Virus record (IMG/VR): IMGVR_UViG_3300042519_004024
Span: 62,001-126,000 of that record
Length of the DNA: 64,000 bases
Direction: 5' to 3' (one strand)
In this document: positions 1 through 64,000 of the stretch, piece after piece
Layout: every line of letters begins with the position of its first letter
Position numbering within the stretch: the stretch's first letter is position 1
Made by a program: the position numbers and the translations under genes
Notes under the pieces: model-generated
Told to the model about the DNA's origin: nothing
Databases searched by the model: none
What the model saw: only the letters and a program-made list of their open reading frames with translations

Positions 1-252
1 ATCACCAGATCCCCTAACAGAAAACGGATCTTCCATTTTTTTATCTTCTATAAAATAACAAAAGAAATCAAAATTAGCATATTCATCACCTTTTTCAAAA
101 TGAATATTCTGTAATTCAAAATCTTTTTTATTTTTAAACTGATTAATAACAAATCTAGATAAAGCCAATGATAGTTCATCTGTTTTTCTTTCTGTAATAA
201 TTTTTTTTGAGATTTTTTTTACAATCCCCTCTAATAGTGTTTTTTTGTACAT
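1..252 (-). CDS. Hypothetical late protein with [ILV]xE-type leader; partial, runs off the left edge
   Basis: Hand translation from ATG 252: MYKKTLLEGIVKKISKKIITERKTDEL..., open to position 1; TATTTAT motif at 257-263. Not in ORF track. Confidence 0.7.
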   Translation of the reverse strand, partial: MYKKTLLEGIVKKISKKIITERKTDELSLALSRFVINQFKNKKDFELQNIHFEKGDEYANFDFFCYFIEDKKMEDPFSVRGSGD

Positions 253-308
253 ACTAATAAATATCATTTAAAAAAAAAGTATTATATTTGTATCTAAATA
301 AAATAGAT

Positions 309-878
309 ATGAGATTTTTTGTTGTACTTTTTTTCTTGATTATTAATAATTTTTTACTTTCTCAACAAATTAATAATCAAAATTTTAACTCTTCGGAGAT
401 GAACCGTGTTTTGTTAAAAACTTTTAACGAATTTCGTAAATCTAAAGGTTTGGATACCCTTATTTATTCTGAAACAGTGTTTGATAGTCTTTCTTACCCA
501 AACTGTGTTGAGGTTTCTTCTTCTTGTAAATTTTACCATCCGTCGCTTACTAATAGATGGAAAAACAAAACTTTAAGAGAGTTAATTGTAAACGAATCTT
601 ATAATAAAATTGGTGGTAACGTAATGAGACATTCTTCAGGACTTCCTTGGATGGATACTTGGGAAAATGCCTTTAGATCTTATGGAATCTTTACTAGTTA
701 TGAAGAAATTGCAAAAATAGCAATTGAAAGTTGGGAAAATTCTCTTGGACATAGTAGAGTTCAAAATATGTCTTTTGAGTCTGGTGGGTTACCGGGGTTA
801 TTTTCTTGTCATTCGGCTTATGGTAAGAACGGTTACATTTACATATATATAAATTTTGTTACCGTACACAGAAATTAA
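309..878 (+). CDS. CAP/SCP-domain secreted protein
   Basis: Signal-peptide-like start MRFFVVLFFLII (ATG 309); CAP motifs LLKTFNEFRKSKGL and AIESWENSLGH. Confidence 0.7.
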   Translation: MRFFVVLFFLIINNFLLSQQINNQNFNSSEMNRVLLKTFNEFRKSKGLDTLIYSETVFDSLSYPNCVEVSSSCKFYHPSLTNRWKNKTLRELIVNESYNKIGGNVMRHSSGLPWMDTWENAFRSYGIFTSYEEIAKIAIESWENSLGHSRVQNMSFESGGLPGLFSCHSAYGKNGYIYIYINFVTVHRN

Positions 879-881
879 TTT

Positions 882-1490
882 TTACTGTTGTAGATGTGTC
901 ATAAGAACACCACCTAACGCAGTTGCATGTACTTGTAAATGGTTAATCGATTCCATATCAAGTCTTGTTTTTCTTTTTGTATAATCTAAACCTAAAGTTC
1001 CAATAAACTTATCATCAATTGTTTTAATTGCAAATAAGTAACCAGACTTACAGTTAGTATCTTCTGCAATATATTTTAAACCATATGTAGCAATTGATTC
1101 ATCCTTGTAATCAGGAATTTCAATAACGTCGTTACTTAGTAATTGATTTATAGATTTTGAAAATAGGTTTACTGGTATGTTATGAAAATTTGTTTGGACT
1201 GATGTGACTCCAGGATGTACCGTTTCATACATTATAGAAAACTTAGCCATTGATTTTCCTGTTGGGTAAAAGTTACCCCCATTGTGGAATTGTGTTATCC
1301 AAACCCTATCAGCATTAAACTCTTCTTTTATGTGTTCTATTTTGTTTGTTACAAGCTCTGAAACCCTTAAAGTTTCTTTAACCATATCAGGTTTTTCCTT
1401 CTTCTCAAGCTTACTCTTTATATAAAGAACTAAGATTGGTCCGATAACTCCCGTTATAAATGCAATAATAATCCCCACGTATTCACTCAT
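882..1490 (-). CDS. Single-TM protein with GAF-like domain; holin/antiholin candidate
   Basis: Hydrophobic aa 5-24, basic KSKLEKKEK, then GAF-like segment (ADRVWITQFHNG...IKTIDDKFIGTLGLDY); next to lysis genes. Confidence 0.6.
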   Translation of the reverse strand: MSEYVGIIIAFITGVIGPILVLYIKSKLEKKEKPDMVKETLRVSELVTNKIEHIKEEFNADRVWITQFHNGGNFYPTGKSMAKFSIMYETVHPGVTSVQTNFHNIPVNLFSKSINQLLSNDVIEIPDYKDESIATYGLKYIAEDTNCKSGYLFAIKTIDDKFIGTLGLDYTKRKTRLDMESINHLQVHATALGGVLMTHLQQ

Positions 1491-1499
1491 AATATTTTT

Positions 1500-1748
1500 T
1501 TAATTTGATCCAGAATAATTTCTTTTATTTTCCATTTTTTCATAATAACCTTCTTTAGAACCTTTCCAATCCCAAGGCAAATTATTTTTCATATTGTATT
1601 CCAACTTATCTTTAGAAATTCCTTTTAATTTCATCATAAGTTTTTTATAAAAAGATTCATCATTATTATCCTCCTTATCTTTTTCTAATATAACTTTTTT
1701 GACAATTCTTGTCAAATCAGTTTCGGTTAATCTTGTAAATCTTTTCAT
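1500..1748 (-). CDS. LTESDL-leader family protein
   Basis: MKRFTRLTETDLTRIVKKVILEK from ATG 1748; TATTTAT at 1757-1763. Confidence 0.8.
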   Translation of the reverse strand: MKRFTRLTETDLTRIVKKVILEKDKEDNNDESFYKKLMMKLKGISKDKLEYNMKNNLPWDWKGSKEGYYEKMENKRNYSGSN

Positions 1749-1774
1749 ACTAATTAATAAATATACCGTTAATC

Positions 1775-1800
1775 TAAAAACCCCCACTTTTGGTGGGGGT
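1775..1800 (-). terminator. Intrinsic terminator after small holin
   Basis: ACCCCCAC-CAAAA-GTGGGGGT followed by T-run on minus strand. Confidence 0.8.
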
Positions 1801-1823
1801 TAGTTACTAATTTTAATAAAAAT

Positions 1824-1991
1824 TTATTTCTTGTCAACAATAGACCAAATAGCCCCTGTTAATGTCATAGCACCACCAACTATTTCAGTAACAGTTGTTT
1901 CATCCACTAAACCTTTCATTACTAAGATACCACCAACAAATGTCAATGCATGTCTGATGATTCCCATAATTTGTTCTTTAGTTAATTTCAT
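1824..1991 (-). CDS. Small two-TM putative holin (Pam3-gp28-like), 55 aa
   Basis: Hand translation MKLTKEQIMGIIRHALTFVGGILVMKGLVDETTVTEIVGGAMTLTGAIWSIVDKK; directly after endolysin; IRHALTFVGG motif. Below ORF-track cutoff. Confidence 0.75.
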   Translation of the reverse strand: MKLTKEQIMGIIRHALTFVGGILVMKGLVDETTVTEIVGGAMTLTGAIWSIVDKK

Positions 1992-2026
1992 AATATAAAT
2001 TTTAAAAGTTTATTTTATAATAAATA

Positions 2027-2851
2027 TCACTTAAGTAAGTTATAGTATTCTTTAAAGTGTTTTATTCTATCGGCAAGTCCTATTGTACCACCATTTACTC
2101 GTTTTGTCACCGCAGTAACTGTAGCATCATCAGCCCCCTTATCACAAATGGACCACAATTTATTTGAGTCGAAAAAGAATGCAGCAGAAGCTAATGGGTA
2201 TTTTGTTGCTACCAAGTCAGGATTTGCAATACAATCTTCACCAATGAACTTAGTAAAACTTGTGTAGTTTGCCTTCCCTGTTAATTGGATATAGCCTCTT
2301 CCTCTGAATTTAAAACCTTCTTTAGACAATTCATCACCATTACCCATTCTTCCACCATAAACTCTTGAAGCAATTTTTTCGGGTTGTCTTGCATATGATT
2401 CAGCAAGGGTTCCTGGAAAGTATTTACCAAATATTTTCTTTAGACCGTCCGCAGAATAGTTTAAATTTTCTGAAACCGCTTTAAATCCGCCTGATTCGTG
2501 TCCACATTGTGAAAGGAAATGTGCAAGTCTAAGGTTATTCGTAATATTGAATTTTTTTGCAGTTTCAGGTATTTGTGCAATAACAACATCAGGAATATGT
2601 CCTTTTAATCTTTCAATATTTAATCCTGTCACTGGTGTAATTACAACGTCTTCTTTAACTACTTGGGTTGTTCCAAACATTTTCGACCAAGTGCCGTCAC
2701 CAACAATACCATCGGCAGTTAATCCGTTTGCTGATTGCCATTCTTTAACTTTTTTTTCAGTGTTAGGACCAAATGAACCGTCTGCAGTTAAACCTAATTT
2801 TGTTTGGAGTTTTTTTACATCGTCTCCTTTCGATCCTACTTTTAATAACAT
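2027..2851 (-). CDS. Endolysin: peptidoglycan-binding domain plus glycoside hydrolase family 19
   Basis: LKVGSKGDDVKKLQ...DGIVGDGTW binding domain; HFLSQCGHESGGF, FRGRGYIQLTGKANY, VTKRVNGG GH19 motifs. Confidence 0.92.
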   Translation of the reverse strand: MLLKVGSKGDDVKKLQTKLGLTADGSFGPNTEKKVKEWQSANGLTADGIVGDGTWSKMFGTTQVVKEDVVITPVTGLNIERLKGHIPDVVIAQIPETAKKFNITNNLRLAHFLSQCGHESGGFKAVSENLNYSADGLKKIFGKYFPGTLAESYARQPEKIASRVYGGRMGNGDELSKEGFKFRGRGYIQLTGKANYTSFTKFIGEDCIANPDLVATKYPLASAAFFFDSNKLWSICDKGADDATVTAVTKRVNGGTIGLADRIKHFKEYYNLLK

Positions 2852-2862
2852 AGTTTTTTGTT

Positions 2863-3540
2863 TTATTGTTTATTTTCTGTTGCGTATTTAATACCCATAA
2901 TGGTTCCTACAATTGAGAATGCGTTTGTTAAAAGAATACCAAAAATGTTAGACCAAGCAGCACTAATAACTTGTGTGTCTTTACCCATAACAAGTGTGAA
3001 CACATAAACACCGGTAGTAATAATACCAACACCAACAATAATATAAAGTGCGACTCTTACTATTGTTGATATTAATTCTGTTTGATTTTTCTTTTGTAGT
3101 AAGTCTAAATCATTTTCGGCGTTTTGTTTGGCGGTTTCAGCCACGATCCTTGCTTGTTCGACTTTAACCATTTCATTTTTTAACTCTTCGGTAAGTCTTA
3201 AATTATCTTGTTTCCACTCATTTAATTCTCTATTTTGAACTTCAAAGGTTAATCTCGATTCTTCAACATTACTTAAACTTTGTTGTAGCTCCTGTAGTAT
3301 TCTTTCATTTTCTTGATTTGCAACCACTAAGTCTTCATTTTGTTTTTGTATTTTTTTTGTCATCTCAAGACGTTTCTTTCTTTTATCTTCGTCTTTTGAT
3401 AAACAATTTTTTAAATACTCTTTAAACTCTTCGTCACCCTCATTGTCAATAAGTTTAGTAATATTACCTTCAAGACCTATACCTTTTTTTTGATACAAAT
3501 CTATTAAAGTTTTTTTAGTATTACTATCTATTTTTATCAT
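2863..3540 (-). CDS. Coiled-coil protein with two C-terminal TM helices
   Basis: Heptad-rich aa 50-150, two hydrophobic helices near C-terminus; 4-nt overlap with response regulator. Confidence 0.8.
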   Translation of the reverse strand: MIKIDSNTKKTLIDLYQKKGIGLEGNITKLIDNEGDEEFKEYLKNCLSKDEDKRKKRLEMTKKIQKQNEDLVVANQENERILQELQQSLSNVEESRLTFEVQNRELNEWKQDNLRLTEELKNEMVKVEQARIVAETAKQNAENDLDLLQKKNQTELISTIVRVALYIIVGVGIITTGVYVFTLVMGKDTQVISAAWSNIFGILLTNAFSIVGTIMGIKYATENKQ

Positions 3541-3974
3541 TTGTAAACTTTAAATGGTAATGTTCTGTTTTTATAACCCTCATAGTCTTTTCTGAATTCT
3601 TCTAAACGAGGTTCAATATCATCTGATTTAATAATCCAGAATTGAGCACCAGCCTGGAGCGCTTTTGCTTGTTCTTCAGATTCATTTGATGATGATATAA
3701 TACCAATAACTACATGATTACCATACTCAAAATTAATTTTTCTAATTAATTCTATACCATCAAAAGAACTTCCTATTATATTTAAATCAACAAACACACA
3801 TTCAGGTTTATCATTATCGTCCCCATTTTGGAACCATTTTTGAAATAGTTTTGCCGCTTCATCAGAACTGCTTAACGCATTTAAAGACAAACTTATGTCA
3901 AGTAACGAACAAGCGTCTTCAAATACCAAATGGAATAAATCCTCGTCATCCACTAATAAAATTGAATCAATCAT
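3537..3974 (-). CDS. Single-domain CheY-like response regulator
   Basis: LLVDDED acidic pocket, VFVDLN phospho-Asp, ISSS switch residue, FWIIKS conserved Lys; no output domain. Confidence 0.92.
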   Translation of the reverse strand: MIDSILLVDDEDLFHLVFEDACSLLDISLSLNALSSSDEAAKLFQKWFQNGDDNDKPECVFVDLNIIGSSFDGIELIRKINFEYGNHVVIGIISSSNESEEQAKALQAGAQFWIIKSDDIEPRLEEFRKDYEGYKNRTLPFKVYK

Positions 3975-3992
3975 TTTTTCTTTTTTTGTTTT

Positions 3993-6116
3993 TTATTTTA
4001 TTTTTATTTTCATTTTTGTTCCTATCTCATTTTTCTCACAAGTAATATTAAACTTGTGTTCCTCTAAAATTGCAACGCAAATATTTAACCCCAAACCTGT
4101 GCCTGATTCTGTTTGTCCTTCTTTTCTTATGTATGGTTTACGTAGGTGATCAAAATCTTGTTGTGTAATCCCTCTACCATTATCTTGAATGTATATATTA
4201 TTCTCATCAGAATAAATTTTAACGAACTTAGTGTCTGAATCATTATATTTTAAACCATTCCTAATAAGGTTATCTACCGCAGTACAGAATAACGCTTCGT
4301 TTACTTCTATTGTTGGTAAGTCCTCAATAATAACCTGACTACTATAAGCCGTAGATGATAGGTAATCAGATAGAATTGATTTTAAATTACATTCCGTTTT
4401 ATTTAAAACCACGTCTTTTTTAACTAAGTTGGTGAACTCATAAACGCCTTTATAAACTTTTTGTGAATGTTTAAGTCCTTCCTTAATCATTCTAATTGGT
4501 GCTTCTATTTTTAATGATGTAATATCTTCAGAACTTAATCTTCTTTCTAAAGAACTTAATCCTCTTGGCATGTAAGTATTTATACCTGAATGCATATCGT
4601 GTCTTAATATCTTTGCTGCGTGTTCTAAGTAAGTGTTTTTCTTTTCAATTTCTTTTCTTTGTTCATATGAATTGGTCACATCTGTTGCGATTTTCATAAC
4701 ACGATAAATTTTACCGTCTAAACCAACAATTGGGTTGTATGTTGCTTGTAGATGAACTAAAGTACCGTCTTTTTTAACTCTAGTGATTTCACCCGTAAAT
4801 AATACTCCTTCATTTAATTTTTTCCAAAAAAGTAAATATTCTTTACTTTTTGCATGATCCTCGTCTATAAAAATTCTGTGGTGTTTTCCAATTATTTCAT
4901 CCGGTGAAGAATAACCCATAGTATTTAAAAACAATTCATTAGCAAAAATAATGTTCCCTTGTAAATCAAACTCAATAACCGCATTAGATTTATTTATCGC
5001 ATTCATTCTATTACGGATCTCAACTTCTTTTCTTTTAAGTTCTGTGACATCTTGTCTAATTGATGAAAACCCTTCTAATTTACCATACTTATCAAAATTC
5101 GCTTTGATGTATGTATCAACATAGTATAACTCTCCTGACTTTCCTTTATTGGTTACAACGTCATTCCATATCTCACCTTTCATTACGGTTTCATACATCT
5201 TACCCCAATATCCATCAGGTTGTAATCCAGAGTTAACAACAATATGGTCCTTACCTTTAACCTCCTCTAAAGACCATCCTGAAACTTCTTCAAACTTATG
5301 GTTTACATAAGTTATTTTACCTTTGTTATCAGTAACTGAAACAATTGACGACTCGTTTAAAAACTTTTCAGTTTCTTTATTTCTTCTATTTAAATCGTTT
5401 CCTTCTTTAACAGAATAGGCAAACGTATATAAAGATGAAAGAAGTTGTGCAAAATCAACCTCAACTTTATCCCATTCACGAAGAGTTAAACTTTCAATAC
5501 ATATGACACCAATAGTTTCTCCTTTATATGTTATTGGAACATCCAACATTGATTTTACACCGAGTGGTTTTAAATACCCCTCAGTAAAACAAGAAGTCGC
5601 ACTATGTGTTTCAGCATCATTAGCAATAATGATTGGGTTAATTAATAGGGATAGGAAATATGGTTGGAAGTCTTTTTTATGTAGTTCAATGTTTTGGTAC
5701 CAAGTATCTTCTGATTTAATATATAATTGCTCACATATGATTGAACTTTTATCTTTATTATATAACCATATTGAACATCTATCAGCATTAATAGATTCTA
5801 TCACTTCTTTGGTTAAAACCTTAGCGCCTTCCGAAGTATTACCCTCATAAAATAAAGGATTGTGTGATTGAGATATAAGAGTTTCATTTAGTTTTTTAAC
5901 ATACTTACTCTGTTCTTTACCTTTTTTATTTCTTTTTATGTATTCAATAACAACGAAAGCAAAGAATGGTAAAAACGCCAAAAAACAAGTATAACCAAAA
6001 TACCCAATTTCGTCTATGTAATTTATAAAATGAAACACAAGTAGTGATTGGGTGGTAAAGAATGTTCCCATAATTATTACGGAAATAATCAAAGAAATTT
6101 TAGATAATTTTGTCAT
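3993..6116 (-). CDS. Sensor histidine kinase (2TM-GAF-PAS-PAS-HisKA-HATPase)
   Basis: Two N-terminal TMs; GAF; two PAS/PAC domains; H-box ILRHDMHSG; N-box DNLIRNGLKYN; G1 DNGRGI; G2 GTGLGL. Confidence 0.93.
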   Translation of the reverse strand: MTKLSKISLIISVIIMGTFFTTQSLLVFHFINYIDEIGYFGYTCFLAFLPFFAFVVIEYIKRNKKGKEQSKYVKKLNETLISQSHNPLFYEGNTSEGAKVLTKEVIESINADRCSIWLYNKDKSSIICEQLYIKSEDTWYQNIELHKKDFQPYFLSLLINPIIIANDAETHSATSCFTEGYLKPLGVKSMLDVPITYKGETIGVICIESLTLREWDKVEVDFAQLLSSLYTFAYSVKEGNDLNRRNKETEKFLNESSIVSVTDNKGKITYVNHKFEEVSGWSLEEVKGKDHIVVNSGLQPDGYWGKMYETVMKGEIWNDVVTNKGKSGELYYVDTYIKANFDKYGKLEGFSSIRQDVTELKRKEVEIRNRMNAINKSNAVIEFDLQGNIIFANELFLNTMGYSSPDEIIGKHHRIFIDEDHAKSKEYLLFWKKLNEGVLFTGEITRVKKDGTLVHLQATYNPIVGLDGKIYRVMKIATDVTNSYEQRKEIEKKNTYLEHAAKILRHDMHSGINTYMPRGLSSLERRLSSEDITSLKIEAPIRMIKEGLKHSQKVYKGVYEFTNLVKKDVVLNKTECNLKSILSDYLSSTAYSSQVIIEDLPTIEVNEALFCTAVDNLIRNGLKYNDSDTKFVKIYSDENNIYIQDNGRGITQQDFDHLRKPYIRKEGQTESGTGLGLNICVAILEEHKFNITCEKNEIGTKMKIKIK

Positions 6117-6120
6117 ATTA

Positions 6121-6175
6121 ATAAATATAACAAAATCTTAAAAACTATTTACTTTTCAAACTAAGACATATTTAT
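6121..6175. promoter_or_regulatory. Divergent pair of TATTTAT putative late promoters
   Basis: Minus copy 6121-6127 before the kinase and plus copy 6169-6175 before the YkuD-like gene; motif precedes more than 20 genes in sense orientation. Confidence 0.7.
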
Positions 6176-6191
6176 AAATAAAATTAATATT

Positions 6192-6800
6192 ATGAGTTAC
6201 ACAAGAGAACAAATTGAGACAGCCGTAAAGGCTAAAGGGTACAAATGGTTTGAGGATTCTTCAAACAAAAGTTATGACGTAAACATAGTTGGGGTTAGGA
6301 ATACTTCTCCAGCCGTTTATAGAAAGGTTACAAATGTTTTTGATGATCACTTAACCATTTCTTTTAAAGATGAAAAAGGTAGTTGGCAGTTCTACTGTTG
6401 GATGGGTACTTGTGATCCAGGTAAAAAAGGTGTACAACAATTCCATAACAGTAAAGGTGTTGCAAGACTTGTTCCGGGACAATACAGAGGTGTATGGAAA
6501 GTGGATAAACATCAAGGTAAGTATGATGCTCTTTGTCAAAGAAATGGTAACGTTACTGTATGGAGAGATGCTAACAAAGATTTAGTCTTTGAAGAAAAAG
6601 TAACTGATACAGGAATGTTTGGTATTAACATTCACAAAGCAGGTCAGGATTCACAATGGGTTGAAAATTGGTCTGAGGGTTGTCAGGTATTCAAAAGAGT
6701 TAAGGACTTTGATGAATTTATGTCAATATGTAAAAAAGCCGCAAAAATTCACGGAAACAAATTTTCTTACACTCTTTTAGAGTCGACAGATATTAAATAA
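6192..6800 (+). CDS. L,D-transpeptidase (YkuD)-like protein
   Basis: GINIHKAG-x8-WSEGCQVF resembles the His...S-x-G-C catalytic motif. Confidence 0.6.
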   Translation: MSYTREQIETAVKAKGYKWFEDSSNKSYDVNIVGVRNTSPAVYRKVTNVFDDHLTISFKDEKGSWQFYCWMGTCDPGKKGVQQFHNSKGVARLVPGQYRGVWKVDKHQGKYDALCQRNGNVTVWRDANKDLVFEEKVTDTGMFGINIHKAGQDSQWVENWSEGCQVFKRVKDFDEFMSICKKAAKIHGNKFSYTLLESTDIK

Positions 6801-6802
6801 AT

Positions 6803-6827
6803 AAAGGCTCTTAGGAGCCTTTTTTAT
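6803..6827 (+). terminator. Intrinsic terminator
   Basis: AAAGGCTC-TTAG-GAGCCTTT plus T-run after TAA 6800. Confidence 0.8.
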
Positions 6828-6903
6828 TATGTGTCAAATAGTAATATAAAAAAACACCCATAATCACAATGGGGGTTAAAACTGCAGCAATATACTCACT
6901 CAT
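6811..6903 (-). CDS. Putative 30-aa single-TM micropeptide
   Basis: Hand translation MSEYIAAVLTPIVIMGVFLYYYLTHNKKGS; short, so could be chance. Confidence 0.35.
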   Translation of the reverse strand: MSEYIAAVLTPIVIMGVFLYYYLTHNKKGS

Positions 6904-7003
6904 AACATTAATTTTAATATAATTATCCAAACAAAAAACAATCCAATCTATCAAATGAACAAGGTGGTTGTTTAAATTAACAACCACCCCATTTAGATTA
7001 TTA

Positions 7004-7738
7004 TTACACCATCTTCAACAAGATGTCAGCCGTTCCCTCCCAAGTTTTGATTTGAGATTTTGGAACCCAAAACTCCATCTCACCGATTTCGTCAACACGT
7101 TTCATGTACTCCAAACGGAAAGCTTCTGCTTGTGACTTGTCAGTGATGTAAGGAACCCCTACGTGACTTGCACAAATCTTACCAAGTCCTGTCAACATTG
7201 AAAACTCATCAGTAAGAGTTTTCATACAACAAGTACAAACAGAACCTCTTTTGATTGTAAGTTTAGCTGCGAATTTCACGGCTTTAGGTGAGATTGCAAG
7301 AACCTTAGTCACATCCAAAAGGATTGGGTTGAACTTCAATCCGTAAGTCTCTTTAAGAGATTGTCCCGCCTTACGTCCGATTTTGATTGTATCACCGATA
7401 GCCGGTACATTCAAATGAACAGTCTTTGCCTTGTCCTCTTCTTTTTGGATTTGGTTCAAAGCCGCTGAGATTTGTTTGTCAGACAACTTTCCGTACTTCT
7501 CAAGTTTACCTTTCAACTCGTTAACGAAAGAGTTCTCACCCTCGTATGCTGCGATTTTTTTCATATCGTCAGTCATCTCAACAGCTTTCGCCTCTACAGG
7601 GTTGTTGAAGATTTTTTCAACTGCGGCTCTTTGGTTAGCCGTCAATGATCCGTATTTAGTCATTGCGTCTTTCATTTTCAAGATGAAAGAATTTTTACCG
7701 TTGTAGTTTCTTACTTGTGTTGCGATGTCTGTTGTCAT
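7004..7738 (-). CDS. Early protein with duplicated ~30-aa module and C-terminal DUF6011-like Cys motif
   Basis: YNGKNSF...KYGSLTANQRAA and YEGENSF...KYGKLSDKQISAA; CTCCMKTLTDEFSMLTGLGKICA; host-type promoter upstream. Confidence 0.75.
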   Translation of the reverse strand: MTTDIATQVRNYNGKNSFILKMKDAMTKYGSLTANQRAAVEKIFNNPVEAKAVEMTDDMKKIAAYEGENSFVNELKGKLEKYGKLSDKQISAALNQIQKEEDKAKTVHLNVPAIGDTIKIGRKAGQSLKETYGLKFNPILLDVTKVLAISPKAVKFAAKLTIKRGSVCTCCMKTLTDEFSMLTGLGKICASHVGVPYITDKSQAEAFRLEYMKRVDEIGEMEFWVPKSQIKTWEGTADILLKMV

Positions 7739-7760
7739 ATCTTTTCCGTTTTGATTTATA

Positions 7761-7790
7761 CAAAGATATGAAAATTTTATTAATTACAAA
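7761..7790 (-). promoter_or_regulatory. Bacteroidota-type housekeeping promoter
   Basis: TTTG-N18-TATCTTTG on minus strand. Confidence 0.7.
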
Positions 7791-7803
7791 ATTTATTTCT
7801 GAT

Positions 7804-8310
7804 TTATTTATTTTTTAATTCAAGTAAATATTGATAAAGTTCGTCTTCTTGTCCCGGTGAGTATCCAACATATGATTTAACAATATTACCATATACATCT
7901 AAAATGAAAGTGTGTGGTATATTATTTACCCCTAAAGCTCTTTTTAAATCACCATTTACATCCAACCAAACTTCATAATCCCAAGAACTTCCTTTAACGT
8001 ATGTCTCTACAGAATTTTTAGTTTTCTCATCATCTACTGAAACAGCAATTAGTGTTACACCGGTACTATCAACCCACTGAGAGTAAACATCATTAATTGA
8101 ATTTAATTCTTTTTTACACGGAGCACACCAAGTAGCCCAAAAACTAATAACAACCGGCCCTTCATACTTTAATTTAGCAGTATTTACCCCTTCCCCATCT
8201 AAAGTTTTTATATAAACTGTTGGTAGTTTTCTTAATGTGGTATCAATTTGTGTTGATTGCCCAAAAAATAAGAATGGAATTAAAAATAGTGTTATCAAAA
8301 AAGACTTCAT
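7804..8310 (-). CDS. TlpA/ResA-family thioredoxin-like disulfide reductase
   Basis: Signal peptide; SFWATWCAPCKKEL; NNIPHTFILD. Confidence 0.9.
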   Translation of the reverse strand: MKSFLITLFLIPFLFFGQSTQIDTTLRKLPTVYIKTLDGEGVNTAKLKYEGPVVISFWATWCAPCKKELNSINDVYSQWVDSTGVTLIAVSVDDEKTKNSVETYVKGSSWDYEVWLDVNGDLKRALGVNNIPHTFILDVYGNIVKSYVGYSPGQEDELYQYLLELKNK

Positions 8311-8388
8311 AATTTTGTTTTTTTATTATAATAAATACTCTTGAGGTTACAGAGTTAATTAAATATTGAGCACCTCTATCTCATTTTG

Positions 8389-8461
8389 TTGTCAGTAAAG
8401 GATTCGAACCAATGACACGTCCCTAAAAAGGGATTGCTCTAACCAACTGAGCTAACTGACA
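8389..8461 (-). ncRNA. Aberrant tRNA-Lys-like RNA (6-nt anticodon loop)
   Basis: Perfect acceptor TGTCAGT/ACTGACA, canonical D arm, loop TTTTTA, two T-T mismatches in T stem. Confidence 0.7.
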
Positions 8462-8499
8462 TACCTAATAATAAAACTTTAGTTTTACATTGTCAAGTG

Positions 8500-8573
8500 T
8501 GGTCCTTGTTGGGATCGAACCAACCACCCACAGATTATGAGTCTGTTGCTCTAACCGAATGAGCTAAAGGACC
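8500..8573 (-). tRNA. tRNA-Ile2(CAT), lysidine type (elongator Met less likely)
   Basis: ACAGA-CTCATAA-TCTGT; C4:G69 and C5:G68 match TilS determinants. Confidence 0.85.
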
Positions 8574-8579
8574 TATTTG

Positions 8580-8662
8580 ATGTCAGGGAGGGATTCGAAC
8601 CCACAATGAGCAACCATCTTTAACAGATGGATTCAGTACCACACTTCTTTACACTCCTGACA
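8580..8662 (-). ncRNA. tRNA-like RNA with disrupted D arm
   Basis: Acceptor TGTCAGG/CCTGACA; T arm GTGGG-TTCGAAT-CCCTC; central hairpin CCATC-TGTTAAA-GATGG. Confidence 0.65.
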
Positions 8663-8664
8663 AA

Positions 8665-8769
8665 CAACGACTCTTCAGCATTCTACTCCCCGCAAATACA
8701 TAAATGTAACACGAAATTGTATCTAATTTAACCCTACGTTGGCGGTACGGGTACTGAAGTTCATCGTTG
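8665..8769 (-). ncRNA. Structured ncRNA candidate between tRNA-Leu and a tRNA-like element
   Basis: Nested helices CAACGAT/GTCGTTG, CTTCAGTA/TGCTGAAG, CCCGTA/TGCGGG. Confidence 0.65.
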
Positions 8770-8854
8770 GTACTCGAAGAGGGACTCGAACCCTCACAAC
8801 CCACTGGTCAACAGAGCTTAAACCTGTCGTGTCTACCAATTCCACCATCCGAGC
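8768..8854 (-). tRNA. tRNA-Leu(TAA)
   Basis: Class II cloverleaf, ACAGG-TTTAAGC-TCTGT, encoded CCA. Confidence 0.93.
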
Positions 8855-8944
8855 ATTTTAAAGAGTTATTTTCTCTTTCTTACCATAAAGATAAACAAAA
8901 CAAATAATACAAATAATATTGGTGTCATAATTTTTTAATTTTTG

Positions 8945-9029
8945 TAGTCAGGACAGGAATCGAACCTGTACTAAACCTGGTATACACCATATTAAATTAG
9001 GAACGTGTTACCAATTACACCACCTGACT
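8945..9029 (-). ncRNA. tRNA-like RNA lacking a canonical anticodon arm
   Basis: Acceptor AGTCAGG/CCTGACT, D arm GTGT-AATTGGTA-ACAC, T arm ACAGG-TTCGATT-CCTGT; centre has TGGT-GTAT-ACCA hairpin. Confidence 0.75.
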
Positions 9030-9041
9030 ATTTTTATTGTG

Positions 9042-9113
9042 CGGTCCATCCGGGAATCGAACCCGAAGCATATCCGTGACAGGGATATATGTTAGCCGTT
9101 ACACCAATGGACC
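9042..9113 (-). tRNA. tRNA-Asp(GTC)
   Basis: TATCC-CTGTCAC-GGATA, G73. Confidence 0.95.
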
Positions 9114-9175
9114 AAAAAACCACATTACAAAACCATAAAGGTACAACTCCTGCGGTTGCGTTGTTCATCATATTG

Positions 9176-9247
9176 TAGTCCGTACGGGAATCGAACCCGT
9201 GACTCTGCCGTGAAAGGGCAGCGACTTAACCCCTTGTCGAACGGACC
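9176..9247 (-). tRNA. tRNA-Glu(TTC)
   Basis: CTGCC-CTTTCAC-GGCAG. Confidence 0.95.
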
Positions 9248-9263
9248 ATCTTATTTGGTATTA

Positions 9264-9295
9264 CAAAGATATGTAAACTGTTTCAATCTACCAAA
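9264..9295 (-). promoter_or_regulatory. Bacteroidota-type promoter for tRNA-Glu onward
   Basis: TTTG-N20-TATCTTTG. Confidence 0.8.
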
Positions 9296-9301
9296 TTTTT
9301 T

Positions 9302-9457
9302 TTACTTTTTTTTGTGGGACCCGCTCCCCACTCTAAACTTGTACTTCGTTCTATTAAGCGTTTTTTTCAGTTTTTTTAACCAATCAGTATTCGTGTTAGT
9401 TTTAACAAATTTAAATCTTCCTGATTCGCAAGTTCCTGATAAAACTTCTCTCATCAT
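9302..9457 (-). CDS. Putative 51-aa basic protein in tRNA array
   Basis: Hand translation MMREVLSGTCESGRFKFVKTNTNTDWLKKLKKTLNRTKYKFRVGSGSHKKK; fills a gap between tRNAs. Confidence 0.45.
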   Translation of the reverse strand: MMREVLSGTCESGRFKFVKTNTNTDWLKKLKKTLNRTKYKFRVGSGSHKKK

Positions 9458-9479
9458 TCATTTGTATTAATTGTTTATT

Positions 9480-9552
9480 TGGTGGACACTGTGGGAATCG
9501 AACCCATACGATCTGATTGCAAATCAGTCGACCTGCCGTCGGCATCAGGCCC
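9480..9552 (-). tRNA. tRNA-Ala(TGC), slightly atypical
   Basis: Loop TTTGCAA centred on TGC; G3:U70 and A73; encoded CCA; irregular acceptor/T junction. Confidence 0.8.
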
Positions 9553-9557
9553 ATTTG

Positions 9558-9629
9558 TGCGGGTAGAATGAATCGAACACTCATCTCCACATTGGAAGTG
9601 TGGAGTAATAACCATTATACGATACCCGC
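9558..9629 (-). tRNA. tRNA-Gly(TCC)
   Basis: CCACA-CTTCCAA-TGTGG. Confidence 0.93.
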
Positions 9630-9633
9630 AAAT

Positions 9634-9849
9634 TGTGACTACTCCGTTGGGATTTGTTTCGTCACTTTATCGTGAATGGGGTGATCAAACCCACTAACAT
9701 CACGGGTGTAAGTTTGTATGTCAAACTATCTCCACAAAACATTAGTTTTTATCTCTAAAACTAAAAAAACGACTTGACACCTTGTAACCCCCCTTTTAAG
9801 TGCGTGTTACCATCCTTTCTCAAGTAGAATATACTGCTTACACTCCCGT
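9634..9849 (-). ncRNA. Two-domain structured ncRNA candidate
   Basis: ACGGG(A)GTGTAAG/CTTACACCCGT closes 9702-9849; inner GTAAC/GTTAC and TAGTTTT/AAAACTA; second domain closed by GTGAT/GTCAC. Confidence 0.6.
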
Positions 9850-9929
9850 ACTGACGGTGGGATTCGAACCCACGTTTTAAACTTACCGCTACAGGCATAG
9901 ATGATATAAGCATCCACTGGTACATCAGC
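9849..9929 (-). ncRNA. tRNA-like RNA with rearranged D/anticodon region
   Basis: Acceptor GCTGATG/CGTCAGT; perfect T arm GTGGG-TTCGAAT-CCCAC; no normal D arm. Confidence 0.65.
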
Positions 9930-9935
9930 ATTTAG

Positions 9936-10007
9936 TTGCGGGGGCAGGATTCGAACCTGCGACCTACGGGTTATGAGCCCGCCGAGCTACCACTGCTCTA
10001 CCCCGCG
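9936..10007 (-). tRNA. tRNA-fMet(CAT)
   Basis: C1xA72 mismatch, GGG/CCC anticodon stem, loop CTCATAA. Confidence 0.95.
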
Positions 10008-10014
10008 ATATTTG

Positions 10015-10089
10015 TGGTGAGGGAATGGAATCGAACCATCGGCACAAGAGTTTTCTGTCTCCTTGCTCTACCTACTGAGCTACCGCACC
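10015..10089 (-). ncRNA. Aberrant tRNA-Phe-like RNA (8-nt anticodon loop)
   Basis: Phe-like body; stem AGGAG/CTCTT with loop ACAGAAAA; extra base and mismatch in acceptor stem. Confidence 0.7.
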
Positions 10090-10090
10090 A

Positions 10091-10275
10091 TAATTTGTGA
10101 TTTAGTAGTTGACTCACACTCTCGTTTCACCATCTTGAGCCAACAGGTTAATGTACTTTACGAGTTTCCCGTTTCTTACAACCACAATATTTTAAAATCA
10201 CTTTCGCCCCCTGTATAGACATACGTCAGATGCTTAAGGTCAGCCTTAACTATTAAGGGAGCCACCCGTGATTTT
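10091..10275 (-). ncRNA. Two structured RNA domains in the leader of tRNA array A
   Basis: AATCAC/GTGATT closing with TTAAGG-CTGA-CCTTAA; TTGTGGTT/AATCACAA closing with GTTGGCTCA/TGAGTCAAC. Confidence 0.55.
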
Positions 10276-10360
10276 TATTTTTAATATTTCAATGAACTTC
10301 TTCTTTCTTCACGGGAGTAGGACACCAACCTCTAACTTCCTACCCCCGTTCTCTGTCTTA

Positions 10361-10392
10361 CAAAGATATGTAATCTATTTTAATTTGCCAAA
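10361..10392 (-). promoter_or_regulatory. Bacteroidota-type promoter of tRNA array A
   Basis: TTTG-N20-TATCTTTG, followed by a 12-bp hairpin at about 10311-10349. Confidence 0.8.
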
Positions 10393-10400
10393 TCTTTTTT

Positions 10401-10748
10401 TTATTTTTTTATAAAGTACTCTTCAACTACGAATTTTCTTCCTTCTTTTTTTAGTACTCCAACAAAATCATCTTCGTGATGAATACCACAATAAAAACCT
10501 GAACCATCATGCCACAAACCACGTTTATTGTTTTTGTAAACGTTTTCACCATCAAACGTGATGTAATCAGGTTGGAATTCCTTTGTAAGGTTTGCCGCTC
10601 TAATCATTTCACGATTTTCAGAAGGGGTATAACTCCCACCAAAATCACTTTTGCAAAGAAACGTCGCCTTTCCAACCACAACTTTCTCTCCGTTGAGTGT
10701 TGCGTTTTTATCAAATTTTTTCTTGTAAGTGTAGATATAAACTCCCAT
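10401..10748 (-). CDS. Hypothetical early protein
   Basis: ATG 10748 preferred because promoter TTTG-N19-TATCTTTG (10765-10795) lies inside the longer ORF. Confidence 0.75.
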   Translation of the reverse strand: MGVYIYTYKKKFDKNATLNGEKVVVGKATFLCKSDFGGSYTPSENREMIRAANLTKEFQPDYITFDGENVYKNNKRGLWHDGSGFYCGIHHEDDFVGVLKKEGRKFVVEEYFIKK

Positions 10749-10833
10749 ATGTTTTTTATTTCTACAAAGATATGTAATCACTTTTGATTTGCAAAATCTT
10801 TTTTAAACTTTTTTTACCAATATGTCAAAGAAC

Positions 10834-10863
10834 AAAAAAACCCACCTCTTTTGGAGATGGGTT
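10834..10863 (-). terminator. Intrinsic terminator / possible attenuator 3:4 hairpin
   Basis: ACCCATCTC-CAAAA-GAGGTGGGT plus T-run. Confidence 0.8.
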
Positions 10864-10888
10864 TCAAAATTTATTATGTATTAAATTA

Positions 10889-10963
10889 TCATACCATCTC
10901 CTTATAGGAACGATCCTCAGCTATCACCAATCCGCCTAATAATATGATATGTAAATTTTTCAT
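10889..10963 (-). CDS. Putative 24-aa leader peptide
   Basis: Hand translation MKNLHIILLGGLVIAEDRSYKEMV; late motif at 10986-10992; 3' end complementary to terminator 5' arm. Confidence 0.55.
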   Translation of the reverse strand: MKNLHIILLGGLVIAEDRSYKEMV

Positions 10964-11022
10964 TTGCGTTTTTATTTGTTTTGTTATAAATATATGATAC
11001 TTTTTAAAAGTGTCAAGTTTTT

Positions 11023-11346
11023 TTAATATTTTCTTCTTGAGTATTTAAAATTTCCGTGTCTCTTTTTGTATGCGTCATAAAATGTTCTACCATACTTTTC
11101 GTCACCAAATAATCTTTTTTTAATGTCTTCAGGTATGTCTTCAAAATTTTCTACTTCACTATATGGATCATAATCAAATTCGTAATAACCAGTATCTTCT
11201 AAGTCCTTATCAAAATATGTGTGCTCACCTTCATCATCAACCCAATGATCAGTATCGCCAAACTTTGCTCTATACTTAGATTCTTTAATGACTTTATTAA
11301 CAATTCTAACTAAATCTGATTCTGTTAGTCTTATAATTTTTTTCAT
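11023..11346 (-). CDS. LTESDL-leader family protein
   Basis: MKKIIRLTESDLVRIVNKVIKES. Confidence 0.85.
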   Translation of the reverse strand: MKKIIRLTESDLVRIVNKVIKESKYRAKFGDTDHWVDDEGEHTYFDKDLEDTGYYEFDYDPYSEVENFEDIPEDIKKRLFGDEKYGRTFYDAYKKRHGNFKYSRRKY

Positions 11347-11355
11347 AATAATCTA

Positions 11356-11868
11356 TTAATATCCATGTTTTTTTGGGTACATTATATGTTCTAAATGAGA
11401 AGTATATTCAAAAGTTAAAACATCAAGTACGTCATTAATTCCATTTTTCATTTTTGAATCCTCTTCAAGTGAGTTATATTCATTTTCATAATAACTTATT
11501 AATTCTTCAAAAAGTTTTCCAATCATATTAATATTTGTTTTCCACAACGTCTTCCATTCTTCTTTTTCGTATTGTGAAAGTTCGTCATATTCAATTTCAT
11601 CATTAAATCTTTTTGATGGTCTTCTAGTGAATTTAGACATGTTTCTTTTTCTCCATAAATCATAATCGTGTTGAATGTCTCCATAACGTAAATAATTTCC
11701 TGGGATATTTTTTTCTATAAGGTAATTATTAAACAAATCTATTAACTCCGTTTTAAATTTTTCAATTTCTTCAGGTGTGATTACTTTATAAATTTCAGAT
11801 ATATTATTTTCTTTAATTACTCGTCTAACAATTCTCGCTAGATCGGATTCTGTAAGTCTATTTCTCAT
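11356..11868 (-). CDS. LTESDL-leader family protein
   Basis: MRNRLTESDLARIVRRVIKEN. Confidence 0.85.
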   Translation of the reverse strand: MRNRLTESDLARIVRRVIKENNISEIYKVITPEEIEKFKTELIDLFNNYLIEKNIPGNYLRYGDIQHDYDLWRKRNMSKFTRRPSKRFNDEIEYDELSQYEKEEWKTLWKTNINMIGKLFEELISYYENEYNSLEEDSKMKNGINDVLDVLTFEYTSHLEHIMYPKKHGY

Positions 11869-11882
11869 TTTTATATTTTTTA

Positions 11883-12497
11883 TTATGCATATTCTTCATC
11901 GTCAAAGTCCTCATACTCATCAAATGGGTCCTCACGCCTTTTTGTTATTATCGTCCCTTCACCATCTATTTTACCACCAGTCCCGAATACGTCTTTTGGT
12001 AATTTTCTATACTTTTCAGGTTTATAATCTTCAGGATATCTTTTTTTTTGTATAAAGTCATCCCAACCTTCACCTAATTCTTCATCTCTTCCTTTTGTTT
12101 TTGCAAATGCTTTTTTCAAATCATTAACTGAGTGTCCTCCAATCGCATCGTATGGTTCGTCCTCATCAACTTTATAGAAACCTTCTTTTTCCATTAAGTA
12201 TTCAATATCGTTAGGCAAATCACCATAACCTTCATCACGTAAAGCCATAACAATATCAAATTCACTCATCAAATTAAGGTCGTGTATATCATATTCACAT
12301 TCATTTTCAAGTATATCTCTTGCCTGTTCAATTAAATCTTGAAGTCTTTCCTCACCTCTATCGGTTTGTCCCCACTCTTCATCATCACTATAGTATGGAT
12401 CATACATACTTCTATCTTTATAGTCGTCGTTTTCTTTAATTACCCGTCTAACAATTCTTGCTAAATCTGATTCTGTTAGTCTTATTATTCTTTTCAT
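11883..12497 (-). CDS. LTESDL-leader family protein, acidic
   Basis: MKRIIRLTESDLARIVRRVIKEN. Confidence 0.85.
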   Translation of the reverse strand: MKRIIRLTESDLARIVRRVIKENDDYKDRSMYDPYYSDDEEWGQTDRGEERLQDLIEQARDILENECEYDIHDLNLMSEFDIVMALRDEGYGDLPNDIEYLMEKEGFYKVDEDEPYDAIGGHSVNDLKKAFAKTKGRDEELGEGWDDFIQKKRYPEDYKPEKYRKLPKDVFGTGGKIDGEGTIITKRREDPFDEYEDFDDEEYA

Positions 12498-12499
12498 TA

Positions 12500-13033
12500 T
12501 TATCTGTTGTTTCTACTTTTATCGGACTTTCCGTAATGGTGTCCTGATTGGTATTTATCATAACCTTTTCTTTTAAACCAAGCGGCGTCTCTAAGAGTAT
12601 TACTCGCTAAAGCATAAACGCCTAAAGCAGCAGCAATTCCCCCACTTATAAACATCGCTGCCGGAACAATTGCTAATGCCGCACCAACTGAACTATAGCC
12701 AATAATTTTATCAATAATACTTCTTATTTCATATTCATTATCACCCATTTCATTTTCATCCTCTTCCGTCAATACAGACTCCAAAGAATCTTTAACTATT
12801 GATTGTAAAGATTCAATACCGTTACTTTCTATAAAATCACGTAACATATCTTGCTCTTCAGGACTCAATTGTTCTGTAGCCTCTTTACTACTTTGTTCCA
12901 ATTCCATTTTTGAAAAATCGACATCCGATTCCATATCTTCAGATTGTGAAATCCATTCTTCTTCGTTTTCTTTAATCACTCGTCTAACAATTCTTGCTAG
13001 ATCAGATTCTGTAAGTCTTATAATTTTTTTCAT
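12500..13033 (-). CDS. LTESDL-leader family protein with hydrophobic hairpin
   Basis: MKKIIRLTESDLARIVRRVIKEN; hydrophobic SSVGAALAIVPAAMFISGGIAAALGVYALA. Confidence 0.85.
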   Translation of the reverse strand: MKKIIRLTESDLARIVRRVIKENEEEWISQSEDMESDVDFSKMELEQSSKEATEQLSPEEQDMLRDFIESNGIESLQSIVKDSLESVLTEEDENEMGDNEYEIRSIIDKIIGYSSVGAALAIVPAAMFISGGIAAALGVYALASNTLRDAAWFKRKGYDKYQSGHHYGKSDKSRNNR

Positions 13034-13063
13034 TATTTTTTTATTTATAAATACTTTGTTATT

Positions 13064-14020
13064 TTAAAAACCAAAGTTTAATCTTAAATCGTCTAATTTA
13101 ATTACCTCGGTAACTTCAACAAAATTATCTTCCATACCAACACTATCTCTTCTATCCTCCATTGTCATCTCATCATCTTCAATATATCTTACATGAATTT
13201 CAAGATTAAATGGAACAATTTCTTCATTTGATTCAATTTCATTAAAATCTTCCACTGAAAAATATTTACCTTCGTATTGACTGAACCCATCTCCAATCAT
13301 TATGTTGAAACTTTTTCTTATATTATACCTGTAATCGTCAGTTTCAACTTCTCCATTTCCATCACAATTACTACAAGTACTTGATCCATACCCATCACAC
13401 CATCCACATTCTTCATCTCCAGCACCTTCACATGATGGACATTCAAAATTACCTGTCCCACCACAATCACTACATCTATCTTCACCGGTTCCATCACAAT
13501 GAACACACTCTACCTCCACTTCAACCTCATCACCTTCATCATCTTCTTCAGTATCGGTTTCACTTCCTCTACCATCACAATAACGACATTCTTCATTACC
13601 TGATCCATCACAAGTATCACAATCTATAGTTGTTTCTCCATCACAACTACGACATTCTCGTCTACCTGACCCATCACAGTGTTCACATTGTTCATCACCT
13701 GAACCGTAACAGTAATCACATTCATTTTTAATTACTTCAGTGTCTTCATACAATTCAATAACTGCAACGTATAGGTTCATTATTATTCCTTCCATTGCAA
13801 CAGGATCCATTTTTCTATTTAAAATAAAATATGTCATAACACATACTTTAATTCTTTCTTGTGTGGAATTGACTTTTGATAATAATAATTCGGCTAAATG
13901 ATCACTTTTTATGATATTTATTATTTTTGAAATACCGATAAATACGTTTCCGTATTCGGTTTTCATTAAATTAGCTAAATTATTAGCTATTGAGTATAAT
14001 TTTTTAAATTCAGGTGACAT
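13064..14020 (-). CDS. Protein with ten CxxCxGxG zinc-finger repeats
   Basis: Ten motifs at 11-aa spacing, 5+5 around an acidic loop; no J domain. Confidence 0.85.
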   Translation of the reverse strand: MSPEFKKLYSIANNLANLMKTEYGNVFIGISKIINIIKSDHLAELLLSKVNSTQERIKVCVMTYFILNRKMDPVAMEGIIMNLYVAVIELYEDTEVIKNECDYCYGSGDEQCEHCDGSGRRECRSCDGETTIDCDTCDGSGNEECRYCDGRGSETDTEEDDEGDEVEVEVECVHCDGTGEDRCSDCGGTGNFECPSCEGAGDEECGWCDGYGSSTCSNCDGNGEVETDDYRYNIRKSFNIMIGDGFSQYEGKYFSVEDFNEIESNEEIVPFNLEIHVRYIEDDEMTMEDRRDSVGMEDNFVEVTEVIKLDDLRLNFGF

Positions 14021-14054
14021 ATAGTATAAATATTAAAATACTATAAAATGTACA

Positions 14055-14372
14055 CTATATTAATTTAATAAGGTCCGTTGGGTAAACTTTTTTTAGTTGG
14101 ATGTCGTATGTTTTTATAAACCAATCTAAAAGTAGGCTATCGGTTTCATAATCAAAAAATGACTTTAATTCATTATATAATTTTAAAGGACAATTTAAAT
14201 CGTCTCCGTAACCAATATGATTAAAATAAAAAAACACAAATTGTTTTTTGTTTTTTGTGTCAACTAAATAAAAGGCAATGAAATCTCCATCACATTTGTG
14301 AAGTAGTTTGAGTTTATTTAACTCAGGTAAAAACATATTAATATAATCTGAAAAAGACTTCTCTAAACTCAT
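14055..14372 (-). CDS. Hypothetical protein
   Basis: ATG 14372 overlaps upstream TGA (ATGA). Confidence 0.65.
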   Translation of the reverse strand: MSLEKSFSDYINMFLPELNKLKLLHKCDGDFIAFYLVDTKNKKQFVFFYFNHIGYGDDLNCPLKLYNELKSFFDYETDSLLLDWFIKTYDIQLKKVYPTDLIKLI

Positions 14373-14674
14373 AACTCTTGTACTTGAATCATAATCCAAT
14401 CAACTTCACCTTCAGTTAGGTTACCAAGTACGTCTTCAGTTATATGAGTATTGTATGTAATTTCCCATTCATTTTCATTTCCATGCAGCACGGCAACTTC
14501 CCATTCATTTTCATCTGAAGTATATGACGCATACCTAAACCCTTTTTCAGATATAGGACTTGGTATTTTAAACCTTACAACAGATAATCCATATCCATTA
14601 GGAAAAAATATTAATCCGTGTTGCCCATCAAATGTTGGGTGTGGTTTAAATACAATATCCTTAAATGATTTCAT
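14369..14674 (-). CDS. Hypothetical phage protein
   Basis: ORF track; TAATG coupling to upstream small ORF. Confidence 0.75.
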   Translation of the reverse strand: MKSFKDIVFKPHPTFDGQHGLIFFPNGYGLSVVRFKIPSPISEKGFRYASYTSDENEWEVAVLHGNENEWEITYNTHITEDVLGNLTEGEVDWIMIQVQEL

Positions 14675-14826
14675 TACGCGAAAGTTTTTTTATGTTTTGT
14701 TTTTCTAGTATAAAGGTTTTTTGGTTTTTCAACACGAGCAACAAATCTACCATCAAAAAATCCCGCATCTAATTGATCTTTTCTGATTTGAGTTCTTTTT
14801 ACTTTATGTTGATCGTACGTCTTCAT
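14674..14826 (-). CDS. ArfA-like ribosome-rescue factor candidate, 50 aa
   Basis: Hand translation MKTYDQHKVKRTQIRKDQLDAGFFDGRFVARVEKPKNLYTRKTKHKKTFA; promoter 14842-14872; TAATG coupling. Not in ORF track. Confidence 0.55.
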   Translation of the reverse strand: MKTYDQHKVKRTQIRKDQLDAGFFDGRFVARVEKPKNLYTRKTKHKKTFA

Positions 14827-14841
14827 CTCATTTATTTTTTA

Positions 14842-14872
14842 CAAAGATATAAATATTTTATTATATACCAAA
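14842..14872 (-). promoter_or_regulatory. Bacteroidota-type promoter
   Basis: TTTG-N19-TATCTTTG. Confidence 0.8.
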
Positions 14873-14879
14873 TTTTTTG

Positions 14880-14953
14880 TACCTCCGGCAGGACTCGAAC
14901 CTGCAAAATTCACTTTCTAAGAGTGACGTGTATACCTATTCCACCACGAAGGC
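14880..14953 (-). tRNA. tRNA-Leu(TAG) with short variable loop
   Basis: TCACT-CTTAGAA-AGTGA, A73; variable region only ATTTT. Confidence 0.88.
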
Positions 14954-14964
14954 ATTTATTTATG

Positions 14965-15036
14965 AGCTCAGGGAGGGATTCGAACCCACATACTACGGTT
15001 TTGCAGACCGAGACTTTACCAATCAGACACCTGAGC
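14965..15036 (-). tRNA. tRNA-Cys(GCA)
   Basis: TCGGT-CTGCAAA-ACCGT, U73. Confidence 0.9.
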
Positions 15037-15038
15037 AA

Positions 15039-15494
15039 TTAACGGCAGTGATGGTCTGCCGCTCTTGTTGCAATTTGATTGTCAGGTTTAATATTTGCTT
15101 TATAACCTAACGACGTTGCCCACCCAACAACGGGTTGTACAAGTTTTGAACTAAAGTGTTTTTCTTCACAGTTATAATCCAAATCTATTTCAACCTTAAC
15201 TTTTACTTTTTGAGTTAACCATTCGGCAACCTCGATTGAATAATCAGCTTCATTCCAAAGACGTGTCCATTTGTCTTTTATTTTTTTCACTTTTTGTTTG
15301 TGTAGGATGTAGTGAACACCTCTGTTTCCGTATCTGTATGCTATCACTGTAACATATACGGTACTTCTTCTATGGTTTTGTGAATCCGTTCCAATATGTA
15401 TTTCAGCCCATGGACATTCCTTTAAAACATCTAAGGTGTGTTTTACCACATCAGGGATTGCTTCACCATTAATTGTTCTAAATACTCTGTTCAT
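15039..15494 (-). CDS. RNase H-like YkuK-family protein
   Basis: IHIGTDSQ, RLWNEAD, EIDLDYN, ATRAAD acidic motifs. Confidence 0.85.
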   Translation of the reverse strand: MNRVFRTINGEAIPDVVKHTLDVLKECPWAEIHIGTDSQNHRRSTVYVTVIAYRYGNRGVHYILHKQKVKKIKDKWTRLWNEADYSIEVAEWLTQKVKVKVEIDLDYNCEEKHFSSKLVQPVVGWATSLGYKANIKPDNQIATRAADHHCR

Positions 15495-15505
15495 TATTTC
15501 TACTT

Positions 15506-15643
15506 TTATTTACTTATCAAAAAATAAGTAATAAGAATTTGAGCAATCACGGCAATTATTCTTGCTATTGTTCTTGCTAATGTCATTCGATTTTTCCAAC
15601 CTTCCAACCTTTCTTCAAATGTTGGTTTAACATTTTCATCCAT
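15506..15643 (-). CDS. Small membrane protein, 45 aa
   Basis: MDENVKPTFEERLEGWKNRMTLARTIARIIAVIAQILITYFLISK; start moved to ATG 15643 to avoid tRNA-Phe. Confidence 0.6.
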   Translation of the reverse strand: MDENVKPTFEERLEGWKNRMTLARTIARIIAVIAQILITYFLISK

Positions 15644-15656
15644 ACTATTTTTTTTG

Positions 15657-15732
15657 TGGAACCATAGGGAGTCGAACCCTAACCTCTGGATTTTCAGTCC
15701 AGCGTGACACACCACACTTACACCATAGTTCC
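15657..15732 (-). tRNA. tRNA-Phe(GAA)
   Basis: CTGGA-CTGAAAA-TCCAG. Confidence 0.92.
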
Positions 15733-16227
15733 TTATTTAACTTCAAATGCAAATTTAATCACACGTTTCTTTTTTACCGCATCATCCCAATTACCAATAA
15801 CAACACCATCTTTAATTGTGAATGCGTGTCTTGAAACAAGGATGAAGAATGTCCCAACAGGATTTTGTTTTGCAAAAGTACCAACAGTCATTTCTCGTTT
15901 AGTTACAACACCCTTAGTTTTAACTTCGTACTTTAAACTGTACATCCCCATAGTACTTTTAGTACCCATACATTTAACTTTCTTGTAGTTAATCTGTCTT
16001 CTATCTTCGGCGATTTGTTTCATTTTTAAAACAGTACCATAAGTCCCCTCACGATCTTTACGTCCAAAGTTCTCTTTAACATATTTGTGAGCGTAGTCAT
16101 ATGAAACCCCAAATGAAGATGCAAATGCTCTAACAACACAATCATTCTTCTCTCCTCTTGCGATAGGTGATTCAGCATACCCCTTAATCGCTTCTTTCGT
16201 CGTACAATATGGTAATCCTTCTTTCAT
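15733..16227 (-). CDS. Conserved phage protein, possible Cys-His peptidase-like fold
   Basis: EKNDCVVRAFA and SRHAFTIKDG; ATG 16227. Confidence 0.65.
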   Translation of the reverse strand: MKEGLPYCTTKEAIKGYAESPIARGEKNDCVVRAFASSFGVSYDYAHKYVKENFGRKDREGTYGTVLKMKQIAEDRRQINYKKVKCMGTKSTMGMYSLKYEVKTKGVVTKREMTVGTFAKQNPVGTFFILVSRHAFTIKDGVVIGNWDDAVKKKRVIKFAFEVK

Positions 16228-16274
16228 ACTGTAAAGATACAAAAACTTTTTTAATTGGCAAAATTAAAAATTAG

Positions 16275-16345
16275 CGCGCCCCCAAGGTTTCGAACCCTGA
16301 CCGATGGGTTTGGAATCCATCATGCTACCATTACACCAGAGACGC
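16275..16345 (-). tRNA. tRNA-Trp(CCA)
   Basis: Loop TTCCAAA, G73. Confidence 0.9.
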
Positions 16346-16382
16346 AAGTTGTCCGACCTAGCTCGGAACCGACATCGGATTG

Positions 16383-16455
16383 TACCCCCTCAGAGATTCG
16401 AACTCCGACCTGACACCTTAGAAGAGTGTTGTACTTCCAATTATACGAAAGGGGC
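16383..16455 (-). tRNA. tRNA-Arg(TCT)
   Basis: ACACT-CTTCTAA-GGTGT. Confidence 0.92.
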
Positions 16456-16460
16456 AAATA

Positions 16461-16631
16461 AAAGATGATGAATGACTTTATCAGGAATCCCGCTACTTCT
16501 ATCAAAGCTTCACACACCATTAGAGAGTTGGGTTGTTACATCAATACAATTAAGATTGAATACCTATCCTTAGTTTGTACCCTTGCGACACGTCTCTCCA
16601 CGCTTATCATTCTACGCTTCTTATCATCTTT
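16461..16631 (-). ncRNA. 171-nt rod-like ncRNA candidate (6S-like shape)
   Basis: AAAGATGAT/ATCATCTTT, GAATGAT/GTCATTC, AAGC/GCTT, TGGAGAG/CTCTCTA; bounded by two tRNA-Arg genes. Confidence 0.65.
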
Positions 16632-16633
16632 TG

Positions 16634-16706
16634 TACCTTCGGCGAGATTCAAACTCACATCTTGCGGGTCGTAACCGCAGGTTCTATTCTATTTAACTAC
16701 GAAGGT
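16634..16706 (-). tRNA. tRNA-Arg(ACG), variant D and T loops
   Basis: TGCGG-TTACGAC-CCGCA; D loop lacks GG; T loop TTTGAAT. Confidence 0.85.
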
Positions 16707-16710
16707 ATAA

Positions 16711-16802
16711 ATAGTTCTGGTCAACCACTCGCCACCCACCTCAGGGAATAAAGGGAATACCACCCTATACTTTGAGCCTAAGCCTTGTCCGTTGTGAACT
16801 AT
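16711..16802 (-). ncRNA. 92-nt structured ncRNA candidate
   Basis: ATAGTTC/GAACTAT closing stem, CAAC/GTTG, CTCA/TGAG, AGGG/CCCT; between His and Arg tRNAs. Confidence 0.5.
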
Positions 16803-16805
16803 TTG

Positions 16806-16879
16806 TGTGTATGATGGGGGTCGAACCCATGACCTCTTGAACCACAATCAAGCACTCTACCAACTGAGCTACATACACC
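16806..16879 (-). tRNA. tRNA-His(GTG)
   Basis: CTTGA-TTGTGGT-TCAAG; encoded G-1 opposite A73. Confidence 0.92.
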
Positions 16880-16884
16880 ATATT

Positions 16885-16954
16885 GTCCCGTGTAATGGTA
16901 TCGAACCACTCTAAAGTCGGATATGAGCCAACTTTGATCCCTGATCACACGGGA
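16885..16954 (-). tRNA. Non-canonical CAT tRNA with 8-bp acceptor and 8-bp anticodon stems (elongator Met candidate)
   Basis: TCCCGTGT/ACACGGGA; mini D arm ATC-AGG-GAT; AAAGTTGG-CTCATAT-CCGACTTT; T arm AGTGG-TTCGATA-CCATT. Confidence 0.7.
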
Positions 16955-16958
16955 GTTG

Positions 16959-17047
16959 AGGAAAACAGTGGTAACGATCCACAATCGGTTTCTCACCGAT
17001 CACATTGTTTAGCAAACAAGTCCCGTCGCCTTCAGGGATTACTTTCC
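16959..17047 (-). tRNA. tRNA-Ser(GCT)
   Basis: Loop TTGCTAA; variable arm ATCGGT/ACCGAT; T loop ATCGTTA; U73. Confidence 0.85.
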
Positions 17048-17106
17048 ATAGAGTGTGGTAGGACTGCAGTTCCTTGGGGATCCCACACTATTTATTCCCC
17101 TTTTTG

Positions 17107-17179
17107 TGTTCACGACGGGTTACGATCCCATTACCTCCGACGTATCAGATCGGCGCTCTACCAATTGAGCTACGTGAAC
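17107..17179 (-). tRNA. tRNA-Ile(GAT)
   Basis: CCGAT-CTGATAC-GTCGG; T loop ATCGTAA. Confidence 0.92.
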
Positions 17180-17185
17180 TTATCG

Positions 17186-17258
17186 CGGACAAGGAAGGGT
17201 ACGATCCTACAACCTATCGGTTAACAGCCGATTGCTCTACCAATTGAGCTACTTGTCC
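17186..17258 (-). tRNA. tRNA-Asn(GTT)
   Basis: ATCGG-CTGTTAA-CCGAT, G73; T loop ATCGTAC. Confidence 0.92.
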
Positions 17259-17262
17259 ATTG

Positions 17263-17348
17263 TGGTGGGAGAGGAGGGACTCGAACCCCCAAGGTCTTTC
17301 GACGACAGATTTACAGTCTGCTGAGCCAACCAATTGCTCAACTCTCCC
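17263..17348 (-). tRNA. tRNA-Tyr(GTA)
   Basis: GCAGA-CTGTAAA-TCTGT, variable arm, encoded CCA. Confidence 0.95.
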
Positions 17349-17354
17349 AGTTTA

Positions 17355-17477
17355 GGAAAGGGGAAGATGGTTCTGTGGACATCCCCTTTTATGATTGGCG
17401 TTACTATGACAGTTAAAACTCCGACATAACCACGACTACTGACACGTTAACGTTATATCATTCCCCAATCAACCTTT
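17355..17477 (-). ncRNA. Structured ncRNA candidate between tRNA-Val and tRNA-Tyr
   Basis: TGATTGG/CCAATCA domain then AAAGGGGATG/CATCTTCCCCTTT hairpin. Confidence 0.5.
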
Positions 17478-17478
17478 G

Positions 17479-17552
17479 TACACCCTACAGGGATCGAACC
17501 TGTGACCTGTTGTATGTAAAACAACCGCTACTACCAGCTGAGCTAAAGGTGC
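17479..17552 (-). tRNA. tRNA-Val(TAC)
   Basis: GTTGT-TTTACAT-ACAAC. Confidence 0.92.
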
Positions 17553-17554
17553 GT

Positions 17555-17770
17555 TTATGATGTTATCATTTTAATACTTTCAATTGTGGTAGAGTACATT
17601 CCTTGTTCAATGTAAGGTTTACTATCTTTTAATAGTTTCAAAACAATTTCTGTTGCCTCGTTTTCGGTTTTACCTTGTTTAACCAATCTTACGATTGCTT
17701 TTTCACATTCTTCACCAACCTTAACCATTCCACTTGGAAGTCCTTTTTTAATCTTCTCTACTTTTTTCAT
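17555..17770 (-). CDS. Hypothetical early protein
   Basis: 71 aa directly after promoter TTTG-N19-TATCTTTG (17775-17805). Confidence 0.7.
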   Translation of the reverse strand: MKKVEKIKKGLPSGMVKVGEECEKAIVRLVKQGKTENEATEIVLKLLKDSKPYIEQGMYSTTIESIKMITS

Positions 17771-17813
17771 AGTACAAAGATAATACTTTTTTTTAATCTA
17801 CCAAATTTTTTTG

Positions 17814-17888
17814 TGATCCCGGTGAGGCTCGAACTCACGACCCCTCCATTAAAAGTGGAGTGCTCTAAACCAACTGAGCTACGAGATC
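17814..17888 (-). tRNA. tRNA-Lys(TTT)
   Basis: CTCCA-CTTTTAA-TGGAG. Confidence 0.95.
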
Positions 17889-17948
17889 TTCTGTTTGTCA
17901 TTCTTGTCACTTTCCATGTTACTTGTTTTTAATTGTTTATTTATTTAG

Positions 17949-18022
17949 TCTAAGTGGCAGGGATCGAACCTGCGGCCTGATGCTCCCAAAGCACCCGCTC
18001 TTCCAAACTGAGCTACACCTAG
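17949..18022 (-). tRNA. tRNA-Pro(TGG)
   Basis: GGTGC-TTTGGGA-GCATC; C1:G72. Confidence 0.95.
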
Positions 18023-18028
18023 TTATTG

Positions 18029-18117
18029 TGGAGGAAGAAGTAGGTGTCGATCCCAATACCCGCAAAGGTACCGCCCGTTTTCAAGACGGGGTCACAAGCC
18101 GTTGTGATTCATCTTCC
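18029..18117 (-). tRNA. tRNA-Ser(TGA)
   Basis: CCCGT-CTTGAAA-ACGGG; variable arm; T loop ATCGACA; U73; encoded CCA. Confidence 0.87.
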
Positions 18118-18123
18118 TTATTG

Positions 18124-18195
18124 TTGTTCCCCAAGGGTTCGAACCTCGATTCCATGGACCAAAACCATGTGTCCTGCCGATTAGACGAGGGAACA
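18124..18195 (-). tRNA. tRNA-Gln(TTG)
   Basis: CATGG-TTTTGGT-CCATG. Confidence 0.93.
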
Positions 18196-18238
18196 TTAAT
18201 GAAGCCAATATGTCAAAGAACTTTTTCTTTTTTGTTTG

Positions 18239-18311
18239 AGGTTCCTATCAGGTTCGAACTGATGACTCCGGGTTACAAAGCCGGGATATTACCAAACTAT
18301 ACTAAGGAACC
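18239..18311 (-). tRNA. tRNA-Thr(TGT)
   Basis: Loop TTTGTAA, C31xC39 mismatch, U73. Confidence 0.88.
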
Positions 18312-18324
18312 AAATTTTTGGGTA

Positions 18325-18357
18325 TAAAAAAACCCGAACTTTTTGGGTTCGGGTCTT
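18325..18357 (-). terminator. Intrinsic terminator / possible attenuator before tRNA array B
   Basis: ACCCGAACC-CAAAA-AGTTCGGGT plus T-run. Confidence 0.8.
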
Positions 18358-18388
18358 ATATTTCTTTTATATTTTTAGTTAATCTCTA

Positions 18389-18499
18389 TCAACTCATAAA
18401 TGAAAATGCCCTAACTCGCGACTTAAGCGTACGATACACATTGAACGACCACTGAATGCTCGGGTTACAAATGTTCATATGTCTATTAGTTGTTTTCAT
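18389..18499 (-). CDS. Putative 36-aa leader peptide
   Basis: Hand translation MKTTNRHMNICNPSIQWSFNVYRTLKSRVRAFSFMS; late motif 18506-18512; several GC-rich codons (TCG, CGA, AGG, ACG, CCG). Confidence 0.55.
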   Translation of the reverse strand: MKTTNRHMNICNPSIQWSFNVYRTLKSRVRAFSFMS

Positions 18500-18617
18500 C
18501 TTGTTATAAATATATCGTTATTTCTAAAAGTTTTAATTCTTATACAAATTTAGTTATTTTTTTCTATTTGAAAAGTGTTTTATTGTTTTTTTTATATTTA
18601 TTTAAAAAATATTTCTT

Positions 18618-20003
18618 GTGGTAGAAAAAAAGGCTTTAAATGAAGAATTAAAAAGAATTAAACAATTAATGGTATATGATATGAATTACCATAATTCTAA
18701 AATTTATGAGGATGTTGTCACATCTTCTAAAGTCGGTCAATGTAAAATTACCCCAAATCCAATTCAGGAAAATGAGGTTGCGATTATCTCCTTTGATAAA
18801 AACAAATCACAATTTAGAGTTGGTATGAAATTATTTTTTGGATCCGCTAAAACTGAAACTCAATTAAAAAATGGTTTTGATAAACTCATTAATTTAATTT
18901 TACAATACCCTGATCTTGATGAGGGAATAAAAAATAAAATTAAAAGTGGTGAATTTGCTTTAGGTATACCTACAGTATTAAATGTTATTGGGTCGGCAAG
19001 TAGCGTAAGGGGGGTTCCTGTTATGCCAACAATAACTAATAATAAAGCATCAACAAAAATTACATCAATTAACGTCAATTCTTTTGCGTCAAATATTAAT
19101 AGAACCGCAGATAATTACAAAACACTTAAAGATGATGAAATTAATAACGGATATGCCACAGGACGTATACAAACAATAACTGATTTTATAAAGTCAGGAA
19201 AATTAACAAAAATACAGTCAGGTATGGATGTTGAGGTTAAAAACAATGTTGCGGTTATTACCGATACGGGTGGTTGTGACGATGAGCATAGAAATACCGA
19301 CATATACCCAAATGCTGGACAATTTGCTCTTTTGGATATGTATGTCACTTTATCTAAAAAAATAATTGTCGCCACTAACCCATCAACTTGTATTAATAAG
19401 TTGACAATTAAAATTGGTTATGATAAAGATCTTGCAACTACTGAACTTCAAAAACACGAGTGTGATTTTGGAATTTTTAATGTATATGCAAATGATGTTT
19501 TTGTTAAAACTATTAATTTAAATAATTATGTTTTTGATACCGGTTTAAGAACTAGAGAAACTAATGTTGATGGATTAAAAATAACTGATTTTACTGAAGG
19601 TAGGGAATCTGATGGGTTAACTGGAGGTACTAGATTTTATACCATAACAATAAACCAAAATGATAAGTTATGGAATGATATTATGGCAAACGCACCTAAA
19701 TTTGGTAACCATATTATGTTATCATATAAAGGTTTCCCTAGCGCTTGGTACGCCGGTAAGAAGATTTACGCCCAAGGAGCTAGAAACAGTAAAACACTTG
19801 GACCAGCAAAAAAATGGGATGGTAGTGATGCAGAATCACATGCGTCAGCAGTTTATTTAGATATTACTCTTTATAGAAAAGATAAAACAAAGGACAATAT
19901 TAAAGGTTGGACAACAGCAACTGCAAGAGGTGTTCAAATGATTACAATTGCTGACTTAACACCTTGTTCAAAATCTAGTGATAAGAGAATAGTAATATCT
20001 TAA
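18618..20003 (+). CDS. Hypothetical late protein, probable virion-associated
   Basis: 461 aa; leader ALNEELKRIKQLM; TATTTAT at 18595-18601. Confidence 0.75.
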   Translation: MVEKKALNEELKRIKQLMVYDMNYHNSKIYEDVVTSSKVGQCKITPNPIQENEVAIISFDKNKSQFRVGMKLFFGSAKTETQLKNGFDKLINLILQYPDLDEGIKNKIKSGEFALGIPTVLNVIGSASSVRGVPVMPTITNNKASTKITSINVNSFASNINRTADNYKTLKDDEINNGYATGRIQTITDFIKSGKLTKIQSGMDVEVKNNVAVITDTGGCDDEHRNTDIYPNAGQFALLDMYVTLSKKIIVATNPSTCINKLTIKIGYDKDLATTELQKHECDFGIFNVYANDVFVKTINLNNYVFDTGLRTRETNVDGLKITDFTEGRESDGLTGGTRFYTITINQNDKLWNDIMANAPKFGNHIMLSYKGFPSAWYAGKKIYAQGARNSKTLGPAKKWDGSDAESHASAVYLDITLYRKDKTKDNIKGWTTATARGVQMITIADLTPCSKSSDKRIVIS

Positions 20004-20127
20004 TTTTTTTTATTACTATAATGTATTTGTTCTTCCTCTAATCTACGTAAAAAAACGTAGTATTCTTCCGATTCTATAAATTCATTGTGGATTAATTCTA
20101 ATATTTCTTCCATTACTATTGTGTTAG

Positions 20128-20201
20128 TGATCCGCTCAGGATTCGAACCTGAGACCTACTGCTTAGAAGGCAGTTGCTCTATCCAGCTGAGCTAGCGGAC
20201 C
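20128..20201 (-). tRNA. tRNA-Arg(TCT), second isolated gene
   Basis: ACTGC-CTTCTAA-GCAGT; canonical cloverleaf. Confidence 0.95.
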
Positions 20202-20207
20202 ATATTA

Positions 20208-20393
20208 TTAGATTTTTTTTACCTCGTAAACGTGTCCCGAATCTGAGTTGGTTTGAAAAATATCTTTCATTTCTTCAGCCTCTTCTTTGGTTTCAAACTC
20301 CCACACTTCAGTATCACTGTTTAAAAGAATTACAGGTACTTTCTTACTTCGGTTATTTGAATTCACGCTTACGTGTTTAACTATTACGTACAT
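20208..20393 (-). CDS. Hypothetical protein
   Basis: ATG 20393; TATATTTG at 20408-20415. Confidence 0.7.
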   Translation of the reverse strand: MYVIVKHVSVNSNNRSKKVPVILLNSDTEVWEFETKEEAEEMKDIFQTNSDSGHVYEVKKI

Positions 20394-20474
20394 ATCTTTG
20401 TTTTTAACAAATATAATAAATAAAAATCCCCCAGTCAATAATGAAAGGGGGAATATTTCTTTGATTTTATTTTA

Positions 20475-20777
20475 TTACCTTCCGATAATCAATTCATTAA
20501 AATCAATGTCATTTGCACCTTTTATTTTACCCTCAAGTTCATCGTACATATAAGATTTAACTACCGATGTTACTGACTGTTCCGCTTGTGCAATTTTTGT
20601 TTCCATCCAATCTTCAAGCTCTTCACCATCTTCCATTAATTCCCACATTTTATAGCAAAGTGTTGCCATTGTAAACAATTGTTGTTTAGCCATGTAAGAA
20701 CCATCTTGATCGCTTTCCTTAAGGATTTTAACCATTCGTTCCAATTGTTTTTCTGTTATTATCACTTTTTTACTCAT
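20475..20777 (-). CDS. Leader-family acidic protein
   Basis: MSKKVIITEKQLERMVKILKES from ATG 20777. Confidence 0.8.
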   Translation of the reverse strand: MSKKVIITEKQLERMVKILKESDQDGSYMAKQQLFTMATLCYKMWELMEDGEELEDWMETKIAQAEQSVTSVVKSYMYDELEGKIKGANDIDFNELIIGR

Positions 20778-21577
20778 ACCGCCTTTGTTGTACATCCTAC
20801 TTTAATACACATCTTTATTGCTATTGAATCACAGTACTTGAAATCTTGTCCTGGACCTGGCATACAATTTACAAATTCAGGACACTTAAATACGTCTTTA
20901 CCTCCAACATTCCAATAACATTGGTTAACTTTGCCGTCTTTATTTATATAATTGTTATCAATTTTATCATCACTTTTTTTTGCGTTATTCATAATACATT
21001 CCATAAACCCTGGATAATTAGGAACCGGATTTGCAAATAAGTATTTTTGCATACAGTATTTTACTTCCTCACAATCAAATTGATTGACGTAATCTTGTTT
21101 TGTTTTTTCATCATCAACGTATCTTTCTTGATTATTATCATCATAATCATCACAATTACATTGCGGTAAATCGATACATCCTTCTTCTTCTAACGCCTTT
21201 AATGTGTTGTAACCAACTTTACCATCAACAGTCAATCCATTGTTTTTTTGGAACTCTTTAACCGCATCTCTTGTATGTTGTCTAAATTTTCCGTCACAAC
21301 TATTTTTATCTTTGGCACAACCGGTATTCATTCCTCCACCTTCATACTTAATGTTGTAACCACATTTAGATAATGCGTGTTGGATTTCTTTAACAACGTC
21401 ACCGTTTGATCCGTATGCTGCCATTTTTCGTTTACAAATAATATCACATAACTCATCACCTTCTTGTATTATACCATACTCATAAGCCTCATTAAGGTGT
21501 TGGGTTTTTGTTGCATAGGTATGCATGTTAATTATTCGTTTCTTTTCTTCTTCAGTTATAATAAAACTTTTATTCAT
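20774..21577 (-). CDS. Leader-family protein with peptidoglycan-binding domain and Cys-rich C-terminus
   Basis: MNKSFIITEEEKKRII; GSNGDVVKEIQHAL...AVKEFQKNNGLTVDGKVGYNTLKAL. Confidence 0.85.
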   Translation of the reverse strand: MNKSFIITEEEKKRIINMHTYATKTQHLNEAYEYGIIQEGDELCDIICKRKMAAYGSNGDVVKEIQHALSKCGYNIKYEGGGMNTGCAKDKNSCDGKFRQHTRDAVKEFQKNNGLTVDGKVGYNTLKALEEEGCIDLPQCNCDDYDDNNQERYVDDEKTKQDYVNQFDCEEVKYCMQKYLFANPVPNYPGFMECIMNNAKKSDDKIDNNYINKDGKVNQCYWNVGGKDVFKCPEFVNCMPGPGQDFKYCDSIAIKMCIKVGCTTKAV

Positions 21578-21588
21578 AACGTATTATA

Positions 21589-22071
21589 TTAAGCGGATTT
21601 TACAGTTTCCAAAAATCCTTCATTTATTCCTTTTAGTTGTGCAATTGCTTCAGAGTATGCCTTCATACCTTCATTTAATTTTTCCATTCTATTTTCAATA
21701 TCATCACCTCTTCTTGTCGCCCCTAATTTTTCAACTCTTTTTTCAATTTTTTCTTTATTAGCTTCGTCAAATAACGCCGCTAAATCATTTTCCATTTCTG
21801 TTAATTCATTTTGCATTGATGTTGCTCTACTTCTAACTCTTGCGTATGCCGCTTCAAGTGCCGGATTCAACTGAGTACCACCAGCAAATGTTGATCCAAG
21901 GTTTTGTCCAAATGTTTTAAATCTACTAAAAAACCCAACAGTGTTAGCCTTCAGTCTATCCCACCATCCTTCATTCATTATTTCTATTCTTTTTCTACTT
22001 TCTTGAATAAATCTTTTTTCTGTAATTTTATTCAATTCTTGCATTTGTCTAATTTTTGTGTAACTTTTCAT
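21589..22071 (-). CDS. Leader-family helical protein
   Basis: KITEKRFIQES...IMNEGWWDRLK; coiled-coil pattern. Confidence 0.75.
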   Translation of the reverse strand: MKSYTKIRQMQELNKITEKRFIQESRKRIEIMNEGWWDRLKANTVGFFSRFKTFGQNLGSTFAGGTQLNPALEAAYARVRSRATSMQNELTEMENDLAALFDEANKEKIEKRVEKLGATRRGDDIENRMEKLNEGMKAYSEAIAQLKGINEGFLETVKSA

Positions 22072-22096
22072 TTTTTTATTTTTTATTTTTTATTTA

Positions 22097-22465
22097 TTAC
22101 CATGTTCTGCAAGCCCAATATCTTGGTTTCCATCTTGGTCCAGGATTATCACAATTATGTCTCGCTCTAAATGAACGTCTCCTCTCAGGATTGTTCTTTT
22201 TAATCACCATTCGTTTTCCTTTTGCGGATTTTCCACCAAACCCAAAATTCACTTTAACAACTTTACCTTTATCGTTTTTAACATATACCTTGAACTTTTT
22301 GATGTCTCCTTGCATAATCTTACCAAGTTGAACTTTTCTTCCTTGGTATTCGGCTTCATTTAAAAAATCAATGTTTTCTACTGTTCCGTAAACGTCCTCA
22401 TAAATTACAGTATTTCTTTTAAGTTCTTCGGAAATTACTTTTTTTATAATATCATTAATATTCAT
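22097..22465 (-). CDS. Leader plus basic DUF6321-like domain
   Basis: MNINDIIKKVISEE; KKFKVYVKN...VKVNFG...NPERRRSFRARHNC...RYWACRTW. Confidence 0.7.
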   Translation of the reverse strand: MNINDIIKKVISEELKRNTVIYEDVYGTVENIDFLNEAEYQGRKVQLGKIMQGDIKKFKVYVKNDKGKVVKVNFGFGGKSAKGKRMVIKKNNPERRRSFRARHNCDNPGPRWKPRYWACRTW

Positions 22466-22487
22466 ACAAATAAATATCACATTAATA

Positions 22488-22514
22488 AAAAAAAGGTGAG
22501 TGTTACCTCACCTT
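22488..22514 (-). terminator. Intrinsic terminator
   Basis: AAGGTGAG-GTAACA-CTCACCTT plus T-run. Confidence 0.8.
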
Positions 22515-22579
22515 ATTTTGGGTCGTCCACGGATTGTGAACCAACTACCACCACTTTGTTTTAAAGAGAAACAAAGAAA

Positions 22580-22846
22580 CTACCCCTCTAACTTGGATTT
22601 TGCCACAACTACTTCAGCCATTGAAACTTCTTTTGCTAAGCCAATAACCATACATTCTTTCAACATATTGGATGGTATATGAATTAAAAAATCCTTCCCG
22701 TTGAATGTTGTAAGGTTTTCACCTAATTCAATTGATACGTGTACCATTTTCAAAAATAATTTGAATTGTACTTCGTCCATAAATGTCTCATTCAATACTT
22801 CCCCGTATTTAGGGTGAACAATCGTTACATGTTTTAGTGTTGCCAT
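22580..22846 (-). CDS. Hypothetical early protein
   Basis: Promoter TTTG-N19-TACATTTG at 22861-22891. Confidence 0.75.
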   Translation of the reverse strand: MATLKHVTIVHPKYGEVLNETFMDEVQFKLFLKMVHVSIELGENLTTFNGKDFLIHIPSNMLKECMVIGLAKEVSMAEVVVAKSKLEG

Positions 22847-22886
22847 ATCTTTTATTTATACAAATGTAATACTTTTTTTTTAATTA

Positions 22887-23303
22887 TCAAATTTCTGTGT
22901 ACTGAATTTTTGAAATTACAATACTTGAATTTCTATCCTCAATTCCGAAGTATTTTAGCTCATTTAACATAGCACCTAAAATACCTCTTCTGTACCAACT
23001 GTTATATCTTTTAGCGTATCGTTGACAGTAACGGTTAGATTGGTAAAAATGCCCCACCTCTGTTCTCATATCAACAATAACGTCAATCTCATAAACGTAC
23101 TGATCTTGGTTATCAGACCACTGAGTTCTTCTGTGTTTATATTTTCTAATGGATTTGATTTTGAAAACAGAATTTCTTAAGTCCGAATCCACATGGTAAC
23201 CATCATTTTGTTGTGGTTTGATTTCCATATTTTTAGTTAATTTTTTAACCACCTTGATGTGGTTATCTGATATCGCTCTTCCTGTTTTGTCGTTGTTTTC
23301 CAT
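22887..23303 (-). CDS. Hypothetical early protein
   Basis: Promoter TTTG-N19-TATCTTTG at 23308-23338. Confidence 0.75.
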   Translation of the reverse strand: MENNDKTGRAISDNHIKVVKKLTKNMEIKPQQNDGYHVDSDLRNSVFKIKSIRKYKHRRTQWSDNQDQYVYEIDVIVDMRTEVGHFYQSNRYCQRYAKRYNSWYRRGILGAMLNELKYFGIEDRNSSIVISKIQYTEI

Positions 23304-23399
23304 ACATCAAAGATAAGCAAAAAAAATTAATGCACAAAAAAATGGATACAAATATTATCTGCATCCATCAATTTTTTTACTTATAAGATTTTAAACCTA

Positions 23400-24335
23400 A
23401 AAAAGAACGCTGAGATTACACGTTTATGTGAGAATCTTTTGAAGGATTATTTTTTCCCTTCGTATCCACCATCTTTTGAATGGTACTTCTCAGTGACGAT
23501 TATTTAGGTGAATCACTCCTTGAGGTATCAATTACTCTCTCATTACTCAACTCTCTTCGAGGATGCCTCCCCAACTAATCCTTGCGGGATTAGAGGTTTT
23601 TGGTAAGAATGTAGTTCAACTTGCGGTATCACTACGCAACGAACGGCTCGTTACTATGTAGTCACCTTTCATTGACACCTGACGGACACTTTTGCTTTAT
23701 AGTTCTTAATTTTACTTAATTAGCTGTAAAGTTTTTTGTGTCGTGGATTGATCGAAGTAGTGGTCCGTCTTTCAGCTTCGTTATCTTTTGAACAACGAAA
23801 TACCAAACTACTCCGTGAAATGTCCCCATTTCCATATTTCAAGATTACTTCGAGATTTAACCTTTGGTAAGGTTCAATCAAGGACAATGTCAGCACCACC
23901 TGTTTGTTGTCATACCTTTCGGTTTTAAGTATCCTATCATAATGGAACACGCAATAATAAAATCGGATAATCTTATTTTTTGCACTATTCCTACGGGTTA
24001 TTCCTATTGGTGTTCCCACCTCAAACTGACAACCCACATTGCCAGTTCGTCTAACCACTTTCCCTACAGCGTTGCCCTCGGTACTAAAGGTTATACGGTA
24101 TCCCGCTTGTGTACTCGATCTCGACAAGTCCGAAGACTCACCAAGACGCAAACCCAACACACTTAAGGGTTCACTTTATCCTACTTTCGTAGTTTATTTT
24201 AATGGACCATACACGGCCCAATGACTTAATTTAGTTTCACACTTAAAGAAAGGGAGGTGTTAATTCTCTTCTTTTATTTTGTGACGACTGTTTCAGTCGG
24301 ATTTAGATTTTCAAAGAACGTTTCAGGACTTTTCC
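23400..24335 (-). ncRNA. Large ornate ncRNA candidate, GOLLD-like (~940 nt)
   Basis: GC-elevated, no credible CDS; hairpins GTC-TTCG-GAC, CTAC-GAAA-GTAG, CTAATCCC-GCAA-GGATTAG, ACC-GAAA-GGT; AGTA/GAA motifs; TAACTTTG promoter 24348-24355. Confidence 0.7.
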
Positions 24336-24396
24336 TGATTTGTTTTACAAAGTTAAGTCTTTTTTTTTGATTAGACAAGTACTTTGTGAACTTTTT

Positions 24397-24540
24397 TTAA
24401 AATTTTTCTACGTACACTTTTTCGGTTCCGTATTTAATCGACATTAAATGTGCAAATTCCAAATTTGGTGTTACCACTTTTTGTCCTTTGTCGTTAACGT
24501 AGGAGTAAATTTCATTTTCTTTAATTGTTTCTTCTGACAT
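24397..24540 (-). CDS. Small hypothetical protein, 47 aa
   Basis: Hand translation MSEETIKENEIYSYVNDKGQKVVTPNLEFAHLMSIKYGTEKVYVEKF. Confidence 0.55.
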   Translation of the reverse strand: MSEETIKENEIYSYVNDKGQKVVTPNLEFAHLMSIKYGTEKVYVEKF

Positions 24541-24709
24541 TTTAAAAAACTTTTTATTATTATTAATGACTTTTGATAATCTTAATGATATTAATTTGTT
24601 TTGTCAAATGTTTAAAGAAAAAAAATGAATTTTTTACGGAAGTATATATAAATATATCATTCAATACCAAAAAACACATTTTTTAAATTTTTTTTGAATA
24701 TTTATTAGT

Positions 24710-25063
24710 ATGAAATTATTAATTAATGATAACCTATTTAGATGTAAGGTTTGTAACACACCTGAATCGATTACAAAGGGTATGATGAAAAGGAGATTCG
24801 AAGGTTTTGATTGTATGGTTTTTTTAATGCCGGAAAAAAAGAACCAAGAATTTTGGATGTATGATTGTTTAATACCTTTAGATATTGTTATGGTTAATGA
24901 TAATATTATAGAAACCATTAATTCAAATTGTCCTCCATGTAAAGACACATCATCTTGTGAATATTATAATGGTTTCGGGAATGTTGTTTTAGAATTTGAA
25001 GGTGGTACCTGTAACACTTTAGGTATTAAATCAGGTGACAAGATAAAAATTGGGTTGAGTTAA
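24710..25063 (+). CDS. DUF192-family protein
   Basis: TPESITKGMM, MVFL, FWMYDCLIPLDIV, VLEFEGG. Confidence 0.85.
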   Translation: MKLLINDNLFRCKVCNTPESITKGMMKRRFEGFDCMVFLMPEKKNQEFWMYDCLIPLDIVMVNDNIIETINSNCPPCKDTSSCEYYNGFGNVVLEFEGGTCNTLGIKSGDKIKIGLS

Positions 25064-26571
25064 CCGTTTTTTATTTTACTATTTAATATTTCAACAAACT
25101 TATCTCTTATGTCTTTTGTTAGTTCTGTCGTTCCTCTTCCTTGTTTTGGATTTGCAAGTGATTCAACATCAATACCTTCTCTCTTCATTCCACTAATAGC
25201 CGCTTGAATTTGTTTTTCAGAAAGTTTTCTAAACCTTAAAAGTTTTTGTTTTATATCTTGTATGAATGTATTTGGTCCTTCATAAAATGCAATTGGTATA
25301 GCTTCTGCCGGTAAGTCTTTGGTGTATGGTTTATCGTAACCACTATAAACAAAACCAATACCCGAAATAGTTGTTATACACTTATGTCCACCAGCATTTG
25401 CAACCAAATAGTCATATGCACTTATTGTATTTGTTTCAGGATTATAAGAAGGCATTTCCCCATAAATTGCGTCCATATCTTTTTGTGTAAACCCAACAGA
25501 ATCTTTTGTTGCCTTTTTTTCAGAAACTTTTTTAATTATCTTATAAGGTAAAATTACTTGTTCAAGTTCAGGTTTGAAACTTAAGAGTACCTCGTCTTTT
25601 ATTTTTCCTAAATCAACCCCTTTTAGTTCCCTATCCGCTTTATAAGGATTACAAGATGCTTGAACCAAACCTACAGGTGCTCCAAGCCCTGTCACTAAAA
25701 AGTCAGCATCAGGGTTTAAGTCAAATGGTGTATATCTATCATATGAACCCTTTTTCATTGATCCTAAACCAAATTGGTATAGTACTCCGCCTTCTTTTTG
25801 GATTACCCCTTCTTTTGATCTATCTTCAAGATATTTTTCTTGGTTTTTTTGCATCGTCTCTACTGAAGCATATCCTTGATCTTTTGCAATTTTTGTTATT
25901 GTATTATATAAATTTTCTAATGATGGTTCGCACTTCATTACTAGGTATTCAAGTAAATCTCTACCATCAACCTTATCATTTTTATAAGCCAAAAGTAGTT
26001 TATTTACAACAAGCCCCATCATCATTTTATTTCTTCTAACACTTTGATCCTTATCGTATTTAAAAATAAAATTCATTACCATTTTTGTTGTAATCTGATT
26101 TGTGGCAAAATTTGCAGAATCAATTGTTGATACGACATATAAATCTTCATCTTTAAATAAATCTTTTGGTGAAATTGTTTGAGAAATTGTTTCAACATTT
26201 GATCTTGAGTGTTTGAAACTGGTTTTTGTATCTTTTTCAACACCAACTTGTGAGTCGTGGTGATCAGTATGAATTTCAAACATTGGTTTTCCGTGTGCAA
26301 AATCAACAAGAACAGGCATAATTTCTCCACTTCCATCCGGTTTTTTAACTGCCCATTCTTTTTCACCGTATTGGATTATTTCGCAATCAACAACTTTAAA
26401 CCCTTGGTTTTCAAGGTACTTTTTCATTGCAATTGCAGTTGTAACTCCATCCAAATCTTGATGAAAGTATATTTTTGCTTTCTTGTACCTTTTAAGAAGT
26501 TCATTTATATCTCTAATACCTGACTCTTTAATAAGTTGTTTTAATTGACTTTCAGTTATAATAATTTTCAT
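25060..26571 (-). CDS. DHH-family phosphoesterase with leader peptide
   Basis: MKIIITESQLKQLIKES; YFHQDLDG, VDFAH, TDHH motifs; NAGGHK. Confidence 0.85.
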   Translation of the reverse strand: MKIIITESQLKQLIKESGIRDINELLKRYKKAKIYFHQDLDGVTTAIAMKKYLENQGFKVVDCEIIQYGEKEWAVKKPDGSGEIMPVLVDFAHGKPMFEIHTDHHDSQVGVEKDTKTSFKHSRSNVETISQTISPKDLFKDEDLYVVSTIDSANFATNQITTKMVMNFIFKYDKDQSVRRNKMMMGLVVNKLLLAYKNDKVDGRDLLEYLVMKCEPSLENLYNTITKIAKDQGYASVETMQKNQEKYLEDRSKEGVIQKEGGVLYQFGLGSMKKGSYDRYTPFDLNPDADFLVTGLGAPVGLVQASCNPYKADRELKGVDLGKIKDEVLLSFKPELEQVILPYKIIKKVSEKKATKDSVGFTQKDMDAIYGEMPSYNPETNTISAYDYLVANAGGHKCITTISGIGFVYSGYDKPYTKDLPAEAIPIAFYEGPNTFIQDIKQKLLRFRKLSEKQIQAAISGMKREGIDVESLANPKQGRGTTELTKDIRDKFVEILNSKIKNG

Positions 26572-26594
26572 ATTAATAAATACCCATTAAAATA

Positions 26595-26620
26595 AAAAAC
26601 CCACTATAATGGTGGGTTTT
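26595..26620. terminator. Bidirectional-type terminator
   Basis: A-run, CCCAC-TATAATG-GTGGG, T-run. Confidence 0.7.
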
Positions 26621-26697
26621 GTTTTGTTTGTTTTAAATTTAATTTTAAGTAAAATAATATTTTTTCTTATTTTTTGTTTTTTAAGTTTAAATAAATA

Positions 26698-27072
26698 TTA
26701 ATTACGGTAGGCATAAAAACCAAACCTAAATCCCTGAGCGGTTAAATCTTTAACTTTTTGTACTAAATTGTCAAATCCTACAATATTATATTTACCAACT
26801 AGCATCATTAATTCATTTAAAAATTCAGCATCAGTTTCATTACCTTGTCCAGAGCTCACAAGTTCTGAATTATAACTAGGTGCTCCTTTTCTTATTTCAC
26901 CATATGTTTTTCCAACAGAAGCCATTTCATCATCACTATTTGGTGTAAAATCAGATGACGAATCTTTTGGTCTACCATATCCGGTATTGTTACCCTCTTC
27001 CTCAGTTTCTTTAATGATTTGTCTAACAATATGTGATAAATCTCTTTCTGTTAATTTTACAATTCTTTTCAT
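26698..27072 (-). CDS. LTESDL-leader family protein
   Basis: MKRIVKLTERDLSHIVRQIIKET. Confidence 0.85.
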   Translation of the reverse strand: MKRIVKLTERDLSHIVRQIIKETEEEGNNTGYGRPKDSSSDFTPNSDDEMASVGKTYGEIRKGAPSYNSELVSSGQGNETDAEFLNELMMLVGKYNIVGFDNLVQKVKDLTAQGFRFGFYAYRN

Positions 27073-27114
27073 AATTTGATTTTAATTATAAATATAACTT
27101 AAATTAAAAAAAAA

Positions 27115-27966
27115 CTATAATGGTGGGGTTTTTTGTAGGATTTCTAATGTTTTGAAGTATTCAACTCTTGTTCTTGCAATATTTGTATAATTTTCACTTA
27201 GTTCTATTCCCAACCATCTTCGGTCAAGTATTTGTGCTGCCACTAAACTAGTACCACTACCGGCAAATGGGTCCATAACTATATCGTTCTTGTAGGACAA
27301 TATTTTGATTGCTTTAGTTGGGATGTCCATCGAAAACGTTGCCTTGGTGAGTGACTTAGTGTCTGCAAAGTAATTCCACTGACCAAAAACAAGTTCCATA
27401 AACTCTTTCTTATCTTCTTCTTCATATACCACTTTCTTTTTTATTGTACCGTCCTCCTGTTCAATTTCAGTTGGTACTCCTTTCCATTGTGGTTCTCCCT
27501 TAACCTTTTTGATGTGATGTTTTTTGTAAGCCAAAATTACACACTCCTTTGGATTATAAATATATGGACTTGATGGTGACATCCAAGAACCCCAAGCAGT
27601 TGTCTTACTACGATGAGGTGATTGTTCTTCTAAATCTACGATCCCAAAGAACCCAAACCCAATTTCTTTCATTATTTGATACATTTCAGAAACAAAGAAA
27701 ATTCTTCCACCTTTTTTTTGTCTATTTATTTCGTAAGGTATGTTCAACGCAATGCGTCCGTCATCCTTCAATACGTTATAAGCCTCTGTTAACCAATTTC
27801 TTGCAAACACAACATAATCATCAAACTCAACATCATCGTCGTGTGTATCATACGCAATACCAACCCCATAAGGTGGTGATGTGACAATTAAATCAACACT
27901 ACCTTCAGGTAATGTTTTCATCACATCAACACAATCTCCAGTTATTATTTTTCCTGTTTCTATCAT
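27115..27966 (-). CDS. Beta-class N4/N6 DNA methyltransferase
   Basis: VTSPPY precedes DPFAGSGTS. Confidence 0.92.
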   Translation of the reverse strand: MIETGKIITGDCVDVMKTLPEGSVDLIVTSPPYGVGIAYDTHDDDVEFDDYVVFARNWLTEAYNVLKDDGRIALNIPYEINRQKKGGRIFFVSEMYQIMKEIGFGFFGIVDLEEQSPHRSKTTAWGSWMSPSSPYIYNPKECVILAYKKHHIKKVKGEPQWKGVPTEIEQEDGTIKKKVVYEEEDKKEFMELVFGQWNYFADTKSLTKATFSMDIPTKAIKILSYKNDIVMDPFAGSGTSLVAAQILDRRWLGIELSENYTNIARTRVEYFKTLEILQKTPPL

Positions 27967-28418
27967 TTTTTCTCTAATGTTTTAATGTGGTGTTCTAAAT
28001 ACCACAACGCCTTTTTAAGGTCTTGTAATTCTTTATCTTTTTCTTTTTTGCCTGCTCTTGATATATACTTAACTGTATTTCCAAGTGAGAAACCTAAGTC
28101 CCAAGCATCAATCACTTTAATTGCCTCATATGGGTTGTTTTCCCCCCCGTAATGTTGTGGGTGGTTTACTTGTTCTTTTTGTGGTGGTGGGGGTATATTT
28201 TTATATGACAAATCATTATTTTCTTCTTCTGACATTTTATTATTTTTATCTATATAGTCTAATATTTCTTCCCGTGTTTTTCCTTGACTGAATAACTTAT
28301 AAACTTCTTTTGAAAATTCATCTGTTGTAAATATTGCATCAGCATCGAGATATTCCATTATTCTATCTAAATTTAGAATAATGTGATATTTACTTAGATA
28401 CCTCTTGTTGAATCCCAT
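27963..28418 (-). CDS. DUF3310 (SaV-like) domain protein with N-terminal extension
   Basis: VNHPQHY...EAIKVI...GNTVKYISRAGKK...DLKKALWYL. Confidence 0.8.
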   Translation of the reverse strand: MGFNKRYLSKYHIILNLDRIMEYLDADAIFTTDEFSKEVYKLFSQGKTREEILDYIDKNNKMSEEENNDLSYKNIPPPPQKEQVNHPQHYGGENNPYEAIKVIDAWDLGFSLGNTVKYISRAGKKEKDKELQDLKKALWYLEHHIKTLEKK

Positions 28419-28530
28419 TTTTTTGGTTTTTAATCTCTAATATCATTTTTCTGATTTGTTTACCTAAATCCATATCGTTTGGATTTTCTTTCACTAATTG
28501 TTCTAAAACTGTTAATTTAACATCTTCCAT
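28390..28530 (-). CDS. Small hypothetical protein, 46 aa
   Basis: Hand translation MEDVKLTVLEQLVKENPNDMDLGKQIRKMILEIKNQKNGIQQEVSK. Confidence 0.55.
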   Translation of the reverse strand: MEDVKLTVLEQLVKENPNDMDLGKQIRKMILEIKNQKNGIQQEVSK

Positions 28531-28556
28531 AATTTTTTTATTAAAAAAGTATTAAA

Positions 28557-29306
28557 TTATATTTTACTTGTCAAATTTTTGTGTCTGATAATTTTTGACT
28601 GTATCACATAATTCATAATTTTTCTTTTTACTATAGGTAGTAAGGTTTCTTTCAAGGGGTAGTCGTTACTATGGTTAACGTTAAAAACTATTAATTTACT
28701 ATGAATGTCTTCATTTTGTAAATTTTTAATCAATGTATTTTTAACTTCTTTAAGTTTTTCATTAAAGTCAGATTTTGAGCATTCACATATTTTTTTTATC
28801 TGACATTTTGTTTCTAAGGATCCCCTCTTTATTGGTTTAATAACAAATTCATATAATAATGTTTTATCCTTATAATCTAAAAAAAATAACCCTTGTTTTG
28901 GGTCTATGTTTTTTGGGTTTTGTACAGCACTTATTGACACTGTATCATTAACAATATCCCAAATTGCCTTAGCGTGATTAAAATAATCTTTAAGACTTTC
29001 TGTGGAATATCTACAAATATGGTATATTTCTAATACCTCTTCCTTTGTTAATAAAGGACAGTCTACCGAAACTAAATCTGATATTAAAATTTCGTCATCT
29101 GGATCCTTTAATGTTTTATTAAGAATAAGGTATTGCCCTTTTTCTATTAAAAGATTGATACTCGCAAGATGTAAGGATATTTCTTGAAATTGTGGATATA
29201 ATTTTAAATTATTTAAATTCTTATCTAATTTTTGTAGATAATCTAAAAGAACATATTGTTTATGCTCTAAATCTATGGGTTCTTGAAATAACCAATCCGT
29301 TTTCAT
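28557..29306 (-). CDS. Conserved hypothetical protein
   Basis: WLFQEPIDLEHKQYVLLDYLQ recalls a Bacteroidota hypothetical family (from memory). Confidence 0.75.
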   Translation of the reverse strand: MKTDWLFQEPIDLEHKQYVLLDYLQKLDKNLNNLKLYPQFQEISLHLASINLLIEKGQYLILNKTLKDPDDEILISDLVSVDCPLLTKEEVLEIYHICRYSTESLKDYFNHAKAIWDIVNDTVSISAVQNPKNIDPKQGLFFLDYKDKTLLYEFVIKPIKRGSLETKCQIKKICECSKSDFNEKLKEVKNTLIKNLQNEDIHSKLIVFNVNHSNDYPLKETLLPIVKRKIMNYVIQSKIIRHKNLTSKI

Positions 29307-29355
29307 TGAAATTTTTAAGATAAAAGTAAGTGAAAGATTAAAGAGTGTAAATAAA

Positions 29356-30531
29356 TTAATTATATCTCATGACGTGATACCAAGTATCTCCTATTTTATA
29401 TTCATCGTCATTACCGTCATAACCATTTAGTATGTTTCCGTAACCATCACTTCTAATCACATAATCAATAAGCTCGTCCATGTCAACAAAATCTAATATA
29501 AAGTCTTTGTCATATCCACGATTTTCTATAAAACTAGCAAAATCATCAGCATATTCGTCAACTTGTGATTCTATAGCGTCTTCTATATCATCTTCACTAT
29601 AATCGCCTTCAGGGTTTTCTTTAATATCTTCAATTAATTGTTCAGAATCATATATTTCATCTTCAATTTGAGATATCTGTTCTTCACTTAGACTTTGGGT
29701 GTTTAATTTATTTTTTAAATCAAATATCTTTTTTTCATAAATTTCAACATACTTTTCTTGTTGTGCTGACAACTCTTTACTTATATTCCATCCTTCAGGA
29801 TCATCTCTTATTGCGTCTTCAAAATCATTGTATAACCATCTTCTAACTTCATCGTCATTTAAATGTTGTTCCCAAACGTGTGAATAAAAGGCTTCATAAC
29901 CCATTTGTTCAATATCGGATTCTAATTTTTCGTAAGCAGCGTCACCAATTTCATTATCCGCATATACTAACCATTCTGATTCAAATTTATCTTCACCTAA
30001 CCAAGTATAATACCCTCCTTTACCATAGTGTTGGTATTTTTCTTTATAAAGATTATATTTATCTTCACCTTCCTCTACAATACCACTATTTAATAAATGA
30101 TCGAATATCGCTTCAGTTTCTTCAGAAACTTTTTCACCGTTTTCAACCTTCCAGGCACCTTCTTCTCTTAATTCTTCTTGTATTTCGCGTTTTATTTTTA
30201 AAACTTTTTCCCTTTCTAAACGATACATTTTAGAACGATGATAATAAAAGCTACCCCTAACTTTAGATTTGTCAAAATAAGGAACTTGTGAATTACCTAA
30301 ATCAAGACCACCATTAACATAGTCAATACTATCAATATTTGTTACATCATCGTCAATTACTAAATCACCAGTAATTGCAATTTTTTTACCCCTATATTGT
30401 GGGAACATTTTAATCATTGCTCCATCACCGTTAACGTACTTTAAAAGATCGTTATACTCATCAGGTGAGACTTCAACCCATTCTTCAGATTGTTCACTTA
30501 AAACCTTTCTAATAATATTTCTTACAAACAT
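29356..30531 (-). CDS. Leader-family acidic protein
   Basis: MFVRNIIRKVLSEQ; TATTTAT 30537-30543; D/E-rich. Confidence 0.8.
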   Translation of the reverse strand: MFVRNIIRKVLSEQSEEWVEVSPDEYNDLLKYVNGDGAMIKMFPQYRGKKIAITGDLVIDDDVTNIDSIDYVNGGLDLGNSQVPYFDKSKVRGSFYYHRSKMYRLEREKVLKIKREIQEELREEGAWKVENGEKVSEETEAIFDHLLNSGIVEEGEDKYNLYKEKYQHYGKGGYYTWLGEDKFESEWLVYADNEIGDAAYEKLESDIEQMGYEAFYSHVWEQHLNDDEVRRWLYNDFEDAIRDDPEGWNISKELSAQQEKYVEIYEKKIFDLKNKLNTQSLSEEQISQIEDEIYDSEQLIEDIKENPEGDYSEDDIEDAIESQVDEYADDFASFIENRGYDKDFILDFVDMDELIDYVIRSDGYGNILNGYDGNDDEYKIGDTWYHVMRYN

Positions 30532-30618
30532 ATATTATAAATACTTTCTATTTACAAATGATTATTTTATAATTATCAAATATTTATATAGAACATAAAC
30601 CTATTAAAAAATTTAGTC

Positions 30619-30774
30619 ATGGGATGCGGATGTAAAAACAAAAATAACGGACAGCAACAACAACCTGAACAAGGTGTTAATACTACTGTTGTTAATACAC
30701 AACAACAACAAAACAACGAGTCTGTTAAAACTTCAATCCAAAAAATTGTAGAAAAATATTACAATAAAAAATAA
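30619..30774 (+). CDS. Small MGCGCK protein, 51 aa
   Basis: Hand translation MGCGCKNKNNGQQQQPEQ...IQKIVEKYYNKK; TATTTAT 30581-30587. Confidence 0.7.
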   Translation: MGCGCKNKNNGQQQQPEQGVNTTVVNTQQQQNNESVKTSIQKIVEKYYNKK

Positions 30775-30839
30775 TTACTGTTTAGTGTATTCTTTTTTTT
30801 ATTTAAGATTGTTTTAAAATAAACAACTAAATAAAAATT

Positions 30840-31727
30840 ATGAGTACAATAAATGTTTACAATTTTTTAGATGGTGCTAACCTTTGTAATATTTTTGCAA
30901 ATTTAATAGTATTGAAAATAAAAGAATCCTTTCCTGACGCAAAAACTGAAATTTCAGTAATAAACGTCAGGAATTTTTTTATTATTAAAGGGCAAACAAC
31001 ATCTGAAACACTTATTAATATTGCCGAAATTTTCCAAGATTTTTTAAATAACTATAACGAAGAATTATCTAAAAAAGTTAGAGTATTTGATATGATTCTT
31101 TACGGTAAAGAGTTTGATGATTTACCTTTAAATATATCATATAAAGAAATCAAGAAAGAATCGATTAAAATAAATAATCTACAGAAAATGATTAATAATC
31201 ATTCAAAAAATAAAATCTACTTTAATATTAAACTTGACGAACTTTCAAAGATAGTTTTTTTTGATTGTCAAAATGAACAATATAGTGATGTTAAAAACAT
31301 TTTAGAAAAGGAGTTTGTAGGGTACGAACTTATTAAGCACGATTTTTCAAATGAGACATATATTTCAGAAAAAATTTACGGACAATCGATGCACAATGAA
31401 AAACCTTATTTATTATTATTTAAATTTATATCAGATCACCTTTTTAAATTAGGTATTAGTAAAGAAGTTGATATGTCGATATCAAGTGTATTACATACAA
31501 AAGATATAACAAATGAAAATATTAATTTAATAATTTCAAATGATAACCATATAGTTAAAAGAGAATGGTTGGAATCTTTAGTTATGGATGTTTTTCCTTT
31601 TGAATTAGAAAAATTAAAAATTCGTTTTTCGGATTGTGATGATTTAACAAGTTTTGTTATAGACTCAGATACCGATAACTACTCAGTATCTGATTTATCT
31701 ATAAGACACGAAATGATATTAATCTAA
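30840..31727 (+). CDS. Degenerate S-adenosylmethionine synthetase-fold protein
   Basis: LCNIFANLIV...PDAKTEISV...FIIKGQTTS parallels the MAT N-domain; GHPDK absent. Confidence 0.55.
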   Translation: MSTINVYNFLDGANLCNIFANLIVLKIKESFPDAKTEISVINVRNFFIIKGQTTSETLINIAEIFQDFLNNYNEELSKKVRVFDMILYGKEFDDLPLNISYKEIKKESIKINNLQKMINNHSKNKIYFNIKLDELSKIVFFDCQNEQYSDVKNILEKEFVGYELIKHDFSNETYISEKIYGQSMHNEKPYLLLFKFISDHLFKLGISKEVDMSISSVLHTKDITNENINLIISNDNHIVKREWLESLVMDVFPFELEKLKIRFSDCDDLTSFVIDSDTDNYSVSDLSIRHEMILI

Positions 31728-32006
31728 TAAATACTCTTTAACCATTTTAACGCCCTCGTGGATATCTTCATAATCTCTATCGGGGGCTAATAATTTAACA
31801 TTAAATGGTTCATCGTTTTCATCTAAAGTTAATAACATTAAAGAAGGTACGTATTCGTTATTTGTAACATTTACATACTCATTATACTCTTCCTCAAAAT
31901 CATCAATATCCCTTTCAATGAATAATATGTTATTTTTTGTAAATTCTTCTTTTATTTGGGTACAGAATGGGCACCCTTTCATTGTGTAAACTACCGTAAC
32001 TTTCAT
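31719..32006 (-). CDS. Glutaredoxin-like protein
   Basis: YTMKGCPFC; YVP cis-Pro motif. Confidence 0.85.
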   Translation of the reverse strand: MKVTVVYTMKGCPFCTQIKEEFTKNNILFIERDIDDFEEEYNEYVNVTNNEYVPSLMLLTLDENDEPFNVKLLAPDRDYEDIHEGVKMVKEYLLD

Positions 32007-32008
32007 AA

Positions 32009-32362
32009 CTAATTGAATGTATAATACTTTTTTAATCCATTTATAAGAAGGGTAAACGTTTGATCCTCACTACCTTCATTTAATATATATAATTTATATA
32101 TATTCTCATCTTTATTTCTTTTATAATATATCATTAATTTACCGTACTCTATCACACCCTCTAACTCAATAACCAAATCCAATAAATTAAATCTATCGTA
32201 CCATATTTTTTTATTCTTTTCAAAAAGTGTGTTTAATCCCTCTATTGTTATATTTCTAGTCCTAGTAATACACGGATAGTTTTCATATTTTTTAAGATAT
32301 AAATCTAAAACATGTTGGGGTAAAACCTTTTCTGTATTTTCTTCAATTTTATGGTAATTCAT
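32009..32362 (-). CDS. Hypothetical protein
   Basis: ORF track; ATG 32362 preferred. Confidence 0.7.
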   Translation of the reverse strand: MNYHKIEENTEKVLPQHVLDLYLKKYENYPCITRTRNITIEGLNTLFEKNKKIWYDRFNLLDLVIELEGVIEYGKLMIYYKRNKDENIYKLYILNEGSEDQTFTLLINGLKKYYTFN

Positions 32363-34010
32363 CGAATAAATCATAATCAGCAATATAATCTAGTAAATAG
32401 TTTTTAGGTTCTTGATTATCCCAAGTTGGTAACATGTACTTTATGTCTGGTTTATTTTCAAATACGGCAATTTGTTTAATTACTTTACCATTAGGAAATT
32501 TTTTAGTCATCTCAGGTAATTTAATCATACCCTTACTATAAAGGTAATTTGCAAACCCTTCTAACTCATTAATTGGTGACAACCAATCTTCACTTAAGTG
32601 TTTATTGTATTTACCTAATTTTTGAACCACTTTAACTCCATCGTTCATATATTTTAACTCAATACTTGCTCTTATAACACTATCTTCACTTCCTTTTCTT
32701 AAAGACACAATAAAACAGTATGGTTTTTCACTATAAGTTCTAACACAGTTACTTTGTACCATAGATTCTCCTTCGTATTGTTCTGTCGTCTTTAATAATA
32801 CAGGATAATATGTTTCACCATTGTTATATATTGGTTTTTCAATCAAATAGGCGTCTTCACCATAAAATCTTGTTACTGTACCTGAACGATAAGATTGTAC
32901 AAGTGCTGACCACTCTGAATGTTCTTTTACATAATCATCGTAGTTTGTTGCTGTGATTTTAACGTACTCACCATATTTTTTTAAGGACTCTTTATATTGA
33001 AGGTGATCGTTTAACGAGTTTAACACGGTTTCGGAGTTACTTGTATTTAAAATTTTAACAATATTTTCTTTTTCTTTTTTACTAATATTTGCCATTATGG
33101 AACCGTAGTCACCGTAAAAATCATTAGTTCTTTCACTTAAAAAACATTCACTATTAATTGTATTAAATAAGTCTAACCCAAATAATCTATAAAAAATCAT
33201 AATACCACTCAAATCGATATTGTTGTACTTATTCAATAGTTCTCTGATTTTAGTCCCTTTAAGGTTATGTTTATTCATAAACCAAGTAACTAAATTATTA
33301 TCATATTGTTTGATTTCTTTTTTAGGTGTATAAAATGACTTAAACTTTGAAAAAGCGTCTGGGTATTTAATACCTGAAAATTTAAGGTACAATTGGTAGA
33401 ACTTATCGTTATTGTCTAATTCGGTGTCAAATTTGGTTCCTGTTCTTTCAGCAACTATATTTAAAAACGTAGAAATAACCTCATCTTTAAATTTTATATT
33501 TTCATCATCTTTAGGTGTCATATAAAAATAACATATGTTGTTATATAACGACATATTACGTAAATCCGTTTTATGCATAGACATTTTAGATCCAATCTTA
33601 CTCTTCTTTTTAAGGTTAAGTTCACCAGAATAAAAAGTCTTTCTTTTAATGTTAAAAGTCAGATAACTAATTTGTCTTCTAACTTTAAAATATTTTTTTG
33701 ATACGTCCCTATAATTAATGTATGAATAAAACTTTAATGCAATTTTATTTTCATTCTCTTCAATTACCAAAGTTTTTCTTTTCATATGTACTTCAGCAAA
33801 TGGATTACCATAGTTTTCTAAAAAAACCGTTTCATCTTGTGATTTAAATTTTAATTTGAATGATCCTTGAACTCTATAGGGAACAGGATTAAGGTTATCA
33901 AAAATATCGTCATTATCAACTATTTTTTGTTCAATTTCATTAAAATTTTCAAAAACTTCAGTTATATAATGAACGTCTTGTGCTTTAAACAAGTTTGTCA
34001 TTTCAGACAT
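32349..34010 (-). CDS. PcfJ-domain protein
   Basis: EGESMVQSNCVRTY...IVSLR...RASIE...VVQKLGKYN. Confidence 0.8.
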   Translation of the reverse strand: MSEMTNLFKAQDVHYITEVFENFNEIEQKIVDNDDIFDNLNPVPYRVQGSFKLKFKSQDETVFLENYGNPFAEVHMKRKTLVIEENENKIALKFYSYINYRDVSKKYFKVRRQISYLTFNIKRKTFYSGELNLKKKSKIGSKMSMHKTDLRNMSLYNNICYFYMTPKDDENIKFKDEVISTFLNIVAERTGTKFDTELDNNDKFYQLYLKFSGIKYPDAFSKFKSFYTPKKEIKQYDNNLVTWFMNKHNLKGTKIRELLNKYNNIDLSGIMIFYRLFGLDLFNTINSECFLSERTNDFYGDYGSIMANISKKEKENIVKILNTSNSETVLNSLNDHLQYKESLKKYGEYVKITATNYDDYVKEHSEWSALVQSYRSGTVTRFYGEDAYLIEKPIYNNGETYYPVLLKTTEQYEGESMVQSNCVRTYSEKPYCFIVSLRKGSEDSVIRASIELKYMNDGVKVVQKLGKYNKHLSEDWLSPINELEGFANYLYSKGMIKLPEMTKKFPNGKVIKQIAVFENKPDIKYMLPTWDNQEPKNYLLDYIADYDLFDELP

Positions 34011-34031
34011 AAAAATAATATTATAAGATTA

Positions 34032-34310
34032 CTAATTCAAACAAATTAACCCCATGTGGTGTTGCATATACGGTAAAACCTTTTCTACATTTTTTGTTTC
34101 ACCATTCAAATCTAAAATTAACTTAATTAATTGATTTCTTGTTGGTTCTAATGGTTTTCCGTCTTCTTTGGAGTTTTCCTCAACAATTTCTCTAACACCT
34201 TCAAAAAACTTCTCTGAATCAATTTTACCAATTAATTGTTTTAACTGTTCGGGGTTCTTATCAAAGAATCCTTTAAAATTAACCATATATATTTCCACAT
34301 CAACATTCAT
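34032..34310 (-). CDS. Hypothetical protein
   Basis: ORF track; ATG 34310. Confidence 0.7.
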   Translation of the reverse strand: MNVDVEIYMVNFKGFFDKNPEQLKQLIGKIDSEKFFEGVREIVEENSKEDGKPLEPTRNQLIKLILDLNGETKNVEKVLPYMQHHMGLICLN

Positions 34311-34365
34311 ACTCAATATTTTAATTCAACAAAAATAACAATTATTTTTGGTTATAAAAAGTTTT

Positions 34366-35721
34366 TTAAGAGAATAAATGGAAATTTTCGTCAGTATCTA
34401 TTCTTTCTCTTAAAGCGTCAGGGATTACATTACTTACATTACTATTCTTTAAGTTAATTACTGTTAATCTTGGTAGATTTGCAATACAACTAGGTAATTT
34501 TTCAAGAGTAGGGTTATCAGGTAATGATAAAAATTGTAGTTTATCTAAATTACATATAGCTTCAGGTATTTTTGAGACACACCCAACTAAATGTAATGCT
34601 GATAAATTTTTAAATTTACCGATACTTTCAGGTATAGGTAAACTAAATGGTTCTCCACCTTTTCTAGTAAATTCAAGTCTTTCAATATTTTCAGGTAATG
34701 TTTCAAAAAACTCAGGGAAACCGTAAAGAACGATGAATTTTGATGCCGAATCACCAGGGTAATTTACCGATACTTTCTTACCGTTATTTTGTGATAATCC
34801 TTGCATAAACTGTGGTTTGAAGTACTCCTTCAATTCAGGTTCTTGTTTACGTAAGAAATCAACTAAATCAATTTGTCTATCTGATGGATCCATGTATTGA
34901 TTTGATGGGAAGTGGAATTGGTATCTTAATGCTGGTAGTCCTGATTTTTCACCGACATCCATACTTCCTGTGAATTTTGTAGGTGAATTAGGTATCACAA
35001 CATATAAAGGACCATCTTTAATGTATCTATCAAACCAAGTTAAACCTGGTGATGATGTACACCATCTTGTTTCACCTCTTTGTGGTTCTAAGTAATATCC
35101 ACCATAAAAACATGCGGCGTCTTTACCAAGTTGTCCTGTATCTGAAATTTTTACAACAGTCCAATTACCAAATTTCTTAACTTCTTCGGCACCTGGATGT
35201 TGGTAAGTTGTTGACGCTTCTTTTTTCTCGTCTGCAGTTGCTTTAGTCTTCTCTAATGAAAAGTCTTTAACTTGATCGTAAAGAGTTTCAGGGGTTAACT
35301 TATTAATATCACGGTATTCTTGTTGTAATCTATTTTTATATCTTTCAAACTTCATCAAGTCACCCGTAACTTTGTACAAGTCTTCCATAAATAACTCTTG
35401 GTATTGTTGATACGCACCTTTATATCTTGGTGAGTCAGGTTCAACGTCCAAATTTGTTGGGGTTACAAAATTTTTAAGTATCCATTGGGTGTATTTGCCA
35501 ATTTTTACTTTTTCCATATCTTCGGGTTTAGCGGTTCCTGCATCCATTCCTTCAGGAATTCTTGATGTTGGATCGGCAGCGATGATGTCAAATAAAATAT
35601 TAAAAGGCATCATACCCTTTCTTGTTTCTTTTTTAGGTTTAACATATTTGTCAAATAGCACCTGAAATCTTGAACTCTCAATGATTAAATCTCTTAAAAT
35701 GCTCGTAAATCTAATAGCCAT
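34366..35721 (-). CDS. Leader-family protein with C-terminal leucine-rich repeats
   Basis: MAIRFTSILRDLIIES; ETRWCTS; IPESIGKFKNLSALHL, IPEAICNLDKLQFLSL, LPSCIANLPRLTVINL. Confidence 0.85.
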   Translation of the reverse strand: MAIRFTSILRDLIIESSRFQVLFDKYVKPKKETRKGMMPFNILFDIIAADPTSRIPEGMDAGTAKPEDMEKVKIGKYTQWILKNFVTPTNLDVEPDSPRYKGAYQQYQELFMEDLYKVTGDLMKFERYKNRLQQEYRDINKLTPETLYDQVKDFSLEKTKATADEKKEASTTYQHPGAEEVKKFGNWTVVKISDTGQLGKDAACFYGGYYLEPQRGETRWCTSSPGLTWFDRYIKDGPLYVVIPNSPTKFTGSMDVGEKSGLPALRYQFHFPSNQYMDPSDRQIDLVDFLRKQEPELKEYFKPQFMQGLSQNNGKKVSVNYPGDSASKFIVLYGFPEFFETLPENIERLEFTRKGGEPFSLPIPESIGKFKNLSALHLVGCVSKIPEAICNLDKLQFLSLPDNPTLEKLPSCIANLPRLTVINLKNSNVSNVIPDALRERIDTDENFHLFS

Positions 35722-35765
35722 AATTGTTTTTTATTAATAAATATCACAAATATAAGAAAAATTAT

Positions 35766-36605
35766 TTAATAATTCATTATTAAAAGTTCTTCACCCATGT
35801 TTTGTTTTGTTCCTTTCTTTGCCGCCGCAGCCTTTGCAAATTCTTTTTTAACCCAAGTATATTCATTTTCAGGAAACCATTCATGAAGTAGTTCAAAATC
35901 ATAATAAGATAAACTAAATTTACCTTTTATTTCTTTTAGTGTATTTGCAAGTCTTTCGTGGTCTTGTCTATCAAAATCATGGTTGGAATAGTAATTCTCT
36001 GTTTTCCAATATGGTGGATCTAAATAGATGTATGTCGTTGGTGAGTCGTACTTTTTAATAACGTCAGCAAAATCCATATTCTCAACGTGCGTAATTTTTA
36101 AAAAGTGTTCAATCCAATCAGGTTTAGATAACTTATCTCTAAATGTAAGATATTTTGATTTGTACTTACCCTTCAAGTCAATAAATGAACTCGTTTCAGG
36201 TTTACTACCACTAAATACTTGTGTTAGTACATATACGTATTTAGCGGCAACTTCATAATCACCAGGTTCTAAGCTGAAACCTTCATTAAAAATTTCAGCC
36301 TGAAACCTTACAAACTGTTCTTTATATATTGGTGGTGTTGGTTCCTCACCAAACTTCTGACAATCAATTGCGTTAATTGCCCTCAATAATTCACTTGGGT
36401 TTTGTACACACTTAAATAGATTGTAATTTAGTGGATTAAAGTCGTTGTAAACAACTTTCTTTAGGTTAGGGAACTCTTTTAAATCCATATTAAAGAAACA
36501 CCAAAACATCCCACCAAATGTTTCAACATATGTTTCCATATCTTTATCGTAGAAAGGGACTATCCACTTTCCAATCTTACTTTTACCACCAATATAACTT
36601 AACAT
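35766..36605 (-). CDS. dam: Dam-like (D12 class) DNA adenine methyltransferase
   Basis: YIGGKSKI, ETFGG, YLDPPY; ATG 36605 after promoter 36610-36641. Confidence 0.9.
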   Translation of the reverse strand: MLSYIGGKSKIGKWIVPFYDKDMETYVETFGGMFWCFFNMDLKEFPNLKKVVYNDFNPLNYNLFKCVQNPSELLRAINAIDCQKFGEEPTPPIYKEQFVRFQAEIFNEGFSLEPGDYEVAAKYVYVLTQVFSGSKPETSSFIDLKGKYKSKYLTFRDKLSKPDWIEHFLKITHVENMDFADVIKKYDSPTTYIYLDPPYWKTENYYSNHDFDRQDHERLANTLKEIKGKFSLSYYDFELLHEWFPENEYTWVKKEFAKAAAAKKGTKQNMGEELLIMNY

Positions 36606-36664
36606 AATACAAATATAGTATTTTAAATATTTATTTTCAAATAGAACTTTATTAAAATATAAAC

Positions 36665-36823
36665 ATGGAACAAAAAAAGGCAACACAAGTTACGGGATGT
36701 AAACAGTGTAAAAAAGGATTAAATTTAACTCAGAAGTCATTAATTGTATTATCTATTTATGTTTTTTTTGCTGCTATCTATGGTACAGTACAAATAGTTA
36801 AAGACTTATACAACTTCTTTTAA
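36665..36823 (+). CDS. Small membrane protein with CxxC, 52 aa
   Basis: Hand translation MEQKKATQVTGCKQCKKGLNLTQKSLIVLSIYVFFAAIYGTVQIVKDLYNFF. Confidence 0.55.
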   Translation: MEQKKATQVTGCKQCKKGLNLTQKSLIVLSIYVFFAAIYGTVQIVKDLYNFF

Positions 36824-37798
36824 TATATCCTTTAAATTATTCTTTACCTCATCATTTAATTCATAATCGTTGGTGATTGTTAATTTTACATAAAAGTCTC
36901 CGCTACCGTGAGCATCTTTATAACCTTTTTTAACTAACCTCAATGGTTTGTCTGAATTTAAGTTTTTAGGCATACTAATCATCAAATTACCATCTGGGTG
37001 TGGTAATTTAATTTGTTTTTCAGTTAAAATTTCTAAAACATTTAATTTTAAACTATAAACAAGATCCCTACCTACTTTATCAAAATCATCTTTTTTTATT
37101 AATTCAACCTTCAATATTAAATCTCCACGATTATTAGTCATTCTACCATAGTCACCCTTTGTTGGTATCCTCAAGAAATCACCATTATCTACATTTTTTG
37201 GTATGCTAACTAATAAATTTTCCTTTTCTTTAACCATCCCATGTCCACTACATGTATTACACTTTTTAGTAATCACACTTCCGCTCCCACCACAATAATC
37301 ACATGACATGTTAAAAATTTGTTGAAACATCCCCGTTCCCATTTTTTTCATAACATATCCTTGTCCGTTACACACATTACATACCGATCTATCCCCACCA
37401 TTACCATTACAAGGTTTACAGGAAACTAAATAATCATAACTTAGATTTTTTTGTACACCAAAATAAGATTCAATGGGGGTTATCTCTAGATTTATCACTT
37501 TGTCGGGAACCTTTGCGGTTTGTTTTCTACCACCATTCATCATTTCTTCAAACATAGAATGTACGTCAAACCCTCCACCCATATTACCCATAAATGGGTT
37601 ATTTTTTCTGTGATCGTAATCTCTTCTCTTACTCTCGTCACCTATTATGTCATAAGCTTCAGCAATATCTTTAAATTTTTCCTCACCATCAGGGTTTACA
37701 TCTGGATGATATTGTTTACTTAATTTTCTATATGACTTTTTTATTTCGTCCTGAGAAGCCTTTTCATCAACCTCAAGTATATCATAATAATTTTTCAT
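36806..37798 (-). CDS. dnaJ: DnaJ chaperone
   Basis: J domain with HPD, G/F-rich linker, four CxxCxGxG, C-terminal domain. Confidence 0.93.
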   Translation of the reverse strand: MKNYYDILEVDEKASQDEIKKSYRKLSKQYHPDVNPDGEEKFKDIAEAYDIIGDESKRRDYDHRKNNPFMGNMGGGFDVHSMFEEMMNGGRKQTAKVPDKVINLEITPIESYFGVQKNLSYDYLVSCKPCNGNGGDRSVCNVCNGQGYVMKKMGTGMFQQIFNMSCDYCGGSGSVITKKCNTCSGHGMVKEKENLLVSIPKNVDNGDFLRIPTKGDYGRMTNNRGDLILKVELIKKDDFDKVGRDLVYSLKLNVLEILTEKQIKLPHPDGNLMISMPKNLNSDKPLRLVKKGYKDAHGSGDFYVKLTITNDYELNDEVKNNLKDILKEVV

Positions 37799-38441
37799 GA
37801 AATCAAATTATTTAATTGTTTTATTCAAAAATAAGAAAAAAAGAAAAATTATCAAACATTACGTAAATAAAAGTAGTGCTCTGAAGAAATTCAATGATAT
37901 GGTATTAATTAATAGTGAAATATTATTTGATAAATTAATTGAGAACGCTACCCCCTGTGATTATGAAATAGCGTTATTAACAAACCAAACAAAAGTACAA
38001 CAAAGTCTATTTTTAACAGATAACTTAGGTAGGAATAATCCAGTTAATTTAGAAAATCCGGATTACGTTTTTTTAGATATAAAAAAATATAAAGTAGAAG
38101 AAACTATTTTTGATTGGCAGGAACAAAAAAAAATAAAGTTTTTAGATTTAATTAAAGAATATTGTAGTGATAAAAATTTTAAGAGTATTTTTACACTTAA
38201 CAATAAATTATGTATTCAGATAGATGAGGACGTTTCTTTATTTTCTCTTAAGGATAAAGATGAATCTGAAAGATTATTAGAAGTAATGCAAGATTACTTT
38301 ATATCTAACTCAAGGAGTGATGCGTTCTTTGTTAAAGATGTTTCTAACGCACAAAGAAAATGGTTGTACGATATTATGGAAAAGAAGGGGTTCGATAAAA
38401 GAAGATTATATCGACTAAAGACTACTTTTTCAAAAAGATAA
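37797..38441 (+). CDS. Hypothetical protein
   Basis: 214-aa ORF filling the gap between minus-strand genes. Confidence 0.75.
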   Translation: MKSNYLIVLFKNKKKRKIIKHYVNKSSALKKFNDMVLINSEILFDKLIENATPCDYEIALLTNQTKVQQSLFLTDNLGRNNPVNLENPDYVFLDIKKYKVEETIFDWQEQKKIKFLDLIKEYCSDKNFKSIFTLNNKLCIQIDEDVSLFSLKDKDESERLLEVMQDYFISNSRSDAFFVKDVSNAQRKWLYDIMEKKGFDKRRLYRLKTTFSKR

Positions 38442-38643
38442 ATTCAACATCACCTATAGAAATTATTGCCCTTTCATCTTTGTTGTTTTTATTAAGGTTT
38501 CTACTTATATCGTTGAACTCATATTCATCTAAAACAACATTAATTGTTATTTTTTTTGAGTTCTTAAATACGTCTTCCGATAATTCAACAATCTGAGCCA
38601 TCTTGGTTAATTTATCCCTAAAGTTCTCTTGATTCTCTCCCAT
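38422..38643 (-). CDS. Hypothetical protein
   Basis: ORF track; packed operon. Confidence 0.65.
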   Translation of the reverse strand: MGENQENFRDKLTKMAQIVELSEDVFKNSKKITINVVLDEYEFNDISRNLNKNNKDERAIISIGDVEFIFLKK

Positions 38644-38819
38644 AAAGTGTATTTTTTTTCAACAAATATGGTATTTTTTATATGTTGCGGTTTTGTTTTT
38701 TTAATCTCATCACAAAACCTCATTTTTAAATCCTCGTTTTGTTTTTCAGTTATTGTAAATTCTTCTTTGAGTTTATTCAGTTGGTTCTGTAACTCCGCTA
38801 TCGACTTCTTTTTGCTCAT
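38607..38819 (-). CDS. Hypothetical coiled-coil protein
   Basis: ATG 38819; C-terminal LWERIKRTLG. Confidence 0.65.
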   Translation of the reverse strand: MSKKKSIAELQNQLNKLKEEFTITEKQNEDLKMRFCDEIKKTKPQHIKNTIFVEKKYTLWERIKRTLGIN

Positions 38820-39201
38820 TTTCAATAAATTTATTTAATTCTTCCATGTCAAATTTTAAACCTTTCAAATTTTCTAAGTTTTCTTTTTCAAAAATGTTTT
38901 TTAGTTCCTGTACTTTATTTTTAAAAAGTCTTTCTTTTTCTTCTCTATCAATGTTTGTTTTAATTATATTATCAATTATAGATTCTATTTTATCTATTAA
39001 GACTTTTTTATTTTCACAAACTAAAGAATATATCGGGTTTCCTTCCTTTCCTTCACTTTCTAACACCTCTAAGTCTTGAGGTATATTTTTTAACATCACC
39101 CATGTTGATGGGAATGTCATATCAAAACTGACGTAGTTTTTTAATACTCTTACAGATTTTAAATATTTCGAACACTTCCCGATAAAGTTACTATAAATCA
39201 T
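38773..39201 (-). CDS. Hypothetical protein
   Basis: ORF track; packed operon. Confidence 0.7.
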   Translation of the reverse strand: MIYSNFIGKCSKYLKSVRVLKNYVSFDMTFPSTWVMLKNIPQDLEVLESEGKEGNPIYSLVCENKKVLIDKIESIIDNIIKTNIDREEKERLFKNKVQELKNIFEKENLENLKGLKFDMEELNKFIENEQKEVDSGVTEPTE

Positions 39202-39204
39202 TAT

Positions 39205-39393
39205 TTAATATATTAAGTATGTTATTATATAAGAAACAAATAAACCATAAGTTAATGTTTCCCATTTATTTAATTCAAAGGGTTTTGGTGGATCTGAAAA
39301 AATGGCTCTAACAAAATCAAATGTTAATTTTAAAAGAGCCACTATCGAAAATATAAAAATAAACCCAAAAATCGGTGTAAGGTTATTAAGCAT
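39205..39393 (-). CDS. Small two-TM membrane protein
   Basis: Two hydrophobic segments in 62 aa. Confidence 0.7.
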   Translation of the reverse strand: MLNNLTPIFGFIFIFSIVALLKLTFDFVRAIFSDPPKPFELNKWETLTYGLFVSYIITYLIY

Positions 39394-39571
39394 TTTTTTC
39401 TTCTTTAGAATGGTTTAATACTTCTTTTCTTAAAACTTGCATAAGTTCTCTTAATTCTTGAGCGGTTTTTCTTGCTCTTGTTCCTGCCGACTTATTTCCT
39501 TTTTCATAAAATTTAGTTGTCTCAGCGGATAGTTGTTCTACTAATGTTTTTATTTGTTCAAGTGTTTTCAT
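39386..39571 (-). CDS. Histone H1-like (Hc1-family) protein
   Basis: KFYEKGNKSAGTRARKTAQELRELMQVLRKEV. Confidence 0.85.
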   Translation of the reverse strand: MKTLEQIKTLVEQLSAETTKFYEKGNKSAGTRARKTAQELRELMQVLRKEVLNHSKEEKNA

Positions 39572-39639
39572 TTTTTAAAAAATTATTTTTTTATTTTTTA
39601 TTATAATAGATGTTATAACTTATTTGTAAATAACATATA

Positions 39640-40128
39640 CTAATTTTTAAGTGATCTTTCAAGTACTTTATATATGTCAGTAAAAATTTCAATGTCAGAT
39701 TTTGTTTTTTTATACTTACTATCAAAGATTTGTCTAAAAAAAGTATAAATACTATCTTTTATTTTTAAATCATTCTGGGAGTAAAAAACCTCAAAGAAAA
39801 ACCCTTCAAAAAATTCTAAATCAGTTTCATTAAAGTTGAACTTTATGTTTTCTTTTTTAAAGTTTTCTATTGTTTTGCCCCAACACCATCTAAAGTGGTT
39901 TAATTTTTGCTCTGTTGTCATACCGACTTTAGTCTCTTTATTATCATCAAAATCATCACCCAAATAGGTGTCATTTAATAAATTTAAAAAGGATAAACAA
40001 AAATCTCTAAATAATTCTGTCAATTCAGGTGTAATGTTATTTGCAAGGTACCAAGCGGTTATATCTTCTTGGGACATTGGTTTGGCTAACCAATCAAAAA
40101 AACGACCCATGTTATTATCTGTATTCAT
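39640..40128 (-). CDS. Hypothetical protein
   Basis: 162-aa ORF. Confidence 0.75.
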   Translation of the reverse strand: MNTDNNMGRFFDWLAKPMSQEDITAWYLANNITPELTELFRDFCLSFLNLLNDTYLGDDFDDNKETKVGMTTEQKLNHFRWCWGKTIENFKKENIKFNFNETDLEFFEGFFFEVFYSQNDLKIKDSIYTFFRQIFDSKYKKTKSDIEIFTDIYKVLERSLKN

Positions 40129-40171
40129 ATAACAAATAATAACATGGGTCTAATTAAAAATGAAGTTTAAT

Positions 40172-41575
40172 TTATTGTGTTTTTTTACCGTATGAAATTA
40201 AATCTTTCATTTTTTCAATGTCAGAAATAACTTTTCTTTCATTTTGTGATTCTAATTTCATCATTATTTTAGATACTTTATCTGTTGTTTCACCACTTTT
40301 ATCGGAAACTACGGGTTGAGGTGATTTGTTGTAAGCCTTTCTTTTAATTTTAGCCAACAAGTTATCTTTTCTTATTTTATTTCTTCTTTGGTTTGTAGGT
40401 GTCTCTACCGCATTTGCCCATTCAGGGTTATTTCCCGTTCTTGAAGATCCAACTGTTAAATCATCAACCCATTTTTCGTCAGGGTGAATTTCATCATAAT
40501 CTAAATTTTCTAAAGCCGCTGCTGTAAAATTATCAATATATTCGCCAACAGCGTCTGAAGGAATATAAGCCATTTTTGACATTTTTGCTAATTCTCCATT
40601 TCCTTTTGGAAAATGTCTTGGGTTCATTTCATAACCACCTTTAGAACCATCCTTTAGGTAGTCCTTCATTTTCTTAACTACGCTATCAATGTAATCGTCA
40701 TTTTCTTTTTTAGACTTTTCTTGGTTAGCTCTTGTTAATTTAATAGGATCACTTTTACGTTTTGTTGTTGTTTTTTTCTTTTTCTTCTTTTCTTCTAAAA
40801 CAATATTTTCAATTATATCTATAATTTCGTGTTCACTAAAAATAAATCTTTCTCCTGTTGATTCGTCTAAGTATAACTCATATGTCTCACCACACTCTTT
40901 ACACTCACTCTCTTTACGATTATTAAGTTTAACTCCTCTACCTAATAAAATATCTTTTCTTGTCACTTTTTTGTCACCACTTAAATCAGGAAATCCACTT
41001 TCTTTTGTTTCAGTTTTTTTACCTCTTCTTAAAAGTTTAAAATCTTCAGCATCGATTCTATTATTTTTATTTCTATCGATTCTTTTTTGATTACCTTTTA
41101 ATGATTCTCCAAGTTCACTATCTTTACTTTTCATATGATGTTTCATCATTCTTATATTTGGCATATCATCATCTTCAAATGATGTTTCATCTTCATCGTC
41201 ACCTCTAAGTAATTTTTCAATATCCTCAATAGACATTGGGCTTTTAAATCTTTTTTTACCAAATCTTGGGTGTCCGTCATCCATCCCCCCTAATTCTTGA
41301 ATATCACCTTCATACATTGATCCACCACATTCCGAACATTCTCCTTCATACATTGATCCACCACATTCCGAACACTCATGTCCATTATCACTTCCTTCGT
41401 ACATTGATCCGCATTCCATGCATTCGTTTTCATACATATTTTTAGAACCACATTCTGAGCAAATTTGTTTTTTCATTTTACTATCTTCAAAAATTTTATT
41501 TTTAATAATGCCAATTCTTTTATCAATTTCTTCTGAAATTATTCTATCAACAATATTATTTATTTCTCTATTCAT
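40172..41575 (-). CDS. Leader-family protein with CxECG-SMYE repeats and EF-hand-like motifs
   Basis: MNREINNIVDRIISEE; five CxxC motifs; DRNKNNRIDAED and DLSGDKKVTRKD. Confidence 0.8.
   Translation of the reverse strand: MNREINNIVDRIISEEIDKRIGIIKNKIFEDSKMKKQICSECGSKNMYENECMECGSMYEGSDNGHECSECGGSMYEGECSECGGSMYEGDIQELGGMDDGHPRFGKKRFKSPMSIEDIEKLLRGDDEDETSFEDDDMPNIRMMKHHMKSKDSELGESLKGNQKRIDRNKNNRIDAEDFKLLRRGKKTETKESGFPDLSGDKKVTRKDILLGRGVKLNNRKESECKECGETYELYLDESTGERFIFSEHEIIDIIENIVLEEKKKKKKTTTKRKSDPIKLTRANQEKSKKENDDYIDSVVKKMKDYLKDGSKGGYEMNPRHFPKGNGELAKMSKMAYIPSDAVGEYIDNFTAAALENLDYDEIHPDEKWVDDLTVGSSRTGNNPEWANAVETPTNQRRNKIRKDNLLAKIKRKAYNKSPQPVVSDKSGETTDKVSKIMMKLESQNERKVISDIEKMKDLISYGKKTQ
41307..41374. 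repeat. 32-nt exact direct repeat, 36-nt period
   Basis: CCTTCATACATTGATCCACCACATTCCGAACA at 41307-41338 and 41343-41374. Confidence 0.9.
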
Positions 41576-41595
41576 ATAAATAAATATCAAGTACT

Positions 41596-42087
41596 TTATA
41601 AAGTACCATCTATTTTATTTATTATAATAGCTTTTATTTCTTCAACACTTAACCCTGTTCTTAAAGAAACATTGTATATTGCCTCATTCATTGGTGATAG
41701 TTTCCTTTTGACTTTAACCGGTTTGTCTTTACTATCTCCTTGACTGCAATAAGGAAAAGTTTTACATTTTTTTCTTATCGCCACAAACCCACCTCCTTTA
41801 ATTTGTGGTACCTTAAATGATCTCCCTCTACCAACGGGATTATTTCCTCTCATATTAACGTCTTCAAATCCAGGAGCATCATAACTACCAGCAGATGTTG
41901 ATGATGTTTCCTCTTTAAATTCACCTTCTTCTTTTGGTAATCTTTTATATTCGGATCTAGCCTTGTCGTCATCAGCAAATAAACTTAATTTTGAGTTGAC
42001 TGCACCCGCAGAAACGGCACCTGTACTTTCTTTACCTTCTACTTTCTTTTTTAATGCTTCAAGTATTATTCTATTAATATTCATCAT
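41596..42087 (-). CDS. Leader-family protein
   Basis: MMNINRIILEA; internal KEETSSTSAGSY; KKCKTFPYC. Confidence 0.75.
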   Translation of the reverse strand: MMNINRIILEALKKKVEGKESTGAVSAGAVNSKLSLFADDDKARSEYKRLPKEEGEFKEETSSTSAGSYDAPGFEDVNMRGNNPVGRGRSFKVPQIKGGGFVAIRKKCKTFPYCSQGDSKDKPVKVKRKLSPMNEAIYNVSLRTGLSVEEIKAIIINKIDGTL

Positions 42088-42332
42088 TTTTTATTTTTTA
42101 GTGTTGTTTGCCACTGATTCTTTTTAGACCACATTAAATAATAAAACTCAGACATCATATGAACTATAATTTCATTTATATCACCTCTCAAGTTACCTTT
42201 ACTTAATTCTGATTTAATTTTATCGACAATATTATCTTCAAATTTTTTTAATGTAGTTGCATTTAAAAAATCTTTTATTTCTTTTTTAATAGTCGCCTCA
42301 ATTTCTTTTTTTTCTACGTTAGTTAAAGCCAT
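42084..42332 (-). CDS. Hypothetical protein
   Basis: ORF track; coupled to neighbours. Confidence 0.7.
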   Translation of the reverse strand: MALTNVEKKEIEATIKKEIKDFLNATTLKKFEDNIVDKIKSELSKGNLRGDINEIIVHMMSEFYYLMWSKKNQWQTTLKNKK

Positions 42333-42742
42333 TACTTAAATATTAAAATACTTGATAATATTGTTATGATGGATCCACCGACAATCTGAAATACGGTATT
42401 CTTTACCTTTAATTTTTTGATGTCCTGTCTAAGTTCTTTATTTTGATCATCAACAATTTTAAATTTTTCGTTTTCTTTTTCTATTTGTAATTTGTAGTTT
42501 GTTTCTTTCTGTTCAAAAGTCACAATAATAGAATCTTTTAATTCTACTTTTTTTATTGTTTCAACTAATTCAATATCAGTTAGTTTTGAAACTTTTGTTA
42601 TTGAATCCAATCTATTTAAATCCGATGCTATTTTTTTAGCTACCGTATATGGTATACATATTTGGTTTGTATCATTTACTGTTGTTTGTGAAAAGGAAGT
42701 AAATGATGTTATTAAAGTGATAATAAAAAGTAATTTTTTCAT
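42332..42742 (-). CDS. Signal peptide, coiled coil and C-terminal TM (spanin-like candidate)
   Basis: MKKLLFIITLITSFTSFSQ; heptads; VFQIVGGSIITILSSILIF. Confidence 0.6.
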   Translation of the reverse strand: MKKLLFIITLITSFTSFSQTTVNDTNQICIPYTVAKKIASDLNRLDSITKVSKLTDIELVETIKKVELKDSIIVTFEQKETNYKLQIEKENEKFKIVDDQNKELRQDIKKLKVKNTVFQIVGGSIITILSSILIFK

Positions 42743-42744
42743 GT

Positions 42745-43095
42745 TTAGTAATTATATCTTTTATGTAATAGACTATCGATTTCTGATTTTGTCATTTTAT
42801 CAATCTCTTCACCTTTTTCTTTATAGTATTCTTTTATTGTTATCTTTTGATTTCTAACTTTGGCAATTGTTGAGTCTATTTTCGTTAATTCTTTTTTATA
42901 TGATTCAATTTGTGAGTCTAATTTTTTTTGGCTTTCCACTAACAAATGAATTTCATTATTTAATTGTTCTAATTTATATTTGTCTAATTCTGACATTTCA
43001 GGTTTTGGTGTTGCCAAATAAACAACTAAATATAAAACACCAATGAATAGTATTCCCCCTAAAACGTATTTATAATATTTTTTTACAGTTTCCAT
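42745..43095 (-). CDS. N-terminal TM plus coiled coil (i-spanin-like candidate)
   Basis: VLGGILFIGVLYLVVYLA then heptad repeats. Confidence 0.6.
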   Translation of the reverse strand: METVKKYYKYVLGGILFIGVLYLVVYLATPKPEMSELDKYKLEQLNNEIHLLVESQKKLDSQIESYKKELTKIDSTIAKVRNQKITIKEYYKEKGEEIDKMTKSEIDSLLHKRYNY

Positions 43096-43097
43096 AA

Positions 43098-43646
43098 TTA
43101 TTCAGGTTTTTGTATTGTCTTTTTTCTACTTGAAATAACTTTAGCCCATTTTGATTTAAATTTTTCATAAAAACCTGTCAACTTAGTTATTAGTTCTGTT
43201 AATTTTTCGTCCAGTTTAATCATATCTCCGTTGATATAAACTCCATTATTCTCTCCAATTGAAAAGAAGAATTCTAAATCAAAGTCAATAACTTTACCGC
43301 TCCATTGTACTTCATTTTGATACATATTTAATACACCAAAATCAGATAAGTCTGAAACATCCTCAACGAATTCATCCATTGTTTCTTGGAACGCTGTTTT
43401 TTCCTCTGTCGTTAATTCTAAATCTCTTTTTTCTTTTCCGTGTAGTGATAATAACCCACCAGAGATTCTATACGTCTTACTTTTATCTCTTTTAATTTGA
43501 CTTGAGTCTGTTTCAGATGAGTTTTGTAATTCATCGTCTTCTATGTTATTTTCAATACTTTTACCTAAATTAGTTGCTTCAGGTTGTTCCATAAGCATTC
43601 TAGTTTTTTTAAGTAATGCTTTTATTTCGTCATATTCATTTATCAT
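43098..43646 (-). CDS. Leader-family hypothetical protein
   Basis: MINEYDEIKALLKKTRMLMEQ. Confidence 0.75.
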   Translation of the reverse strand: MINEYDEIKALLKKTRMLMEQPEATNLGKSIENNIEDDELQNSSETDSSQIKRDKSKTYRISGGLLSLHGKEKRDLELTTEEKTAFQETMDEFVEDVSDLSDFGVLNMYQNEVQWSGKVIDFDLEFFFSIGENNGVYINGDMIKLDEKLTELITKLTGFYEKFKSKWAKVISSRKKTIQKPE

Positions 43647-44235
43647 TTTCTAATTGTTGTTTAAAATGTTTAAAATTAAAAGAAGGGTTTACGTCTTTAT
43701 GTGTGAAATCAAAATTACTTCTAGACACTATACCTTTAAAATGTTCAACCCCATCGAATCTAACATTATGTCCTATACAATCTTTTGGTATTTTAAACTT
43801 TTCACAAAGTTGGTTAACCAATATTGTAAGGCTATTCATTTGTTTTTTGGTATATATGTCCCAAAAAAAATAATCTCTCCATTTTTTCTCGTACACCTCT
43901 TTTTTATAAATATCTCCAATCCAATTAACGTACGTTTCATCTAATGGATTTTTTTTTAACCACCCATTATTCTCTATACTTATAATTATTGAGTTTTTAT
44001 CAATATCAACATCTTTCATAAACTCTGAATATTTTTCAGGTTTCATTACTTCATATGTGTCCCCATTTTTAGATATTATATAATTTGGTAAATATGGGTT
44101 TTTTTTATTATATCTATACCTTAAAGAATTGATATAGTTTTTATAATCCCGTCCGGTGTCTGTTAAAATAATTTGTTTTTTATTTTCGTTGACTCCCTTT
44201 TCTTTAAATTCTGTTAATTCGTAAAGATTTCCCAT
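43636..44235 (-). CDS. Amidase_2-fold protein, probably catalytically dead
   Basis: QIILTDTG, PNYIISKNG, ISIENNG, YTKKQMNSL, GIVSRSNF, KDVNPSF; Zn-ligand His positions replaced. Confidence 0.7.
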   Translation of the reverse strand: MGNLYELTEFKEKGVNENKKQIILTDTGRDYKNYINSLRYRYNKKNPYLPNYIISKNGDTYEVMKPEKYSEFMKDVDIDKNSIIISIENNGWLKKNPLDETYVNWIGDIYKKEVYEKKWRDYFFWDIYTKKQMNSLTILVNQLCEKFKIPKDCIGHNVRFDGVEHFKGIVSRSNFDFTHKDVNPSFNFKHFKQQLENDK

Positions 44236-45613
44236 AACCGTCTCTATTAAGGTATGTTAATTTTTTAGATTTAGGTTCTTGTGATGGTAAATTATCTACT
44301 AAAATTTCTTCTTTCTTTTCTTCTTCTACTTCTTTATTTTCTTTTTCAAATAATAAATTCTCTAATTTAATTAATTCCTCTTCGGTTGGTTTTATCGGTT
44401 CATCACTATTATTTTCAGGTATTTTATAATTTTCGTCTAATATTTTTTGTAATTGTTCTAACCACTCCTTAGTAGGTTTTAATTTATATTTTTCTTCATC
44501 TTCTACTTGATCGGTACTTGGTCGGTACTTGGTCGGTACTTGATCGGTTTCTTCCTCATCGTTATAATATGGTGTAAAAGCTAACGACGTAGGTTCATCT
44601 ACTAAATCTTCTTCAGTTGGTTCTGGTAATTTACTTTCTTTTTTTAATTTTTTTACCCTGTCCCATACCCTTTTTATTTGGTCGGTATTTGGTCGGTACC
44701 TATTTGGTACTTGGTCGGTTACTTCAACCTCATCATGTATGGTATCATGTATTGTATCATGTATGGTCTCTTCTTTGTGAGGGACATTGTTGTCCCTCTC
44801 TGAATTTTTGTCTTTTCTTTTACTTTTAAAGGCTTGGTTTGTTGCAATAACTAATGTTATCGCTAACGGATCAAAAACAAAAATTAATATCAATATGAAA
44901 AGATTTGCAGTTCTTTTAATATCCCAATCAAGTAACTCACTTACATATTTTAATGCCCCTAATTCACTTCCTGATATTTCTTCTGATTCCATATTTAAAA
45001 TATCAACATCAAGTTTTGTAATACTATCATTCATATTGTCAATTCTTTTTGCAATTGTATCCCTTCTCACTTGTGCCTGTGATAACTGAGTTTCAAATGA
45101 TTTTCTATTGTCATTATTTGCCCGTGTAACAACTTGTCCTGTTTTTCTATCAACAGATTGTGTTGTTGTATTATTAGACAAACCATCTCTTAATTTTGTA
45201 ATGTCACCATCTAATGTGTTTTTTTCTTTAGTTAACTCGTCTTTAACTTCTTCAAATCTTTTCTTTTTGACTTCAACGTTTTTAACCTGTTTTTCATTTA
45301 TTTCAAGTTTCGTAATATTTCCTTGAAATCCTGTACTTAGTAATCCATAGATACCTAATGAAGTGATTAGTGATAAAGTAATAAGAGCGATTGTTAAATA
45401 TATTTTTAAAACTCCGTAAGTCTCTTTCCACTTATCGTGAAGATATGTTGCGATAGCAATTTTAGATACCTCTAAAAATGAACCCATAATAATTACCGGT
45501 ATCGCAACACCAACAAAAACAATAGACAACCCAACGACACTATAATATGCTGCGGTTCCTGACAACCCTAAGGCACAAACTAACAAAAACCAAGGTAAAA
45601 AATTTTCTTTCAT
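44204..45613 (-). CDS. Multi-TM coiled-coil membrane protein with repetitive tail
   Basis: Three N-terminal TMs, coiled coil, TM ending DPLAITLVIA, acidic tail. Confidence 0.8.
   Translation of the reverse strand: MKENFLPWFLLVCALGLSGTAAYYSVVGLSIVFVGVAIPVIIMGSFLEVSKIAIATYLHDKWKETYGVLKIYLTIALITLSLITSLGIYGLLSTGFQGNITKLEINEKQVKNVEVKKKRFEEVKDELTKEKNTLDGDITKLRDGLSNNTTTQSVDRKTGQVVTRANNDNRKSFETQLSQAQVRRDTIAKRIDNMNDSITKLDVDILNMESEEISGSELGALKYVSELLDWDIKRTANLFILILIFVFDPLAITLVIATNQAFKSKRKDKNSERDNNVPHKEETIHDTIHDTIHDEVEVTDQVPNRYRPNTDQIKRVWDRVKKLKKESKLPEPTEEDLVDEPTSLAFTPYYNDEEETDQVPTKYRPSTDQVEDEEKYKLKPTKEWLEQLQKILDENYKIPENNSDEPIKPTEEELIKLENLLFEKENKEVEEEKKEEILVDNLPSQEPKSKKLTYLNRDGYGKSLRINRI
44504..44767. 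repeat. 11-nt and 12-nt tandem repeats in membrane-protein gene
   Basis: TCGGTACTTGG x3 at 44511-44543; degenerate copies at about 44675-44718; ATCATGTATGGT-like x3 at 44732-44767. Confidence 0.85.
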
Positions 45614-45650
45614 AATATAATATTATAGTAAATAAATATAAAAGATAAAC

Positions 45651-45785
45651 AAAAAACCCTTCACCGGTACCAATGAAGGGGGTAGTTTCATCTTACCATG
45701 TAGATAAAATTGAGGAATTTCACCCTGAGAACCTCGTGTCTCATTCCGCCGAGTTGTATGGGTAATCTCGGTTCAACCCCTTTTT
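45651..45785 (-). ncRNA. Structured 3'-UTR element ending in a terminator
   Basis: CCGAG/CTCGG, GGAAT/ATTCC, GAGA/TCTC; terminator CCCTTCA/TGAAGGG plus T-run. Confidence 0.5.
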
Positions 45786-46323
45786 AAATATATATTACTT
45801 TATATTTAGTTATTAATTTTTGTTCAACAGTAACTCTATTTGTTTTTTTTTCTTCGTCTTTTGTTTTTAAAAAATCACCATCATCAGAAAATGCCGAAGT
45901 AATTATATTAAAAAAGTTACCGTCCTTTTTTAATAAAACCTCCATATAATTAAATTTTTTCTCATCTTCATTATCTGTTCTTTTATGTACAAAAATTATT
46001 TGGTTATTATGTGGTGATTCATCTTTAAATGAATTATAAATTTTTTCCACATTTTTTGAAAATAGTTTTTTAATCATAGAATCAGGTACGGCAAGTCTTG
46101 GTTCAATTTGGTACTTAGATTTTCTTGTTTCCAAATATTCTTTATATTTATCAACAATTTCATTGTAAGTATCTGATCCAAACCTTTCTTTTCTTTGGTG
46201 AAATGTTGATTTTAATTGAATGAGTCTATTATCCACCGCCTTAGAGAATATTACAGTTCCACTTTGTCTTCTGTGTGAAGTTTCATTAATTACTATATTT
46301 TTTAATGAGAATAATAGTTTCAT
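45784..46323 (-). CDS. Leader-family hypothetical protein
   Basis: MKLLFSLKNIVINET; TATTTAT 46329-46335. Confidence 0.75.
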   Translation of the reverse strand: MKLLFSLKNIVINETSHRRQSGTVIFSKAVDNRLIQLKSTFHQRKERFGSDTYNEIVDKYKEYLETRKSKYQIEPRLAVPDSMIKKLFSKNVEKIYNSFKDESPHNNQIIFVHKRTDNEDEKKFNYMEVLLKKDGNFFNIITSAFSDDGDFLKTKDEEKKTNRVTVEQKLITKYKVIYI

Positions 46324-46336
46324 ATAATATAAATAT

Positions 46337-46364
46337 AAAAAGGGTGAGAAAACTCACCCTTTTA
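46337..46364. terminator. Bidirectional intrinsic terminator
   Basis: AAAGGGTGAG-AAAA-CTCACCCTTT. Confidence 0.85.
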
Positions 46365-46480
46365 TTTTTTCCGTACCGATTAGAGGATTTTAAACCCGAC
46401 ACACTAACCGCGGTGTCACGACGACTTACGACCCCAGGAGTAAGCTTCCCGACAAACATTTAGTTAACTATCAACGTTTG
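46365..46480 (-). ncRNA. Stand-alone sRNA candidate downstream of the sigma gene
   Basis: Own promoter 46486-46517 and terminator 46337-46364; hairpins CAAACGTT/AATGTTTG, GCTTAC/GTAAGT, GACAC/GTGTC. Confidence 0.6.
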
Positions 46481-46524
46481 TGATACAAAGATATATTCTT
46501 TTTTTGAATCTGCCAAACATTTTA

Positions 46525-47340
46525 TCATAAATATTCAAATAAATCCGCACATTCATTTCTAAGTTTTCTTAGTGCCTTTTCTTTAATCTGTCTAACACGT
46601 TCTTTTGTTAGTCCAAAATCAGAACCAATATCTTCAAGTGTTCTTGGTGTTCCTGAAATACCGTAGTAATCTTCAACAATCAATCTTTCTCTTTCGTCCA
46701 ATATGGACATTATGTTCATCATCTTTTCTTTTAACGCATCTTTAGTGGAAAAAACTTCATCAGGTGATTCAACATTATCATTTTTAATAATATCGATAAG
46801 TGTGTCACCATCTTCATTGATGTGCATATCTAAATCGATGATTTTAGGTAATGTTGCGAATTTATCGGATAATTCCTTATTAGTCTTCTCGTTTTCTTTT
46901 TTCTCTTTGTACATGTCTTGTACAACATTAACCGGAAGTCTAATAGTTCTTGAATTCTCATTAAGGGATTGTAAAATAGACTGCTTAATCCACCAAACTG
47001 CGTATGAGATAAATCTATTGTTTTTAGTCCAATCAAAGTTTTTGATAGCTTTCATTAATCCGAAGTTACCTTCAGCAATTAAGTCAGCCAAATCTATTCC
47101 TTGATTTTGATATTGTTTTGCAACTGTAATAACAAACCTTAGATTACCTTCAAGTAATTCTTTATAGATATGTTCTCTTTCTCTTTCGCTACAGTCGTTA
47201 GATGTAATACGTTGTGACAACATTTTTTCTCTTTCGGGAGTCATCACTTTATATTTTCTAATTTCTCTTAAATAAATTTGAATCTCATCTTGATTCAAAG
47301 GGTTTGACGACTTAATGTCCTCCATCTTTTCTCTTTCCAT
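46525..47340 (-). CDS. rpoD: RpoD-like sigma-70 factor (Bacteroidota type, no region 1.1)
   Basis: YLREIRK; NLRFVITVAKQYQNQG; RFISYAVWWIKQSI; TLEDIGSDFGLTKERVRQIKEKALRKLR. Confidence 0.92.
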   Translation of the reverse strand: MEREKMEDIKSSNPLNQDEIQIYLREIRKYKVMTPEREKMLSQRITSNDCSEREREHIYKELLEGNLRFVITVAKQYQNQGIDLADLIAEGNFGLMKAIKNFDWTKNNRFISYAVWWIKQSILQSLNENSRTIRLPVNVVQDMYKEKKENEKTNKELSDKFATLPKIIDLDMHINEDGDTLIDIIKNDNVESPDEVFSTKDALKEKMMNIMSILDERERLIVEDYYGISGTPRTLEDIGSDFGLTKERVRQIKEKALRKLRNECADLFEYL

Positions 47341-47890
47341 AATTGTCTAAAATCTCTTTTTCTTTCTCTGTTAATGAATCTATTCCTTTCTCTGATATTT
47401 TGTCCAAAATCTCATCTACCGTTGGTAAGTAATCGGGTTCTGTTTTCATAACCATCTGATTAAAGTCTGCGGGTAGAAGAAACTCAAACGTAAAATTTTT
47501 TAATTCTTCTCTTCTTTCTTTTAATTTTGTTTCTACATTAATTTCACCTGTTCTGTTTTCTTTCTTTTTTTCTCCGTCAATATTCAAAAAATCTTTCTTT
47601 AGTTTTCTTGGCATTTTTATGTCTACGTTCTTAGTTACTTCCATTAAAAAGTATTGTTCCGTTATTTCTGACATAGCCATATCGATATAATCTTTAAGGT
47701 CAGTAAAAACTTCTTTACTTCTAAAATGAAAAACCACACCATACTCACCATAAGTAAATTTTAAAAACGGTGAAGAAACTACGGTTAATAACTGAGACGA
47801 CAAATTTGTTGCCAAGTTTTCTTGTTCGTCAAAATCTCCAAAAATAAATAACATATAACAGGGATCTTGTTTTGGTTGTCTTTTACGCAT
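47312..47890 (-). CDS. Hypothetical protein with DUF6576-like C-terminal motif
   Basis: VDEILDKISEKGIDSLTEKEKEIL; ATG 47890. Confidence 0.7.
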   Translation of the reverse strand: MRKRQPKQDPCYMLFIFGDFDEQENLATNLSSQLLTVVSSPFLKFTYGEYGVVFHFRSKEVFTDLKDYIDMAMSEITEQYFLMEVTKNVDIKMPRKLKKDFLNIDGEKKKENRTGEINVETKLKERREELKNFTFEFLLPADFNQMVMKTEPDYLPTVDEILDKISEKGIDSLTEKEKEILDNYGKRKDGGH

Positions 47891-47965
47891 CAATTTGTTT
47901 TTAATATATACTACAAAGTTATAAATTTTTTCACTAACACCAAACATATTCAACTAATAAATATT

Positions 47966-48865
47966 TTATTTAAGTGTTTTATTATTTTTTCTTTTCAAAA
48001 GGGCATCTTCTTTAGAGAGTATGAATTTAACTTTTGGGTTTGGTTCTTCATGAGTAAATGGTGTTAAATTCTCCACTCTTTTTTTAGATAAATCAACATA
48101 CTCTTCATTTAAATCGATTCCAACAAAATTTCTATTATTAAGTTTTGCCATTTTTAATGTTGTTCCACTACCACACATTGGATCTAAAACTAAATCCCCA
48201 ACATTACTCCAAGATAAGATATGATCCTCTGCTAAAGATTCAGGAAATATTGCTGGATGTTGAAACGCTAAGTCGTCCTTACTTGAAAACCCTTTACCGT
48301 TATTTATGTACCAAACATTATATCTTGTACCAAACTCAGACACAACGAACTTATCTACTTTTTTTAGATTACCATCTTTTTCTCTCTTAGATGGATCTCC
48401 AAAGTTACTATGTCCTGCCCATCGGTTAGGTTTGTCTTTAAGAAGATTAACAGTTTTAGGTTTACCTTTTGAAAGGATTAACATGTATTCAAATACTTGT
48501 GAATATCTACCCGTTTCAGGAAACGGAGCTCCATTCTTATGGTATATCATGGTATCATACAAGGTAAAACCAATCTCCATAAATTTAAGGGCTTGTCTAA
48601 ACGAACTCCCTGTTTCACCACCATTTTTTACCTGATCATTAACAACCCAAACAACCACACCACCTTTTTTAGTTACTCGATATAATTCTTTAGCCATCTC
48701 AACAAATGGGAAACTAAAACCGTCTTCATACACAACCTCATCTTTAATCTTACCATTATAGGTTCTAAGATTATCGTATGGCGGTGATGTTACCGTCAAA
48801 TCAAAAGTATTGTCTTCATAATTCTGTAATACCTCAATAGCATTACCTAGTATAACTTCATTCAT
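47966..48865 (-). CDS. Beta-class N4/N6 DNA methyltransferase
   Basis: VTSPPYDN; HPAIFPESLA; LDPMCGSGTT. Confidence 0.92.
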   Translation of the reverse strand: MNEVILGNAIEVLQNYEDNTFDLTVTSPPYDNLRTYNGKIKDEVVYEDGFSFPFVEMAKELYRVTKKGGVVVWVVNDQVKNGGETGSSFRQALKFMEIGFTLYDTMIYHKNGAPFPETGRYSQVFEYMLILSKGKPKTVNLLKDKPNRWAGHSNFGDPSKREKDGNLKKVDKFVVSEFGTRYNVWYINNGKGFSSKDDLAFQHPAIFPESLAEDHILSWSNVGDLVLDPMCGSGTTLKMAKLNNRNFVGIDLNEEYVDLSKKRVENLTPFTHEEPNPKVKFILSKEDALLKRKNNKTLK

Positions 48866-49551
48866 ATTTTTTCAAAAATTATCTTTTTATATTTTGCATT
48901 TTTTTTAAGACTACCACAAATAATGTTTTCAGTATAATCAACATCAGCAGAAAATTTTAACTGAGTAAAACTACTATTATTTTTGGCTTCTCCTTTCCAA
49001 AAGTTTTTATCTAAATTAACTAACATAATAAAAATACCATTAACATAGTCACCACCAACCTCAACTTTTTTATCTCTGTCTATTGATAATGATATTAAAA
49101 GAAATATATCTGTCTTTGACGTGGTGTGTGTTGCGCCGGTAAACCCTTTATCACTTTGTGTAACTTTTATTTCGATTATTACTATTTCGTCGTTAAACTG
49201 AAATATAGCATCAAAAGATTTGTCTTTTATTTCATCGGTATTAGTAACCTCAGTTATTTTAAGGACTTTTATGTTAGCATCTCTATATAAAGAAAGAACC
49301 GTATTTAGTTTATAAACCAAATACGATTTTACACCATCATAAGATAGTCTAGTTGTTGTCAATACAGTGTGTTGTTTTGTGTCATCTTCAACATCTTTAA
49401 CCCACTGATTTATACTTAAACCTTCTCTATTTGCAATAGGAAATATGGTTAAAGGAATTTCGTTATTGATATAATCGACAAGGTGTTTAGCAAACCCAAG
49501 TTTTTTTAAATGAATAACTAAATCCCTAACCAAAATTTTCTTATCTGTCAT
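48862..49551 (-). CDS. Putative PD-(D/E)XK restriction endonuclease
   Basis: KSFDAIF-x8-IEIKVT; ATGA overlap with methyltransferase; ATG 49551. Confidence 0.6.
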   Translation of the reverse strand: MTDKKILVRDLVIHLKKLGFAKHLVDYINNEIPLTIFPIANREGLSINQWVKDVEDDTKQHTVLTTTRLSYDGVKSYLVYKLNTVLSLYRDANIKVLKITEVTNTDEIKDKSFDAIFQFNDEIVIIEIKVTQSDKGFTGATHTTSKTDIFLLISLSIDRDKKVEVGGDYVNGIFIMLVNLDKNFWKGEAKNNSSFTQLKFSADVDYTENIICGSLKKNAKYKKIIFEKI

Positions 49552-49602
49552 TTTACACTTATTTATACAAATATAAGAATAAAATATCAATTGGTCACTA
49601 GT

Positions 49603-52026
49603 TTATTGAAAAACTTTCGAGATATTATCTTCTTTGACTATTTTTATCGTATTATCCCCCCATGTATTAACAATTGTTGAGTGACTTATTATTAATATTG
49701 TTGGGAAAAAGTCTTTAATCGCCGTAAAGAAATTATGTACCATATCTAAATTTTCATTTGATATTTTTCCGAACACCTCATCAAATACAATAATATTTGG
49801 TCGAGGTAAACTACATATCTTACTTAAAACCGATCTTAAAGCAAGTGATGCAATTGTCCTTTCATAACCACTACCTGAAGACATTAGTTTCTCAACACCA
49901 GTACCATTATCAATCATATTAAACTCAACTTCGTTTTTATCATTGATTTGAATTTGTAGTTTAAAATATGCGCTTTCTTCCATTAGTCTTTGAAGTTCCG
50001 AATTAATAAGTGGAATCATTGTTTTCATTATAATCTTAGAGATTCCGTTTTTACCGTAAACTTCCAAATAAATCTTATAAATTTTTTCCTTTTCTTGTTC
50101 TTCAGCAATTTTTATAATATTATTCAAATTTGTTTTAATTTTTTCTTCTAAAGATTTAATGGAATACTCATCACCATTGATTTGGTTTTGTGTATTAGTT
50201 TTTTGTCTATCTAACTCTTCCAATCTTAGATTAGCCTTCATTATCATTGAATCAGTGTGTTCGTTAGATTTAATTTTATCCAACATCTTATCGTACTCAG
50301 TTAACTTTGACTGTAGTCCTTCTATCTTTAACTGATAATTTTCAATTGTTGCATCATATTTTTCTTTGATGAGTTTGTTTTTTTCGTACTCATCAAACTC
50401 CTTTTTAAGTCTAACAAATGTTAATTCTATGCCTGTTAAAACCTGCATTGTTTGGTAATTTTGATCCTTTTGCAGGATATAACCATCAAGTTCAGATATT
50501 TTTTGTTGGGTGATTGATGCATTCATTAAATCAATTCCACAATGTTCACATTTAATTCCTCCCTTTACTGAAGATTTTAATTTTTCAATTTCAGATATTT
50601 TTGTATCCAATTCAACCTTCACTTTAAACGCATTATTATACTCTTCCTTTAACTTGTCGTGTTCGTCTTCTTTATAGTACTCTTTTGGTTCAACAACATT
50701 AAGTTCATTAAGTTTTATTTTTGTTTGTTCAATTTGATACTCGTGTCCTTCAATTTCTTGTTTAACCTGGCTTGGATTCAATCTACTTAACTCAACATCA
50801 ATATCTGTATGTTTTTTAGATATCATTTCGTCTCGGTAATTACTACCTTTACTGATGTTAGCAACTATATTTATTAGCTCAAGTTTATTAGTTTCAATTT
50901 TACCCTTTAATTCAGATATTTTTATTTCATTATTTTCATTATCTGTTTTTAACTGTTCTGTATTATATATGTTTGATAACATAGACTTAGAAAAGTCAGA
51001 ATATATTGATTTTGCAACCTCTTCTTTTCTTCTTAAAAAATCAAGACCCATAAACCGTGAAAGAACTTGTCCTCTCGCAGTTGGTTTTGAATCAATTAAT
51101 TCTTCAAGGTTTGTTGCTGTTGTAAGAATTGTCATTAAGAAGTCTTCTTTTGTTCCGATAGATTCTTTAATGAATTTTTCAGTTTCTCTTCTTTGTTCAC
51201 CAGTAAAGTTTTGTAATGTCCCATCAGATAATTTTTTAAAAAAGTCCAATTCGGTTTTTACATTCCATTCACCCTTTTTAGATAATTTTCTTTCAATATT
51301 TCTAATGATAATATACTCTTCACCATCAATAATAATCTCACCTTTAACTGTTACTTTATCTTTATCGGTAAACCTGTTAAAGATTTCTTCGGCTTTTGTG
51401 GTTTTTGTTGTTTCATTAAAGAATAAAAATAATAATAAGTCCACTGACAAAACAGTTTTACCTCCAAAATTTGGTGGATTTGATTCAATAACAGTTAATC
51501 CATTTGTTTTTTCAAAATCAACTTTTTGATTTTCACCGTAAGAAAGAAAATTTGAGAACTCGATATTTTTTATAAACCATTTCTTAAAAACTGCGGTTTC
51601 TGTTTCAGTTTCTAACATTTTATTTTCAACCATTTTATTATGATTCAAAATCGCATCCAAATGTTTATCGTAATTTTTACTTGTTATAAACTGTCTAAGT
51701 AACTCAATTTGGTAGTTTGTGTCCATGATATTCACAGACACATCTACTGTTTGCTCACCTTCTTCCTTTTCAATTTTAGCCTTTGTTATTACATTGACAT
51801 TTGTTGTGTTATACTTTTTTTGAAAGTAATGTTTGACACTCTTAATCTTATCTTGGGTAAAATTTTCATTATTGTCTTCCCAAACAACTTGAATTGTTGG
51901 GTTATCAAATTTTGAAAAATCTAAATCTTTTGTCATTATATTATAATTAAACGGTTTACTCTCCTTGAACAGGTTCAGTTGATTCGGATCCTTCTTGTGT
52001 TGTTTCTTCTTGTATGTTTTCCTCAT
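49603..52026 (-). CDS. sbcC: SbcC/Rad50/gp46-like ATPase with N-terminal extension
   Basis: FIKNIEFSNFLSYG; PNFGGKT; Zn hook CEHC; MSSGSGYE; IIVFDEVFG; ISH. Start may be ATG 51936. Confidence 0.9.
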   Translation of the reverse strand: MRKTYKKKQHKKDPNQLNLFKESKPFNYNIMTKDLDFSKFDNPTIQVVWEDNNENFTQDKIKSVKHYFQKKYNTTNVNVITKAKIEKEEGEQTVDVSVNIMDTNYQIELLRQFITSKNYDKHLDAILNHNKMVENKMLETETETAVFKKWFIKNIEFSNFLSYGENQKVDFEKTNGLTVIESNPPNFGGKTVLSVDLLLFLFFNETTKTTKAEEIFNRFTDKDKVTVKGEIIIDGEEYIIIRNIERKLSKKGEWNVKTELDFFKKLSDGTLQNFTGEQRRETEKFIKESIGTKEDFLMTILTTATNLEELIDSKPTARGQVLSRFMGLDFLRRKEEVAKSIYSDFSKSMLSNIYNTEQLKTDNENNEIKISELKGKIETNKLELINIVANISKGSNYRDEMISKKHTDIDVELSRLNPSQVKQEIEGHEYQIEQTKIKLNELNVVEPKEYYKEDEHDKLKEEYNNAFKVKVELDTKISEIEKLKSSVKGGIKCEHCGIDLMNASITQQKISELDGYILQKDQNYQTMQVLTGIELTFVRLKKEFDEYEKNKLIKEKYDATIENYQLKIEGLQSKLTEYDKMLDKIKSNEHTDSMIMKANLRLEELDRQKTNTQNQINGDEYSIKSLEEKIKTNLNNIIKIAEEQEKEKIYKIYLEVYGKNGISKIIMKTMIPLINSELQRLMEESAYFKLQIQINDKNEVEFNMIDNGTGVEKLMSSGSGYERTIASLALRSVLSKICSLPRPNIIVFDEVFGKISNENLDMVHNFFTAIKDFFPTILIISHSTIVNTWGDNTIKIVKEDNISKVFQ

Positions 52027-52210
52027 CTTGTAATAATCCTGTTAATCCTGACATTGTGTCTCCTGACATTGACGCAAATTGTTCTTTCATTTTTTCCATT
52101 TGTTCTTCAAATGCCGCTTGCCAAAGTTTTTGCATTCTTTTTTCTTGTACTTTCAGATTGGCGTTTCTTTTCACCACTTTTGCTCTATGAGCCTTTGCTG
52201 CTTTTCCCAT
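51956..52210 (-). CDS. Hypothetical protein
   Basis: Basic N-terminus, acidic C-terminus. Confidence 0.7.
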   Translation of the reverse strand: MGKAAKAHRAKVVKRNANLKVQEKRMQKLWQAAFEEQMEKMKEQFASMSGDTMSGLTGLLQDEENIQEETTQEGSESTEPVQGE

Positions 52211-52232
52211 TATTAGTTATTATTAGTTATTA

Positions 52233-52583
52233 TTACTTGTTATTACTTGGTCTATTTTCTTCAAACCATTCTATTATTGCATTTATTGCCCATACAAATC
52301 CGGCAGATAACATACCATCAAAAAATACGGATAAAAATTTATTAAGTCCAATAATATCTGCGTTTGGTGAAAAATATACTAAAGATAAAAAGAATCCAAC
52401 CCATGTTGAAGTACAGAGTACACAAGATATTAACCCTGATAAAAACTCACCTAAAAAATTAAATGGTGATAATTTATTATTACCCCAATTATGGATTTTT
52501 TGTCTAAATCCGTTAAAAATCGATCCGTAAACCAAAATGTTTGTCATTCCATAGGCAACTATTGCCCAAATTAATAAATTCAT
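52233..52583 (-). CDS. DUF1360-like membrane protein
   Basis: LISCVLCTSTWVG, three TMs; ATG 52583. Confidence 0.75.
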   Translation of the reverse strand: MNLLIWAIVAYGMTNILVYGSIFNGFRQKIHNWGNNKLSPFNFLGEFLSGLISCVLCTSTWVGFFLSLVYFSPNADIIGLNKFLSVFFDGMLSAGFVWAINAIIEWFEENRPSNNK

Positions 52584-52584
52584 A

Positions 52585-53274
52585 TTATTTGTATAAATCA
52601 TCGTTTAGGTTAGAACTCCCGTGAAAACGAGCCTTTGTAAAGTCACTCTCTTTTGGTTGTTCTAACAGTTTATTTTCTAACTCTTTGTTTTTTATTTTTA
52701 AATCTCTAATCTCAACATTCAAATTTGTTATTGTTTTTTGTAACATTTGAAGTTTGTTATTATCTGTATTTTGGAAATTATTTTCCATTTCTTCTATCTT
52801 AGTGGAAAATATTTTCCGTTCTGACTCAATTTGTTCATTTAAATGGAAAATATTTTGCTCCAACTGTTCGATTTTTCCGAATAGTTCGTTTTCACTACTG
52901 TTGTCGTAAATTGTTACAATTTTTTCTACGGGGACTTCTTTAATAATCTCCTTTTCAACTATTATTTCTTTTATTACTTCAACCGGTACTTCAACTATTT
53001 TTTCAACTTCTTTAATAACCTCAACAGGTATTTCCACCCGTTTTTCAACTATCACCTCTTTAATTACCTGTTTTTCACCAACAATACCCGTTTTTAAGTC
53101 TTTTTCATCTTCATTAAGTGTTTTTCCTAAAAGTCCGTATTTCTCAATATTAAACCCAGTATCAAAACACTTCTTAACAAATCCATCGACATCTTCAATA
53201 CTGTTTAATTTACAATATTCAGATACTAATTTCATTATGTTTTTATTAAACATTTCTGAGTACTTCAGTTCCAT
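52585..53274 (-). CDS. Protein with VEVPVEVIKE repeats and coiled coil
   Basis: EVIVEKRVEIPVEVIKEVEKIVEVPVEVIKEIIVEKEIIKEVPVEKIV. Confidence 0.75.
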   Translation of the reverse strand: MELKYSEMFNKNIMKLVSEYCKLNSIEDVDGFVKKCFDTGFNIEKYGLLGKTLNEDEKDLKTGIVGEKQVIKEVIVEKRVEIPVEVIKEVEKIVEVPVEVIKEIIVEKEIIKEVPVEKIVTIYDNSSENELFGKIEQLEQNIFHLNEQIESERKIFSTKIEEMENNFQNTDNNKLQMLQKTITNLNVEIRDLKIKNKELENKLLEQPKESDFTKARFHGSSNLNDDLYK

Positions 53275-54025
53275 TTTCAATATCTTCAAAAGATTTTATT
53301 GAGAACTTTAAAAAAGGTTTTGGGTTTTCAAGATCCGTATAGACATATTCTTTAGTTCCGAAATCATAAGTTCCGAAACCGTGGTTTCGGATACTCTCAC
53401 CAATGTTCTGTTGTATTGGTGATCCAATCATATATCCTTTACCTGTTTTAAAACTAAATTCTTGTCTTTTATGAATATCTCCACATAAAACAATATCTAA
53501 CCCATCAAACTTTTCAGTATCGTAAGCATGATCACCAAAGTCATAACCTAAATCAGTAGTCATACCTTGTATTGGTCCGTGAAATAAACCAACCTTATTA
53601 CCTTTAGCTTCACTAATATCAGGTGGGATATTCCCTTGGTATTGTGAATAAACGCACCAACTAATGTTCTCATCTTCATAAACACCTCTGTCTTTATAAT
53701 AAACAATGTTTTTATTATTTAATGAGTCTATAATTGGGGATAATGCGTCTAACCTTTCAATATTATTCACCAAAAAGTCGTGGTTACCTGGTATGATGAT
53801 TGTTTTTGCGATATTTGCACATTCAGTTAAAATCCAAGCAACAAACTCAATAAGTTCAGGAGTCATTTGATTTTTAGAATGAACTAAATCTCCTGTAAAA
53901 ACAATTCTATCAGGATTTAATTCTTTCCATTGTTCAATTGCATTCTGCAATATCTTTCGATATTGTTCGTGATCCTTAAATAGTTTTACGTGAAGATCAG
54001 AAAAGTGTATAAGTTTATTAATCAT
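53246..54025 (-). CDS. sbcD: SbcD/Mre11/gp47-like metallophosphoesterase nuclease
   Basis: SDLH, GDLVH, GNHD, FHG, GDIH. Confidence 0.9.
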   Translation of the reverse strand: MINKLIHFSDLHVKLFKDHEQYRKILQNAIEQWKELNPDRIVFTGDLVHSKNQMTPELIEFVAWILTECANIAKTIIIPGNHDFLVNNIERLDALSPIIDSLNNKNIVYYKDRGVYEDENISWCVYSQYQGNIPPDISEAKGNKVGLFHGPIQGMTTDLGYDFGDHAYDTEKFDGLDIVLCGDIHKRQEFSFKTGKGYMIGSPIQQNIGESIRNHGFGTYDFGTKEYVYTDLENPKPFLKFSIKSFEDIENGTEVLRNV

Positions 54026-54269
54026 TTAATTGTGTTTTTGTTCCGCAATATACTTCAAAAGGTGGTTTATATGGATCATCATCTTTTTTCAGAGGCATAA
54101 TTATAGGATTAAAAGGTGATGGTATTGTTGTTCTTGGGTTAGGAAAAAATGAATCAACCTCTTTAACCTCATTCATTTTTTCAACAATTGGTGCTATTAA
54201 AATGTGCTCATCCTCTAACCTACCATGTAGATATCCTTCTAACCAAAAATAAAATTCTTTATGTGTCAT
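54018..54269 (-). CDS. Hypothetical protein
   Basis: MTHKEFYFWLEGYL; coupled to neighbours. Confidence 0.7.
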   Translation of the reverse strand: MTHKEFYFWLEGYLHGRLEDEHILIAPIVEKMNEVKEVDSFFPNPRTTIPSPFNPIIMPLKKDDDPYKPPFEVYCGTKTQLND

Positions 54270-54412
54270 ATTAATTCTCTATTATATAAATTTACTAAAA
54301 TAAGTCTTGCTAATTTAAACTCCTTTACCCTGTTTAATCTTAACCCATATGCTAACGATACTGTTTTAAGATGAGGGTACGCCTCACTAATAGTCATTTT
54401 ACCTATTTCCAT
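54266..54412 (-). CDS. Small hypothetical protein, 48 aa
   Basis: Hand translation MEIGKMTISEAYPHLKTVSLAYGLRLNRVKEFKLARLILVNLYNRELI; overlaps both neighbours at start/stop. Confidence 0.6.
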   Translation of the reverse strand: MEIGKMTISEAYPHLKTVSLAYGLRLNRVKEFKLARLILVNLYNRELI

Positions 54413-54627
54413 CACTTATCAAATAATTTAAAATCTTCGTTAACATTACCACATTCATTACACATGTAAGTTGGAAAAGGTACGATAGTGTCTTCAGAAC
54501 TACCTGTTAATATTTTTGATACTTTTTTTAAAATTGTTACTTCTTTGAAGTAAACTGATTTACATTTTTCACACTCAACAGTTGGTTGATCTTTTAAGTT
54601 GATTTTTGGTTTAATGATGTCTTCCAT
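54412..54627 (-). CDS. Zinc-ribbon protein
   Basis: CEKC...CNECG. Confidence 0.8.
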   Translation of the reverse strand: MEDIIKPKINLKDQPTVECEKCKSVYFKEVTILKKVSKILTGSSEDTIVPFPTYMCNECGNVNEDFKLFDK

Positions 54628-54738
54628 TATTTTATAATATAATTTACGTTTATTTTAATTGTTGAACAGTCCCAACTTGTGTTGGTGTACCATATAGGTG
54701 TTATCGTACTTTCCATGATTTAATATAATTTATTTTAT

Positions 54739-55596
54739 TTATTTAGTCAAATATTCCTTGATGTTCATCTTCATAATTGTGTCCACAACCTCTTTTGAAA
54801 CTCGGTATTCGGTAAAATCTTGCTCATCAGTAAGATGTACTATTACACAACCATAAAAACTGATACCCTCATATTTGGTTCCTTCTAACATTTTTACAAG
54901 TAATTTACCATATAGCGGTAACTGTGTATTATAGTGTCCAAGAGCATTGTTTGGTAAATACTTAAATGGTTCTCTCATTGGTTTTGTGTAGTCGTTGGTT
55001 TCCATGTTTTTCTTTTTGTTGGTTTTCCAATCAGTTATGACAATACCAAACCCCGTTCTTTGTTTATTAAACATTAACCAAGCTTTATCAGGTTGTCCTG
55101 TATACCCTAACTCAGGATGACCTAAAACTATCTCCGTATCTAAAAGTACGGCACCTCTATCTTCCATAAGTTTTAAAAACTTATATCCAGCCTTAATCAT
55201 ACGATCACCTTTCATAATCATTTCCATATCACATTCATAGATTGGTTGTCTGACTTGTTTGTTTAAACCACTTCTTTTTAATGTTTCAATTTCCAATTCA
55301 TAGTGAACCCTACTACCCATATTTGTGGATATTTTTCCCGCTTCTTCCCATTCTGCAAGTAAAGTTTGCATAACATAAGGATCCCCTTTTGCTTTATTTC
55401 TTGCAGCCTCCTCGGTTGGGAAATCGTCATAGAATAACTTCATTACTTTTGACACTGATGGGAAATCGTCTTTGATTTCTCCATCGGTATCTTTCATGGT
55501 GTATCTATGTTTATCTTCTTCAAAAGTTAAACAAAGTTCTTTTTGTCTCTCTGATAAGATATCACGTATTTCTTCTGCTATTTTTTTTAAATTCAT
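54739..55596 (-). CDS. PD-(D/E)XK exonuclease
   Basis: GSRVH, TEIVL, GQPDK, ITDWKT, HYNTQLPLY. Confidence 0.85.
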   Translation of the reverse strand: MNLKKIAEEIRDILSERQKELCLTFEEDKHRYTMKDTDGEIKDDFPSVSKVMKLFYDDFPTEEAARNKAKGDPYVMQTLLAEWEEAGKISTNMGSRVHYELEIETLKRSGLNKQVRQPIYECDMEMIMKGDRMIKAGYKFLKLMEDRGAVLLDTEIVLGHPELGYTGQPDKAWLMFNKQRTGFGIVITDWKTNKKKNMETNDYTKPMREPFKYLPNNALGHYNTQLPLYGKLLVKMLEGTKYEGISFYGCVIVHLTDEQDFTEYRVSKEVVDTIMKMNIKEYLTK

Positions 55597-56513
55597 TGTT
55601 TTTCTTGTATGAAATATTGTGTTATATGCCCTCTTAAATCACAAACATCCTTATCTTTTGGTAGTTTGACGAGTTTTACTCTGTTGTAAAGGGTACCTCC
55701 ATTTAGTTTATCGTATAATTTTTTTGCGTCATCATATGCGTCACCATCTAAACAAATTATAATGTCTTTTTTCGCCTTTTCGTAAAGTTTTTCCCACATA
55801 TTATCATTAATGTACTTTCCAAGAAGTGCAATTGAATTGTCTAAAAAGAATGAGTCAAATACCCCCTCAACAATATATATGTCTTTTTTAAAATCTATTA
55901 AACTTTCATTAAAAATTAAAAAATCTTTTGCCGCTTCAGGATTTTTGTATTTTAGTTTTGATTTTGGGTTCCAAGATCTTGATACAAAAAAGTTTAGTTC
56001 TCCTTTTTTATTATATGATGGTACTATGATTCTTCCGGCATATTCCCCGTCAATACATAACCCAATTTGGTACTTATCTATAATTTCTTGAGTAATTCCT
56101 CTTTTTTTAAGATAGTTAAAAGCCTCTTTTCTTGGTATATGTAATGGGTGTATTTCGTCAAACTTTTTATACTCTTTAGGTAATTCTAATTTTTTAAATA
56201 CCTTTTCTTTTTTTTCAAATTTATCAGGTCTGATTAACTTATAGGTCTTTTTGTCTTTTTTAGAACCATACTTATCAATCAATTTACCTAAATGTCCGTG
56301 AGTTTCGTGAGTTTCCGCACAAGCCCAACATTTATATACATGATTTTGATAATTAATTTCAAGATTACCTTTTCCGTCAGTTTTAGACAATCCTTTAATA
56401 TCATAAGAACAAACAGGACAATCCACCGATATTTGTCCAGAATATTCATTAACATTTTTTGGTTCTCCAAAAATTGTTTGTATTAAATCTATTAAAAGTG
56501 ATTCATCTTCCAT
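55593..56513 (-). CDS. DNA primase (Zn finger plus TOPRIM)
   Basis: CPVC...CWAC; YIVEGVFD; CLDGDA. Confidence 0.88.
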   Translation of the reverse strand: MEDESLLIDLIQTIFGEPKNVNEYSGQISVDCPVCSYDIKGLSKTDGKGNLEINYQNHVYKCWACAETHETHGHLGKLIDKYGSKKDKKTYKLIRPDKFEKKEKVFKKLELPKEYKKFDEIHPLHIPRKEAFNYLKKRGITQEIIDKYQIGLCIDGEYAGRIIVPSYNKKGELNFFVSRSWNPKSKLKYKNPEAAKDFLIFNESLIDFKKDIYIVEGVFDSFFLDNSIALLGKYINDNMWEKLYEKAKKDIIICLDGDAYDDAKKLYDKLNGGTLYNRVKLVKLPKDKDVCDLRGHITQYFIQEKQ

Positions 56514-56588
56514 ATATTAAAAATAGTAATTTTATATGGAATGTCAATTATCGGTTATTTAAACGATAATCTAAAATATCGTATAAAT

Positions 56589-56614
56589 AAAAAACCCACC
56601 TTTTTGGGGTGGGC
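56589..56614 (-). terminator. Intrinsic terminator
   Basis: CCCACC(C)-CAAAA-AGGTGGG plus T-run. Confidence 0.75.
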
Positions 56615-56634
56615 TAATAAAATATTTTATTTTT

Positions 56635-57126
56635 TTATTCGTCAGATGCGTCACAATAATCATAACAAATATCTTCTAATTTTGGACATTCTATTTCAAA
56701 TTGTTGTCTTCCACCAAAGAATTTTTTCTTACCTCTTAGGTATAGTTGATTCTCTTCGCAATCATAAAATAATTCTAATTTACTATCCATTCCTGGTTCC
56801 CAATTTTCTCCTCGTTCAACTAAAAATCTATGTAGTTTTTTGTTACAACCCTCTTCAGGACCATTATCAAAAAATTGAGGATTGTTTGACATGTCTCTAA
56901 CTTCTAATATACTGTTACAACCTAACTCATCTTCTGTTTGTGATTCGCAAGCCGTTCCACCTAAAATTACTTCCATGATTTCTAATCCACAACTTGGGTC
57001 AACTATTGTAAATTGTTTGCCTCTAACTTTCATATCTAATTTAGAAATTCCAGATTCCGATTCTTTAACAATTCGTCTAACCAATCTAGTTAGATCCGAT
57101 TCAGTAAGTCTAATAATTTTTTTCAT
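56635..57126 (-). CDS. LTESDL-leader family protein, Cys-rich cargo
   Basis: MKKIIRLTESDLTRLVRRIVKES; eight Cys. Confidence 0.85.
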   Translation of the reverse strand: MKKIIRLTESDLTRLVRRIVKESESGISKLDMKVRGKQFTIVDPSCGLEIMEVILGGTACESQTEDELGCNSILEVRDMSNNPQFFDNGPEEGCNKKLHRFLVERGENWEPGMDSKLELFYDCEENQLYLRGKKKFFGGRQQFEIECPKLEDICYDYCDASDE

Positions 57127-57183
57127 TATTTTTTTTTTAATTATTTATAATAATAAATATATGTTATTCATAAAAAAATTAAT

Positions 57184-57789
57184 TTACCAAATTTTTTCTT
57201 GGTTCATATAACCTAAAACACAAGTATAAGAATCTGCCATATCAAAACACTCTTTTTTCAAAGTATTGTTTTTTGTATATTGCCATTGTATTTGTGGTTC
57301 TTTGTCTGACACTTTTTTCCAAATAAGTTCTTTCTTATCTATGTCTTTTGGAAGTCCTCCAAATAAAACATGTTTACCCTTATCGTTTTGTTGTACGAAC
57401 TCAGGCCAAGCATATTTTCTTGAATTATAGGTTGATATGAAATTTGGCGCAATTCCTATTATATCATAAATCGATTTAGTAATCATTGAATTATAACGTA
57501 ATAGTGTTCCTACTGTCCAAATATTATTAGAATTAAGTAATGGTTCTTCTATGACTACTTTAGTAATACCTAAGTTTCTATAACCTTCTAATTTTTCTTC
57601 AAAAGCTTTAACCTTTAAGATTAACTCTAAAATTTTATCGTCAACTTTTGGTTTAATTACTGGCGAGAAATGTGTTAACTCTAAAAGTTCTTTTGTTTTT
57701 ATATCAAATAAACTCCACCCAATGGTTTTTGTTGAAATGTCTAACCCTAATACTTTTGGGGTATTTTTAAAATCTAAATTTTCTGACAT
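57184..57789 (-). CDS. RuvC-like Holliday junction resolvase
   Basis: VLGLDIST, VVIEEP, DMADSY. Confidence 0.85.
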   Translation of the reverse strand: MSENLDFKNTPKVLGLDISTKTIGWSLFDIKTKELLELTHFSPVIKPKVDDKILELILKVKAFEEKLEGYRNLGITKVVIEEPLLNSNNIWTVGTLLRYNSMITKSIYDIIGIAPNFISTYNSRKYAWPEFVQQNDKGKHVLFGGLPKDIDKKELIWKKVSDKEPQIQWQYTKNNTLKKECFDMADSYTCVLGYMNQEKIW

Positions 57790-57793
57790 ACTA

Positions 57794-60007
57794 TTAAAAA
57801 TCTAACTTAATCGGATACTGTTGTATTCCCTGTCTTTTTTCAGGGGATTGTATCTTCGATATAACCATAAGTTCTTTATTAGCATTGTAAAGAGCAACTT
57901 CAGTTATGTAAGGAGGTGTAGAACCGTTCCACGTAGGGTTAGACGAATCAAAAAATTGTGTTTGTCCTAAATTACAAAGGAAATTCATAACATATATCGT
58001 TGCCTGTATATCCGTTTCAATATTACCAAAGAAATAGTATTCCCCACCAAAATTCAAAGTTAATCCTGTTTGCCCTATTTGTGGTAGTTGTATGTAATTA
58101 TTTAAATCATAGATAGGTGCGGTGTCATACATATTTTTTGTAATCTGTATTGTGGTGCCTGTCATACCTGTTTGTGTTAAATAATTATTTACAGTTGTTG
58201 CCGATATTTGTGAATATACGTTAATTTCTCTCCATAATGTTGAGGATGGTCTGGTTGTACCACTTGGTACTTTTTGAGCTAATATTTTAATATTATTTGC
58301 GGTAAACCCTGAAGGTATTGTTGCGAGATTTTCTTGTAAAAATGGAAATTCATTACCAAATCTAACTAAAATGTCCGAAGCCCCCGGCAATAAACTTTGA
58401 TTGTTACCTGTAATTGTTGAGTAATAATTACAATGCAGTGAGTTTGTGAATCCTGTATTTTCAAATAGATAAGTTAAAAATAAAGTCTCAGTGTCCCCTG
58501 TTAATAAACCTGCTGTCCCACCTAAAACGCCACTAAAAGTATTTGGTGTGACTAAACCAAGTTTAGGTGCCGGTAATGTCCAACTTCTATTTGATTTATA
58601 ATTTAATGATGCAATTATTTCATCATCATCAAAAACAATCATTTTTAAATCAGGAAACACTTTACCTACTCTATTCGGTACACCATTAGTGTTTGCGTGT
58701 GTATCCCATAAATGATAGTATCTTAAACCAGGTGCGTTAAAATTTAAATCTTTTTTAGATTTCATATAATGTACTTGGAACAAGTTTTGAGTTGTGAACC
58801 CCGATGGGTCAGTATAGAAAACCTCACCTATAGTTGCGTTTGGATTTTTGTGCCACATTAACCAAGGAATCGATAGTTTAAAATTTCTAGCTTGTCCTGT
58901 ATTTCCTGGATTTGTTGGATCATAGTCCTCCATTGCAAATTTTTCACCATAAAAATTATCTATGGATTGATTTGTATAATGTATAATGGCTATTGCCTTT
59001 TGTTCTTCAGGTGTTACTGTTATTTTTTCTAAAAATGAATTATAATAATAAACAGAATCCGTATCTAATTGTCCTTTTTGACTATTGTAACCTAAATATT
59101 CTTTAGTGTTTGTGTAACCTGTAGATTTAAATTTATTATAGTCTTGATAAGTATTACTGAATAATCCTGCCGGTGATTCTGTCCAAGGAATATTCATATT
59201 CCATATGTACACATTTCTTTGTGAAACGTCACAATTTGTTTCAAAATTGAATACGTCATTTGCCCAAAATGGTTGTGGTGTAAACGTATCATACATCACA
59301 GTCATACCGCTTGGATAGAACATTGTACTTGACAAACCACTCAAACCAATAGATGCAAAATTAGGTAAATTCCTATCAACTTGAATATCTATTGTTGTTG
59401 CTGTCGAACTATCCCCTGTAACGGCTACCACTAAATATGTGAACATAGGTGTCGATGCCGATAAAGGTTGTAAACTATCTGTACTAAATAATGTTAAAAA
59501 CATTCCAGGTGTTACTGTACCAGAAACTGAAGGATCTATAGTTGTTGCTGATAGTGTTATTACATTTCCTGATGTTATACCTGAATTTTGTATTACAAAA
59601 TTAGGGTTTATTGTGTACGCTGAAGATGTAAAAGCACTAAAACTAATTGATGACCCCGTAGAACCCGTAAAAAAACCTCTTGGTGCCGCACTATTATATA
59701 CACTATCAATATATGAATTATCAAATGGAACACCAAAAGTACTACCTGAAGTTGAGTCTATAAAAAGTGGGTATTTAACATGCATCCTATTTTTCTGTGG
59801 TACAGGTGATAAATTTTGGGCGTTATACTGAGGCATTAAAACGTTATAATCAACCATATCCATGTTTGATACACAATCATAACAAACTTCACTATCACCC
59901 ACTTGAAAATATGCAATATCAAACTTACCTTGTGATATTTTTTTTCTTGCGGCGTCTGTCATTAACGTGTTTATTAATGCTGCGGTATTTTTAATAATAT
60001 ATGACAT
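57794..60007 (-). CDS. Virion structural protein (tail/baseplate region)
   Basis: 737 aa, S/T/G-rich; ends ITEVALYNANKELMVISKIQSP; late motif 60013-60019. Confidence 0.7.
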   Translation of the reverse strand: MSYIIKNTAALINTLMTDAARKKISQGKFDIAYFQVGDSEVCYDCVSNMDMVDYNVLMPQYNAQNLSPVPQKNRMHVKYPLFIDSTSGSTFGVPFDNSYIDSVYNSAAPRGFFTGSTGSSISFSAFTSSAYTINPNFVIQNSGITSGNVITLSATTIDPSVSGTVTPGMFLTLFSTDSLQPLSASTPMFTYLVVAVTGDSSTATTIDIQVDRNLPNFASIGLSGLSSTMFYPSGMTVMYDTFTPQPFWANDVFNFETNCDVSQRNVYIWNMNIPWTESPAGLFSNTYQDYNKFKSTGYTNTKEYLGYNSQKGQLDTDSVYYYNSFLEKITVTPEEQKAIAIIHYTNQSIDNFYGEKFAMEDYDPTNPGNTGQARNFKLSIPWLMWHKNPNATIGEVFYTDPSGFTTQNLFQVHYMKSKKDLNFNAPGLRYYHLWDTHANTNGVPNRVGKVFPDLKMIVFDDDEIIASLNYKSNRSWTLPAPKLGLVTPNTFSGVLGGTAGLLTGDTETLFLTYLFENTGFTNSLHCNYYSTITGNNQSLLPGASDILVRFGNEFPFLQENLATIPSGFTANNIKILAQKVPSGTTRPSSTLWREINVYSQISATTVNNYLTQTGMTGTTIQITKNMYDTAPIYDLNNYIQLPQIGQTGLTLNFGGEYYFFGNIETDIQATIYVMNFLCNLGQTQFFDSSNPTWNGSTPPYITEVALYNANKELMVISKIQSPEKRQGIQQYPIKLDF

Positions 60008-60037
60008 ATAATATAAATACTAATTTTTTATTTTTAT

Positions 60038-61639
60038 TTAAAACTCCCTTGGTGGTCTTGGACAAATTAAACCTGTTTTTGTAAGAATTACTTGTTGTGG
60101 AACCGTTGAAGAGTTAACTGACTTACATAATATAGGACTTATTGTTATATTTTGTATGTTTACACTATCTTTTATATTAGCAAATAAGTTACAATGATCG
60201 CTTTCAACACAAGGTGTGTTTATGTATTGTACTATAGTTCCCGTTATAGTTCCACTACCAGATAATTGTACGTTATAGGATGTTGTGTAAGAACTTAAAT
60301 TTATATCACCTCCTTCACATATAGGATTAAAAGATGTTGATCCAACTGTTGGTCCTGTTGTTGGTGATGATATTGTAAACGTTCCCGTTTGGTTTGTTGT
60401 AATATTGTTACTGTAGCTGATTGATGGTGTAGTGATTGTATATGCAGTTGTATTGATGTTAAATAATAAATCCATATTAATTACTGTACCTACAGGTAAT
60501 GGATATGGACTAACATTTATTGCCCAAGTCGATGTTTTTGTTGTTGCATTACCTACAGTTACATTTGAACCGGGTGTTAATGTTAGACTTACGTTATAAT
60601 TTTGAAATAATTGTTGTGGTGTTAATGTTACTGTCTGACTTGTAATTGTATTATTAACATCTTTAACGTAAACTGTATATGTTCCTGCGGCTAACCCAAC
60701 AAAACTATTTGATATTTGATAATTTACAGAATCAATTGAATACGTATACGGTGCTAATCCTCCGCTAGGTGTTATTGTTATTGTACCATTACTAGTCGTT
60801 GAACATGTAGGATTTGTACTATTAACTGTCATAGTTAACGGTGGTGTTTGACATATTCCTGAACTAACAAAAACAGAAGAGTTAAAAGCCAACGGTCCTG
60901 TTAATGTCCAAGTACCTGTTGGTGGGATTGTTGGTGATTGTAGATATAAACCTCCGACATAAGTCCATCCACTAACATTCCATTGTGTTGTTCCTGTATT
61001 ATAATATATTGTTTGGGTTGAGCTAGTCCAAGATGGGTAACCATTTATAGTTCCTCCTGAACTAAAATTAAATTGTTGTATATTTGATGGTCTGATAAAT
61101 TCTAAACATAAATCAGTTGGGTATACTGGTGTTGGTGTGGGTGGAGGTAAACATTCTGTACATCCCGTAAAAGGGCCTGCAGAGTATATTGGGAAATTTC
61201 CAATGTATGTTTGTCCCGTATATGTTGTGGTACCATTACTTATCCAACAACCTATTTGTGTTGTTAATTGATATATTGAACCATTATTAAGTGGGTTAGT
61301 TAAATCCGCTAAATAATATATATTATTATTTGGTGTTTCACAATTCTCTAATACTTCAAGATAGAACGTGTCGTAACCTACAGTACATGTTGTTGTTGCA
61401 GTAAAATCTCCGTAATAATCAACTACAGTTGCGGTATAATTACCGGGACTTAGGTTTGTTAATAATGTACCTTGTGAACCATTGTCCCAAGTAACATTAT
61501 ATGGCGATGTACCACCTGTAACAAATAAAGCAATTAACCCATTTGTAGATTCAGGTGTTGATGCGTTAATACTGTCACATTCTAAACCTAAAGGTAAGAT
61601 TGTTATTATATTACAACTATTTCCACTTAATTGCCCCAT
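60038..61639 (-). CDS. Virion protein with SprB-like repeats
   Basis: VTGGTSPYNVTW...NLSPGNYTATVVD and NPTC...GTITITPSGGLAPYTYSID...LAAGTYTVYVKD. Confidence 0.8.
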   Translation of the reverse strand: MGQLSGNSCNIITILPLGLECDSINASTPESTNGLIALFVTGGTSPYNVTWDNGSQGTLLTNLSPGNYTATVVDYYGDFTATTTCTVGYDTFYLEVLENCETPNNNIYYLADLTNPLNNGSIYQLTTQIGCWISNGTTTYTGQTYIGNFPIYSAGPFTGCTECLPPPTPTPVYPTDLCLEFIRPSNIQQFNFSSGGTINGYPSWTSSTQTIYYNTGTTQWNVSGWTYVGGLYLQSPTIPPTGTWTLTGPLAFNSSVFVSSGICQTPPLTMTVNSTNPTCSTTSNGTITITPSGGLAPYTYSIDSVNYQISNSFVGLAAGTYTVYVKDVNNTITSQTVTLTPQQLFQNYNVSLTLTPGSNVTVGNATTKTSTWAINVSPYPLPVGTVINMDLLFNINTTAYTITTPSISYSNNITTNQTGTFTISSPTTGPTVGSTSFNPICEGGDINLSSYTTSYNVQLSGSGTITGTIVQYINTPCVESDHCNLFANIKDSVNIQNITISPILCKSVNSSTVPQQVILTKTGLICPRPPREF

Positions 61640-61640
61640 A

Positions 61641-64000
61641 TTAGAATGTTGATCCGTTTAATCTTTTCCAACCTGTATTTGTTTTATAATAAAGATATGT
61701 ATTATCCCAAGTTATTGAACCTGGCTCACCTGCAGTGTCGGCACTACCTGTTGGTGTATATGATTCTGTTATTATGAAATTAGGTACATATACAGTATCA
61801 CTATTTGTTGCACTTATTGAGTTTCCTCCTAATATAACACTTCTAGATGCACTAACATTATTATTTATACCTCCAATTATTGCTGATTGGAAAGACGTGA
61901 TGGTATTTCCTGAACCGACAAAAATACCTGAATGGTAAACAGGGTCCGATGGGGTAGCCCCTGAAATTACGCTATAAGCACTTCCAATAATTGTTGATCC
62001 TGATGTATCTCCAGAATCTACAGTATTTAATCTACCACCTATAACTACACTCCAATCTCCATCAGCATAATTTAATTCTCCGTGTGAAAATGCTAATTCA
62101 TTTGATCTTGAACCAACACCACCAGCATGTGAACTACTTCCGTAAGCATTTGTACCTTTATTTTGTGCGTGAGAATATTGCCCTGACGCTATTGAGGAGT
62201 CTCCTTCAGCATGTGCAAAAACATTTGTCGCTTGTGAAGAACCTTCAGCGTGTGAGAACATTCCTGACGCTAACGAACCACTACCCTCTGAGTGTGAAAA
62301 ATTACCTGAAGCGGTTGTTGATCCACCTTCAGCGTGGGCTCCAATACCTGTGGCGTTACTTCCTGAACCTTCACTATGTGAATAATCACCTGATGATGTT
62401 GTTAAATTACCTTCAGCGTGACTATAAATACCATAACTATATGATTGCCCTTCAGCAGATGAAAATTGACCAATAGAATATGAACCAGACCCTTTTGAGG
62501 TTGATCCTGTACCTATTGCGTAAGTCCTTATACCACTAGCATTACCATAATGTCCACCAAAAACTTGGTTCCCTCCCCAAAATGATGGTCCGTTAGTGTC
62601 AGACATAATAGCATTGTCTCCTAAAGTATCAACTGACGTGTCATATAAATAAACAATAGTATTTGTACCATCAAATGTTACCGCACTAACACTAAATACG
62701 GATGATGGATATAATGAAGAATATGAAGTATCATCAAAAAATACAAATGAAGATATTCCTGTTGAAAAATTTGAGGATACGTCTCCGTAGGTTGACTCTA
62801 TAGCACAAATACCTGCGGTACACCCCGTTAATAAATAACCGTTATTTGATCCTGTTTCAGTCAGTTCACCATTCGCATGTGAATAATCACCATAAGTTTT
62901 ACTGTTATTACCTAACGAAAAAGATAATGTTCCATAAGCGTTAGAACCATTAGTTTGTGTTTCATCCCAAATTGATATTGGTGAACATCCGTGAACGTTT
63001 CTTACATAAAAGTCTACAAAACAATTTCCTGAAGAAGAACCAGGTAAGTTATAATATGTTGTGGCACTTATTGTGTTTGCCGATAACCCGTTTGTAAAAT
63101 TAGTCGGTCCGTTAACTGTTCCTCCCGTAAATACACTACCACCCCCTGATGGTGCTTGCCAAGTTGCGTTTCCATCATTGTCAGATGTTAAAACCCACCC
63201 ATTCAATTCGTTTCCATCCACATATTTAAAAGTCCCTGTTGTTCCCGTTCCACCAACCTGTAAATTAGCTGTTGGGATTTCTGTTCCGTCAGGATTTAAC
63301 CTCAAACCTAAACTACCATCGGATGGTAGTGGACCACCTTTAAGATACATTACTGAATTACCATTTTGTTCAAACCATAAATTACCAGTATTTCCTGTTT
63401 GTGAGATGTTTATTACCATCCCGTCACTATTATTACCAAGAGATAGTATTCCTTTATTTTTATAAAAATTACTTCCCGTTACAGATACCCCGCTTGGTCT
63501 AACATAATTGTCTCCACCATATTCTAATTTTATATGTTTGTTAGATGCTAACGTTGAGGAAGCCATAATAACTGTATTACCACTTGTATTATTATTTGCC
63601 GATTGTATTGTGTTTGTGTCAGGATTATCAAAATTTACAATAAACCCTTTTCTATTTATTGCGTTATATCCAGCAACTATGGTATATGGATTAATTGAAT
63701 TGTCAGATTGTACATTAACACTTCCAAGATTCATAATGTTACCACCACTTGATATATCTATCGTTACTCCACTTGTGGATCCAAAATAAACATTACCTTC
63801 ATCAAGAGGGTTTATTCGTAAAGGTGAACACGAATGTATGTTAGAGACATATAAGTCACTAATACAATAACCTGTTATTGCATCAAACACTTGTTGTATT
63901 GATGCTTTATATGATGAACCCGCAGGGTCTTGTGATGTATCTCCTGTTATTACGATGTGAAGTAAATCGTTTACGGTTACTCCACTCGCTAAGGTTCTTG
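61641..64000 (-). CDS. Tail-fibre protein with YadA-head-like repeats; N-terminus beyond window
   Basis: Frame open from 63890 to the edge; many SHAEG-x8 repeats, IGG-x2-N repeats, terminal YLYYKTNTGWKR. Confidence 0.8.
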   Translation of the reverse strand, partial: RTLASGVTVNDLLHIVITGDTSQDPAGSSYKASIQQVFDAITGYCISDLYVSNIHSCSPLRINPLDEGNVYFGSTSGVTIDISSGGNIMNLGSVNVQSDNSINPYTIVAGYNAINRKGFIVNFDNPDTNTIQSANNNTSGNTVIMASSTLASNKHIKLEYGGDNYVRPSGVSVTGSNFYKNKGILSLGNNSDGMVINISQTGNTGNLWFEQNGNSVMYLKGGPLPSDGSLGLRLNPDGTEIPTANLQVGGTGTTGTFKYVDGNELNGWVLTSDNDGNATWQAPSGGGSVFTGGTVNGPTNFTNGLSANTISATTYYNLPGSSSGNCFVDFYVRNVHGCSPISIWDETQTNGSNAYGTLSFSLGNNSKTYGDYSHANGELTETGSNNGYLLTGCTAGICAIESTYGDVSSNFSTGISSFVFFDDTSYSSLYPSSVFSVSAVTFDGTNTIVYLYDTSVDTLGDNAIMSDTNGPSFWGGNQVFGGHYGNASGIRTYAIGTGSTSKGSGSYSIGQFSSAEGQSYSYGIYSHAEGNLTTSSGDYSHSEGSGSNATGIGAHAEGGSTTASGNFSHSEGSGSLASGMFSHAEGSSQATNVFAHAEGDSSIASGQYSHAQNKGTNAYGSSSHAGGVGSRSNELAFSHGELNYADGDWSVVIGGRLNTVDSGDTSGSTIIGSAYSVISGATPSDPVYHSGIFVGSGNTITSFQSAIIGGINNNVSASRSVILGGNSISATNSDTVYVPNFIITESYTPTGSADTAGEPGSITWDNTYLYYKTNTGWKRLNGSTF

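What the first reader, a model, noticed from the sequence alone, without database searches (positions are those of the whole stretch)
1500..57126. Shared N-terminal leader on about 20 unrelated late proteins: probable capsid-targeting propeptide
SEEN: seven ORFs start with near-identical MKxIxRLTESDLxRIVxxVIKE (starts 1748, 11346, 11868, 12497, 13033, 27072, 57126). About 13 more have looser amphipathic leaders with [ILV]-x-E (starts 252, 18618, 20777, 21577, 22071, 22465, 26571, 30531, 35721, 41575, 42087, 43646, 46323). Downstream domains are unrelated, and most genes or their operons follow TATTTAT. KNOWN: T4 internal proteins carry a capsid-targeting sequence removed by gp21 at (I/L)-x-E. 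INFERENCE: a modular address label for packaging and injecting effectors such as a DHH phosphoesterase, LRR protein and peptidoglycan binder.
Basis: partly seen in the sequence, partly recalled or inferred. Interest (0 to 1): 0.82.

Follow-up and report, generated by a model that had tools for sequence, protein, structure and literature searches.

The report
Shared N-terminal tag on jumbo-phage proteins
Seven otherwise unrelated small proteins of an uncultured freshwater jumbo phage begin with the same 22-residue helix, which marks about ten thousand protein families in related phages and is most likely a T4-style address label that loads proteins into the capsid and is then cut off; this has not been shown experimentally.

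Summary
The core observation holds. Seven minus-strand ORFs start with MKKIIRLTESDLxRIVRRVIKE, and what follows the tag is unrelated. A leader HMM finds exactly these seven in all six frames.

Of the 13 "looser" leaders, about six have support:
- Four carry a short tag, h-I-[KR]-[KR]-[IV]-[LI]-x-E (22465, 30531, 35721, 41575).
- Two carry a compressed tag (26571, 20777).
- Seven have no support.

The tag is selected at the protein level and stops being conserved right after Glu22. It matches 9,867 cluster representatives in public data, almost all from uncultured phages of Bacteroidota.

The window is part of a ~287-kb "bS21" jumbo phage. Relatives carry a T4-like head module: gp20 portal, gp23 capsid protein and an S77 (gp21-type) prohead protease with its catalytic motifs intact. 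In at least six divergent loci, tagged genes lie inside that module, beside the protease and scaffold genes. The tag ends in [I/V/L]-x-E, the gp21 cleavage motif.

The T4 capsid-targeting reading is therefore the best explanation (~0.6), but no proteomic evidence exists. Points against it: chromosomal copies in Segatella, internal copies of the tag, and mostly acidic cargo in the window. Neither "late" timing nor an "effector" role is shown.

The parts
1500..1748 (-). Tagged gene, 82 aa. The leader is encoded at 1683-1748 and the cargo is basic (pI 9.1).
11023..11346 (-). Tagged gene, 107 aa, last gene of a four-gene tandem array. The leader is encoded at 11281-11346.
11356..11868 (-). Tagged gene, 170 aa. 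Its leader is two residues shorter (MRN-RLTESDL...) and is encoded at 11809-11868.
11883..12497 (-). Tagged gene, 204 aa, with acidic cargo (pI 4.2). The AF2 model shows a helix at residues 9-22, a disordered linker at 23-47 and a small helical domain at 47-104.
12500..13033 (-). Tagged gene, 177 aa, first of the tandem array. The cargo ends in two hydrophobic helices. TATTTAT lies 20 nt upstream.
26698..27072 (-). Tagged gene, 124 aa, with the most divergent of the seven leaders (KLTERDLSHIVRQIIKE).
56635..57126 (-). Tagged gene, 163 aa, with 8 Cys in the cargo. It lies beside a RuvC-like gene and tail-fibre-like genes.
29356..30531 (-). Short-tag candidate, 391 aa (MFVRNIIRKVLSE|QSEEW). The tag is conserved in orthologues down to 52% identity, with a variable residue before the Glu.
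22097..22465 (-). Short-tag candidate, 122 aa (MNINDIIKKVISE|E). It is the best non-core hit of the leader HMM (E=0.07).
40172..41575 (-). Short-tag candidate, 467 aa (MNREINNIVDRIISE|E).
34366..35721 (-). Short-tag candidate, 451 aa: a leucine-rich-repeat protein (…SILRDLIIE|SS). This is the weakest of the four short tags.
25060..26571 (-). DHH-like protein, 503 aa, with a compressed tag (MKIIITESQLKQLIKE|SGIRD). Orthologues swap this for other tags, all ending in L-[IL]-x-E.
20475..20777 (-). 100-aa ORF with a compressed tag (MSKKVIITEKQLERMVKILKE|SD). Support is weak.
13064..14020 (-). DnaJ-type zinc-finger protein directly upstream of the tandem array, in the same order in relatives. It is probably the first gene of that operon and carries no tag.

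Best explanation
The 22-residue leader is a capsid-targeting propeptide of the T4 type. It forms a stable amphipathic helix with a capping box (L-T-E-S-D-L) followed by I-V-x-x-V-I. During head assembly this helix docks the tagged protein onto the scaffolding core of the prohead. The S77 (gp21-family) prohead protease then cuts after the terminal [I/V/L]-x-Glu22, and perhaps also after L-T-Glu9. That frees a highly variable cargo inside the capsid, either to be ejected with the DNA or degraded as core filler.

Shown here:
- The tag exists, is modular and is selected at the protein level.
- It has a sharp boundary at Glu22.
- It co-occurs with, and lies in the same gene neighbourhoods as, a catalytically intact T4-type protease, scaffold and gp23 module.

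Inferred, not shown: docking to the core, cleavage, packaging, ejection and any effector role. Short tags (h-I-[KR]-[KR]-[IV]-[LI]-x-E) on larger proteins probably work the same way.
For: 1. Modularity. Seven identical-type leaders sit on unrelated cargo. In relatives, 166 tagged proteins fall into 133 cargo clusters. The leader profile matches 9,867 representatives of 50%-identity clusters.

2. Protein-level selection. Four to six synonymous codons are used at the invariant L, S and R positions. Third-position identity is 0.615 against 0.842 for positions 1+2.

3. Boundary. Information content falls from above 3 bits to below 1 bit right after Glu22. The residue before Glu varies freely (K, N, S, R, M, E...), while the one before that is I, V or L. 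Orthologues have indels immediately after Glu22. This matches the gp21 specificity L/I-x-E described in PMC9026906.

4. Protease. A related contig carries terminase, Portal_T4, bS21, Peptidase_S77, scaffold and Gp23 5-10 kb from a tagged gene. Its protease is 32% identical to T4 gp21 (E 2e-21). ELNHP, SSRG and the N-terminal L-x-E are invariant across T4 and five phage loci.

5. Gene neighbourhood. Tagged genes lie between or beside the protease, scaffold and capsid genes in L101, L120, L121, L050, L004 and L016. These loci cover both leader subtypes, with proteases only 41-88% identical.

6. Link to the window. A 281-kb contig has both that protease and an SbcD 80% identical to the window's.

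7. Structure. The AF2 model shows helix, disordered linker, then a small domain.

8. Precedent. T-even internal proteins are diverse and share only a capsid-targeting sequence (PMC3012670, PMC9026906).
Against: - There is no proteomic or biochemical evidence. No cultured phage in the INPHARED set carries the tag.
- The head module of the window's own genome was not retrieved.
- A conserved chromosomal gene of Segatella bryantii (WP_039869731.1) and one in Prevotella sp. MA2016 carry the tag in contexts that do not look like phage.
- About a fifth of motif occurrences among the top profile hits are internal, and some lack a Met.
- Six of the window's seven cargoes are acidic (pI 4.2-5.1), unlike the basic T4 internal proteins.
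- Many tagged genes cluster beside a ClpB-like AAA+ gene, which could point to a different partner.
Confidence: 0.6

Rival explanations
1. The leader is an uncleaved docking helix for a shared partner other than the prohead core. One candidate is the phage's ClpB-like AAA+ unfoldase. Another is a host protein to which many small phage proteins are recruited.
For: - A ClpB-like gene lies beside a hot spot of tagged genes in at least 12 related loci.
- Internal copies of the motif exist.
- A bacterial chromosomal gene carries the tag without any phage head nearby.
- Amphipathic N-terminal helices are generic binding elements.
Against: - The ClpB-adjacent hot spot is a single conserved genome position next to the terminase gene, so it counts as one observation.
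- The window's seven tagged genes are not near such a gene.
- This model does not explain why conservation ends exactly at h-x-Glu with a free middle residue.
- It does not explain why tagged genes are inserted between the protease and scaffold genes.
Confidence: 0.17
2. The leader is a self-association or stabilising helix with no targeting role, for example one that forms oligomers or protects small proteins from degradation. It would have spread among small accessory genes by recombination.
For: - The sequence has a strong helix-forming design with a capping box and a hydrophobic stripe.
- Tandem arrays and fused two-copy proteins show frequent recombination between tagged genes.
Against: - A tag kept almost unchanged on about 10,000 unrelated cargo clusters, across freshwater and gut phage lineages, implies one common interaction partner.
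- The association with the head module is unexplained.
Confidence: 0.12
3. The conserved element works at the nucleic-acid level. It could be a translation-initiation or mRNA element linked to the phage's own ribosomal protein bS21, or a recombination site for swapping gene cassettes. Under this view the peptide is incidental.
For: - The phage clade encodes bS21 (PMC9723584).
- Many genes have a TATTTAT element only 11-12 nt before the ATG, which implies very short 5' leaders.
- The conserved 5' ends would in practice promote cassette exchange.
Against: - Synonymous sites vary freely, including switches between codon families for Leu, Ser and Arg, while the amino acids stay invariant.
- Internal copies are in frame and conserved as peptide.
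Confidence: 0.03

Closest known systems
Capsid-targeting sequences (CTS) of phage T4 internal proteins IPI, IPII, IPIII and Alt, removed by the gp21 prohead protease
   Same: - A short N-terminal peptide is shared by otherwise unrelated, fast-evolving small proteins.
- The peptide ends in a hydrophobic-x-Glu site.
- The phage has gp20, gp21 and gp23 homologues.
- Tagged genes form variable tandem loci.
- The literature already proposes the CTS as a general way for T4-like phages to load diverse proteins (PMC9026906, PMC3012670).
   Different: - The tag is 22 residues against 10-19 in T4, with its own conserved sequence and no evident homology to the T4 CTS.
- The host phylum is Bacteroidota.
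- The repertoire is far larger: at least 7 tagged genes per 64 kb and about 10,000 cargo clusters overall.
- The cargo is often acidic rather than basic.
- Some tagged genes sit inside the head module itself.
- Internal and bacterial-chromosome copies exist.
- Nothing has been tested experimentally.
Propeptides of head, inner-body and ejection proteins in giant phages phiKZ and SPN3US, cut by gp175/gp245 (distant gp21 relatives)
   Same: Both are jumbo phages that pack many different proteins into the head after cleavage C-terminal to Glu by a gp21-related protease (PMC9026906, PMC10052503).
   Different: - Those propeptides are long and are not one shared sequence.
- To my knowledge their cleavage motif has a small residue (S/A/G) at P3. 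Here P3 is I, V or L, as in T4.
- The protease here is a clear S77 member: 32% identical to gp21 and a Pfam PF03420 match.
Cargo-loading peptides of bacterial microcompartments and encapsulins
   Same: These work alike. A short amphipathic helix plus a flexible linker addresses unrelated proteins to the inside of a protein shell. Their sequences loosely resemble the tag's second half.
   Different: Those tags are not removed and they bind shell proteins of non-viral compartments. No shell genes were seen among the window proteins scanned. The resemblance is recalled from memory and was not tested.

Membership tests
T4-type capsid-targeting propeptide system | One short N-terminal peptide shared by otherwise unrelated proteins of the same phage | tested here: met
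   Seven ORFs match at E<=7e-14 and the next hit is at E=0.39. The cargoes are unrelated. Relatives have 133 cargo clusters among 166 tagged proteins.
T4-type capsid-targeting propeptide system | The tag ends in the gp21 cleavage motif L/I-x-E, and similarity stops there | tested here: met
   P3 is I (124), V (37) or L (15) of 176. P2 is variable. P1 is Glu in 141 of 176; the rest are the longer H subtype, which has Glu four residues further on. Information content drops below 1 bit after this position. This is a sequence-level match only.
T4-type capsid-targeting propeptide system | A gp21-family (Peptidase_S77) prohead protease with a gp20/gp23 head module in tag-bearing phages | tested here: met
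   PF03420, PF07230 and PF07068 occur on a tag-bearing contig. The protease is 32% identical to T4 gp21. The His and Ser motifs are invariant. Six loci hold tag and protease or capsid gene together.
T4-type capsid-targeting propeptide system | The same protease is present in the genome this window comes from | tested here: inconclusive
   The head module lies outside the window. The window's own contig (213,924 bp in IMG/VR, 286,821 bp elsewhere) did not appear in the capped protease searches. A 281-kb relative with 80% SbcD identity has the protease.
T4-type capsid-targeting propeptide system | Tagged proteins are physically inside proheads or virions | not testable with these tools
   No cultured phage carries the tag, and no proteome is available.
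T4-type capsid-targeting propeptide system | The tag is removed by the prohead protease | not testable with these tools
   This needs N-terminal proteomics or an in vitro cleavage assay.
T4-type capsid-targeting propeptide system | Sequence homology of the tag to the T4 CTS | not tested
   The T4 internal-protein sequences were not fetched. Lengths differ: 22 residues here against 10-19 in T4 (PMC9026906).
Any curated protein family (Pfam, PHROGs) or solved structure | A significant profile match covering the leader | tested here: not met
   Pfam gives no family for the seven proteins. PHROGs gives nothing below E=0.018, and none of those hits cover the leader. A PDB profile search gives only chance 8-residue matches with E>0.8. 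The ESM Atlas neighbours are all unnamed viral clusters.
Sec/Tat/lipoprotein signal peptides | A hydrophobic core of about 10-15 uncharged residues after a short basic N-region | tested here: not met
   The consensus has charged residues throughout (K2, K3, R6, E9, D11, R14, K17, R18, E22), so no uncharged stretch is long enough.

The most novel reading that the evidence does not exclude
The tag is the address code of a very large cargo system, not a small T4-like curiosity. Under this reading, jumbo phages of Bacteroidota load dozens of different tagged proteins per capsid from a pool of about 10,000 families. The tag would then be a ready-made handle for finding injected anti-defence and takeover proteins in uncultured phages. 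The tag-bearing genes kept in Segatella/Prevotella chromosomes would be host decoys that get packaged into invading phage heads, or domesticated cargo. A variant of this reading has the neighbouring ClpB-like unfoldase take part in loading or unloading the tagged proteins.
Probability: 0.12. Interest if true: 0.85.

Novelty: new variant of a known kind. Interest (0 to 1): 0.6.

Why it matters
If the tag marks capsid cargo, one 22-residue profile would pick out thousands of proteins that uncultured jumbo phages of Bacteroidota carry in their heads. These phages are abundant in lakes, rumen and gut. Such proteins are the likeliest candidates for first-strike anti-defence and host-takeover factors, and almost all lack any annotation.

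It would also extend the T4 capsid-targeting principle far outside the T-even phages. That gives a natural tag for loading foreign proteins into capsids of Bacteroidota phages. The idea can be tested directly with one protease, one leader-reporter fusion and one viral-fraction proteome.

Tried and rejected
- Megablast of 20 kb of the window against isolated phages gave no match.
- tblastn of the leader, and of a whole gut-type tagged protein, against isolated phages found nothing relevant.
- Pfam and PHROGs searches on the seven proteins found nothing. A PDB profile search and the ESM Atlas gave no lead.
- A literature search for the string LTESDL returned zero papers.
- I tried to find the protease on the window's own contig with two capped scans and an exact look-up of bS21. 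None succeeded.
- The context of a rumen 348-kb contig was uninformative, and one look-up returned only a 946-bp contig.
- I considered and rejected a Sec-type signal peptide (the leader is too charged), an RNA- or DNA-level element (synonymous sites are free) and chance (shuffles).
- No protein had to be read through a stop codon.


Full report
**What is in the window**

Nearly all genes are on the minus strand and G+C is about 30%. Seven minus-strand ORFs, with ATG at 1748, 11346, 11868, 12497, 13033, 27072 and 57126, begin with the same 22 residues. The consensus is MKKIIRLTESDLxRIVRRVIKE, and 11868 is two residues shorter.

A profile of the seven was searched against all 1,158 stop-to-stop segments in six frames. 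It returns only those seven (E 3e-18 to 3e-14), and the next hit is at E=0.39. The back-translated DNA pattern has 5 exact matches against none in 100 shuffles. Beyond residue 24 the seven proteins show no significant similarity to each other.

Four of them (13033, 12497, 11868, 11346) form a tight tandem array behind a DnaJ-type zinc-finger gene. The same gene order occurs on a 270-kb metagenomic contig.

**The looser leaders**

With a profile built from 159 diverse leaders, the five best non-core hits among 77 window proteins are 22465, 41575, 26571, 30531 and 20777. All five match at the N-terminus, but individually they are not significant (E 0.07-2.2).

The second half of the leader can be written as [LIVM][LIV]x[KRQDN][LIVT][LIV]xE. 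It occurs 13 times in 17,931 residues, and 11 of those start within the first 20 residues: the seven core ORFs plus 22465, 30531, 35721 and 41575. Shuffles give a mean of 0.17 and a maximum of 3. The motif was written after seeing the data.

Two independent checks support these short tags:
- 120 orthologues of 30531, down to 52% identity, all keep h-I-[KR]-[KR]-[IV]-[LI]-x-E with a freely varying x.
- Orthologues of the DHH-like protein 26571 carry interchangeable N-terminal modules, such as MKIIITESQLKQLIKE, MKKLIKE and MKNLIRKIIKEETTKLLNE. All end in L-[IL]-x-E directly before the conserved SGIRD.

The other seven proposed leaders have no support.

**How the tag behaves elsewhere**

- A search limited to residues 1-40 of the 12497 protein found 820 database proteins.
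In 135 of them the motif starts exactly five residues after the Met.
- A 30-column profile matched 9,867 representatives of 50%-identity clusters at E<=1e-3, and 757 at E<=1e-10, out of 1.84 billion.
- 166 complete tagged proteins have a median length of 138 aa and fall into 133 cargo clusters.
- Of the 62 longest, only five have any Pfam match: one each of NUDIX, PG_binding_1, DUF6576, DUF7809 and DUF6241.
- A second subtype (MNKKLIRLTESDLHRIVKESVNRVLKE) occurs in rumen and gut material.
- In 185,579 species genomes there are only about 22 true hits. All are in Bacteroidota, mostly Prevotellaceae MAGs. The remaining hits are chance matches in unrelated proteins.

**Nature of the constraint**

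Invariant Leu, Ser and Arg positions use four to six codons, including both codon families. Third-position identity is 0.615 against 0.842 for positions 1+2. Selection therefore acts on the peptide.

Information content is above 3 bits through Glu22 and below 1 bit from the next residue on. The residue before Glu22 is highly variable, and the one before that is I, V or L. Orthologues of 12497 have insertions and deletions exactly after Glu22.

The AlphaFold model of that family shows a helix at residues 9-22, a disordered stretch at 23-47 and a small helical domain at 47-104 (pLDDT about 84). By inspection, the L-T-E-S-D-L segment reads as a helix capping box with a hydrophobic staple.

**What phage this is**

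The window holds the following:
- 24-25 tRNA genes and a GOLLD RNA;
- a PAS/GAF histidine kinase with a receiver protein, and a sigma-70 gene;
- three DNA methylases, SbcCD, a primase and a RuvC-like gene;
- an amidase, a GH19 endolysin and tail-fibre-like genes.

It is not a recognisable late block. The window's SbcD is 100% identical to one on a 213,924-bp IMG/VR contig, and two of its tagged proteins occur on a 286,821-bp contig.

A tagged gene on a related contig lies 5-10 kb from Terminase_6N, Portal_T4, ribosomal protein bS21, Peptidase_S77, a 558-aa scaffold-like protein and Gp23. This is the conserved block described for the freshwater Bacteroidetes "bS21 phages" (PMC9723584). A 281-kb contig carries both that protease (91% identical) and an SbcD 80% identical to the window's. 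The head module of the window's own genome was not retrieved.

**Link between tag and head assembly**

The protease is 32% identical to T4 gp21 (E 2e-21). Across T4 and five phage loci, ELNHP, SSRG and an N-terminal L-x-E are invariant. PMC9026906 flags that N-terminal motif in T4 as fitting gp21's own cleavage logo. The capsid protein is homologous to gp23 and has an N-terminal extension with several h-x-E sites, including VIKE.

In local searches of the tag-bearing loci, tagged genes turned out to lie inside the head module:
- L101 and L120: between the protease and the scaffold gene.
- L121, L050 and L004 (gut subtype): flanking the protease.
- L016: three tagged genes next to the capsid gene.

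These proteases are only 41-88% identical to one another, so the association holds across deep divergence and both tag subtypes. According to PMC9026906, gp21 cuts after L/I-x-E, and the T4 internal proteins carry 10-19-residue N-terminal targeting sequences that bind the core and are then removed. According to PMC3012670, T-even internal proteins are highly diverse and share only that sequence.

**Weighing it**

The T4-type reading explains most of what is seen:
- the tag's modularity;
- the exact position and form of its boundary;
- the variable tandem loci;
- the neighbourhood with protease and scaffold genes;
- tags on proteins such as a peptidoglycan binder that have no secretion signal.

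It remains an inference, because no particle proteome or cleavage assay exists and no cultured phage has the tag.

Several observations fit it poorly:
- A tag-bearing gene is conserved in Segatella bryantii (WP_039869731.1), and another occurs in Prevotella sp. MA2016. Both lie among ordinary chromosomal genes.
- 36 of 183 motif occurrences in the top profile hits are internal. Some are plain fusions of tandem genes, and others lack a Met.
- Six of the window's seven cargoes are acidic.
- A ClpB-like AAA+ gene lies beside a hot spot of tagged genes in at least 12 loci, which keeps a different binding partner possible.

My estimates are about 0.6 for the capsid-targeting propeptide, about 0.17 for an uncleaved docking helix with another partner, about 0.12 for a self-association or stabilising helix, and about 0.03 for a nucleic-acid-level element.

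**TATTTAT**

The heptamer is enriched before genes: 18 in 73 upstream windows, against 4.2 ± 2.1 in shuffles and 7 for its reverse complement. Nine of the 18 lie exactly 11-12 nt before the ATG, often just after a hairpin and T-run.

It precedes four of the seven core genes, while three others sit downstream in the same array. It also precedes the histidine kinase gene, the zinc-finger gene and a large unannotated gene (57794-60007) next to the tail-fibre-like genes. It therefore looks like a general promoter element giving very short 5' leaders. It is not a mark of tagged genes, and it is no proof of late expression.

**Novelty**

The principle is known from T4. This tag, its length and sequence, its host range and its scale are not described in the literature I could search. 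Nor does it match any Pfam or PHROG family or any solved structure. I rate it a new variant of a known kind.

Noticed in passing
window 23407-23815 (-): A full-length GOLLD RNA (Rfam RF02032, 329 bits against a gathering score of 150) lies between small ORFs and near the tRNA arrays.
   Followed up: no
window 8388-10089, 14879-18311, 20127-20201 (-): There are 24-25 tRNA genes in three arrays. ARAGORN reports odd anticodon loops for two of them (8388-8461, 8944-9029). Rfam adds one more at 10015-10089.
   Followed up: no
window 3537-6116 (-): The phage encodes a two-component pair: a GAF/PAS histidine kinase (707 aa) followed by a receiver-domain protein. The pair is in the same order in a 270-kb relative.
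   Followed up: partly
window 46525-47340 (-): A sigma-70 family gene with regions 1.2, 2 and 4.
   Followed up: no
window, upstream of starts 252, 6116, 14020, 22465, 26571, 30531, 41575, 46323, 47953, 60007: TATTTAT sits at a fixed 10-12 nt before the start codon, often right after a GC hairpin and T-run. This suggests promoters that give nearly leaderless mRNAs, in a phage clade that encodes its own ribosomal protein bS21.
   Followed up: partly
proteins P0123, P0134, P0147-P0181, P0236, P0238 (orthologues of window 25060-26571): In relatives the DHH-like protein is fused to a C-terminal SET domain (PF00856) or to a GNAT acetyltransferase domain.
   Followed up: no
L163:5602-7818; also L005, L012, L028, L033, L047, L053, L060, L073, L105, L108, L113: A phage ClpB-like protein with two AAA+ domains lies beside a hot spot of tagged genes just upstream of the terminase gene.
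   Followed up: partly
L148:6932-7195 (Segatella bryantii DSM 11371); L155:5795-6220 (Prevotella sp. MA2016): Single genes carrying the gut-type leader lie in bacterial chromosomes among ordinary genes (a GH2 glycosidase, a cyclophilin). The Segatella gene (WP_039869731.1) is conserved within the species.
   Followed up: partly
proteins P0241-P0260, P0065, P0095, P0104; L004:6177-7133: Many database proteins carry two copies of the leader motif. Some are read-through fusions of tandem genes. In others the internal copy has no Met.
   Followed up: partly
window 12500-13033 and 29356-30531: Right after the tag, both proteins continue with E-x-x-E-E-W-[IV]. Part of the linker may therefore be shared between a full-tag family and a short-tag family.
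   Followed up: no
L330:9622-9927: In a 348-kb rumen phage contig, the gene next to a tagged gene has a weak match to Tad8, an anti-defence family.
   Followed up: no

What the first reader, a model, noticed from the sequence alone, without database searches (positions are those of the whole stretch)
1824..6127. Phage two-component sensor operon coupled to the lysis cassette
SEEN: one putative late promoter (6121-6127) precedes kinase, CheY-like regulator (18-nt gap), coiled-coil/2TM protein (4-nt overlap), GH19 endolysin (11-nt gap), holin and terminator. Catalytic residues look intact (H-box His, N/G1/G2 boxes; receiver DD, D, S, K). The regulator has no DNA-binding domain. KNOWN: stand-alone receivers act by protein contact; PAS-A resembles NifL/Aer flavin redox PAS and PAS-B resembles BdlA-type PAS; T4 delays lysis through antiholin-holin binding. 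INFERENCE: a phosphorelay that sets lysis timing from host redox or oxygen state, with the coiled-coil membrane protein as holin/antiholin-type output. I know of no characterised phage lysis control of this kind. Best candidate for a new system.
Basis: partly seen in the sequence, partly recalled or inferred. Interest (0 to 1): 0.92.

Follow-up and report, generated by a model that had tools for sequence, protein, structure and literature searches.

The report
Phage sensor relay wired to lysis genes
A large group of uncultured freshwater phages carries its own sensor kinase, a small relay protein and a new kind of membrane protein, nearly always placed among the genes that burst the host cell, which suggests (but does not prove) that these viruses time or gate lysis according to signals they sense.

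Summary
On the minus strand, 6116 to 1824, lie a sensor histidine kinase (2 TM-GAF-PAS-PAS-DHp-CA), a receiver-only regulator, a coiled-coil protein ending in a TM hairpin ("CC"), a GH19 endolysin and a holin, followed by a strong terminator.

Comparison with about 150 related viral contigs shows:
- The conserved unit is kinase(s) -> receiver -> CC. Order is invariant, and the receiver and CC genes overlap or abut.
- Kinase sensor domains are shuffled, and some phages add a second kinase with a periplasmic sensor.
- A cell-wall hydrolase lies within 2.5 kb in 36 of 45 fully flanked variants. It belongs to four unrelated families and sits in at least eight arrangements.
- Relatives exist in which PAS or GAF sensors are fused directly to the CC coiled coil and TM hairpin. 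These lack kinase and receiver and sit inside lysis cassettes.
- A Bacteroidota genome has the same kinase-receiver pair followed by the CC N-domain fused to a second kinase.

The TM hairpin is therefore the output of the pathway. A role in lysis is inferred from context only. CC has no detectable homology to holins, and the module is optional: close relatives lack it at this site. The reading is partly supported, novel and untested.

The parts
6117..6191 (.). Divergent intergenic region (75 nt) between the kinase gene (minus strand) and the p3000 gene (plus strand). It holds the upstream motif ATATTTATT at 6120-6128 on the minus strand, 4 nt before the kinase ATG.
   Evidence: Sequence. Motif enrichment in the window. 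In relatives the motif (up to 1 mismatch) lies within 45 nt upstream of the first kinase gene in 56%, of holin10 in 100% and of p3000 in 67%, against 16% for other genes and 0% for RR, CC, HK2 and c18.
3993..6116 (-). Sensor histidine kinase, 707 aa. It has two N-terminal TM segments (about aa 7-28 and 37-61), GAF (aa 99-229), PAS-A (about aa 250-370, FAD-PAS type), PAS-B (about aa 371-490), DHp with H box LRHDMHSGIN (His506, codon 4599-4601), and HATPase_c (aa 610-706).
   Evidence: Pfam, NCBIfam NifL PAS match, PDB matches 3ewk, 8dik and 2gj3, hydropathy, conservation of the boxes in 70 distinct relatives, dN/dS 0.15.
3537..3974 (-). Stand-alone receiver (CheY-like response regulator), 145 aa, with no output domain. 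The phospho-acceptor is Asp63 (codon 3786-3788). It is the most conserved gene of the module.
   Evidence: Pfam Response_reg above cutoff. D9 D10 D63 S94-96 K116 fall in columns at 97% or more across 65 distinct sequences. dN/dS 0.07. 66% identical to the receiver of a bacterial cassette.
2863..3540 (-). CC effector, 225 aa, a new family. It has a small conserved N-terminal domain (aa 1 to about 70; 3331-3540), one long helix (aa 37-185) that runs into TM1 (about aa 160-186; 2983-3063), a short loop, and TM2 (about aa 197-219; 2884-2952). TM2 is highly conserved and has a small/polar face: G201, T205, N206, S209, G212, T213, G216.
   Evidence: No Pfam or NCBIfam match. AF2 model, pLDDT 85. Invariant columns. 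Hydropathy. No PDB fold match. Family restricted to 263 representatives at 50% identity. At least 7,959 clusters at 90% identity in metagenomes. The N-domain is also found fused to HisKA-HATPase_c, and the hairpin fused to PAS or GAF.
2027..2851 (-). Endolysin: PG_binding_1 + GH19 catalytic domain, 274 aa, starting 11 nt after CC.
   Evidence: Pfam. PHROG endolysin phrog_181, E = 3e-67. DNA similarity to lysins of Flavobacterium and Cellulophaga phages.
2019..2027 (-). Second copy of the ATATTTATT motif, in the 35-nt gap before the holin gene (it overlaps the lysin stop codon).
   Evidence: All 12 holin10 genes in relatives have the motif (up to 1 mismatch) within 45 nt upstream.
1824..1991 (-). 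Holin, 55 aa, Phage_holin_10 (Pam3 gp28) family.
   Evidence: Pfam 67.7 bits, cutoff 27. Family alignment.
1779..1801 (-). Intrinsic-terminator-like hairpin (9 pairs, 6 G-C) followed by a T run. It ends the transcription unit.
6192..6800 (+). p3000, 202 aa, a probable second cell-wall-acting enzyme transcribed divergently from the kinase. It belongs to the lysis neighbourhood, not to the signalling module.
   Evidence: phrog_3000 (7e-35) and endolysin phrog_33083 (2e-10). The same domain is fused to PG_binding_1 in L039, L074 and L075. Invariant His and Cys columns. No PDB fold match, so the enzymatic type is unresolved. In 18 relatives it lies about 105 nt from the GH19 lysin with no module between.

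Best explanation
This is a phage-encoded signalling pathway whose output is a membrane protein acting in or on the lysis machinery.

Shown by sequence and comparison:
- One or two sensor kinases are present. In this window there is one, membrane-anchored, with GAF, a FAD-type PAS and a second PAS. In some relatives there is a second kinase with a periplasmic sensor.
- The kinases are encoded with one highly conserved receiver-only regulator.
- The regulator gene is coupled to a new protein, CC, built of a small N-terminal domain, a long cytoplasmic helix and a C-terminal TM hairpin.

Inferred:
- The kinase phosphorylates Asp63 of the receiver.
- The phosphorylated receiver binds the CC N-domain.
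- The signal travels along the helix and changes the packing or oligomeric state of the TM hairpin in the inner membrane.
- This either holds back or triggers the canonical holin, or opens a leak that depolarises the membrane and fires the holin. Release of the GH19 endolysin is thereby advanced or delayed according to host redox or energy state and, where the second kinase is present, to periplasmic cues.

The module is an optional timing accessory and is not needed for lysis as such.
For: 1. Conserved unit. The order HK[-c18-HK2]-RR-CC is invariant in 66 representative loci, and the RR and CC genes overlap or abut in all.
2. Function retained. Catalytic residues are invariant or nearly so, and dN/dS is 0.07-0.21.
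3. The receiver-to-N-domain link is conserved with another output. In a Bacteroidota MAG contig with cellular neighbours (CreD, a T9SS cargo protein, DUF5690), a PAS kinase (55% identical) and a receiver (66% identical) are followed, with gene overlap, by the CC N-domain + coiled coil + HisKA + HATPase_c.
4. The hairpin is the output. GAF, FAD-type PAS, PAS-B and 2x PAS are each found fused directly to the coiled coil and TM hairpin. Three of the four lie on contigs seen in more than one sample or assembly; P0156 is on a single 1.6-kb contig. No kinase or receiver lies within the roughly 5-6 kb of available flank around the GAF and 2x PAS forms.
5. Lysis context of the three-gene form. A peptidoglycan hydrolase lies within 300 nt in 27 of 45 fully flanked variants and within 2.5 kb in 9 more. 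It is GH19, GH24, Peptidase_M15_3 or p3000, upstream or downstream and on either strand.
6. Lysis context of the fused forms. PAS-CC-TM lies between a 2-TM c7 protein and an M15 endolysin, with overlapping stops and starts. GAF-CC-TM heads a run of c7, a TM + coiled-coil protein, a lipoprotein, a GH19-like gene and a glucosaminidase. The 2x PAS form lies between a TM + coiled-coil protein and a lipoprotein, 0.8 kb before a GH19 lysin.
7. Shared upstream motif. The same motif precedes the first kinase gene, the holin and the hydrolases, but none of the internal genes.
8. Hairpin features. TM2 has an invariant small/polar face, as expected for helix packing or a pore.
9. Input. PAS-A is closest to the FAD-binding PAS domains of MmoS, Aer and NifL.
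Against: - There is no homology between CC and any holin or antiholin. hhalign against the phage's own holin family gives probability 0.3%. Pfam holin matches are sub-threshold and no better than unrelated families. There is no PDB fold match.
- Seven of 45 fully flanked variants, including a lineage seen on 10 contigs, have no recognisable hydrolase within the flank. Their neighbours are tRNAs, DnaK, a metallophosphoesterase and a class II tRNA-synthetase-like gene.
- The region is a variable accessory region, and the variants are related, so the linkage counts are not independent events.
- A canonical holin is present as well, so CC is not required to explain lysis.
- Close relatives lack the module at this site.
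- The direction of the effect (delay or trigger), the signal, phosphotransfer and receiver-CC binding are all untested.
- The holin-like and spanin-like labels of neighbouring small genes rest on TM, lipobox and size features only.
Confidence: 0.55

Rival explanations
1. The pathway is real, but its membrane output serves something other than lysis. Candidates are a regulated ion leak or a membrane-protein inhibitor used for host takeover (energy state, motility, secretion), or superinfection exclusion. Under this reading its position near lysis genes reflects a shared variable accessory region and shared late expression.
For: CC has no homology to holins. The module occurs without nearby hydrolases in several lineages, next to DnaK, a phosphoesterase, a class II tRNA-synthetase-like gene and tRNAs. 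The module is optional next to the lysin. A second kinase with a periplasmic sensor and a secreted partner, c18, would suit sensing of outside events.
Against: Linkage persists across four unrelated hydrolase families and at least eight arrangements. The fused one-component forms are embedded inside lysis cassettes with overlapping reading frames.
Confidence: 0.25
2. CC is not the effector. It is a membrane scaffold or a further relay that places the receiver or kinase at the membrane. The real targets of the receiver are host proteins, for example host kinases or regulators, by cross-talk.
For: In the bacterial cassette the N-domain protein is itself a kinase, that is a relay and not an end point. 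The window kinase is membrane-anchored. The receiver is far more conserved than CC: dN/dS 0.07 against 0.21.
Against: The most conserved part of CC is TM2, with invariant polar residues, which is not expected of a mere anchor. Sensors fused directly to the coiled coil and hairpin, without kinase or receiver, leave the hairpin as the only possible output in those phages.
Confidence: 0.12
3. The kinase-receiver pair is a passively carried host-derived gene cassette with no role in the phage cycle.
For: A cellular counterpart exists in Bacteroidota. The module is optional among close relatives.
Against: Strong purifying selection. Catalytic residues are invariant or nearly so across 65-70 distinct variants. 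At least 7,959 clusters of CC at 90% identity are present in public data. The phage-specific replacement of the kinase output by a TM hairpin, and active shuffling of sensor domains, also argue against passive carriage.
Confidence: 0.03

Closest known systems
LytSR - LrgAB / Cid system of Staphylococcus and Bacillus (own knowledge)
   Same: A two-component system coupled to holin- and antiholin-like membrane proteins that control murein hydrolase action. Its input is related to membrane energy state.
   Different: It is bacterial, not phage-encoded. LytR carries a LytTR DNA-binding domain and acts on transcription, and LytS has a multi-TM sensor. Here the receiver has no output domain, the presumed control is protein to protein, and CC is unrelated to LrgA or CidA (no Pfam match).
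T4 lysis inhibition (antiholins RI and RIII acting on holin T) and dual-start or pinholin control (lambda S107/S105, phage 21 S68/S71) (own knowledge)
   Same: Signal-dependent or built-in control of holin triggering by a second membrane or cytoplasmic protein encoded in or near the lysis cassette. Pinholin control relies on a two-TM hairpin with small-residue packing motifs.
   Different: These systems have no kinase, no receiver and no PAS or GAF sensor. Antiholins are either holin isoforms or bind holin domains directly. CC shows no homology to the resident holin and carries a cytoplasmic helix of about 150 residues and an N-domain.
Single-domain receiver pathways: CheY-FliM, and DivK-DivL-CckA of Caulobacter (own knowledge)
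   Same: A receiver-only regulator acts by binding a partner protein. The bacterial relative of this module (kinase -> receiver -> N-domain-kinase) has the same logic as DivK controlling a kinase through DivL.
   Different: The partner domain here (the CC N-domain) is a new family with no Pfam match. The phage output is a TM hairpin, which is neither a motor switch nor a kinase.
Phage-encoded sensing that sets life-cycle decisions: VP882 VqmA-Phi quorum receptor, arbitrium AimR (review PMC7790227, listed, title and abstract only; own knowledge)
   Same: The phage carries its own sensor and uses it to decide when to kill the host.
   Different: Those are one-component transcription factors that govern the lysogeny-lysis switch. 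Here a His-Asp phosphorelay (or a direct sensor fusion) is linked to a membrane protein at the lysis step itself.
FAD-binding PAS sensors MmoS, Aer and NifL
   Same: PAS-A aligns over its full length with 3ewk (E = 1.5e-25), 8dik and 2gj3, and with the NifL NCBIfam model.
   Different: Cofactor binding was not tested. The domain is absent from many relatives' kinases.

Membership tests
Two-component system: class I histidine kinase | HATPase_c catalytic domain with N, G1 and G2 boxes | tested here: met
   Pfam HATPase_c 52.6 bits, cutoff 26.4. LIRNGLKYN, DNGRG and GLGL are conserved in 70 distinct relatives.
Two-component system: class I histidine kinase | DHp domain with a phospho-accepting His (H box) | tested here: inconclusive
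   Pfam HisKA is not detected in the window protein. An invariant H-box-like LRHDMHSGINTY lies at the expected distance before the CA domain. Which His is phosphorylated was not tested.
Two-component system: response regulator receiver | Receiver fold with acidic pocket DD, phospho-Asp, S/T and K | tested here: met
   Pfam Response_reg 36.9 bits, cutoff 30.2. D9 D10 D63 S94-96 K116 fall in columns at 97% or more across 65 sequences.
Two-component system | Phosphotransfer from kinase to receiver | not testable with these tools
   Needs a biochemical assay.
Holin (any family) | Sequence membership of a described holin family | tested here: not met
   For CC there is no Pfam match above cutoff. 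Phage_holin_9 scores 14 bits against a cutoff of 27, and only 7 of 47 members match it, at E = 0.15 or worse. hhalign against the Phage_holin_10 family gives probability 0.3%.
Holin (functional class) | Small membrane protein with one or more TM segments, encoded beside the endolysin | tested here: inconclusive
   CC has two C-terminal TM segments and lies directly upstream of an endolysin in many loci. However, it is 225 aa, with a cytoplasmic part of about 155 aa, and a canonical holin is also present.
Holin / antiholin (functional class) | Forms, or blocks, a lethal membrane lesion; binds the holin | not testable with these tools
   Needs expression and membrane-potential or lysis assays.
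Spanin (i-spanin) | N-terminal TM anchor with a periplasmic coiled coil | tested here: not met
   CC has no N-terminal TM or signal sequence. Its TM segments are C-terminal, so the coiled coil is cytoplasmic.
LytSR-type lysis regulators | LytTR DNA-binding output on the regulator; LytS-type multi-TM sensor | tested here: not met
   The receiver has no further domain, and the kinase has GAF and PAS sensors.
FAD-binding PAS (MmoS/Aer/NifL type), for PAS-A | Full-length sequence similarity to solved FAD-PAS domains | tested here: met
   3ewk E = 1.5e-25, 8dik 5.5e-17, 2gj3 1.9e-9. NifL model TIGR02938, positions 17-133.
FAD-binding PAS (MmoS/Aer/NifL type), for PAS-A | Bound flavin cofactor | not testable with these tools
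   Needs purified protein.
GH19 endolysin | Glyco_hydro_19 catalytic domain, with a cell-wall binding domain | tested here: met
   Pfam 36.2 bits (cutoff 25.5) and PG_binding_1 51 bits. phrog_181 endolysin, 3e-67.
Phage_holin_10 (Pam3 gp28) holin, for ORF 1824-1991 | Pfam family membership | tested here: met
   67.7 bits, cutoff 27.

The most novel reading that the evidence does not exclude
These phages run a lysis clock that is gated by signal transduction. A His-Asp phosphorelay (or, in sister phages, a PAS or GAF sensor fused directly) controls a new class of TM-hairpin effector. The effector triggers or restrains the holin, so the moment of host lysis depends on host redox or energy state and on periplasmic cues. 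This would be the first phosphorelay-controlled lysis step in any virus, and a new non-transcriptional output class for two-component systems.
Probability: 0.45. Interest if true: 0.92.

Novelty: new variant of a known kind. Interest (0 to 1): 0.8.

Why it matters
- Lysis timing is the main life-history trait of a lytic phage. The known controls are built-in holin clocks or the T4 superinfection signal. A phage-encoded sensory pathway feeding into the lysis step would show that viruses can adjust burst time to the host's physiological state.
- The pathway also defines a new output for two-component signalling: a receiver-binding N-domain, a signalling helix and a TM hairpin. It has natural one-component versions and a cellular kinase-output version, which together form a ready set of comparisons for experiments.
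- The family is abundant in environmental data: at least 7,959 clusters at 90% identity. It is absent from 50,697 deposited phage genomes.
- None of my five full-text searches returned a paper describing it. Of the papers returned, only PMC7824862 was opened.

Tried and rejected
- CC as a homologue of the resident holin. An eye alignment of TM1 looked suggestive, but hhalign gives probability 0.3%. Rejected.
- CC hairpin against Pfam at a lax threshold. Phage_holin_9 was the top match for the isolated hairpin (E = 0.037). Across 47 members it matched only 7, at E = 0.15 or worse, and was outnumbered by unrelated families. Treated as noise.
- Foldseek of the CC model against PDB: nothing below E = 4.
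- p3000 as a YkuD-like enzyme, suggested by an H...SxGC-like motif. The AF2 model (pLDDT 76) has no PDB match below E = 0.2. The enzyme type stays open. Its cell-wall link rests on PG_binding_1 fusions and a PHROG endolysin match.
- Spanin reading of CC: rejected by topology.
- T4-like late promoter. The 7-mer ATAAATA at 6121-6127 reads that way only on the plus strand and is common. The real recurrent element is the minus-strand 9-mer. Six genes in the window that lie next to the motif were scanned against PHROGs. Five had no match and one matched only a family of unknown function, so its temporal class cannot be assigned.
- Search for the module in deposited phage genomes. There is no CC or receiver homologue, and the kinase gives only PAS-level matches.
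- PHROG annotation of the small genes in the fused-form cassettes gave no functional annotation: only weak matches to families of unknown function (best E = 4.6e-5).
- The lysin-centred scan did not include the contigs whose module lacks a nearby lysin. The distance between module and lysin in those genomes is therefore still unknown.

Full report
**1. What is in the window**

The window is part of IMG/VR contig UViG_3300042519_004024, which is 214 kb long. GC content is about 30%. There are 24 tRNA genes, and 78 of 98 called genes are on the minus strand.

Three observations point to a large phage of Bacteroidota:
- The lysin DNA resembles lysins of Flavobacterium and Cellulophaga phages and of two uncultured phage records of 460-630 kb.
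- Many genes are preceded by TAnnTTTGTA, which from my own knowledge is the Bacteroidota -7 promoter type: 21 copies against 11 expected.
- The closest cellular relative of the module lies in a Bacteroidetes MAG.

From 6116 down to 1824 on the minus strand lie five genes:

| Gene | Coordinates | Length |
|---|---|---|
| Histidine kinase (HK) | 3993-6116 | 707 aa |
| Receiver-only regulator (RR) | 3537-3974 | 145 aa |
| Coiled-coil / TM protein (CC) | 2863-3540 | 225 aa |
| PG_binding_1 + GH19 endolysin | 2027-2851 | 274 aa |
| Phage_holin_10 holin | 1824-1991 | 55 aa |

- Spacings are 18 nt, a 4-nt overlap, 11 nt and 35 nt.
- A strong terminator-like hairpin follows at 1801-1779.
- The kinase has two N-terminal TM segments, GAF, two PAS domains, an H-box region and HATPase_c.

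**2. The conserved unit is kinase(s) -> receiver -> CC**

Scans of viral contigs with the kinase and with CC returned 156 loci. These hold 77 distinct RR+CC protein pairs, of which 66 were mapped gene by gene.
- The order HK-RR-CC is invariant, and the RR and CC genes overlap or abut in all 66.
- The receiver is the most conserved gene: 77-97% identity, dN/dS 0.07.
- HK has dN/dS 0.15 and CC 0.21.
- The H, N, G1 and G2 boxes and the receiver residues DD, D, S and K are invariant or nearly so across 70 and 65 distinct sequences.

The sensor part of the kinase is shuffled between phages. Observed architectures are:
- TM-GAF-PAS-PAS (this window)
- soluble GAF-PAS-PAS
- TM-GAF-PAS
- TM-PAS-PAS
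- soluble PAS-PAS
- TM-PAS

In many lineages a second kinase lies between the first kinase and the receiver. It has a signal peptide, an unassigned extracytoplasmic domain, a TM segment and DHp-CA. In ten of those representative loci it is preceded by a roughly 200-aa secreted protein, c18. Several inputs thus converge on one receiver.

**3. CC is a new protein, and its TM hairpin is the output of the pathway**

- CC has no Pfam, NCBIfam or PDB sequence match.
- The AF2 model (pLDDT 85) shows a small N-terminal domain, one helix from residue 37 to 185 that continues into TM1, and a return helix, TM2.
- It has no fold match in PDB.
- Conservation is concentrated in the N-domain (E24 G25 N26 F39 Y42 D50 R54 R57 T61 Q65 N68) and in TM2 (W196 through Y219, with invariant N198, T205, N206, S209, T213 and G201/G212/G216). 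The coiled coil between them varies in sequence and length.
- An exhaustive profile search found only 263 representatives at 50% identity. At 90% identity the family saturates the search at 7,959 or more clusters. The family is therefore narrow but abundant.

Among those representatives are informative domain fusions.

*Sensor fused directly to the coiled coil and hairpin:*
- GAF (P0137)
- FAD-type PAS (P0156)
- PAS-B (P0171)
- two PAS (P0169)

*Support for these fusions as real genes:*
- P0137, P0169 and P0171 are on contigs seen in more than one sample or assembly.
- P0156 is on a single 1.6-kb contig.
- The P0137 and P0169 loci share no kinase-core or receiver sequence with the window in the roughly 5-6 kb of available flank.

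*CC N-domain and coiled coil fused to HisKA + HATPase_c:*
- These are proteins of 320-350 aa: P0244, P0255, P0259, P0263 and P0267.

*Context of P0259:*
- It sits in a Bacteroidetes MAG contig with clearly cellular neighbours: CreD, a T9SS-sorted protein and DUF5690.
- It lies directly after a PAS kinase 55% identical to the window kinase core and a 143-aa receiver 66% identical to the window receiver, again with overlapping genes.

*What the fusions imply:*
- The receiver-to-N-domain pairing is kept whether the output is a kinase (bacterium) or a TM hairpin (phage).
- The whole kinase + receiver + N-domain chain can be replaced by a sensor placed at the head of the same helix.
- The simplest reading is that the N-domain receives the signal from the receiver, the helix transmits it and the hairpin executes it.
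- Phosphotransfer and binding are inferred, not shown.

**4. Link to lysis**

In the window the module lies between two cell-wall genes. p3000 is divergent, 75 nt upstream, and the GH19 lysin starts 11 nt downstream.

p3000 matches an endolysin PHROG and is fused to PG_binding_1 in other phages. Its fold has no PDB match.

Among 45 variants with the kinase present and at least 2.5 kb of flank on both sides, the distance to the nearest peptidoglycan hydrolase is:

| Distance to nearest hydrolase | Variants |
|---|---|
| 300 nt or less | 27 |
| 2.5 kb or less | 9 |
| Farther than 2.5 kb | 2 |
| None in the flank | 7 |

Two partly flanked loci, L138 and L146, were wrongly scored as 'none' because the ORF calls overlap.

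The hydrolase belongs to one of four unrelated families:
- GH19
- GH24, Phage_lysozyme (1e-43)
- Peptidase_M15_3
- p3000

It is found downstream on the same strand, upstream and divergent, upstream on the same strand, convergent, or 1.3 kb downstream behind small genes.

The fused one-component forms are the most telling:
- **PAS-CC-TM (P0171).** It lies between a 2-TM protein of family c7 and an M15 endolysin, with 4-nt overlaps on both sides. Elsewhere c7 lies beside M15, GH24 or GH19 lysins.
- **GAF-CC-TM.** It heads a run of c7, a protein with an N-terminal TM and a coiled coil, a lipoprotein, a small ORF, a GH19-like gene and a glucosaminidase.
- **2x PAS form.** It lies between a TM + coiled-coil protein and a lipoprotein, 0.8 kb before a GH19 lysin.

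The holin-like and spanin-like labels for these small genes are my inference from TM count, lipobox and position. PHROGs gave no functional annotation for them.

**5. Limits of the lysis reading**

- CC is not homologous to the resident holin or to any Pfam holin family.
- Seven fully flanked variants, one of them seen on ten contigs, have no recognisable hydrolase nearby. Their neighbours are tRNAs, DnaK, a metallophosphoesterase and a class II tRNA-synthetase-like gene.
- The module is optional. Of the 80 viral loci with the most similar GH19 lysin (82-93% identity), only about a quarter carry the module within 3 kb. In 18 loci p3000 and the lysin face each other across 104-109 nt with nothing between. 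This looks like the empty site of the window arrangement.
- The variants are related, so the counts are not independent events. The argument rests on the diversity of arrangements and hydrolase families, not on the numbers.

**6. Inputs**

- PAS-A aligns over its whole length with the FAD-binding PAS domains of MmoS (3ewk, 1.5e-25), Aer (8dik) and NifL (2gj3), and with the NifL model. That these PAS domains bind FAD is my own knowledge.
- PAS-B matches the same set more weakly, and also LOV domains. From the sequence it lacks the LOV cysteine context (GKHHRIF where LOV domains have a Cys-containing motif; that motif is my own knowledge). The BdlA comparison was not tested.
- Because sensors differ between phages and a periplasmic kinase is often added, redox is one plausible input among several.

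**7. Transcription signals**

Most copies lie a few to about 30 nt before start codons.
- There are three copies in this locus: before the kinase (6120-6128), before the holin (2019-2027), and after the terminator, before ORF 1500-1748 (1756-1764).

In relatives, the motif (up to one mismatch) lies within 45 nt upstream as follows:

| Gene | Share with the motif |
|---|---|
| First kinase gene | 56% |
| holin10 | 100% |
| p3000 | 67% |
| c7 | 43% |
| GH19 lysin | 31% |
| Other genes | 16% |
| RR, CC, HK2, c18, c13 | 0% |

- This fits a start signal at the head of the module, co-transcription of the internal genes, and a shared expression class with the lysis genes. It also means the holin has its own signal.
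- Whether the motif is a promoter, and whether it is late, could not be tested. Six genes lying next to the motif were scanned against PHROGs; five had no match and one matched only a family of unknown function.

**8. Comparison with known systems, and novelty**

- The parts that define a two-component system are present (see the membership table).
- The closest concepts are LytSR-Lrg/Cid in Firmicutes (a two-component system controlling holin-like proteins by transcription), T4 lysis inhibition and pinholin hairpin control, and single-domain receiver pathways such as DivK-DivL-CckA. None shares the effector family or the phage setting.
- No CC or receiver homologue exists in 50,697 deposited phage records. 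The kinase finds only PAS-level matches there.
- Five full-text searches returned no paper whose title or abstract described a phage histidine kinase or receiver linked to lysis. Only the jumbo-phage survey PMC7824862 was opened; it mentions only a divergent receiver domain that is never found with kinases.
- I rate this a new variant of a known kind: two-component signalling with a new membrane output, carried by a virus and placed in its lysis region.

**9. Verdict**

| Claim | My confidence |
|---|---|
| The pathway architecture (sensor -> receiver -> N-domain -> helix -> TM hairpin) | about 0.85 |
| The hairpin acts on lysis | about 0.55 |

- The second estimate rests on context only.
- Direction of the effect, the signal and the mechanism at the membrane remain open.
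- Interest score: 0.8.

Noticed in passing
window 8388-20201: There are 24 tRNA genes on the minus strand in two clusters. ARAGORN reports two of them (8388-8461 and 8944-9029) with an odd two-base 'tt' anticodon and no amino-acid assignment.
   Followed up: no
window, e.g. 7759-7768, 10359-10368, 10763-10772, 22859-22868, 46484-46493, 49566-49575: TAnnTTTGTA, which resembles the Bacteroidota -7 promoter element (own knowledge), occurs 21 times against 11 expected, mostly just upstream of minus-strand genes. It is a different upstream signal from ATATTTATT, so the phage may have two expression classes.
   Followed up: partly
window 6192-6800 (+); L039:6595-7389; L074:10437-11243: The p3000 family has invariant His107, His148 and Cys164. 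It occurs alone or fused to PG_binding_1 and has no PDB fold match. It is possibly a new cell-wall-acting enzyme family.
   Followed up: partly
L175, L176, L179, L184 and 14 more lysin-centred loci: This is an 'empty site' arrangement. p3000 and the GH19 lysin are divergent and only 104-109 nt apart, with no kinase-receiver-CC module between them. The module therefore behaves as an insertion or deletion cassette at the head of the lysin gene.
   Followed up: partly
L097:5545-7559, L067:8215-8832, L050:9587-11511, L012:2423-3814: Many relatives carry a second kinase with a signal peptide and an unassigned extracytoplasmic domain. In ten representative loci it is preceded by a roughly 200-aa secreted protein (c18) that has no family match.
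   Followed up: partly
L164:5669-9050 (Bacteroidetes MAG RH-18aug17-329): A cellular three-gene cassette: PAS kinase, receiver, and N-domain-kinase. It is the likely source or sister of the phage module, and its final target is unknown.
   Followed up: partly
window 882-1490 (-): A 202-aa protein with one N-terminal TM segment (family c20). It lies downstream of the holin, adjacent or one gene away, in 10 representative loci. No function is known. It could be a further lysis-cassette component.
   Followed up: no
window 7804-8310 (-): A 168-aa protein with an N-terminal hydrophobic leader and a WCAPC thioredoxin-type motif. It looks like a secreted thiol-disulfide oxidoreductase, judged from the translation only.
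   Followed up: no
L039:5869-6087, L123:8736-8978, L158:6955-7191, L167:2288-2500: Family c7, 70-124 aa with two TM segments in the members examined, lies beside GH19, GH24 or M15 lysins in different phages. It is probably an undescribed holin family of these phages, with no significant Pfam or PHROG match.
   Followed up: partly
window 49603-52026 and 60038-61639 (-): These ORFs match an SbcC-like nuclease subunit (phrog_77, 8e-40) and a virion structural protein (phrog_26672, 2e-10). Most other large ORFs tested in the window have no PHROG match, so the phage is remote from described ones.
   Followed up: no

Follow-up and report, generated by a model that had tools for sequence, protein, structure and literature searches.

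The window examined here (64,000 nt, positions 62,001 to 126,000 of IMG/VR record IMGVR_UViG_3300042519_004024) probably belongs to an AT-rich phage of ~214 kb with a Bacteroidota host, and contains two tRNA operons (arrays A and B) in which tRNA genes alternate with non-canonical tRNAs and with structured segments that are not tRNAs, hereafter called modules (Table 1). Every tRNA call is on the minus strand, leftward transcription is predicted for the operons, and the GC content is 30% for the genome and 37-48% for the modules. The initial annotation had proposed at least six structured segments within about 0-7 nt of a tRNA or tRNA-like element, and the six that it listed all proved to be real, on the minus strand and with linkers of that length. 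However, one of them (10091-10275), just upstream of TL3, consists of two independent modules, S3a and S3b, which occur apart in other phages; thus, the six segments correspond to seven families. Five elements had been missed: the leader hairpin A0, the Ser(GCU) tRNA and the Ala(UGC)-, Ser(UGA)- and Met-like tRNAs.

On the basis of a regular-expression scan, 15 minus-strand and 3 plus-strand copies of the promoter motif TTTG-N-TAnnTTTG could be identified, compared with a mean of 4.2 on both strands after shuffling; in addition to the copy listed in Table 1, copies were found at 9264-9295, 17775-17805 and 14842-14872. A motif was present within 200 nt upstream of A0 in 100%, of S3b in 82% and of S3a in 67% of cases, but in only 0-9% for S1, S2, S4, S5 and S6 and in 5% for tRNAs. 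The median distance between A0 and the upstream motif was 11 nt, A0 starting ~11 nt past the -7 box. S3b never had a tRNA directly upstream and always had a tRNA or tRNA-like element 0-9 nt downstream. A0, S3a and S3b would act as promoter-adjacent leader elements.

Table 1. Features of the two tRNA operons and their surroundings (window coordinates)
Feature	Position	Strand	Description
S1	8664-8767	-	~90-105-nt pseudoknotted RNA, between tRNA-Leu(UAA) and TL1
S2	9634-9848	-	215-nt multi-helix structured RNA, between TL2 and tRNA-Gly
S3b	10095-10187	-	~90-nt pseudoknotted leader RNA with invariant core; covariation
S3a	10194-10275	-	~82-nt hairpin-type RNA with closing stem, leader module; covariation
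A0	10276-10349	-	5' leader module; covarying hairpin 10311-10349, then conserved tail
S4	16456-16632	-	135-184-nt RNA with crossing helices, between two tRNA-Arg genes
S5	16707-16804	-	two-strand-core motif, between tRNA-His and tRNA-Arg
S6	17355-17477	-	~123-nt RNA, between tRNA-Val and tRNA-Tyr
Glu-Asp spacer	9114-9174	-	conserved 61-nt spacer between tRNA-Glu and tRNA-Asp; 98% identity in L020-L024
TL1	8581-8662	-	tRNA-like; normal acceptor/T arm, covarying anticodon stem, aberrant D region
TL-Ala	9480-9552	-	Ala(UGC)-like tRNA; G3:U70, encoded CCA; ARAGORN at 75% threshold, Ala(tgc)
TL2	9849-9931	-	Ile(UAU)-like tRNA; no normal D arm, extended anticodon stem
TL3	10015-10089	-	Phe(GAA)-like tRNA; 8-nt anticodon loop; Rfam tRNA 39.6 bits
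Met tRNA	16885-16955	-	Met(CAU)-like; ARAGORN at 85% threshold, missed at default
Ser tRNA	16958-17047	-	Ser(GCU); ARAGORN at 85% threshold, missed at default
SB0	18029-18117	-	Ser(UGA)-like tRNA; ARAGORN at 85% threshold, Ser(tga); beyond the range of the initial annotation
Promoter motif	10361-10392	-	TTTG-N-TAnnTTTG, Bacteroidota-type; regex scan; predicted driver of array A
GOLLD RNA	23407-23815	-	Rfam RF02032; 329 bits, E = 1.5e-93, full model length

Structured modules between the tRNAs

At least seven families of non-tRNA structured RNAs (~80-215 nt) could be distinguished, all of which were found again in IMG/VR, in dozens of related phage contigs. At the same loci, nucleotide identity of the modules was 80-99%, compared with 56-70% amino acid identity for the protein embedded in the array. 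None of the seven modules was called a tRNA by ARAGORN at 75% thresholds, and the Rfam search that had been suggested earlier gave no family match for them at E <= 1 (Rfam 15). The signal exceeds what chance would give, but single-sequence folding was unremarkable (MFE z-scores from -0.04 to -2.5 across segments) and does not show it; the case for structure rests on conservation and covariation among homologues. The proposed covariation check found the spacers to be conserved and covarying. Covariation exceeded shuffled or slid controls for S3b, S2, S4 and S1, and compensatory changes included the pseudoknots of three modules (S1, S3b and S4), although some of these counts represent few evolutionary events because many homologues are closely related. 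In every non-tRNA module, the 5' and 3' ends pair with each other in a terminal helix. On the tRNA strand the modules contain many G-U pairs, which would become A-C mismatches on the other; thus, the tRNA strand appears to be the transcribed one.

Among the pseudoknotted families, S1 (54 unique sequences) was 95.7% paired, with compensatory changes in 15 of 25 pairs compared with at most 6 in slid controls, and its pseudoknot helices were 98-99% paired. For S3b, whose core was present in 82 IMG/VR stretches, 93.9% of cells were paired (99.6% in the pseudoknot helix) and both sides had changed in 14 of 28 pairs (55 unique sequences). S4 was 98.4% paired, and the 9 of its 42 pairs that had changed on both sides (24 unique sequences) include the pseudoknot helix crossing P2. 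Similarly, S2 was 92.4% paired with both sides changed in 18 of 44 pairs (20 unique sequences), including one helix in which all six pairs covaried and pairing was 100%. S6 has a closing stem, inner hairpins that vary and a 3' hairpin whose loop is invariant; its stems covary among 23-26 unique sequences. The leader module A0 had four compensatory pairs among 22-28 unique homologues, whereas S3a showed a covarying closing stem and inner hairpins in 10; in phage contigs L020-L024, S3a occurs without S3b and adjoins the 61-nt Glu-Asp spacer. S5 is built of an invariant 20-nt 5' strand and an invariant ~23-nt 3' strand, together with a variable closing stem and a variable hairpin of 10 to >100 nt. 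It was widespread (107 IMG/VR stretches, 66 unique sequences), and its closing stem, found in 40 distinct versions, was 94.4% paired compared with 55% for shuffled partners. One distant S5 copy adjoins a DUF2828/DUF7788 protein, an association that is not consistent.

In 82-96% of distinct contexts, S2, S4 and S6 had flanking tRNAs at a distance of 0-8 nt. For S2, the upstream tRNA lay at 0 nt in 23 of 24 contexts and the downstream one at 2-6 nt in 21 of 24; the corresponding tRNAs of S4 were present in 39 and 40 of 47 contexts, and a tRNA or a second S6 lay within 10 nt of S6 upstream in 23 and downstream in 27 of 28. About half of the S5 copies abut tRNAs, and approximately one third of them, together with a sizeable share of the S1 copies, stand alone, with no tRNA detected within 150-500 nt. 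Thus, a flanking tRNA is not obligatory for the S5 and S1 families. Position -1 of the tRNAs was U in 19 of 30 cases, which is the residue preferred there by bacterial RNase P.

Non-canonical tRNAs

Most tRNAs here encode N73-C-A-A-A rather than CCA. Three further elements (TL1, TL2 and TL3) had been described as tRNAs with broken anticodon arms directly abutting structured segments. All three are present and adjoin the segments, yet none has a broken anticodon arm: each forms a covarying stem, and what is abnormal is the D-arm region in TL1 and TL2 and the loop size in TL3. TL1, called by ARAGORN only at the 85% threshold, has a 5-bp anticodon stem and a 7-nt loop (NGUURNN), with five compensatory pairs among 13 unique sequences. 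TL2 combines its intact stem with an invariant CUUAUAU loop (six compensatory pairs, 18 unique sequences), and its slot directly 5' of S2 is occupied by a canonical Ile(tat) in relatives. For TL3, ARAGORN at the 85% threshold gave a 4-base anticodon; the stem covaried among 22 unique homologues, and relatives have a canonical Phe-GAA.

The elements missed before show a similar pattern. Compensatory changes replace the whole anticodon stem of TL-Ala (six unique sequences), whose syntenic slot after Gly holds a canonical Ala(tgc) in relatives and whose G3:U70 pair is the AlaRS identity element. SB0 has a 6-bp D stem with a tetraloop, its T loop is altered and CCA is encoded; compensatory changes occur in 15 of 29 pairs (19 unique sequences), and its slot in relatives holds a canonical Ser(tga). 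Copies of the Ser(GCU) tRNA that were 99% identical and called tRNA-Ser(gct) were found in L003, L004, L033, L034 and L036. The non-canonical elements are the only Ala and Ser tRNAs of the window. Because the aberrant tRNAs are kept in 6-22 distinct sequences with compensatory changes, they are not decayed genes, in agreement with the initial annotation. However, its reading of them as processing signals is another matter: the acceptor and T-arm half suffices as a signal for RNase P and RNase Z, and these elements keep more than that half, so a bare signal fits less well. We regard functional tRNAs or tRNA decoys as their most likely identity; for the Ile-UAU-, Phe-GAA-, Ala-UGC- and Ser-UGA-like forms, a role as working non-canonical tRNAs is more likely than one as mere processing signals.

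Proposed expression and alternative explanations

We consider it rather probable that the arrays are polycistronic operons whose tRNAs, odd-shaped tRNAs and at least seven structured RNAs are released by tRNA processing. The two operons would be transcribed leftward from Bacteroidota-type promoters, with canonical tRNAs, non-canonical tRNAs and non-tRNA structured RNAs arranged head to tail. The primary transcript would begin with A0, S3a and S3b as its 5' leader, and S1, S2, S4, S5 and S6 would be internal, promoterless modules. RNase P, in cutting the 5' end of the tRNA that follows, would set the 3' end of an internal module; the module's 5' end would result from 3' processing of the tRNA before it, immediately behind the discriminator, so that modules would be freed as discrete stable small RNAs with no need for signals of their own. 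Known substrates of RNase P include multimeric phage pre-tRNAs with <5-nt spacers and also RNAs other than tRNAs; the processing of multimeric T4 pre-tRNAs is described in the same paper (PMC11143913). Since the internal spacers almost never have a promoter motif nearby and are tRNA-bracketed in most contexts, a polycistronic cassette with tRNA-punctuated release is the simplest reading. The initial annotation had likewise proposed small-RNA expression cassettes; polycistronic expression agrees with the covarying spacers and the layout of promoters and tRNAs, whereas release by RNase P and a 3' enzyme, like co-transcription and accumulation of the modules, is predicted from the sequence. The internal modules might work in trans by attaching to a factor, of the host or of the phage, that takes part in translation, RNA metabolism or defence; this role is a guess, given that neither a binding partner nor target complementarity nor a catalytic signature was found for them. 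The leader modules may have a cis role, stabilising the 5' end or preventing termination of a long untranslated transcript.

Operons that are not translated are open to attack by Rho, and leader RNAs serve against termination in rRNA operons and in some phages. It is possible, though somewhat doubtful, that A0, S3a and S3b remain unreleased as a cis-regulatory leader providing anti-termination or 5'-end protection for the ~2-kb untranslated operon. Their strictly promoter-proximal location, and the tRNAs found downstream but never upstream of S3b, would fit such a role; on the other hand, they resemble no Rfam anti-termination RNA, and the RNase P cut at the first tRNA would also free S3b, the two roles being compatible. 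It appears unlikely that the aberrant tRNA-like elements are mere RNase P/RNase Z signals or decaying pseudogenes. Such a view could explain why the acceptor and T arms are their best-conserved parts, why TL1, TL2, TL-Ala and SB0 escape the Rfam tRNA model even at E <= 1, and why there are odd loops and few homologues for t8388 and t8944, but not the covarying anticodon stems with invariant loops, the G3:U70 and encoded CCA of the Ala-like element, the synteny with canonical Ile-UAU, Ala-UGC, Ser-UGA and Phe-GAA, or the dependence of the window on these elements for Ala and Ser.

Three other explanations concern the spacers themselves. Quite unlikely, in our view, is a purely cis function as folding insulators or processing enhancers for RNase P/RNase Z that are degraded after cleavage: the terminal helix would isolate each module from its neighbours, and the modules are placed exactly between tRNAs, yet a stable hairpin would do for this purpose, whereas invariant internal-loop strands of 13-24 nt and pseudoknots are kept, family-specific cores are constant across very different phages, and S5 and S1 also occur without a nearby tRNA. 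That some modules are self-cleaving ribozymes independent of RNase P/RNase Z is very unlikely. S5, in which variable helices enclose two invariant strands, would be the strongest candidate; it also occurs in many genomic contexts with and without tRNAs, and the variable stems around near-invariant junction nucleotides in S5 and S3b are typical of small ribozymes; however, no Rfam ribozyme family was matched at E <= 1, no cleavage site could be deduced, and both cuts are already supplied by flanking tRNAs. The shuffled module order among phages, near-identity in distant phages (for example, 98% for S3a plus the Glu-Asp spacer) and tandem S6 copies might suggest mobile DNA or recombination remnants conserved through recent horizontal spread rather than RNA selection. 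This is extremely improbable, considering that helices and pseudoknots are preserved by compensatory substitutions, only one strand tolerates G-U pairs, and neither repeats nor transposase genes flank the modules.

Comparison with known systems

The nearest precedents for the proposed tRNA-punctuated cassettes would be the T4 species 1/2 RNAs and the GOLLD/ROOL RNAs near phage tRNA islands. The stable species 1/2 RNAs (rnaC and rnaD) are non-tRNA RNAs inside the T4 tRNA gene cluster, co-transcribed with the tRNAs and matured by the tRNA-processing machinery; to our knowledge, their function has not been established. The likeness as described lies in non-tRNA RNAs among phage tRNA genes, whereas the present set comprises at least seven families, three of them pseudoknotted, in many uncultured phages with a different host phylum and with non-canonical tRNAs intermixed. 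GOLLD and ROOL are structured phage and prophage RNAs of unknown function that are often found beside tRNA islands (PMC12286853), and one GOLLD RNA is encoded on the tRNA strand ~6 kb from array B. However, the spacers here match neither model, are shorter (80-215 nt, compared with 400-800 nt) and occupy the exact gaps between tRNAs, not a position beside the array. As in mitochondrial tRNA punctuation and MALAT1-mascRNA, flanking tRNA or tRNA-like folds would supply RNase P/RNase Z cuts; those systems are eukaryotic or organellar and release mRNAs, rRNAs or a lncRNA 3' end, whereas the predicted products here, given the presumed cleavage, would be small structured RNAs of a bacterial virus.

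A survey of IMG/VR, the same data source, reported 8,495 covarying candidates, including tRNA-like ones (Fremin et al., 2023; PMC10690425). The portion of that report covered by a term search contains no description of a tRNA-punctuated arrangement, and some of the seven motifs may already be listed, unnamed, among its candidates. YrlA, the bacterial Y RNA-like family (RF02553), also occurs in phage tRNA arrays and resembles the present case in that structured ncRNAs and tRNA mimicry are encoded among tRNAs, but only weak matches were obtained (23-25 bits compared with a gathering score of 69), over tRNA or tRNA-like parts. Neither a Ro/TROVE gene nor a reverse transcriptase was found among the 41 window ORFs scanned (nearly all of at least 100 aa). 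The latter accompanies the UG27 arrays of Bacteroidota and Bacillota phages, which are modular, gain and lose units, and repeat one ~150-nt family beside the reverse transcriptase and two accessory genes (bioRxiv 10.64898/2026.09.22.753630). What the two cases share is a modular array of structured phage ncRNAs; in contrast with UG27, each family here is single-copy in the window and interleaved with tRNAs.

Conserved and covarying RNA folds between tRNAs

The window has a GC content of ~30% and carries the majority of its genes on the minus strand. ARAGORN identified 24 and Rfam 25 tRNAs in it, every one on the minus strand, and these are arranged in two arrays (array A, 8388-10089; array B, 14879-18311) with a single further tRNA at 20127. 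The six segments that the initial annotation had described as abutting tRNAs or tRNA-like elements were all confirmed by reading the minus strand, with linkers of 0-7 nt (see the table). Each of the modules that they contain is present in one copy in the window, and the GC content of the segments (37-48%) is above that of the genome. Their minimum free energy z-scores against dinucleotide shuffles ranged from -0.04 to -2.5, weak for most, and were not used as evidence; structure was therefore tested on homologues instead.

Structured modules, tRNA-like elements and associated features of the window; pairing statistics refer to alignments of distinct homologous sequences
Feature	Position	Strand	Upstream	Downstream	Distinct sequences	Cells paired	Pairs changed on both sides	Remarks
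S1	8664-8767	minus	tRNA-Leu(UAA)	TL1	54	95.7%	15/25	H-type pseudoknot
S2	9634-9848	minus	TL2	tRNA-Gly	20	92.4%	18/44	at least 9 helices, one covarying at 6/6 pairs
S3 (S3a+S3b)	10091-10275	minus	promoter and A0	TL3
S3a	10194-10275	minus
S3b	10095-10187	minus			55	93.9%	14/28
A0 (leader module)	10276-10349	minus
S4	16456-16632	minus	tRNA-Arg	tRNA-Arg	24	98.4%	9/42
S5	16707-16804	minus	tRNA-His	tRNA-Arg
S6	17355-17477	minus	tRNA-Val	tRNA-Tyr
TL1	8581-8662	minus						tRNA-like
TL2	9849-9931	minus						tRNA-like
TL3	10015-10089	minus						tRNA-like
TL-Ala	9480-9552	minus						Ala-UGC-like
SB0	18029-18117	minus						Ser-UGA-like
Ser-GCU and Met-like tRNAs	16885-17047	minus						missed at default thresholds
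RNaseH-like protein (PF04308)	15039-15494	minus						151 aa; inside array B; conserved in relatives
169-aa protein	15733-16242	minus						inside array B; conserved in relatives; invariant Asp-Cys and His residues
GOLLD RNA (RF02032)	23407-23815	minus						329 bits, full-length; same strand as tRNA arrays

Homologous loci were gathered with the 169-aa protein gene embedded in array B, which retrieved 36 related IMG/VR loci (56-99% amino-acid identity). The spacers were 80-99% identical at the nucleotide level where this protein was only 56-70% identical, and their order was shuffled. S3a and S3b are separated in five of these loci (L020-L024), and S3 was therefore treated as two modules. Searching IMG/VR for the patterns of conserved cores yielded further copies (82 stretches for S3b, 58 for S4, 107 for S5 and 81 for S1), and nhmmer recovered 63 distinct homologues of S1, 26 of S6 and 10 of S3a among all the loci collected. 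The S3b core had no match in 185,579 cellular species genomes; the S5 core had 10 matches in the same set versus ~17 expected by chance, two of them genuine and both on contigs of metagenome-assembled genomes. Given this near-absence of S3b and S5 from cellular genomes, the families look phage-specific.

The initial annotation had described the spacers as non-tRNA structured RNAs, and the alignments bear this out: they are conserved, and covariation was observed among the homologues of S1 to S6. Covariation scores of S3b, S2 and S4 exceeded those of 500 out of 500 shuffles, and slid controls were far lower in every case, including S1 (at most six pairs changed on both sides). In S3b, an outer stem is accompanied by a helix that does not vary, by a 3-bp helix in which C:G and U:A switch perfectly, and by a 9-bp pseudoknot helix that is 99.6% paired. 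In S4, one helix crosses another, with an invariant loop-to-strand pairing. The closing stem of S5, represented by 40 different sequences, was 94.4% paired versus 55% with shuffled partners. Inside this stem lie two invariant strands, of 20 nt and ~23 nt, separated by a hairpin whose size varies between 3 bp with a tetraloop and more than 100 nt. Closing and inner stems covary in both S6 and S3a. G-U pairs are frequent in the modules when read on the tRNA strand, which indicates that this strand is the transcribed one; the folds are strand-specific. In all, the analysis adds seven or more RNA families that are supported by covariation and absent from Rfam 15; three of these are pseudoknotted, and one (S5) occurs in more than 100 viral contigs from many environments. 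The possibility that the spacers harbor small ORFs was rejected, as substitutions sit at paired positions and show no codon pattern. The sole conserved mini-ORF among the spacers (8866-8928, minus strand; 20 codons) would encode a hydrophobic peptide with a basic tail; the AT-rich gap that holds it, with a Leu-like tRNA on one side and tRNA-Leu(UAA) on the other, is 81-92% conserved in 16 related loci.

Promoters, leader and internal modules

A promoter motif (TTTG, 17-23 nt, TAnnTTTG), which we take to be of the Bacteroidota type, was found in 15 minus-strand and 3 plus-strand copies, compared with 4.2 in shuffles with both strands taken together; copies are located at 10392, 9295, 17805 and 14872. 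The presence of a SprB-repeat protein and a phage sigma-70-family factor in the window is consistent with a Bacteroidota host. The window is nearly identical in sequence to IMG/VR contig 3300042519_004024 (213.9 kb). No close relative of the window was found among 50,697 GenBank phage records, and megablast of array A against the same records gave a single, tRNA-sized match, which points to the lack of a cultured relative. The minus strand also carries genes for a GAF-PAS histidine kinase with response regulator (3537-6116), the sigma-70-family factor (46525-47340), a full DnaJ (36806-37798) and an AhpC/TSA peroxiredoxin (7804-8310).

In most distinct genomic contexts, three of the modules are exactly packed between tRNAs. 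S2 directly follows a tRNA (0 nt) in 23 of 24 contexts, and in 21 of 24 another tRNA begins 2-6 nt after it; S4 has an upstream tRNA in 39/47 and a downstream tRNA in 40/47; and S6 is preceded by a tRNA or a second S6 copy in 23/28 and followed by one in 27/28. Thus, tRNA-adjoining positions on the same strand with minimal spacers account for 82-96% of the contexts of S2, S4 and S6. S1 and S5 adjoin tRNAs in only ~40-50% of contexts, and about one-third of their copies stand alone. Tandem S6 pairs were seen in three loci (L167, L175 and L192).

The promoter layout separates the modules into two groups. Within the 200 nt preceding the module, a full promoter motif is present for 100% of A0 copies (median distance 11 nt), 82% of S3b and 67% of S3a, compared with 2% for S1, 0% for S2, 9% for S4, 0% for S5, 4% for S6 and 5% for tRNAs. 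On the basis of these promoter positions, A0, S3a and S3b are predicted to be leader elements of the primary transcript, and S1, S2, S4, S5 and S6, mostly without a promoter upstream, must presumably be internal and co-transcribed with their tRNA neighbors. The polycistronic cassette suggested by the initial annotation is thus retained for these five modules, which have almost no promoter of their own in silico; the promoter-proximal A0, S3a and S3b are assigned to the leader of its transcript. S3b had no upstream tRNA in any context, being preceded by A0, S3a or a promoter, and the next element was either a tRNA, Phe-GAA being the commonest, or a tRNA-like element. In many relatives, the element after S3b is a Leu-like type II tRNA-like element with an anticodon region expanded to ~13 nt, missed by default ARAGORN (for example, at approximately L063:1289-1400, L004:4532-4645 and L021:11147-11260).

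Several minor features accompany this layout. The minus-strand sequence GTTC(A/T)TTGA(A/C)AT occurs after the A0 hairpin (~10283-10297) and between tRNA-Thr and tRNA-Gln (18210-18225), as well as right before S3b at many loci of other phages. A strong hairpin that resembles an intrinsic terminator and has a U run (18325-18354, minus strand) is located directly upstream of tRNA-Thr, the first tRNA of array B; no matching promoter motif was found between the two, and the promoter of the first array-B sub-array was not found.

The tRNA ends suggest how the modules might be released. Most tRNA genes in the window end in N73-C-A-A-A rather than CCA, which is encoded only in Tyr, Leu-UAA, SB0 and TL-Ala; position -1 is U in 19 of 30 tRNAs. 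The closing stem of the next module begins directly after the C of N73-C, the A run often forming its first strand. RNase P would cut 5' of each tRNA and 3' processing would follow each discriminator, the two cuts releasing the internal modules as discrete RNAs, and the leader modules would form the 5' end of the transcript. RNase P is known to process multimeric phage pre-tRNAs with spacers of <5 nt, as well as non-tRNA substrates (PMC11143913). A concrete biogenesis route, excision by tRNA-processing enzymes, can therefore be proposed, and it distinguishes leader from internal modules.

Non-canonical tRNAs and tRNA-like elements

Five tRNA-like elements (TL1, TL2, TL3, TL-Ala and SB0) have acceptor and T arms, covarying anticodon stems and aberrant D regions. 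The anticodon loop is 7 nt in all except TL3, in which it is 8 nt. Only TL3 reached the Rfam tRNA threshold, and the other four were called only by relaxed ARAGORN. TL1, TL2 and TL3 had been described as having broken anticodon arms, which proved incorrect: the stems are present and covary, and the irregularities lie in the D regions and in the 8-nt loop of TL3. TL2, represented by 18 distinct sequences, combines an invariant CUUAUAU loop with a covarying extended stem and stands just ahead of S2, where relatives have a canonical tRNA-Ile(UAU). The 22 sequences of TL3 show a relative of Phe-GAA whose 8-nt loop is conserved, and TL1 (13 sequences) has a covarying anticodon stem, an NGUURNN loop and extra sequence inserted in front of a mini D hairpin. 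TL-Ala possesses G3:U70 and an encoded CCA, its anticodon stem has been wholly replaced by compensatory changes, and its slot is that of tRNA-Ala in relatives. SB0 forms a cloverleaf with a 6-bp D stem and a tetraloop, has compensatory changes at 15 of 29 pairs, and occupies the slot of tRNA-Ser(UGA) in relatives.

The suggestion that some defective tRNAs are processing signals rather than decayed genes stands in part. Considering their covarying anticodon stems, conserved loops and canonical syntenic slots, the non-canonical elements appear not to be decayed, and the same features make a role as mere cleavage signals unlikely. Default ARAGORN misses the Ser-UGA-like, Ala-UGC-like, Ser-GCU and Met-like tRNAs, as does Rfam; with the non-canonical elements, the tRNA set of the window covers all 20 amino acids, and without them Ala and Ser are absent from it. 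Standard tRNA finders thus probably undercount phage tRNA sets, here missing Ala and Ser. These conserved non-canonical tRNAs also bear on the suggestion that evasion of tRNA-targeting defences drives the evolution of phage tRNAs (PMC10264068). For two further minus-strand tRNAs, the anticodon called has only 2 bases: a Lys-like one whose loop is 6 nt (8388-8461), and a type II one that resembles Leu-UAA and whose anticodon stem is poor (8944-9029); with 3-5 distinct homologues each, they may be decaying or specialized.

Relationship to known RNAs and possible roles

No Rfam family matched any module at gathering or E ≤ 1 (4,227 families). A reading as degenerate tRNAs, which we accepted for SB0, TL-Ala and the Ser-GCU and Met-like tRNAs, was ruled out for S1-S6: none of S1, S2, S3a, S3b, S4, S5 and S6 gave an RF00005 match at E ≤ 1 or an ARAGORN call at the 85% or 75% threshold, and their covariation-supported folds are not cloverleaves. 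Weak Rfam matches (YrlA, tmRNA, Thr_leader and C0465) were rejected as positioned over tRNA arms or a terminator hairpin; for YrlA (RF02553), the best scores were 25.5 and 23 bits over tRNA and tRNA-like sequence versus a gathering score of 69. A Y RNA identity was considered for S5, a stand-alone copy of which lies ~100 nt upstream of a DUF2828/DUF7788 protein gene (L166:11746-13092), and was dropped, as the other stand-alone copies checked precede unrelated proteins (YqaJ recombinase, AAA proteins and an uncharacterised family of ~470 aa); no Ro60/TROVE (rsr) gene was found by Pfam among the 41 window ORFs scanned. Over short stretches, S3b stem ends may resemble Cas13b repeats, an S3a strand may resemble boxA, and S5 may resemble the helix of Y RNA that binds Ro; these leads were set aside.

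No self-cleaving ribozyme (hammerhead, twister, twister-sister, pistol, hatchet, HDV-like or hairpin) was matched in Rfam at E ≤ 1 in 8000-24500. A riboswitch layout was not found either: a tRNA, and not an ORF, begins 0-8 nt after the internal modules, and S3b is succeeded by a tRNA or tRNA-like element, without a terminator or ribosome-binding site. The UG27 arrays repeat a single ncRNA family and depend on a reverse transcriptase (bioRxiv 10.64898/2026.09.22.753630); they are tandem units beside the UG27 reverse transcriptase and accessory genes, whereas the modules here are single-copy in the window, and Pfam revealed no reverse transcriptase or RNA-repair gene among the 41 ORFs scanned.

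RNAs without known function have been recognised in phage tRNA islands for 50 years, from the T4 species 1 and 2 to the later GOLLD and ROOL. The T4 species, non-tRNA RNAs of a phage tRNA cluster, are among the closest precedents, together with tRNA punctuation in organelles and MALAT1; like them, the modules here adjoin tRNAs on the same strand with minimal spacers, and the internal ones have almost no promoter of their own in an in silico motif scan. GOLLD and ROOL occur near phage tRNA islands (PMC12286853), and neither matched the spacers at E ≤ 1, the single GOLLD match being the copy listed in the table. ORFs annotated over 23720-24166 probably coincide in part with the 5' domain of this GOLLD RNA and would be spurious. 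A 2023 survey of IMG/VR predicted 8,495 anonymous structured-RNA candidates (PMC10690425), and some of the seven families may be among them; the families, and the way in which leader modules, internal modules and non-canonical tRNAs are combined, seem novel within an already known kind.

Neither target complementarity nor a consistent partner gene was found for the modules. Our favored guess is that the internal modules are trans-acting binders of host or phage machinery, and that A0 and S3b act in cis, either protecting the 5' end or countering termination. A wider picture, which we regard as rather unlikely, is a modular RNA toolkit made through the tRNA-processing pathway: several new compact pseudoknotted classes, of which one or more (S5 and S3b being the most plausible) would act as a new ribozyme or bind tightly to central host machinery such as the ribosome, RNase P, RNA polymerase or a nuclease of a defence system, together with a near-complete, shape-shifted tRNA set that would still decode and escape host tRNA-targeting defences. 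Small tractable modules beside GOLLD offer a way into the function of tRNA-island RNAs. The two proteins embedded in array B gave no functional clue. The 169-aa protein had no Pfam or PDB match; its Asp-Cys and His residues look like a papain- or C39-type catalytic pair.
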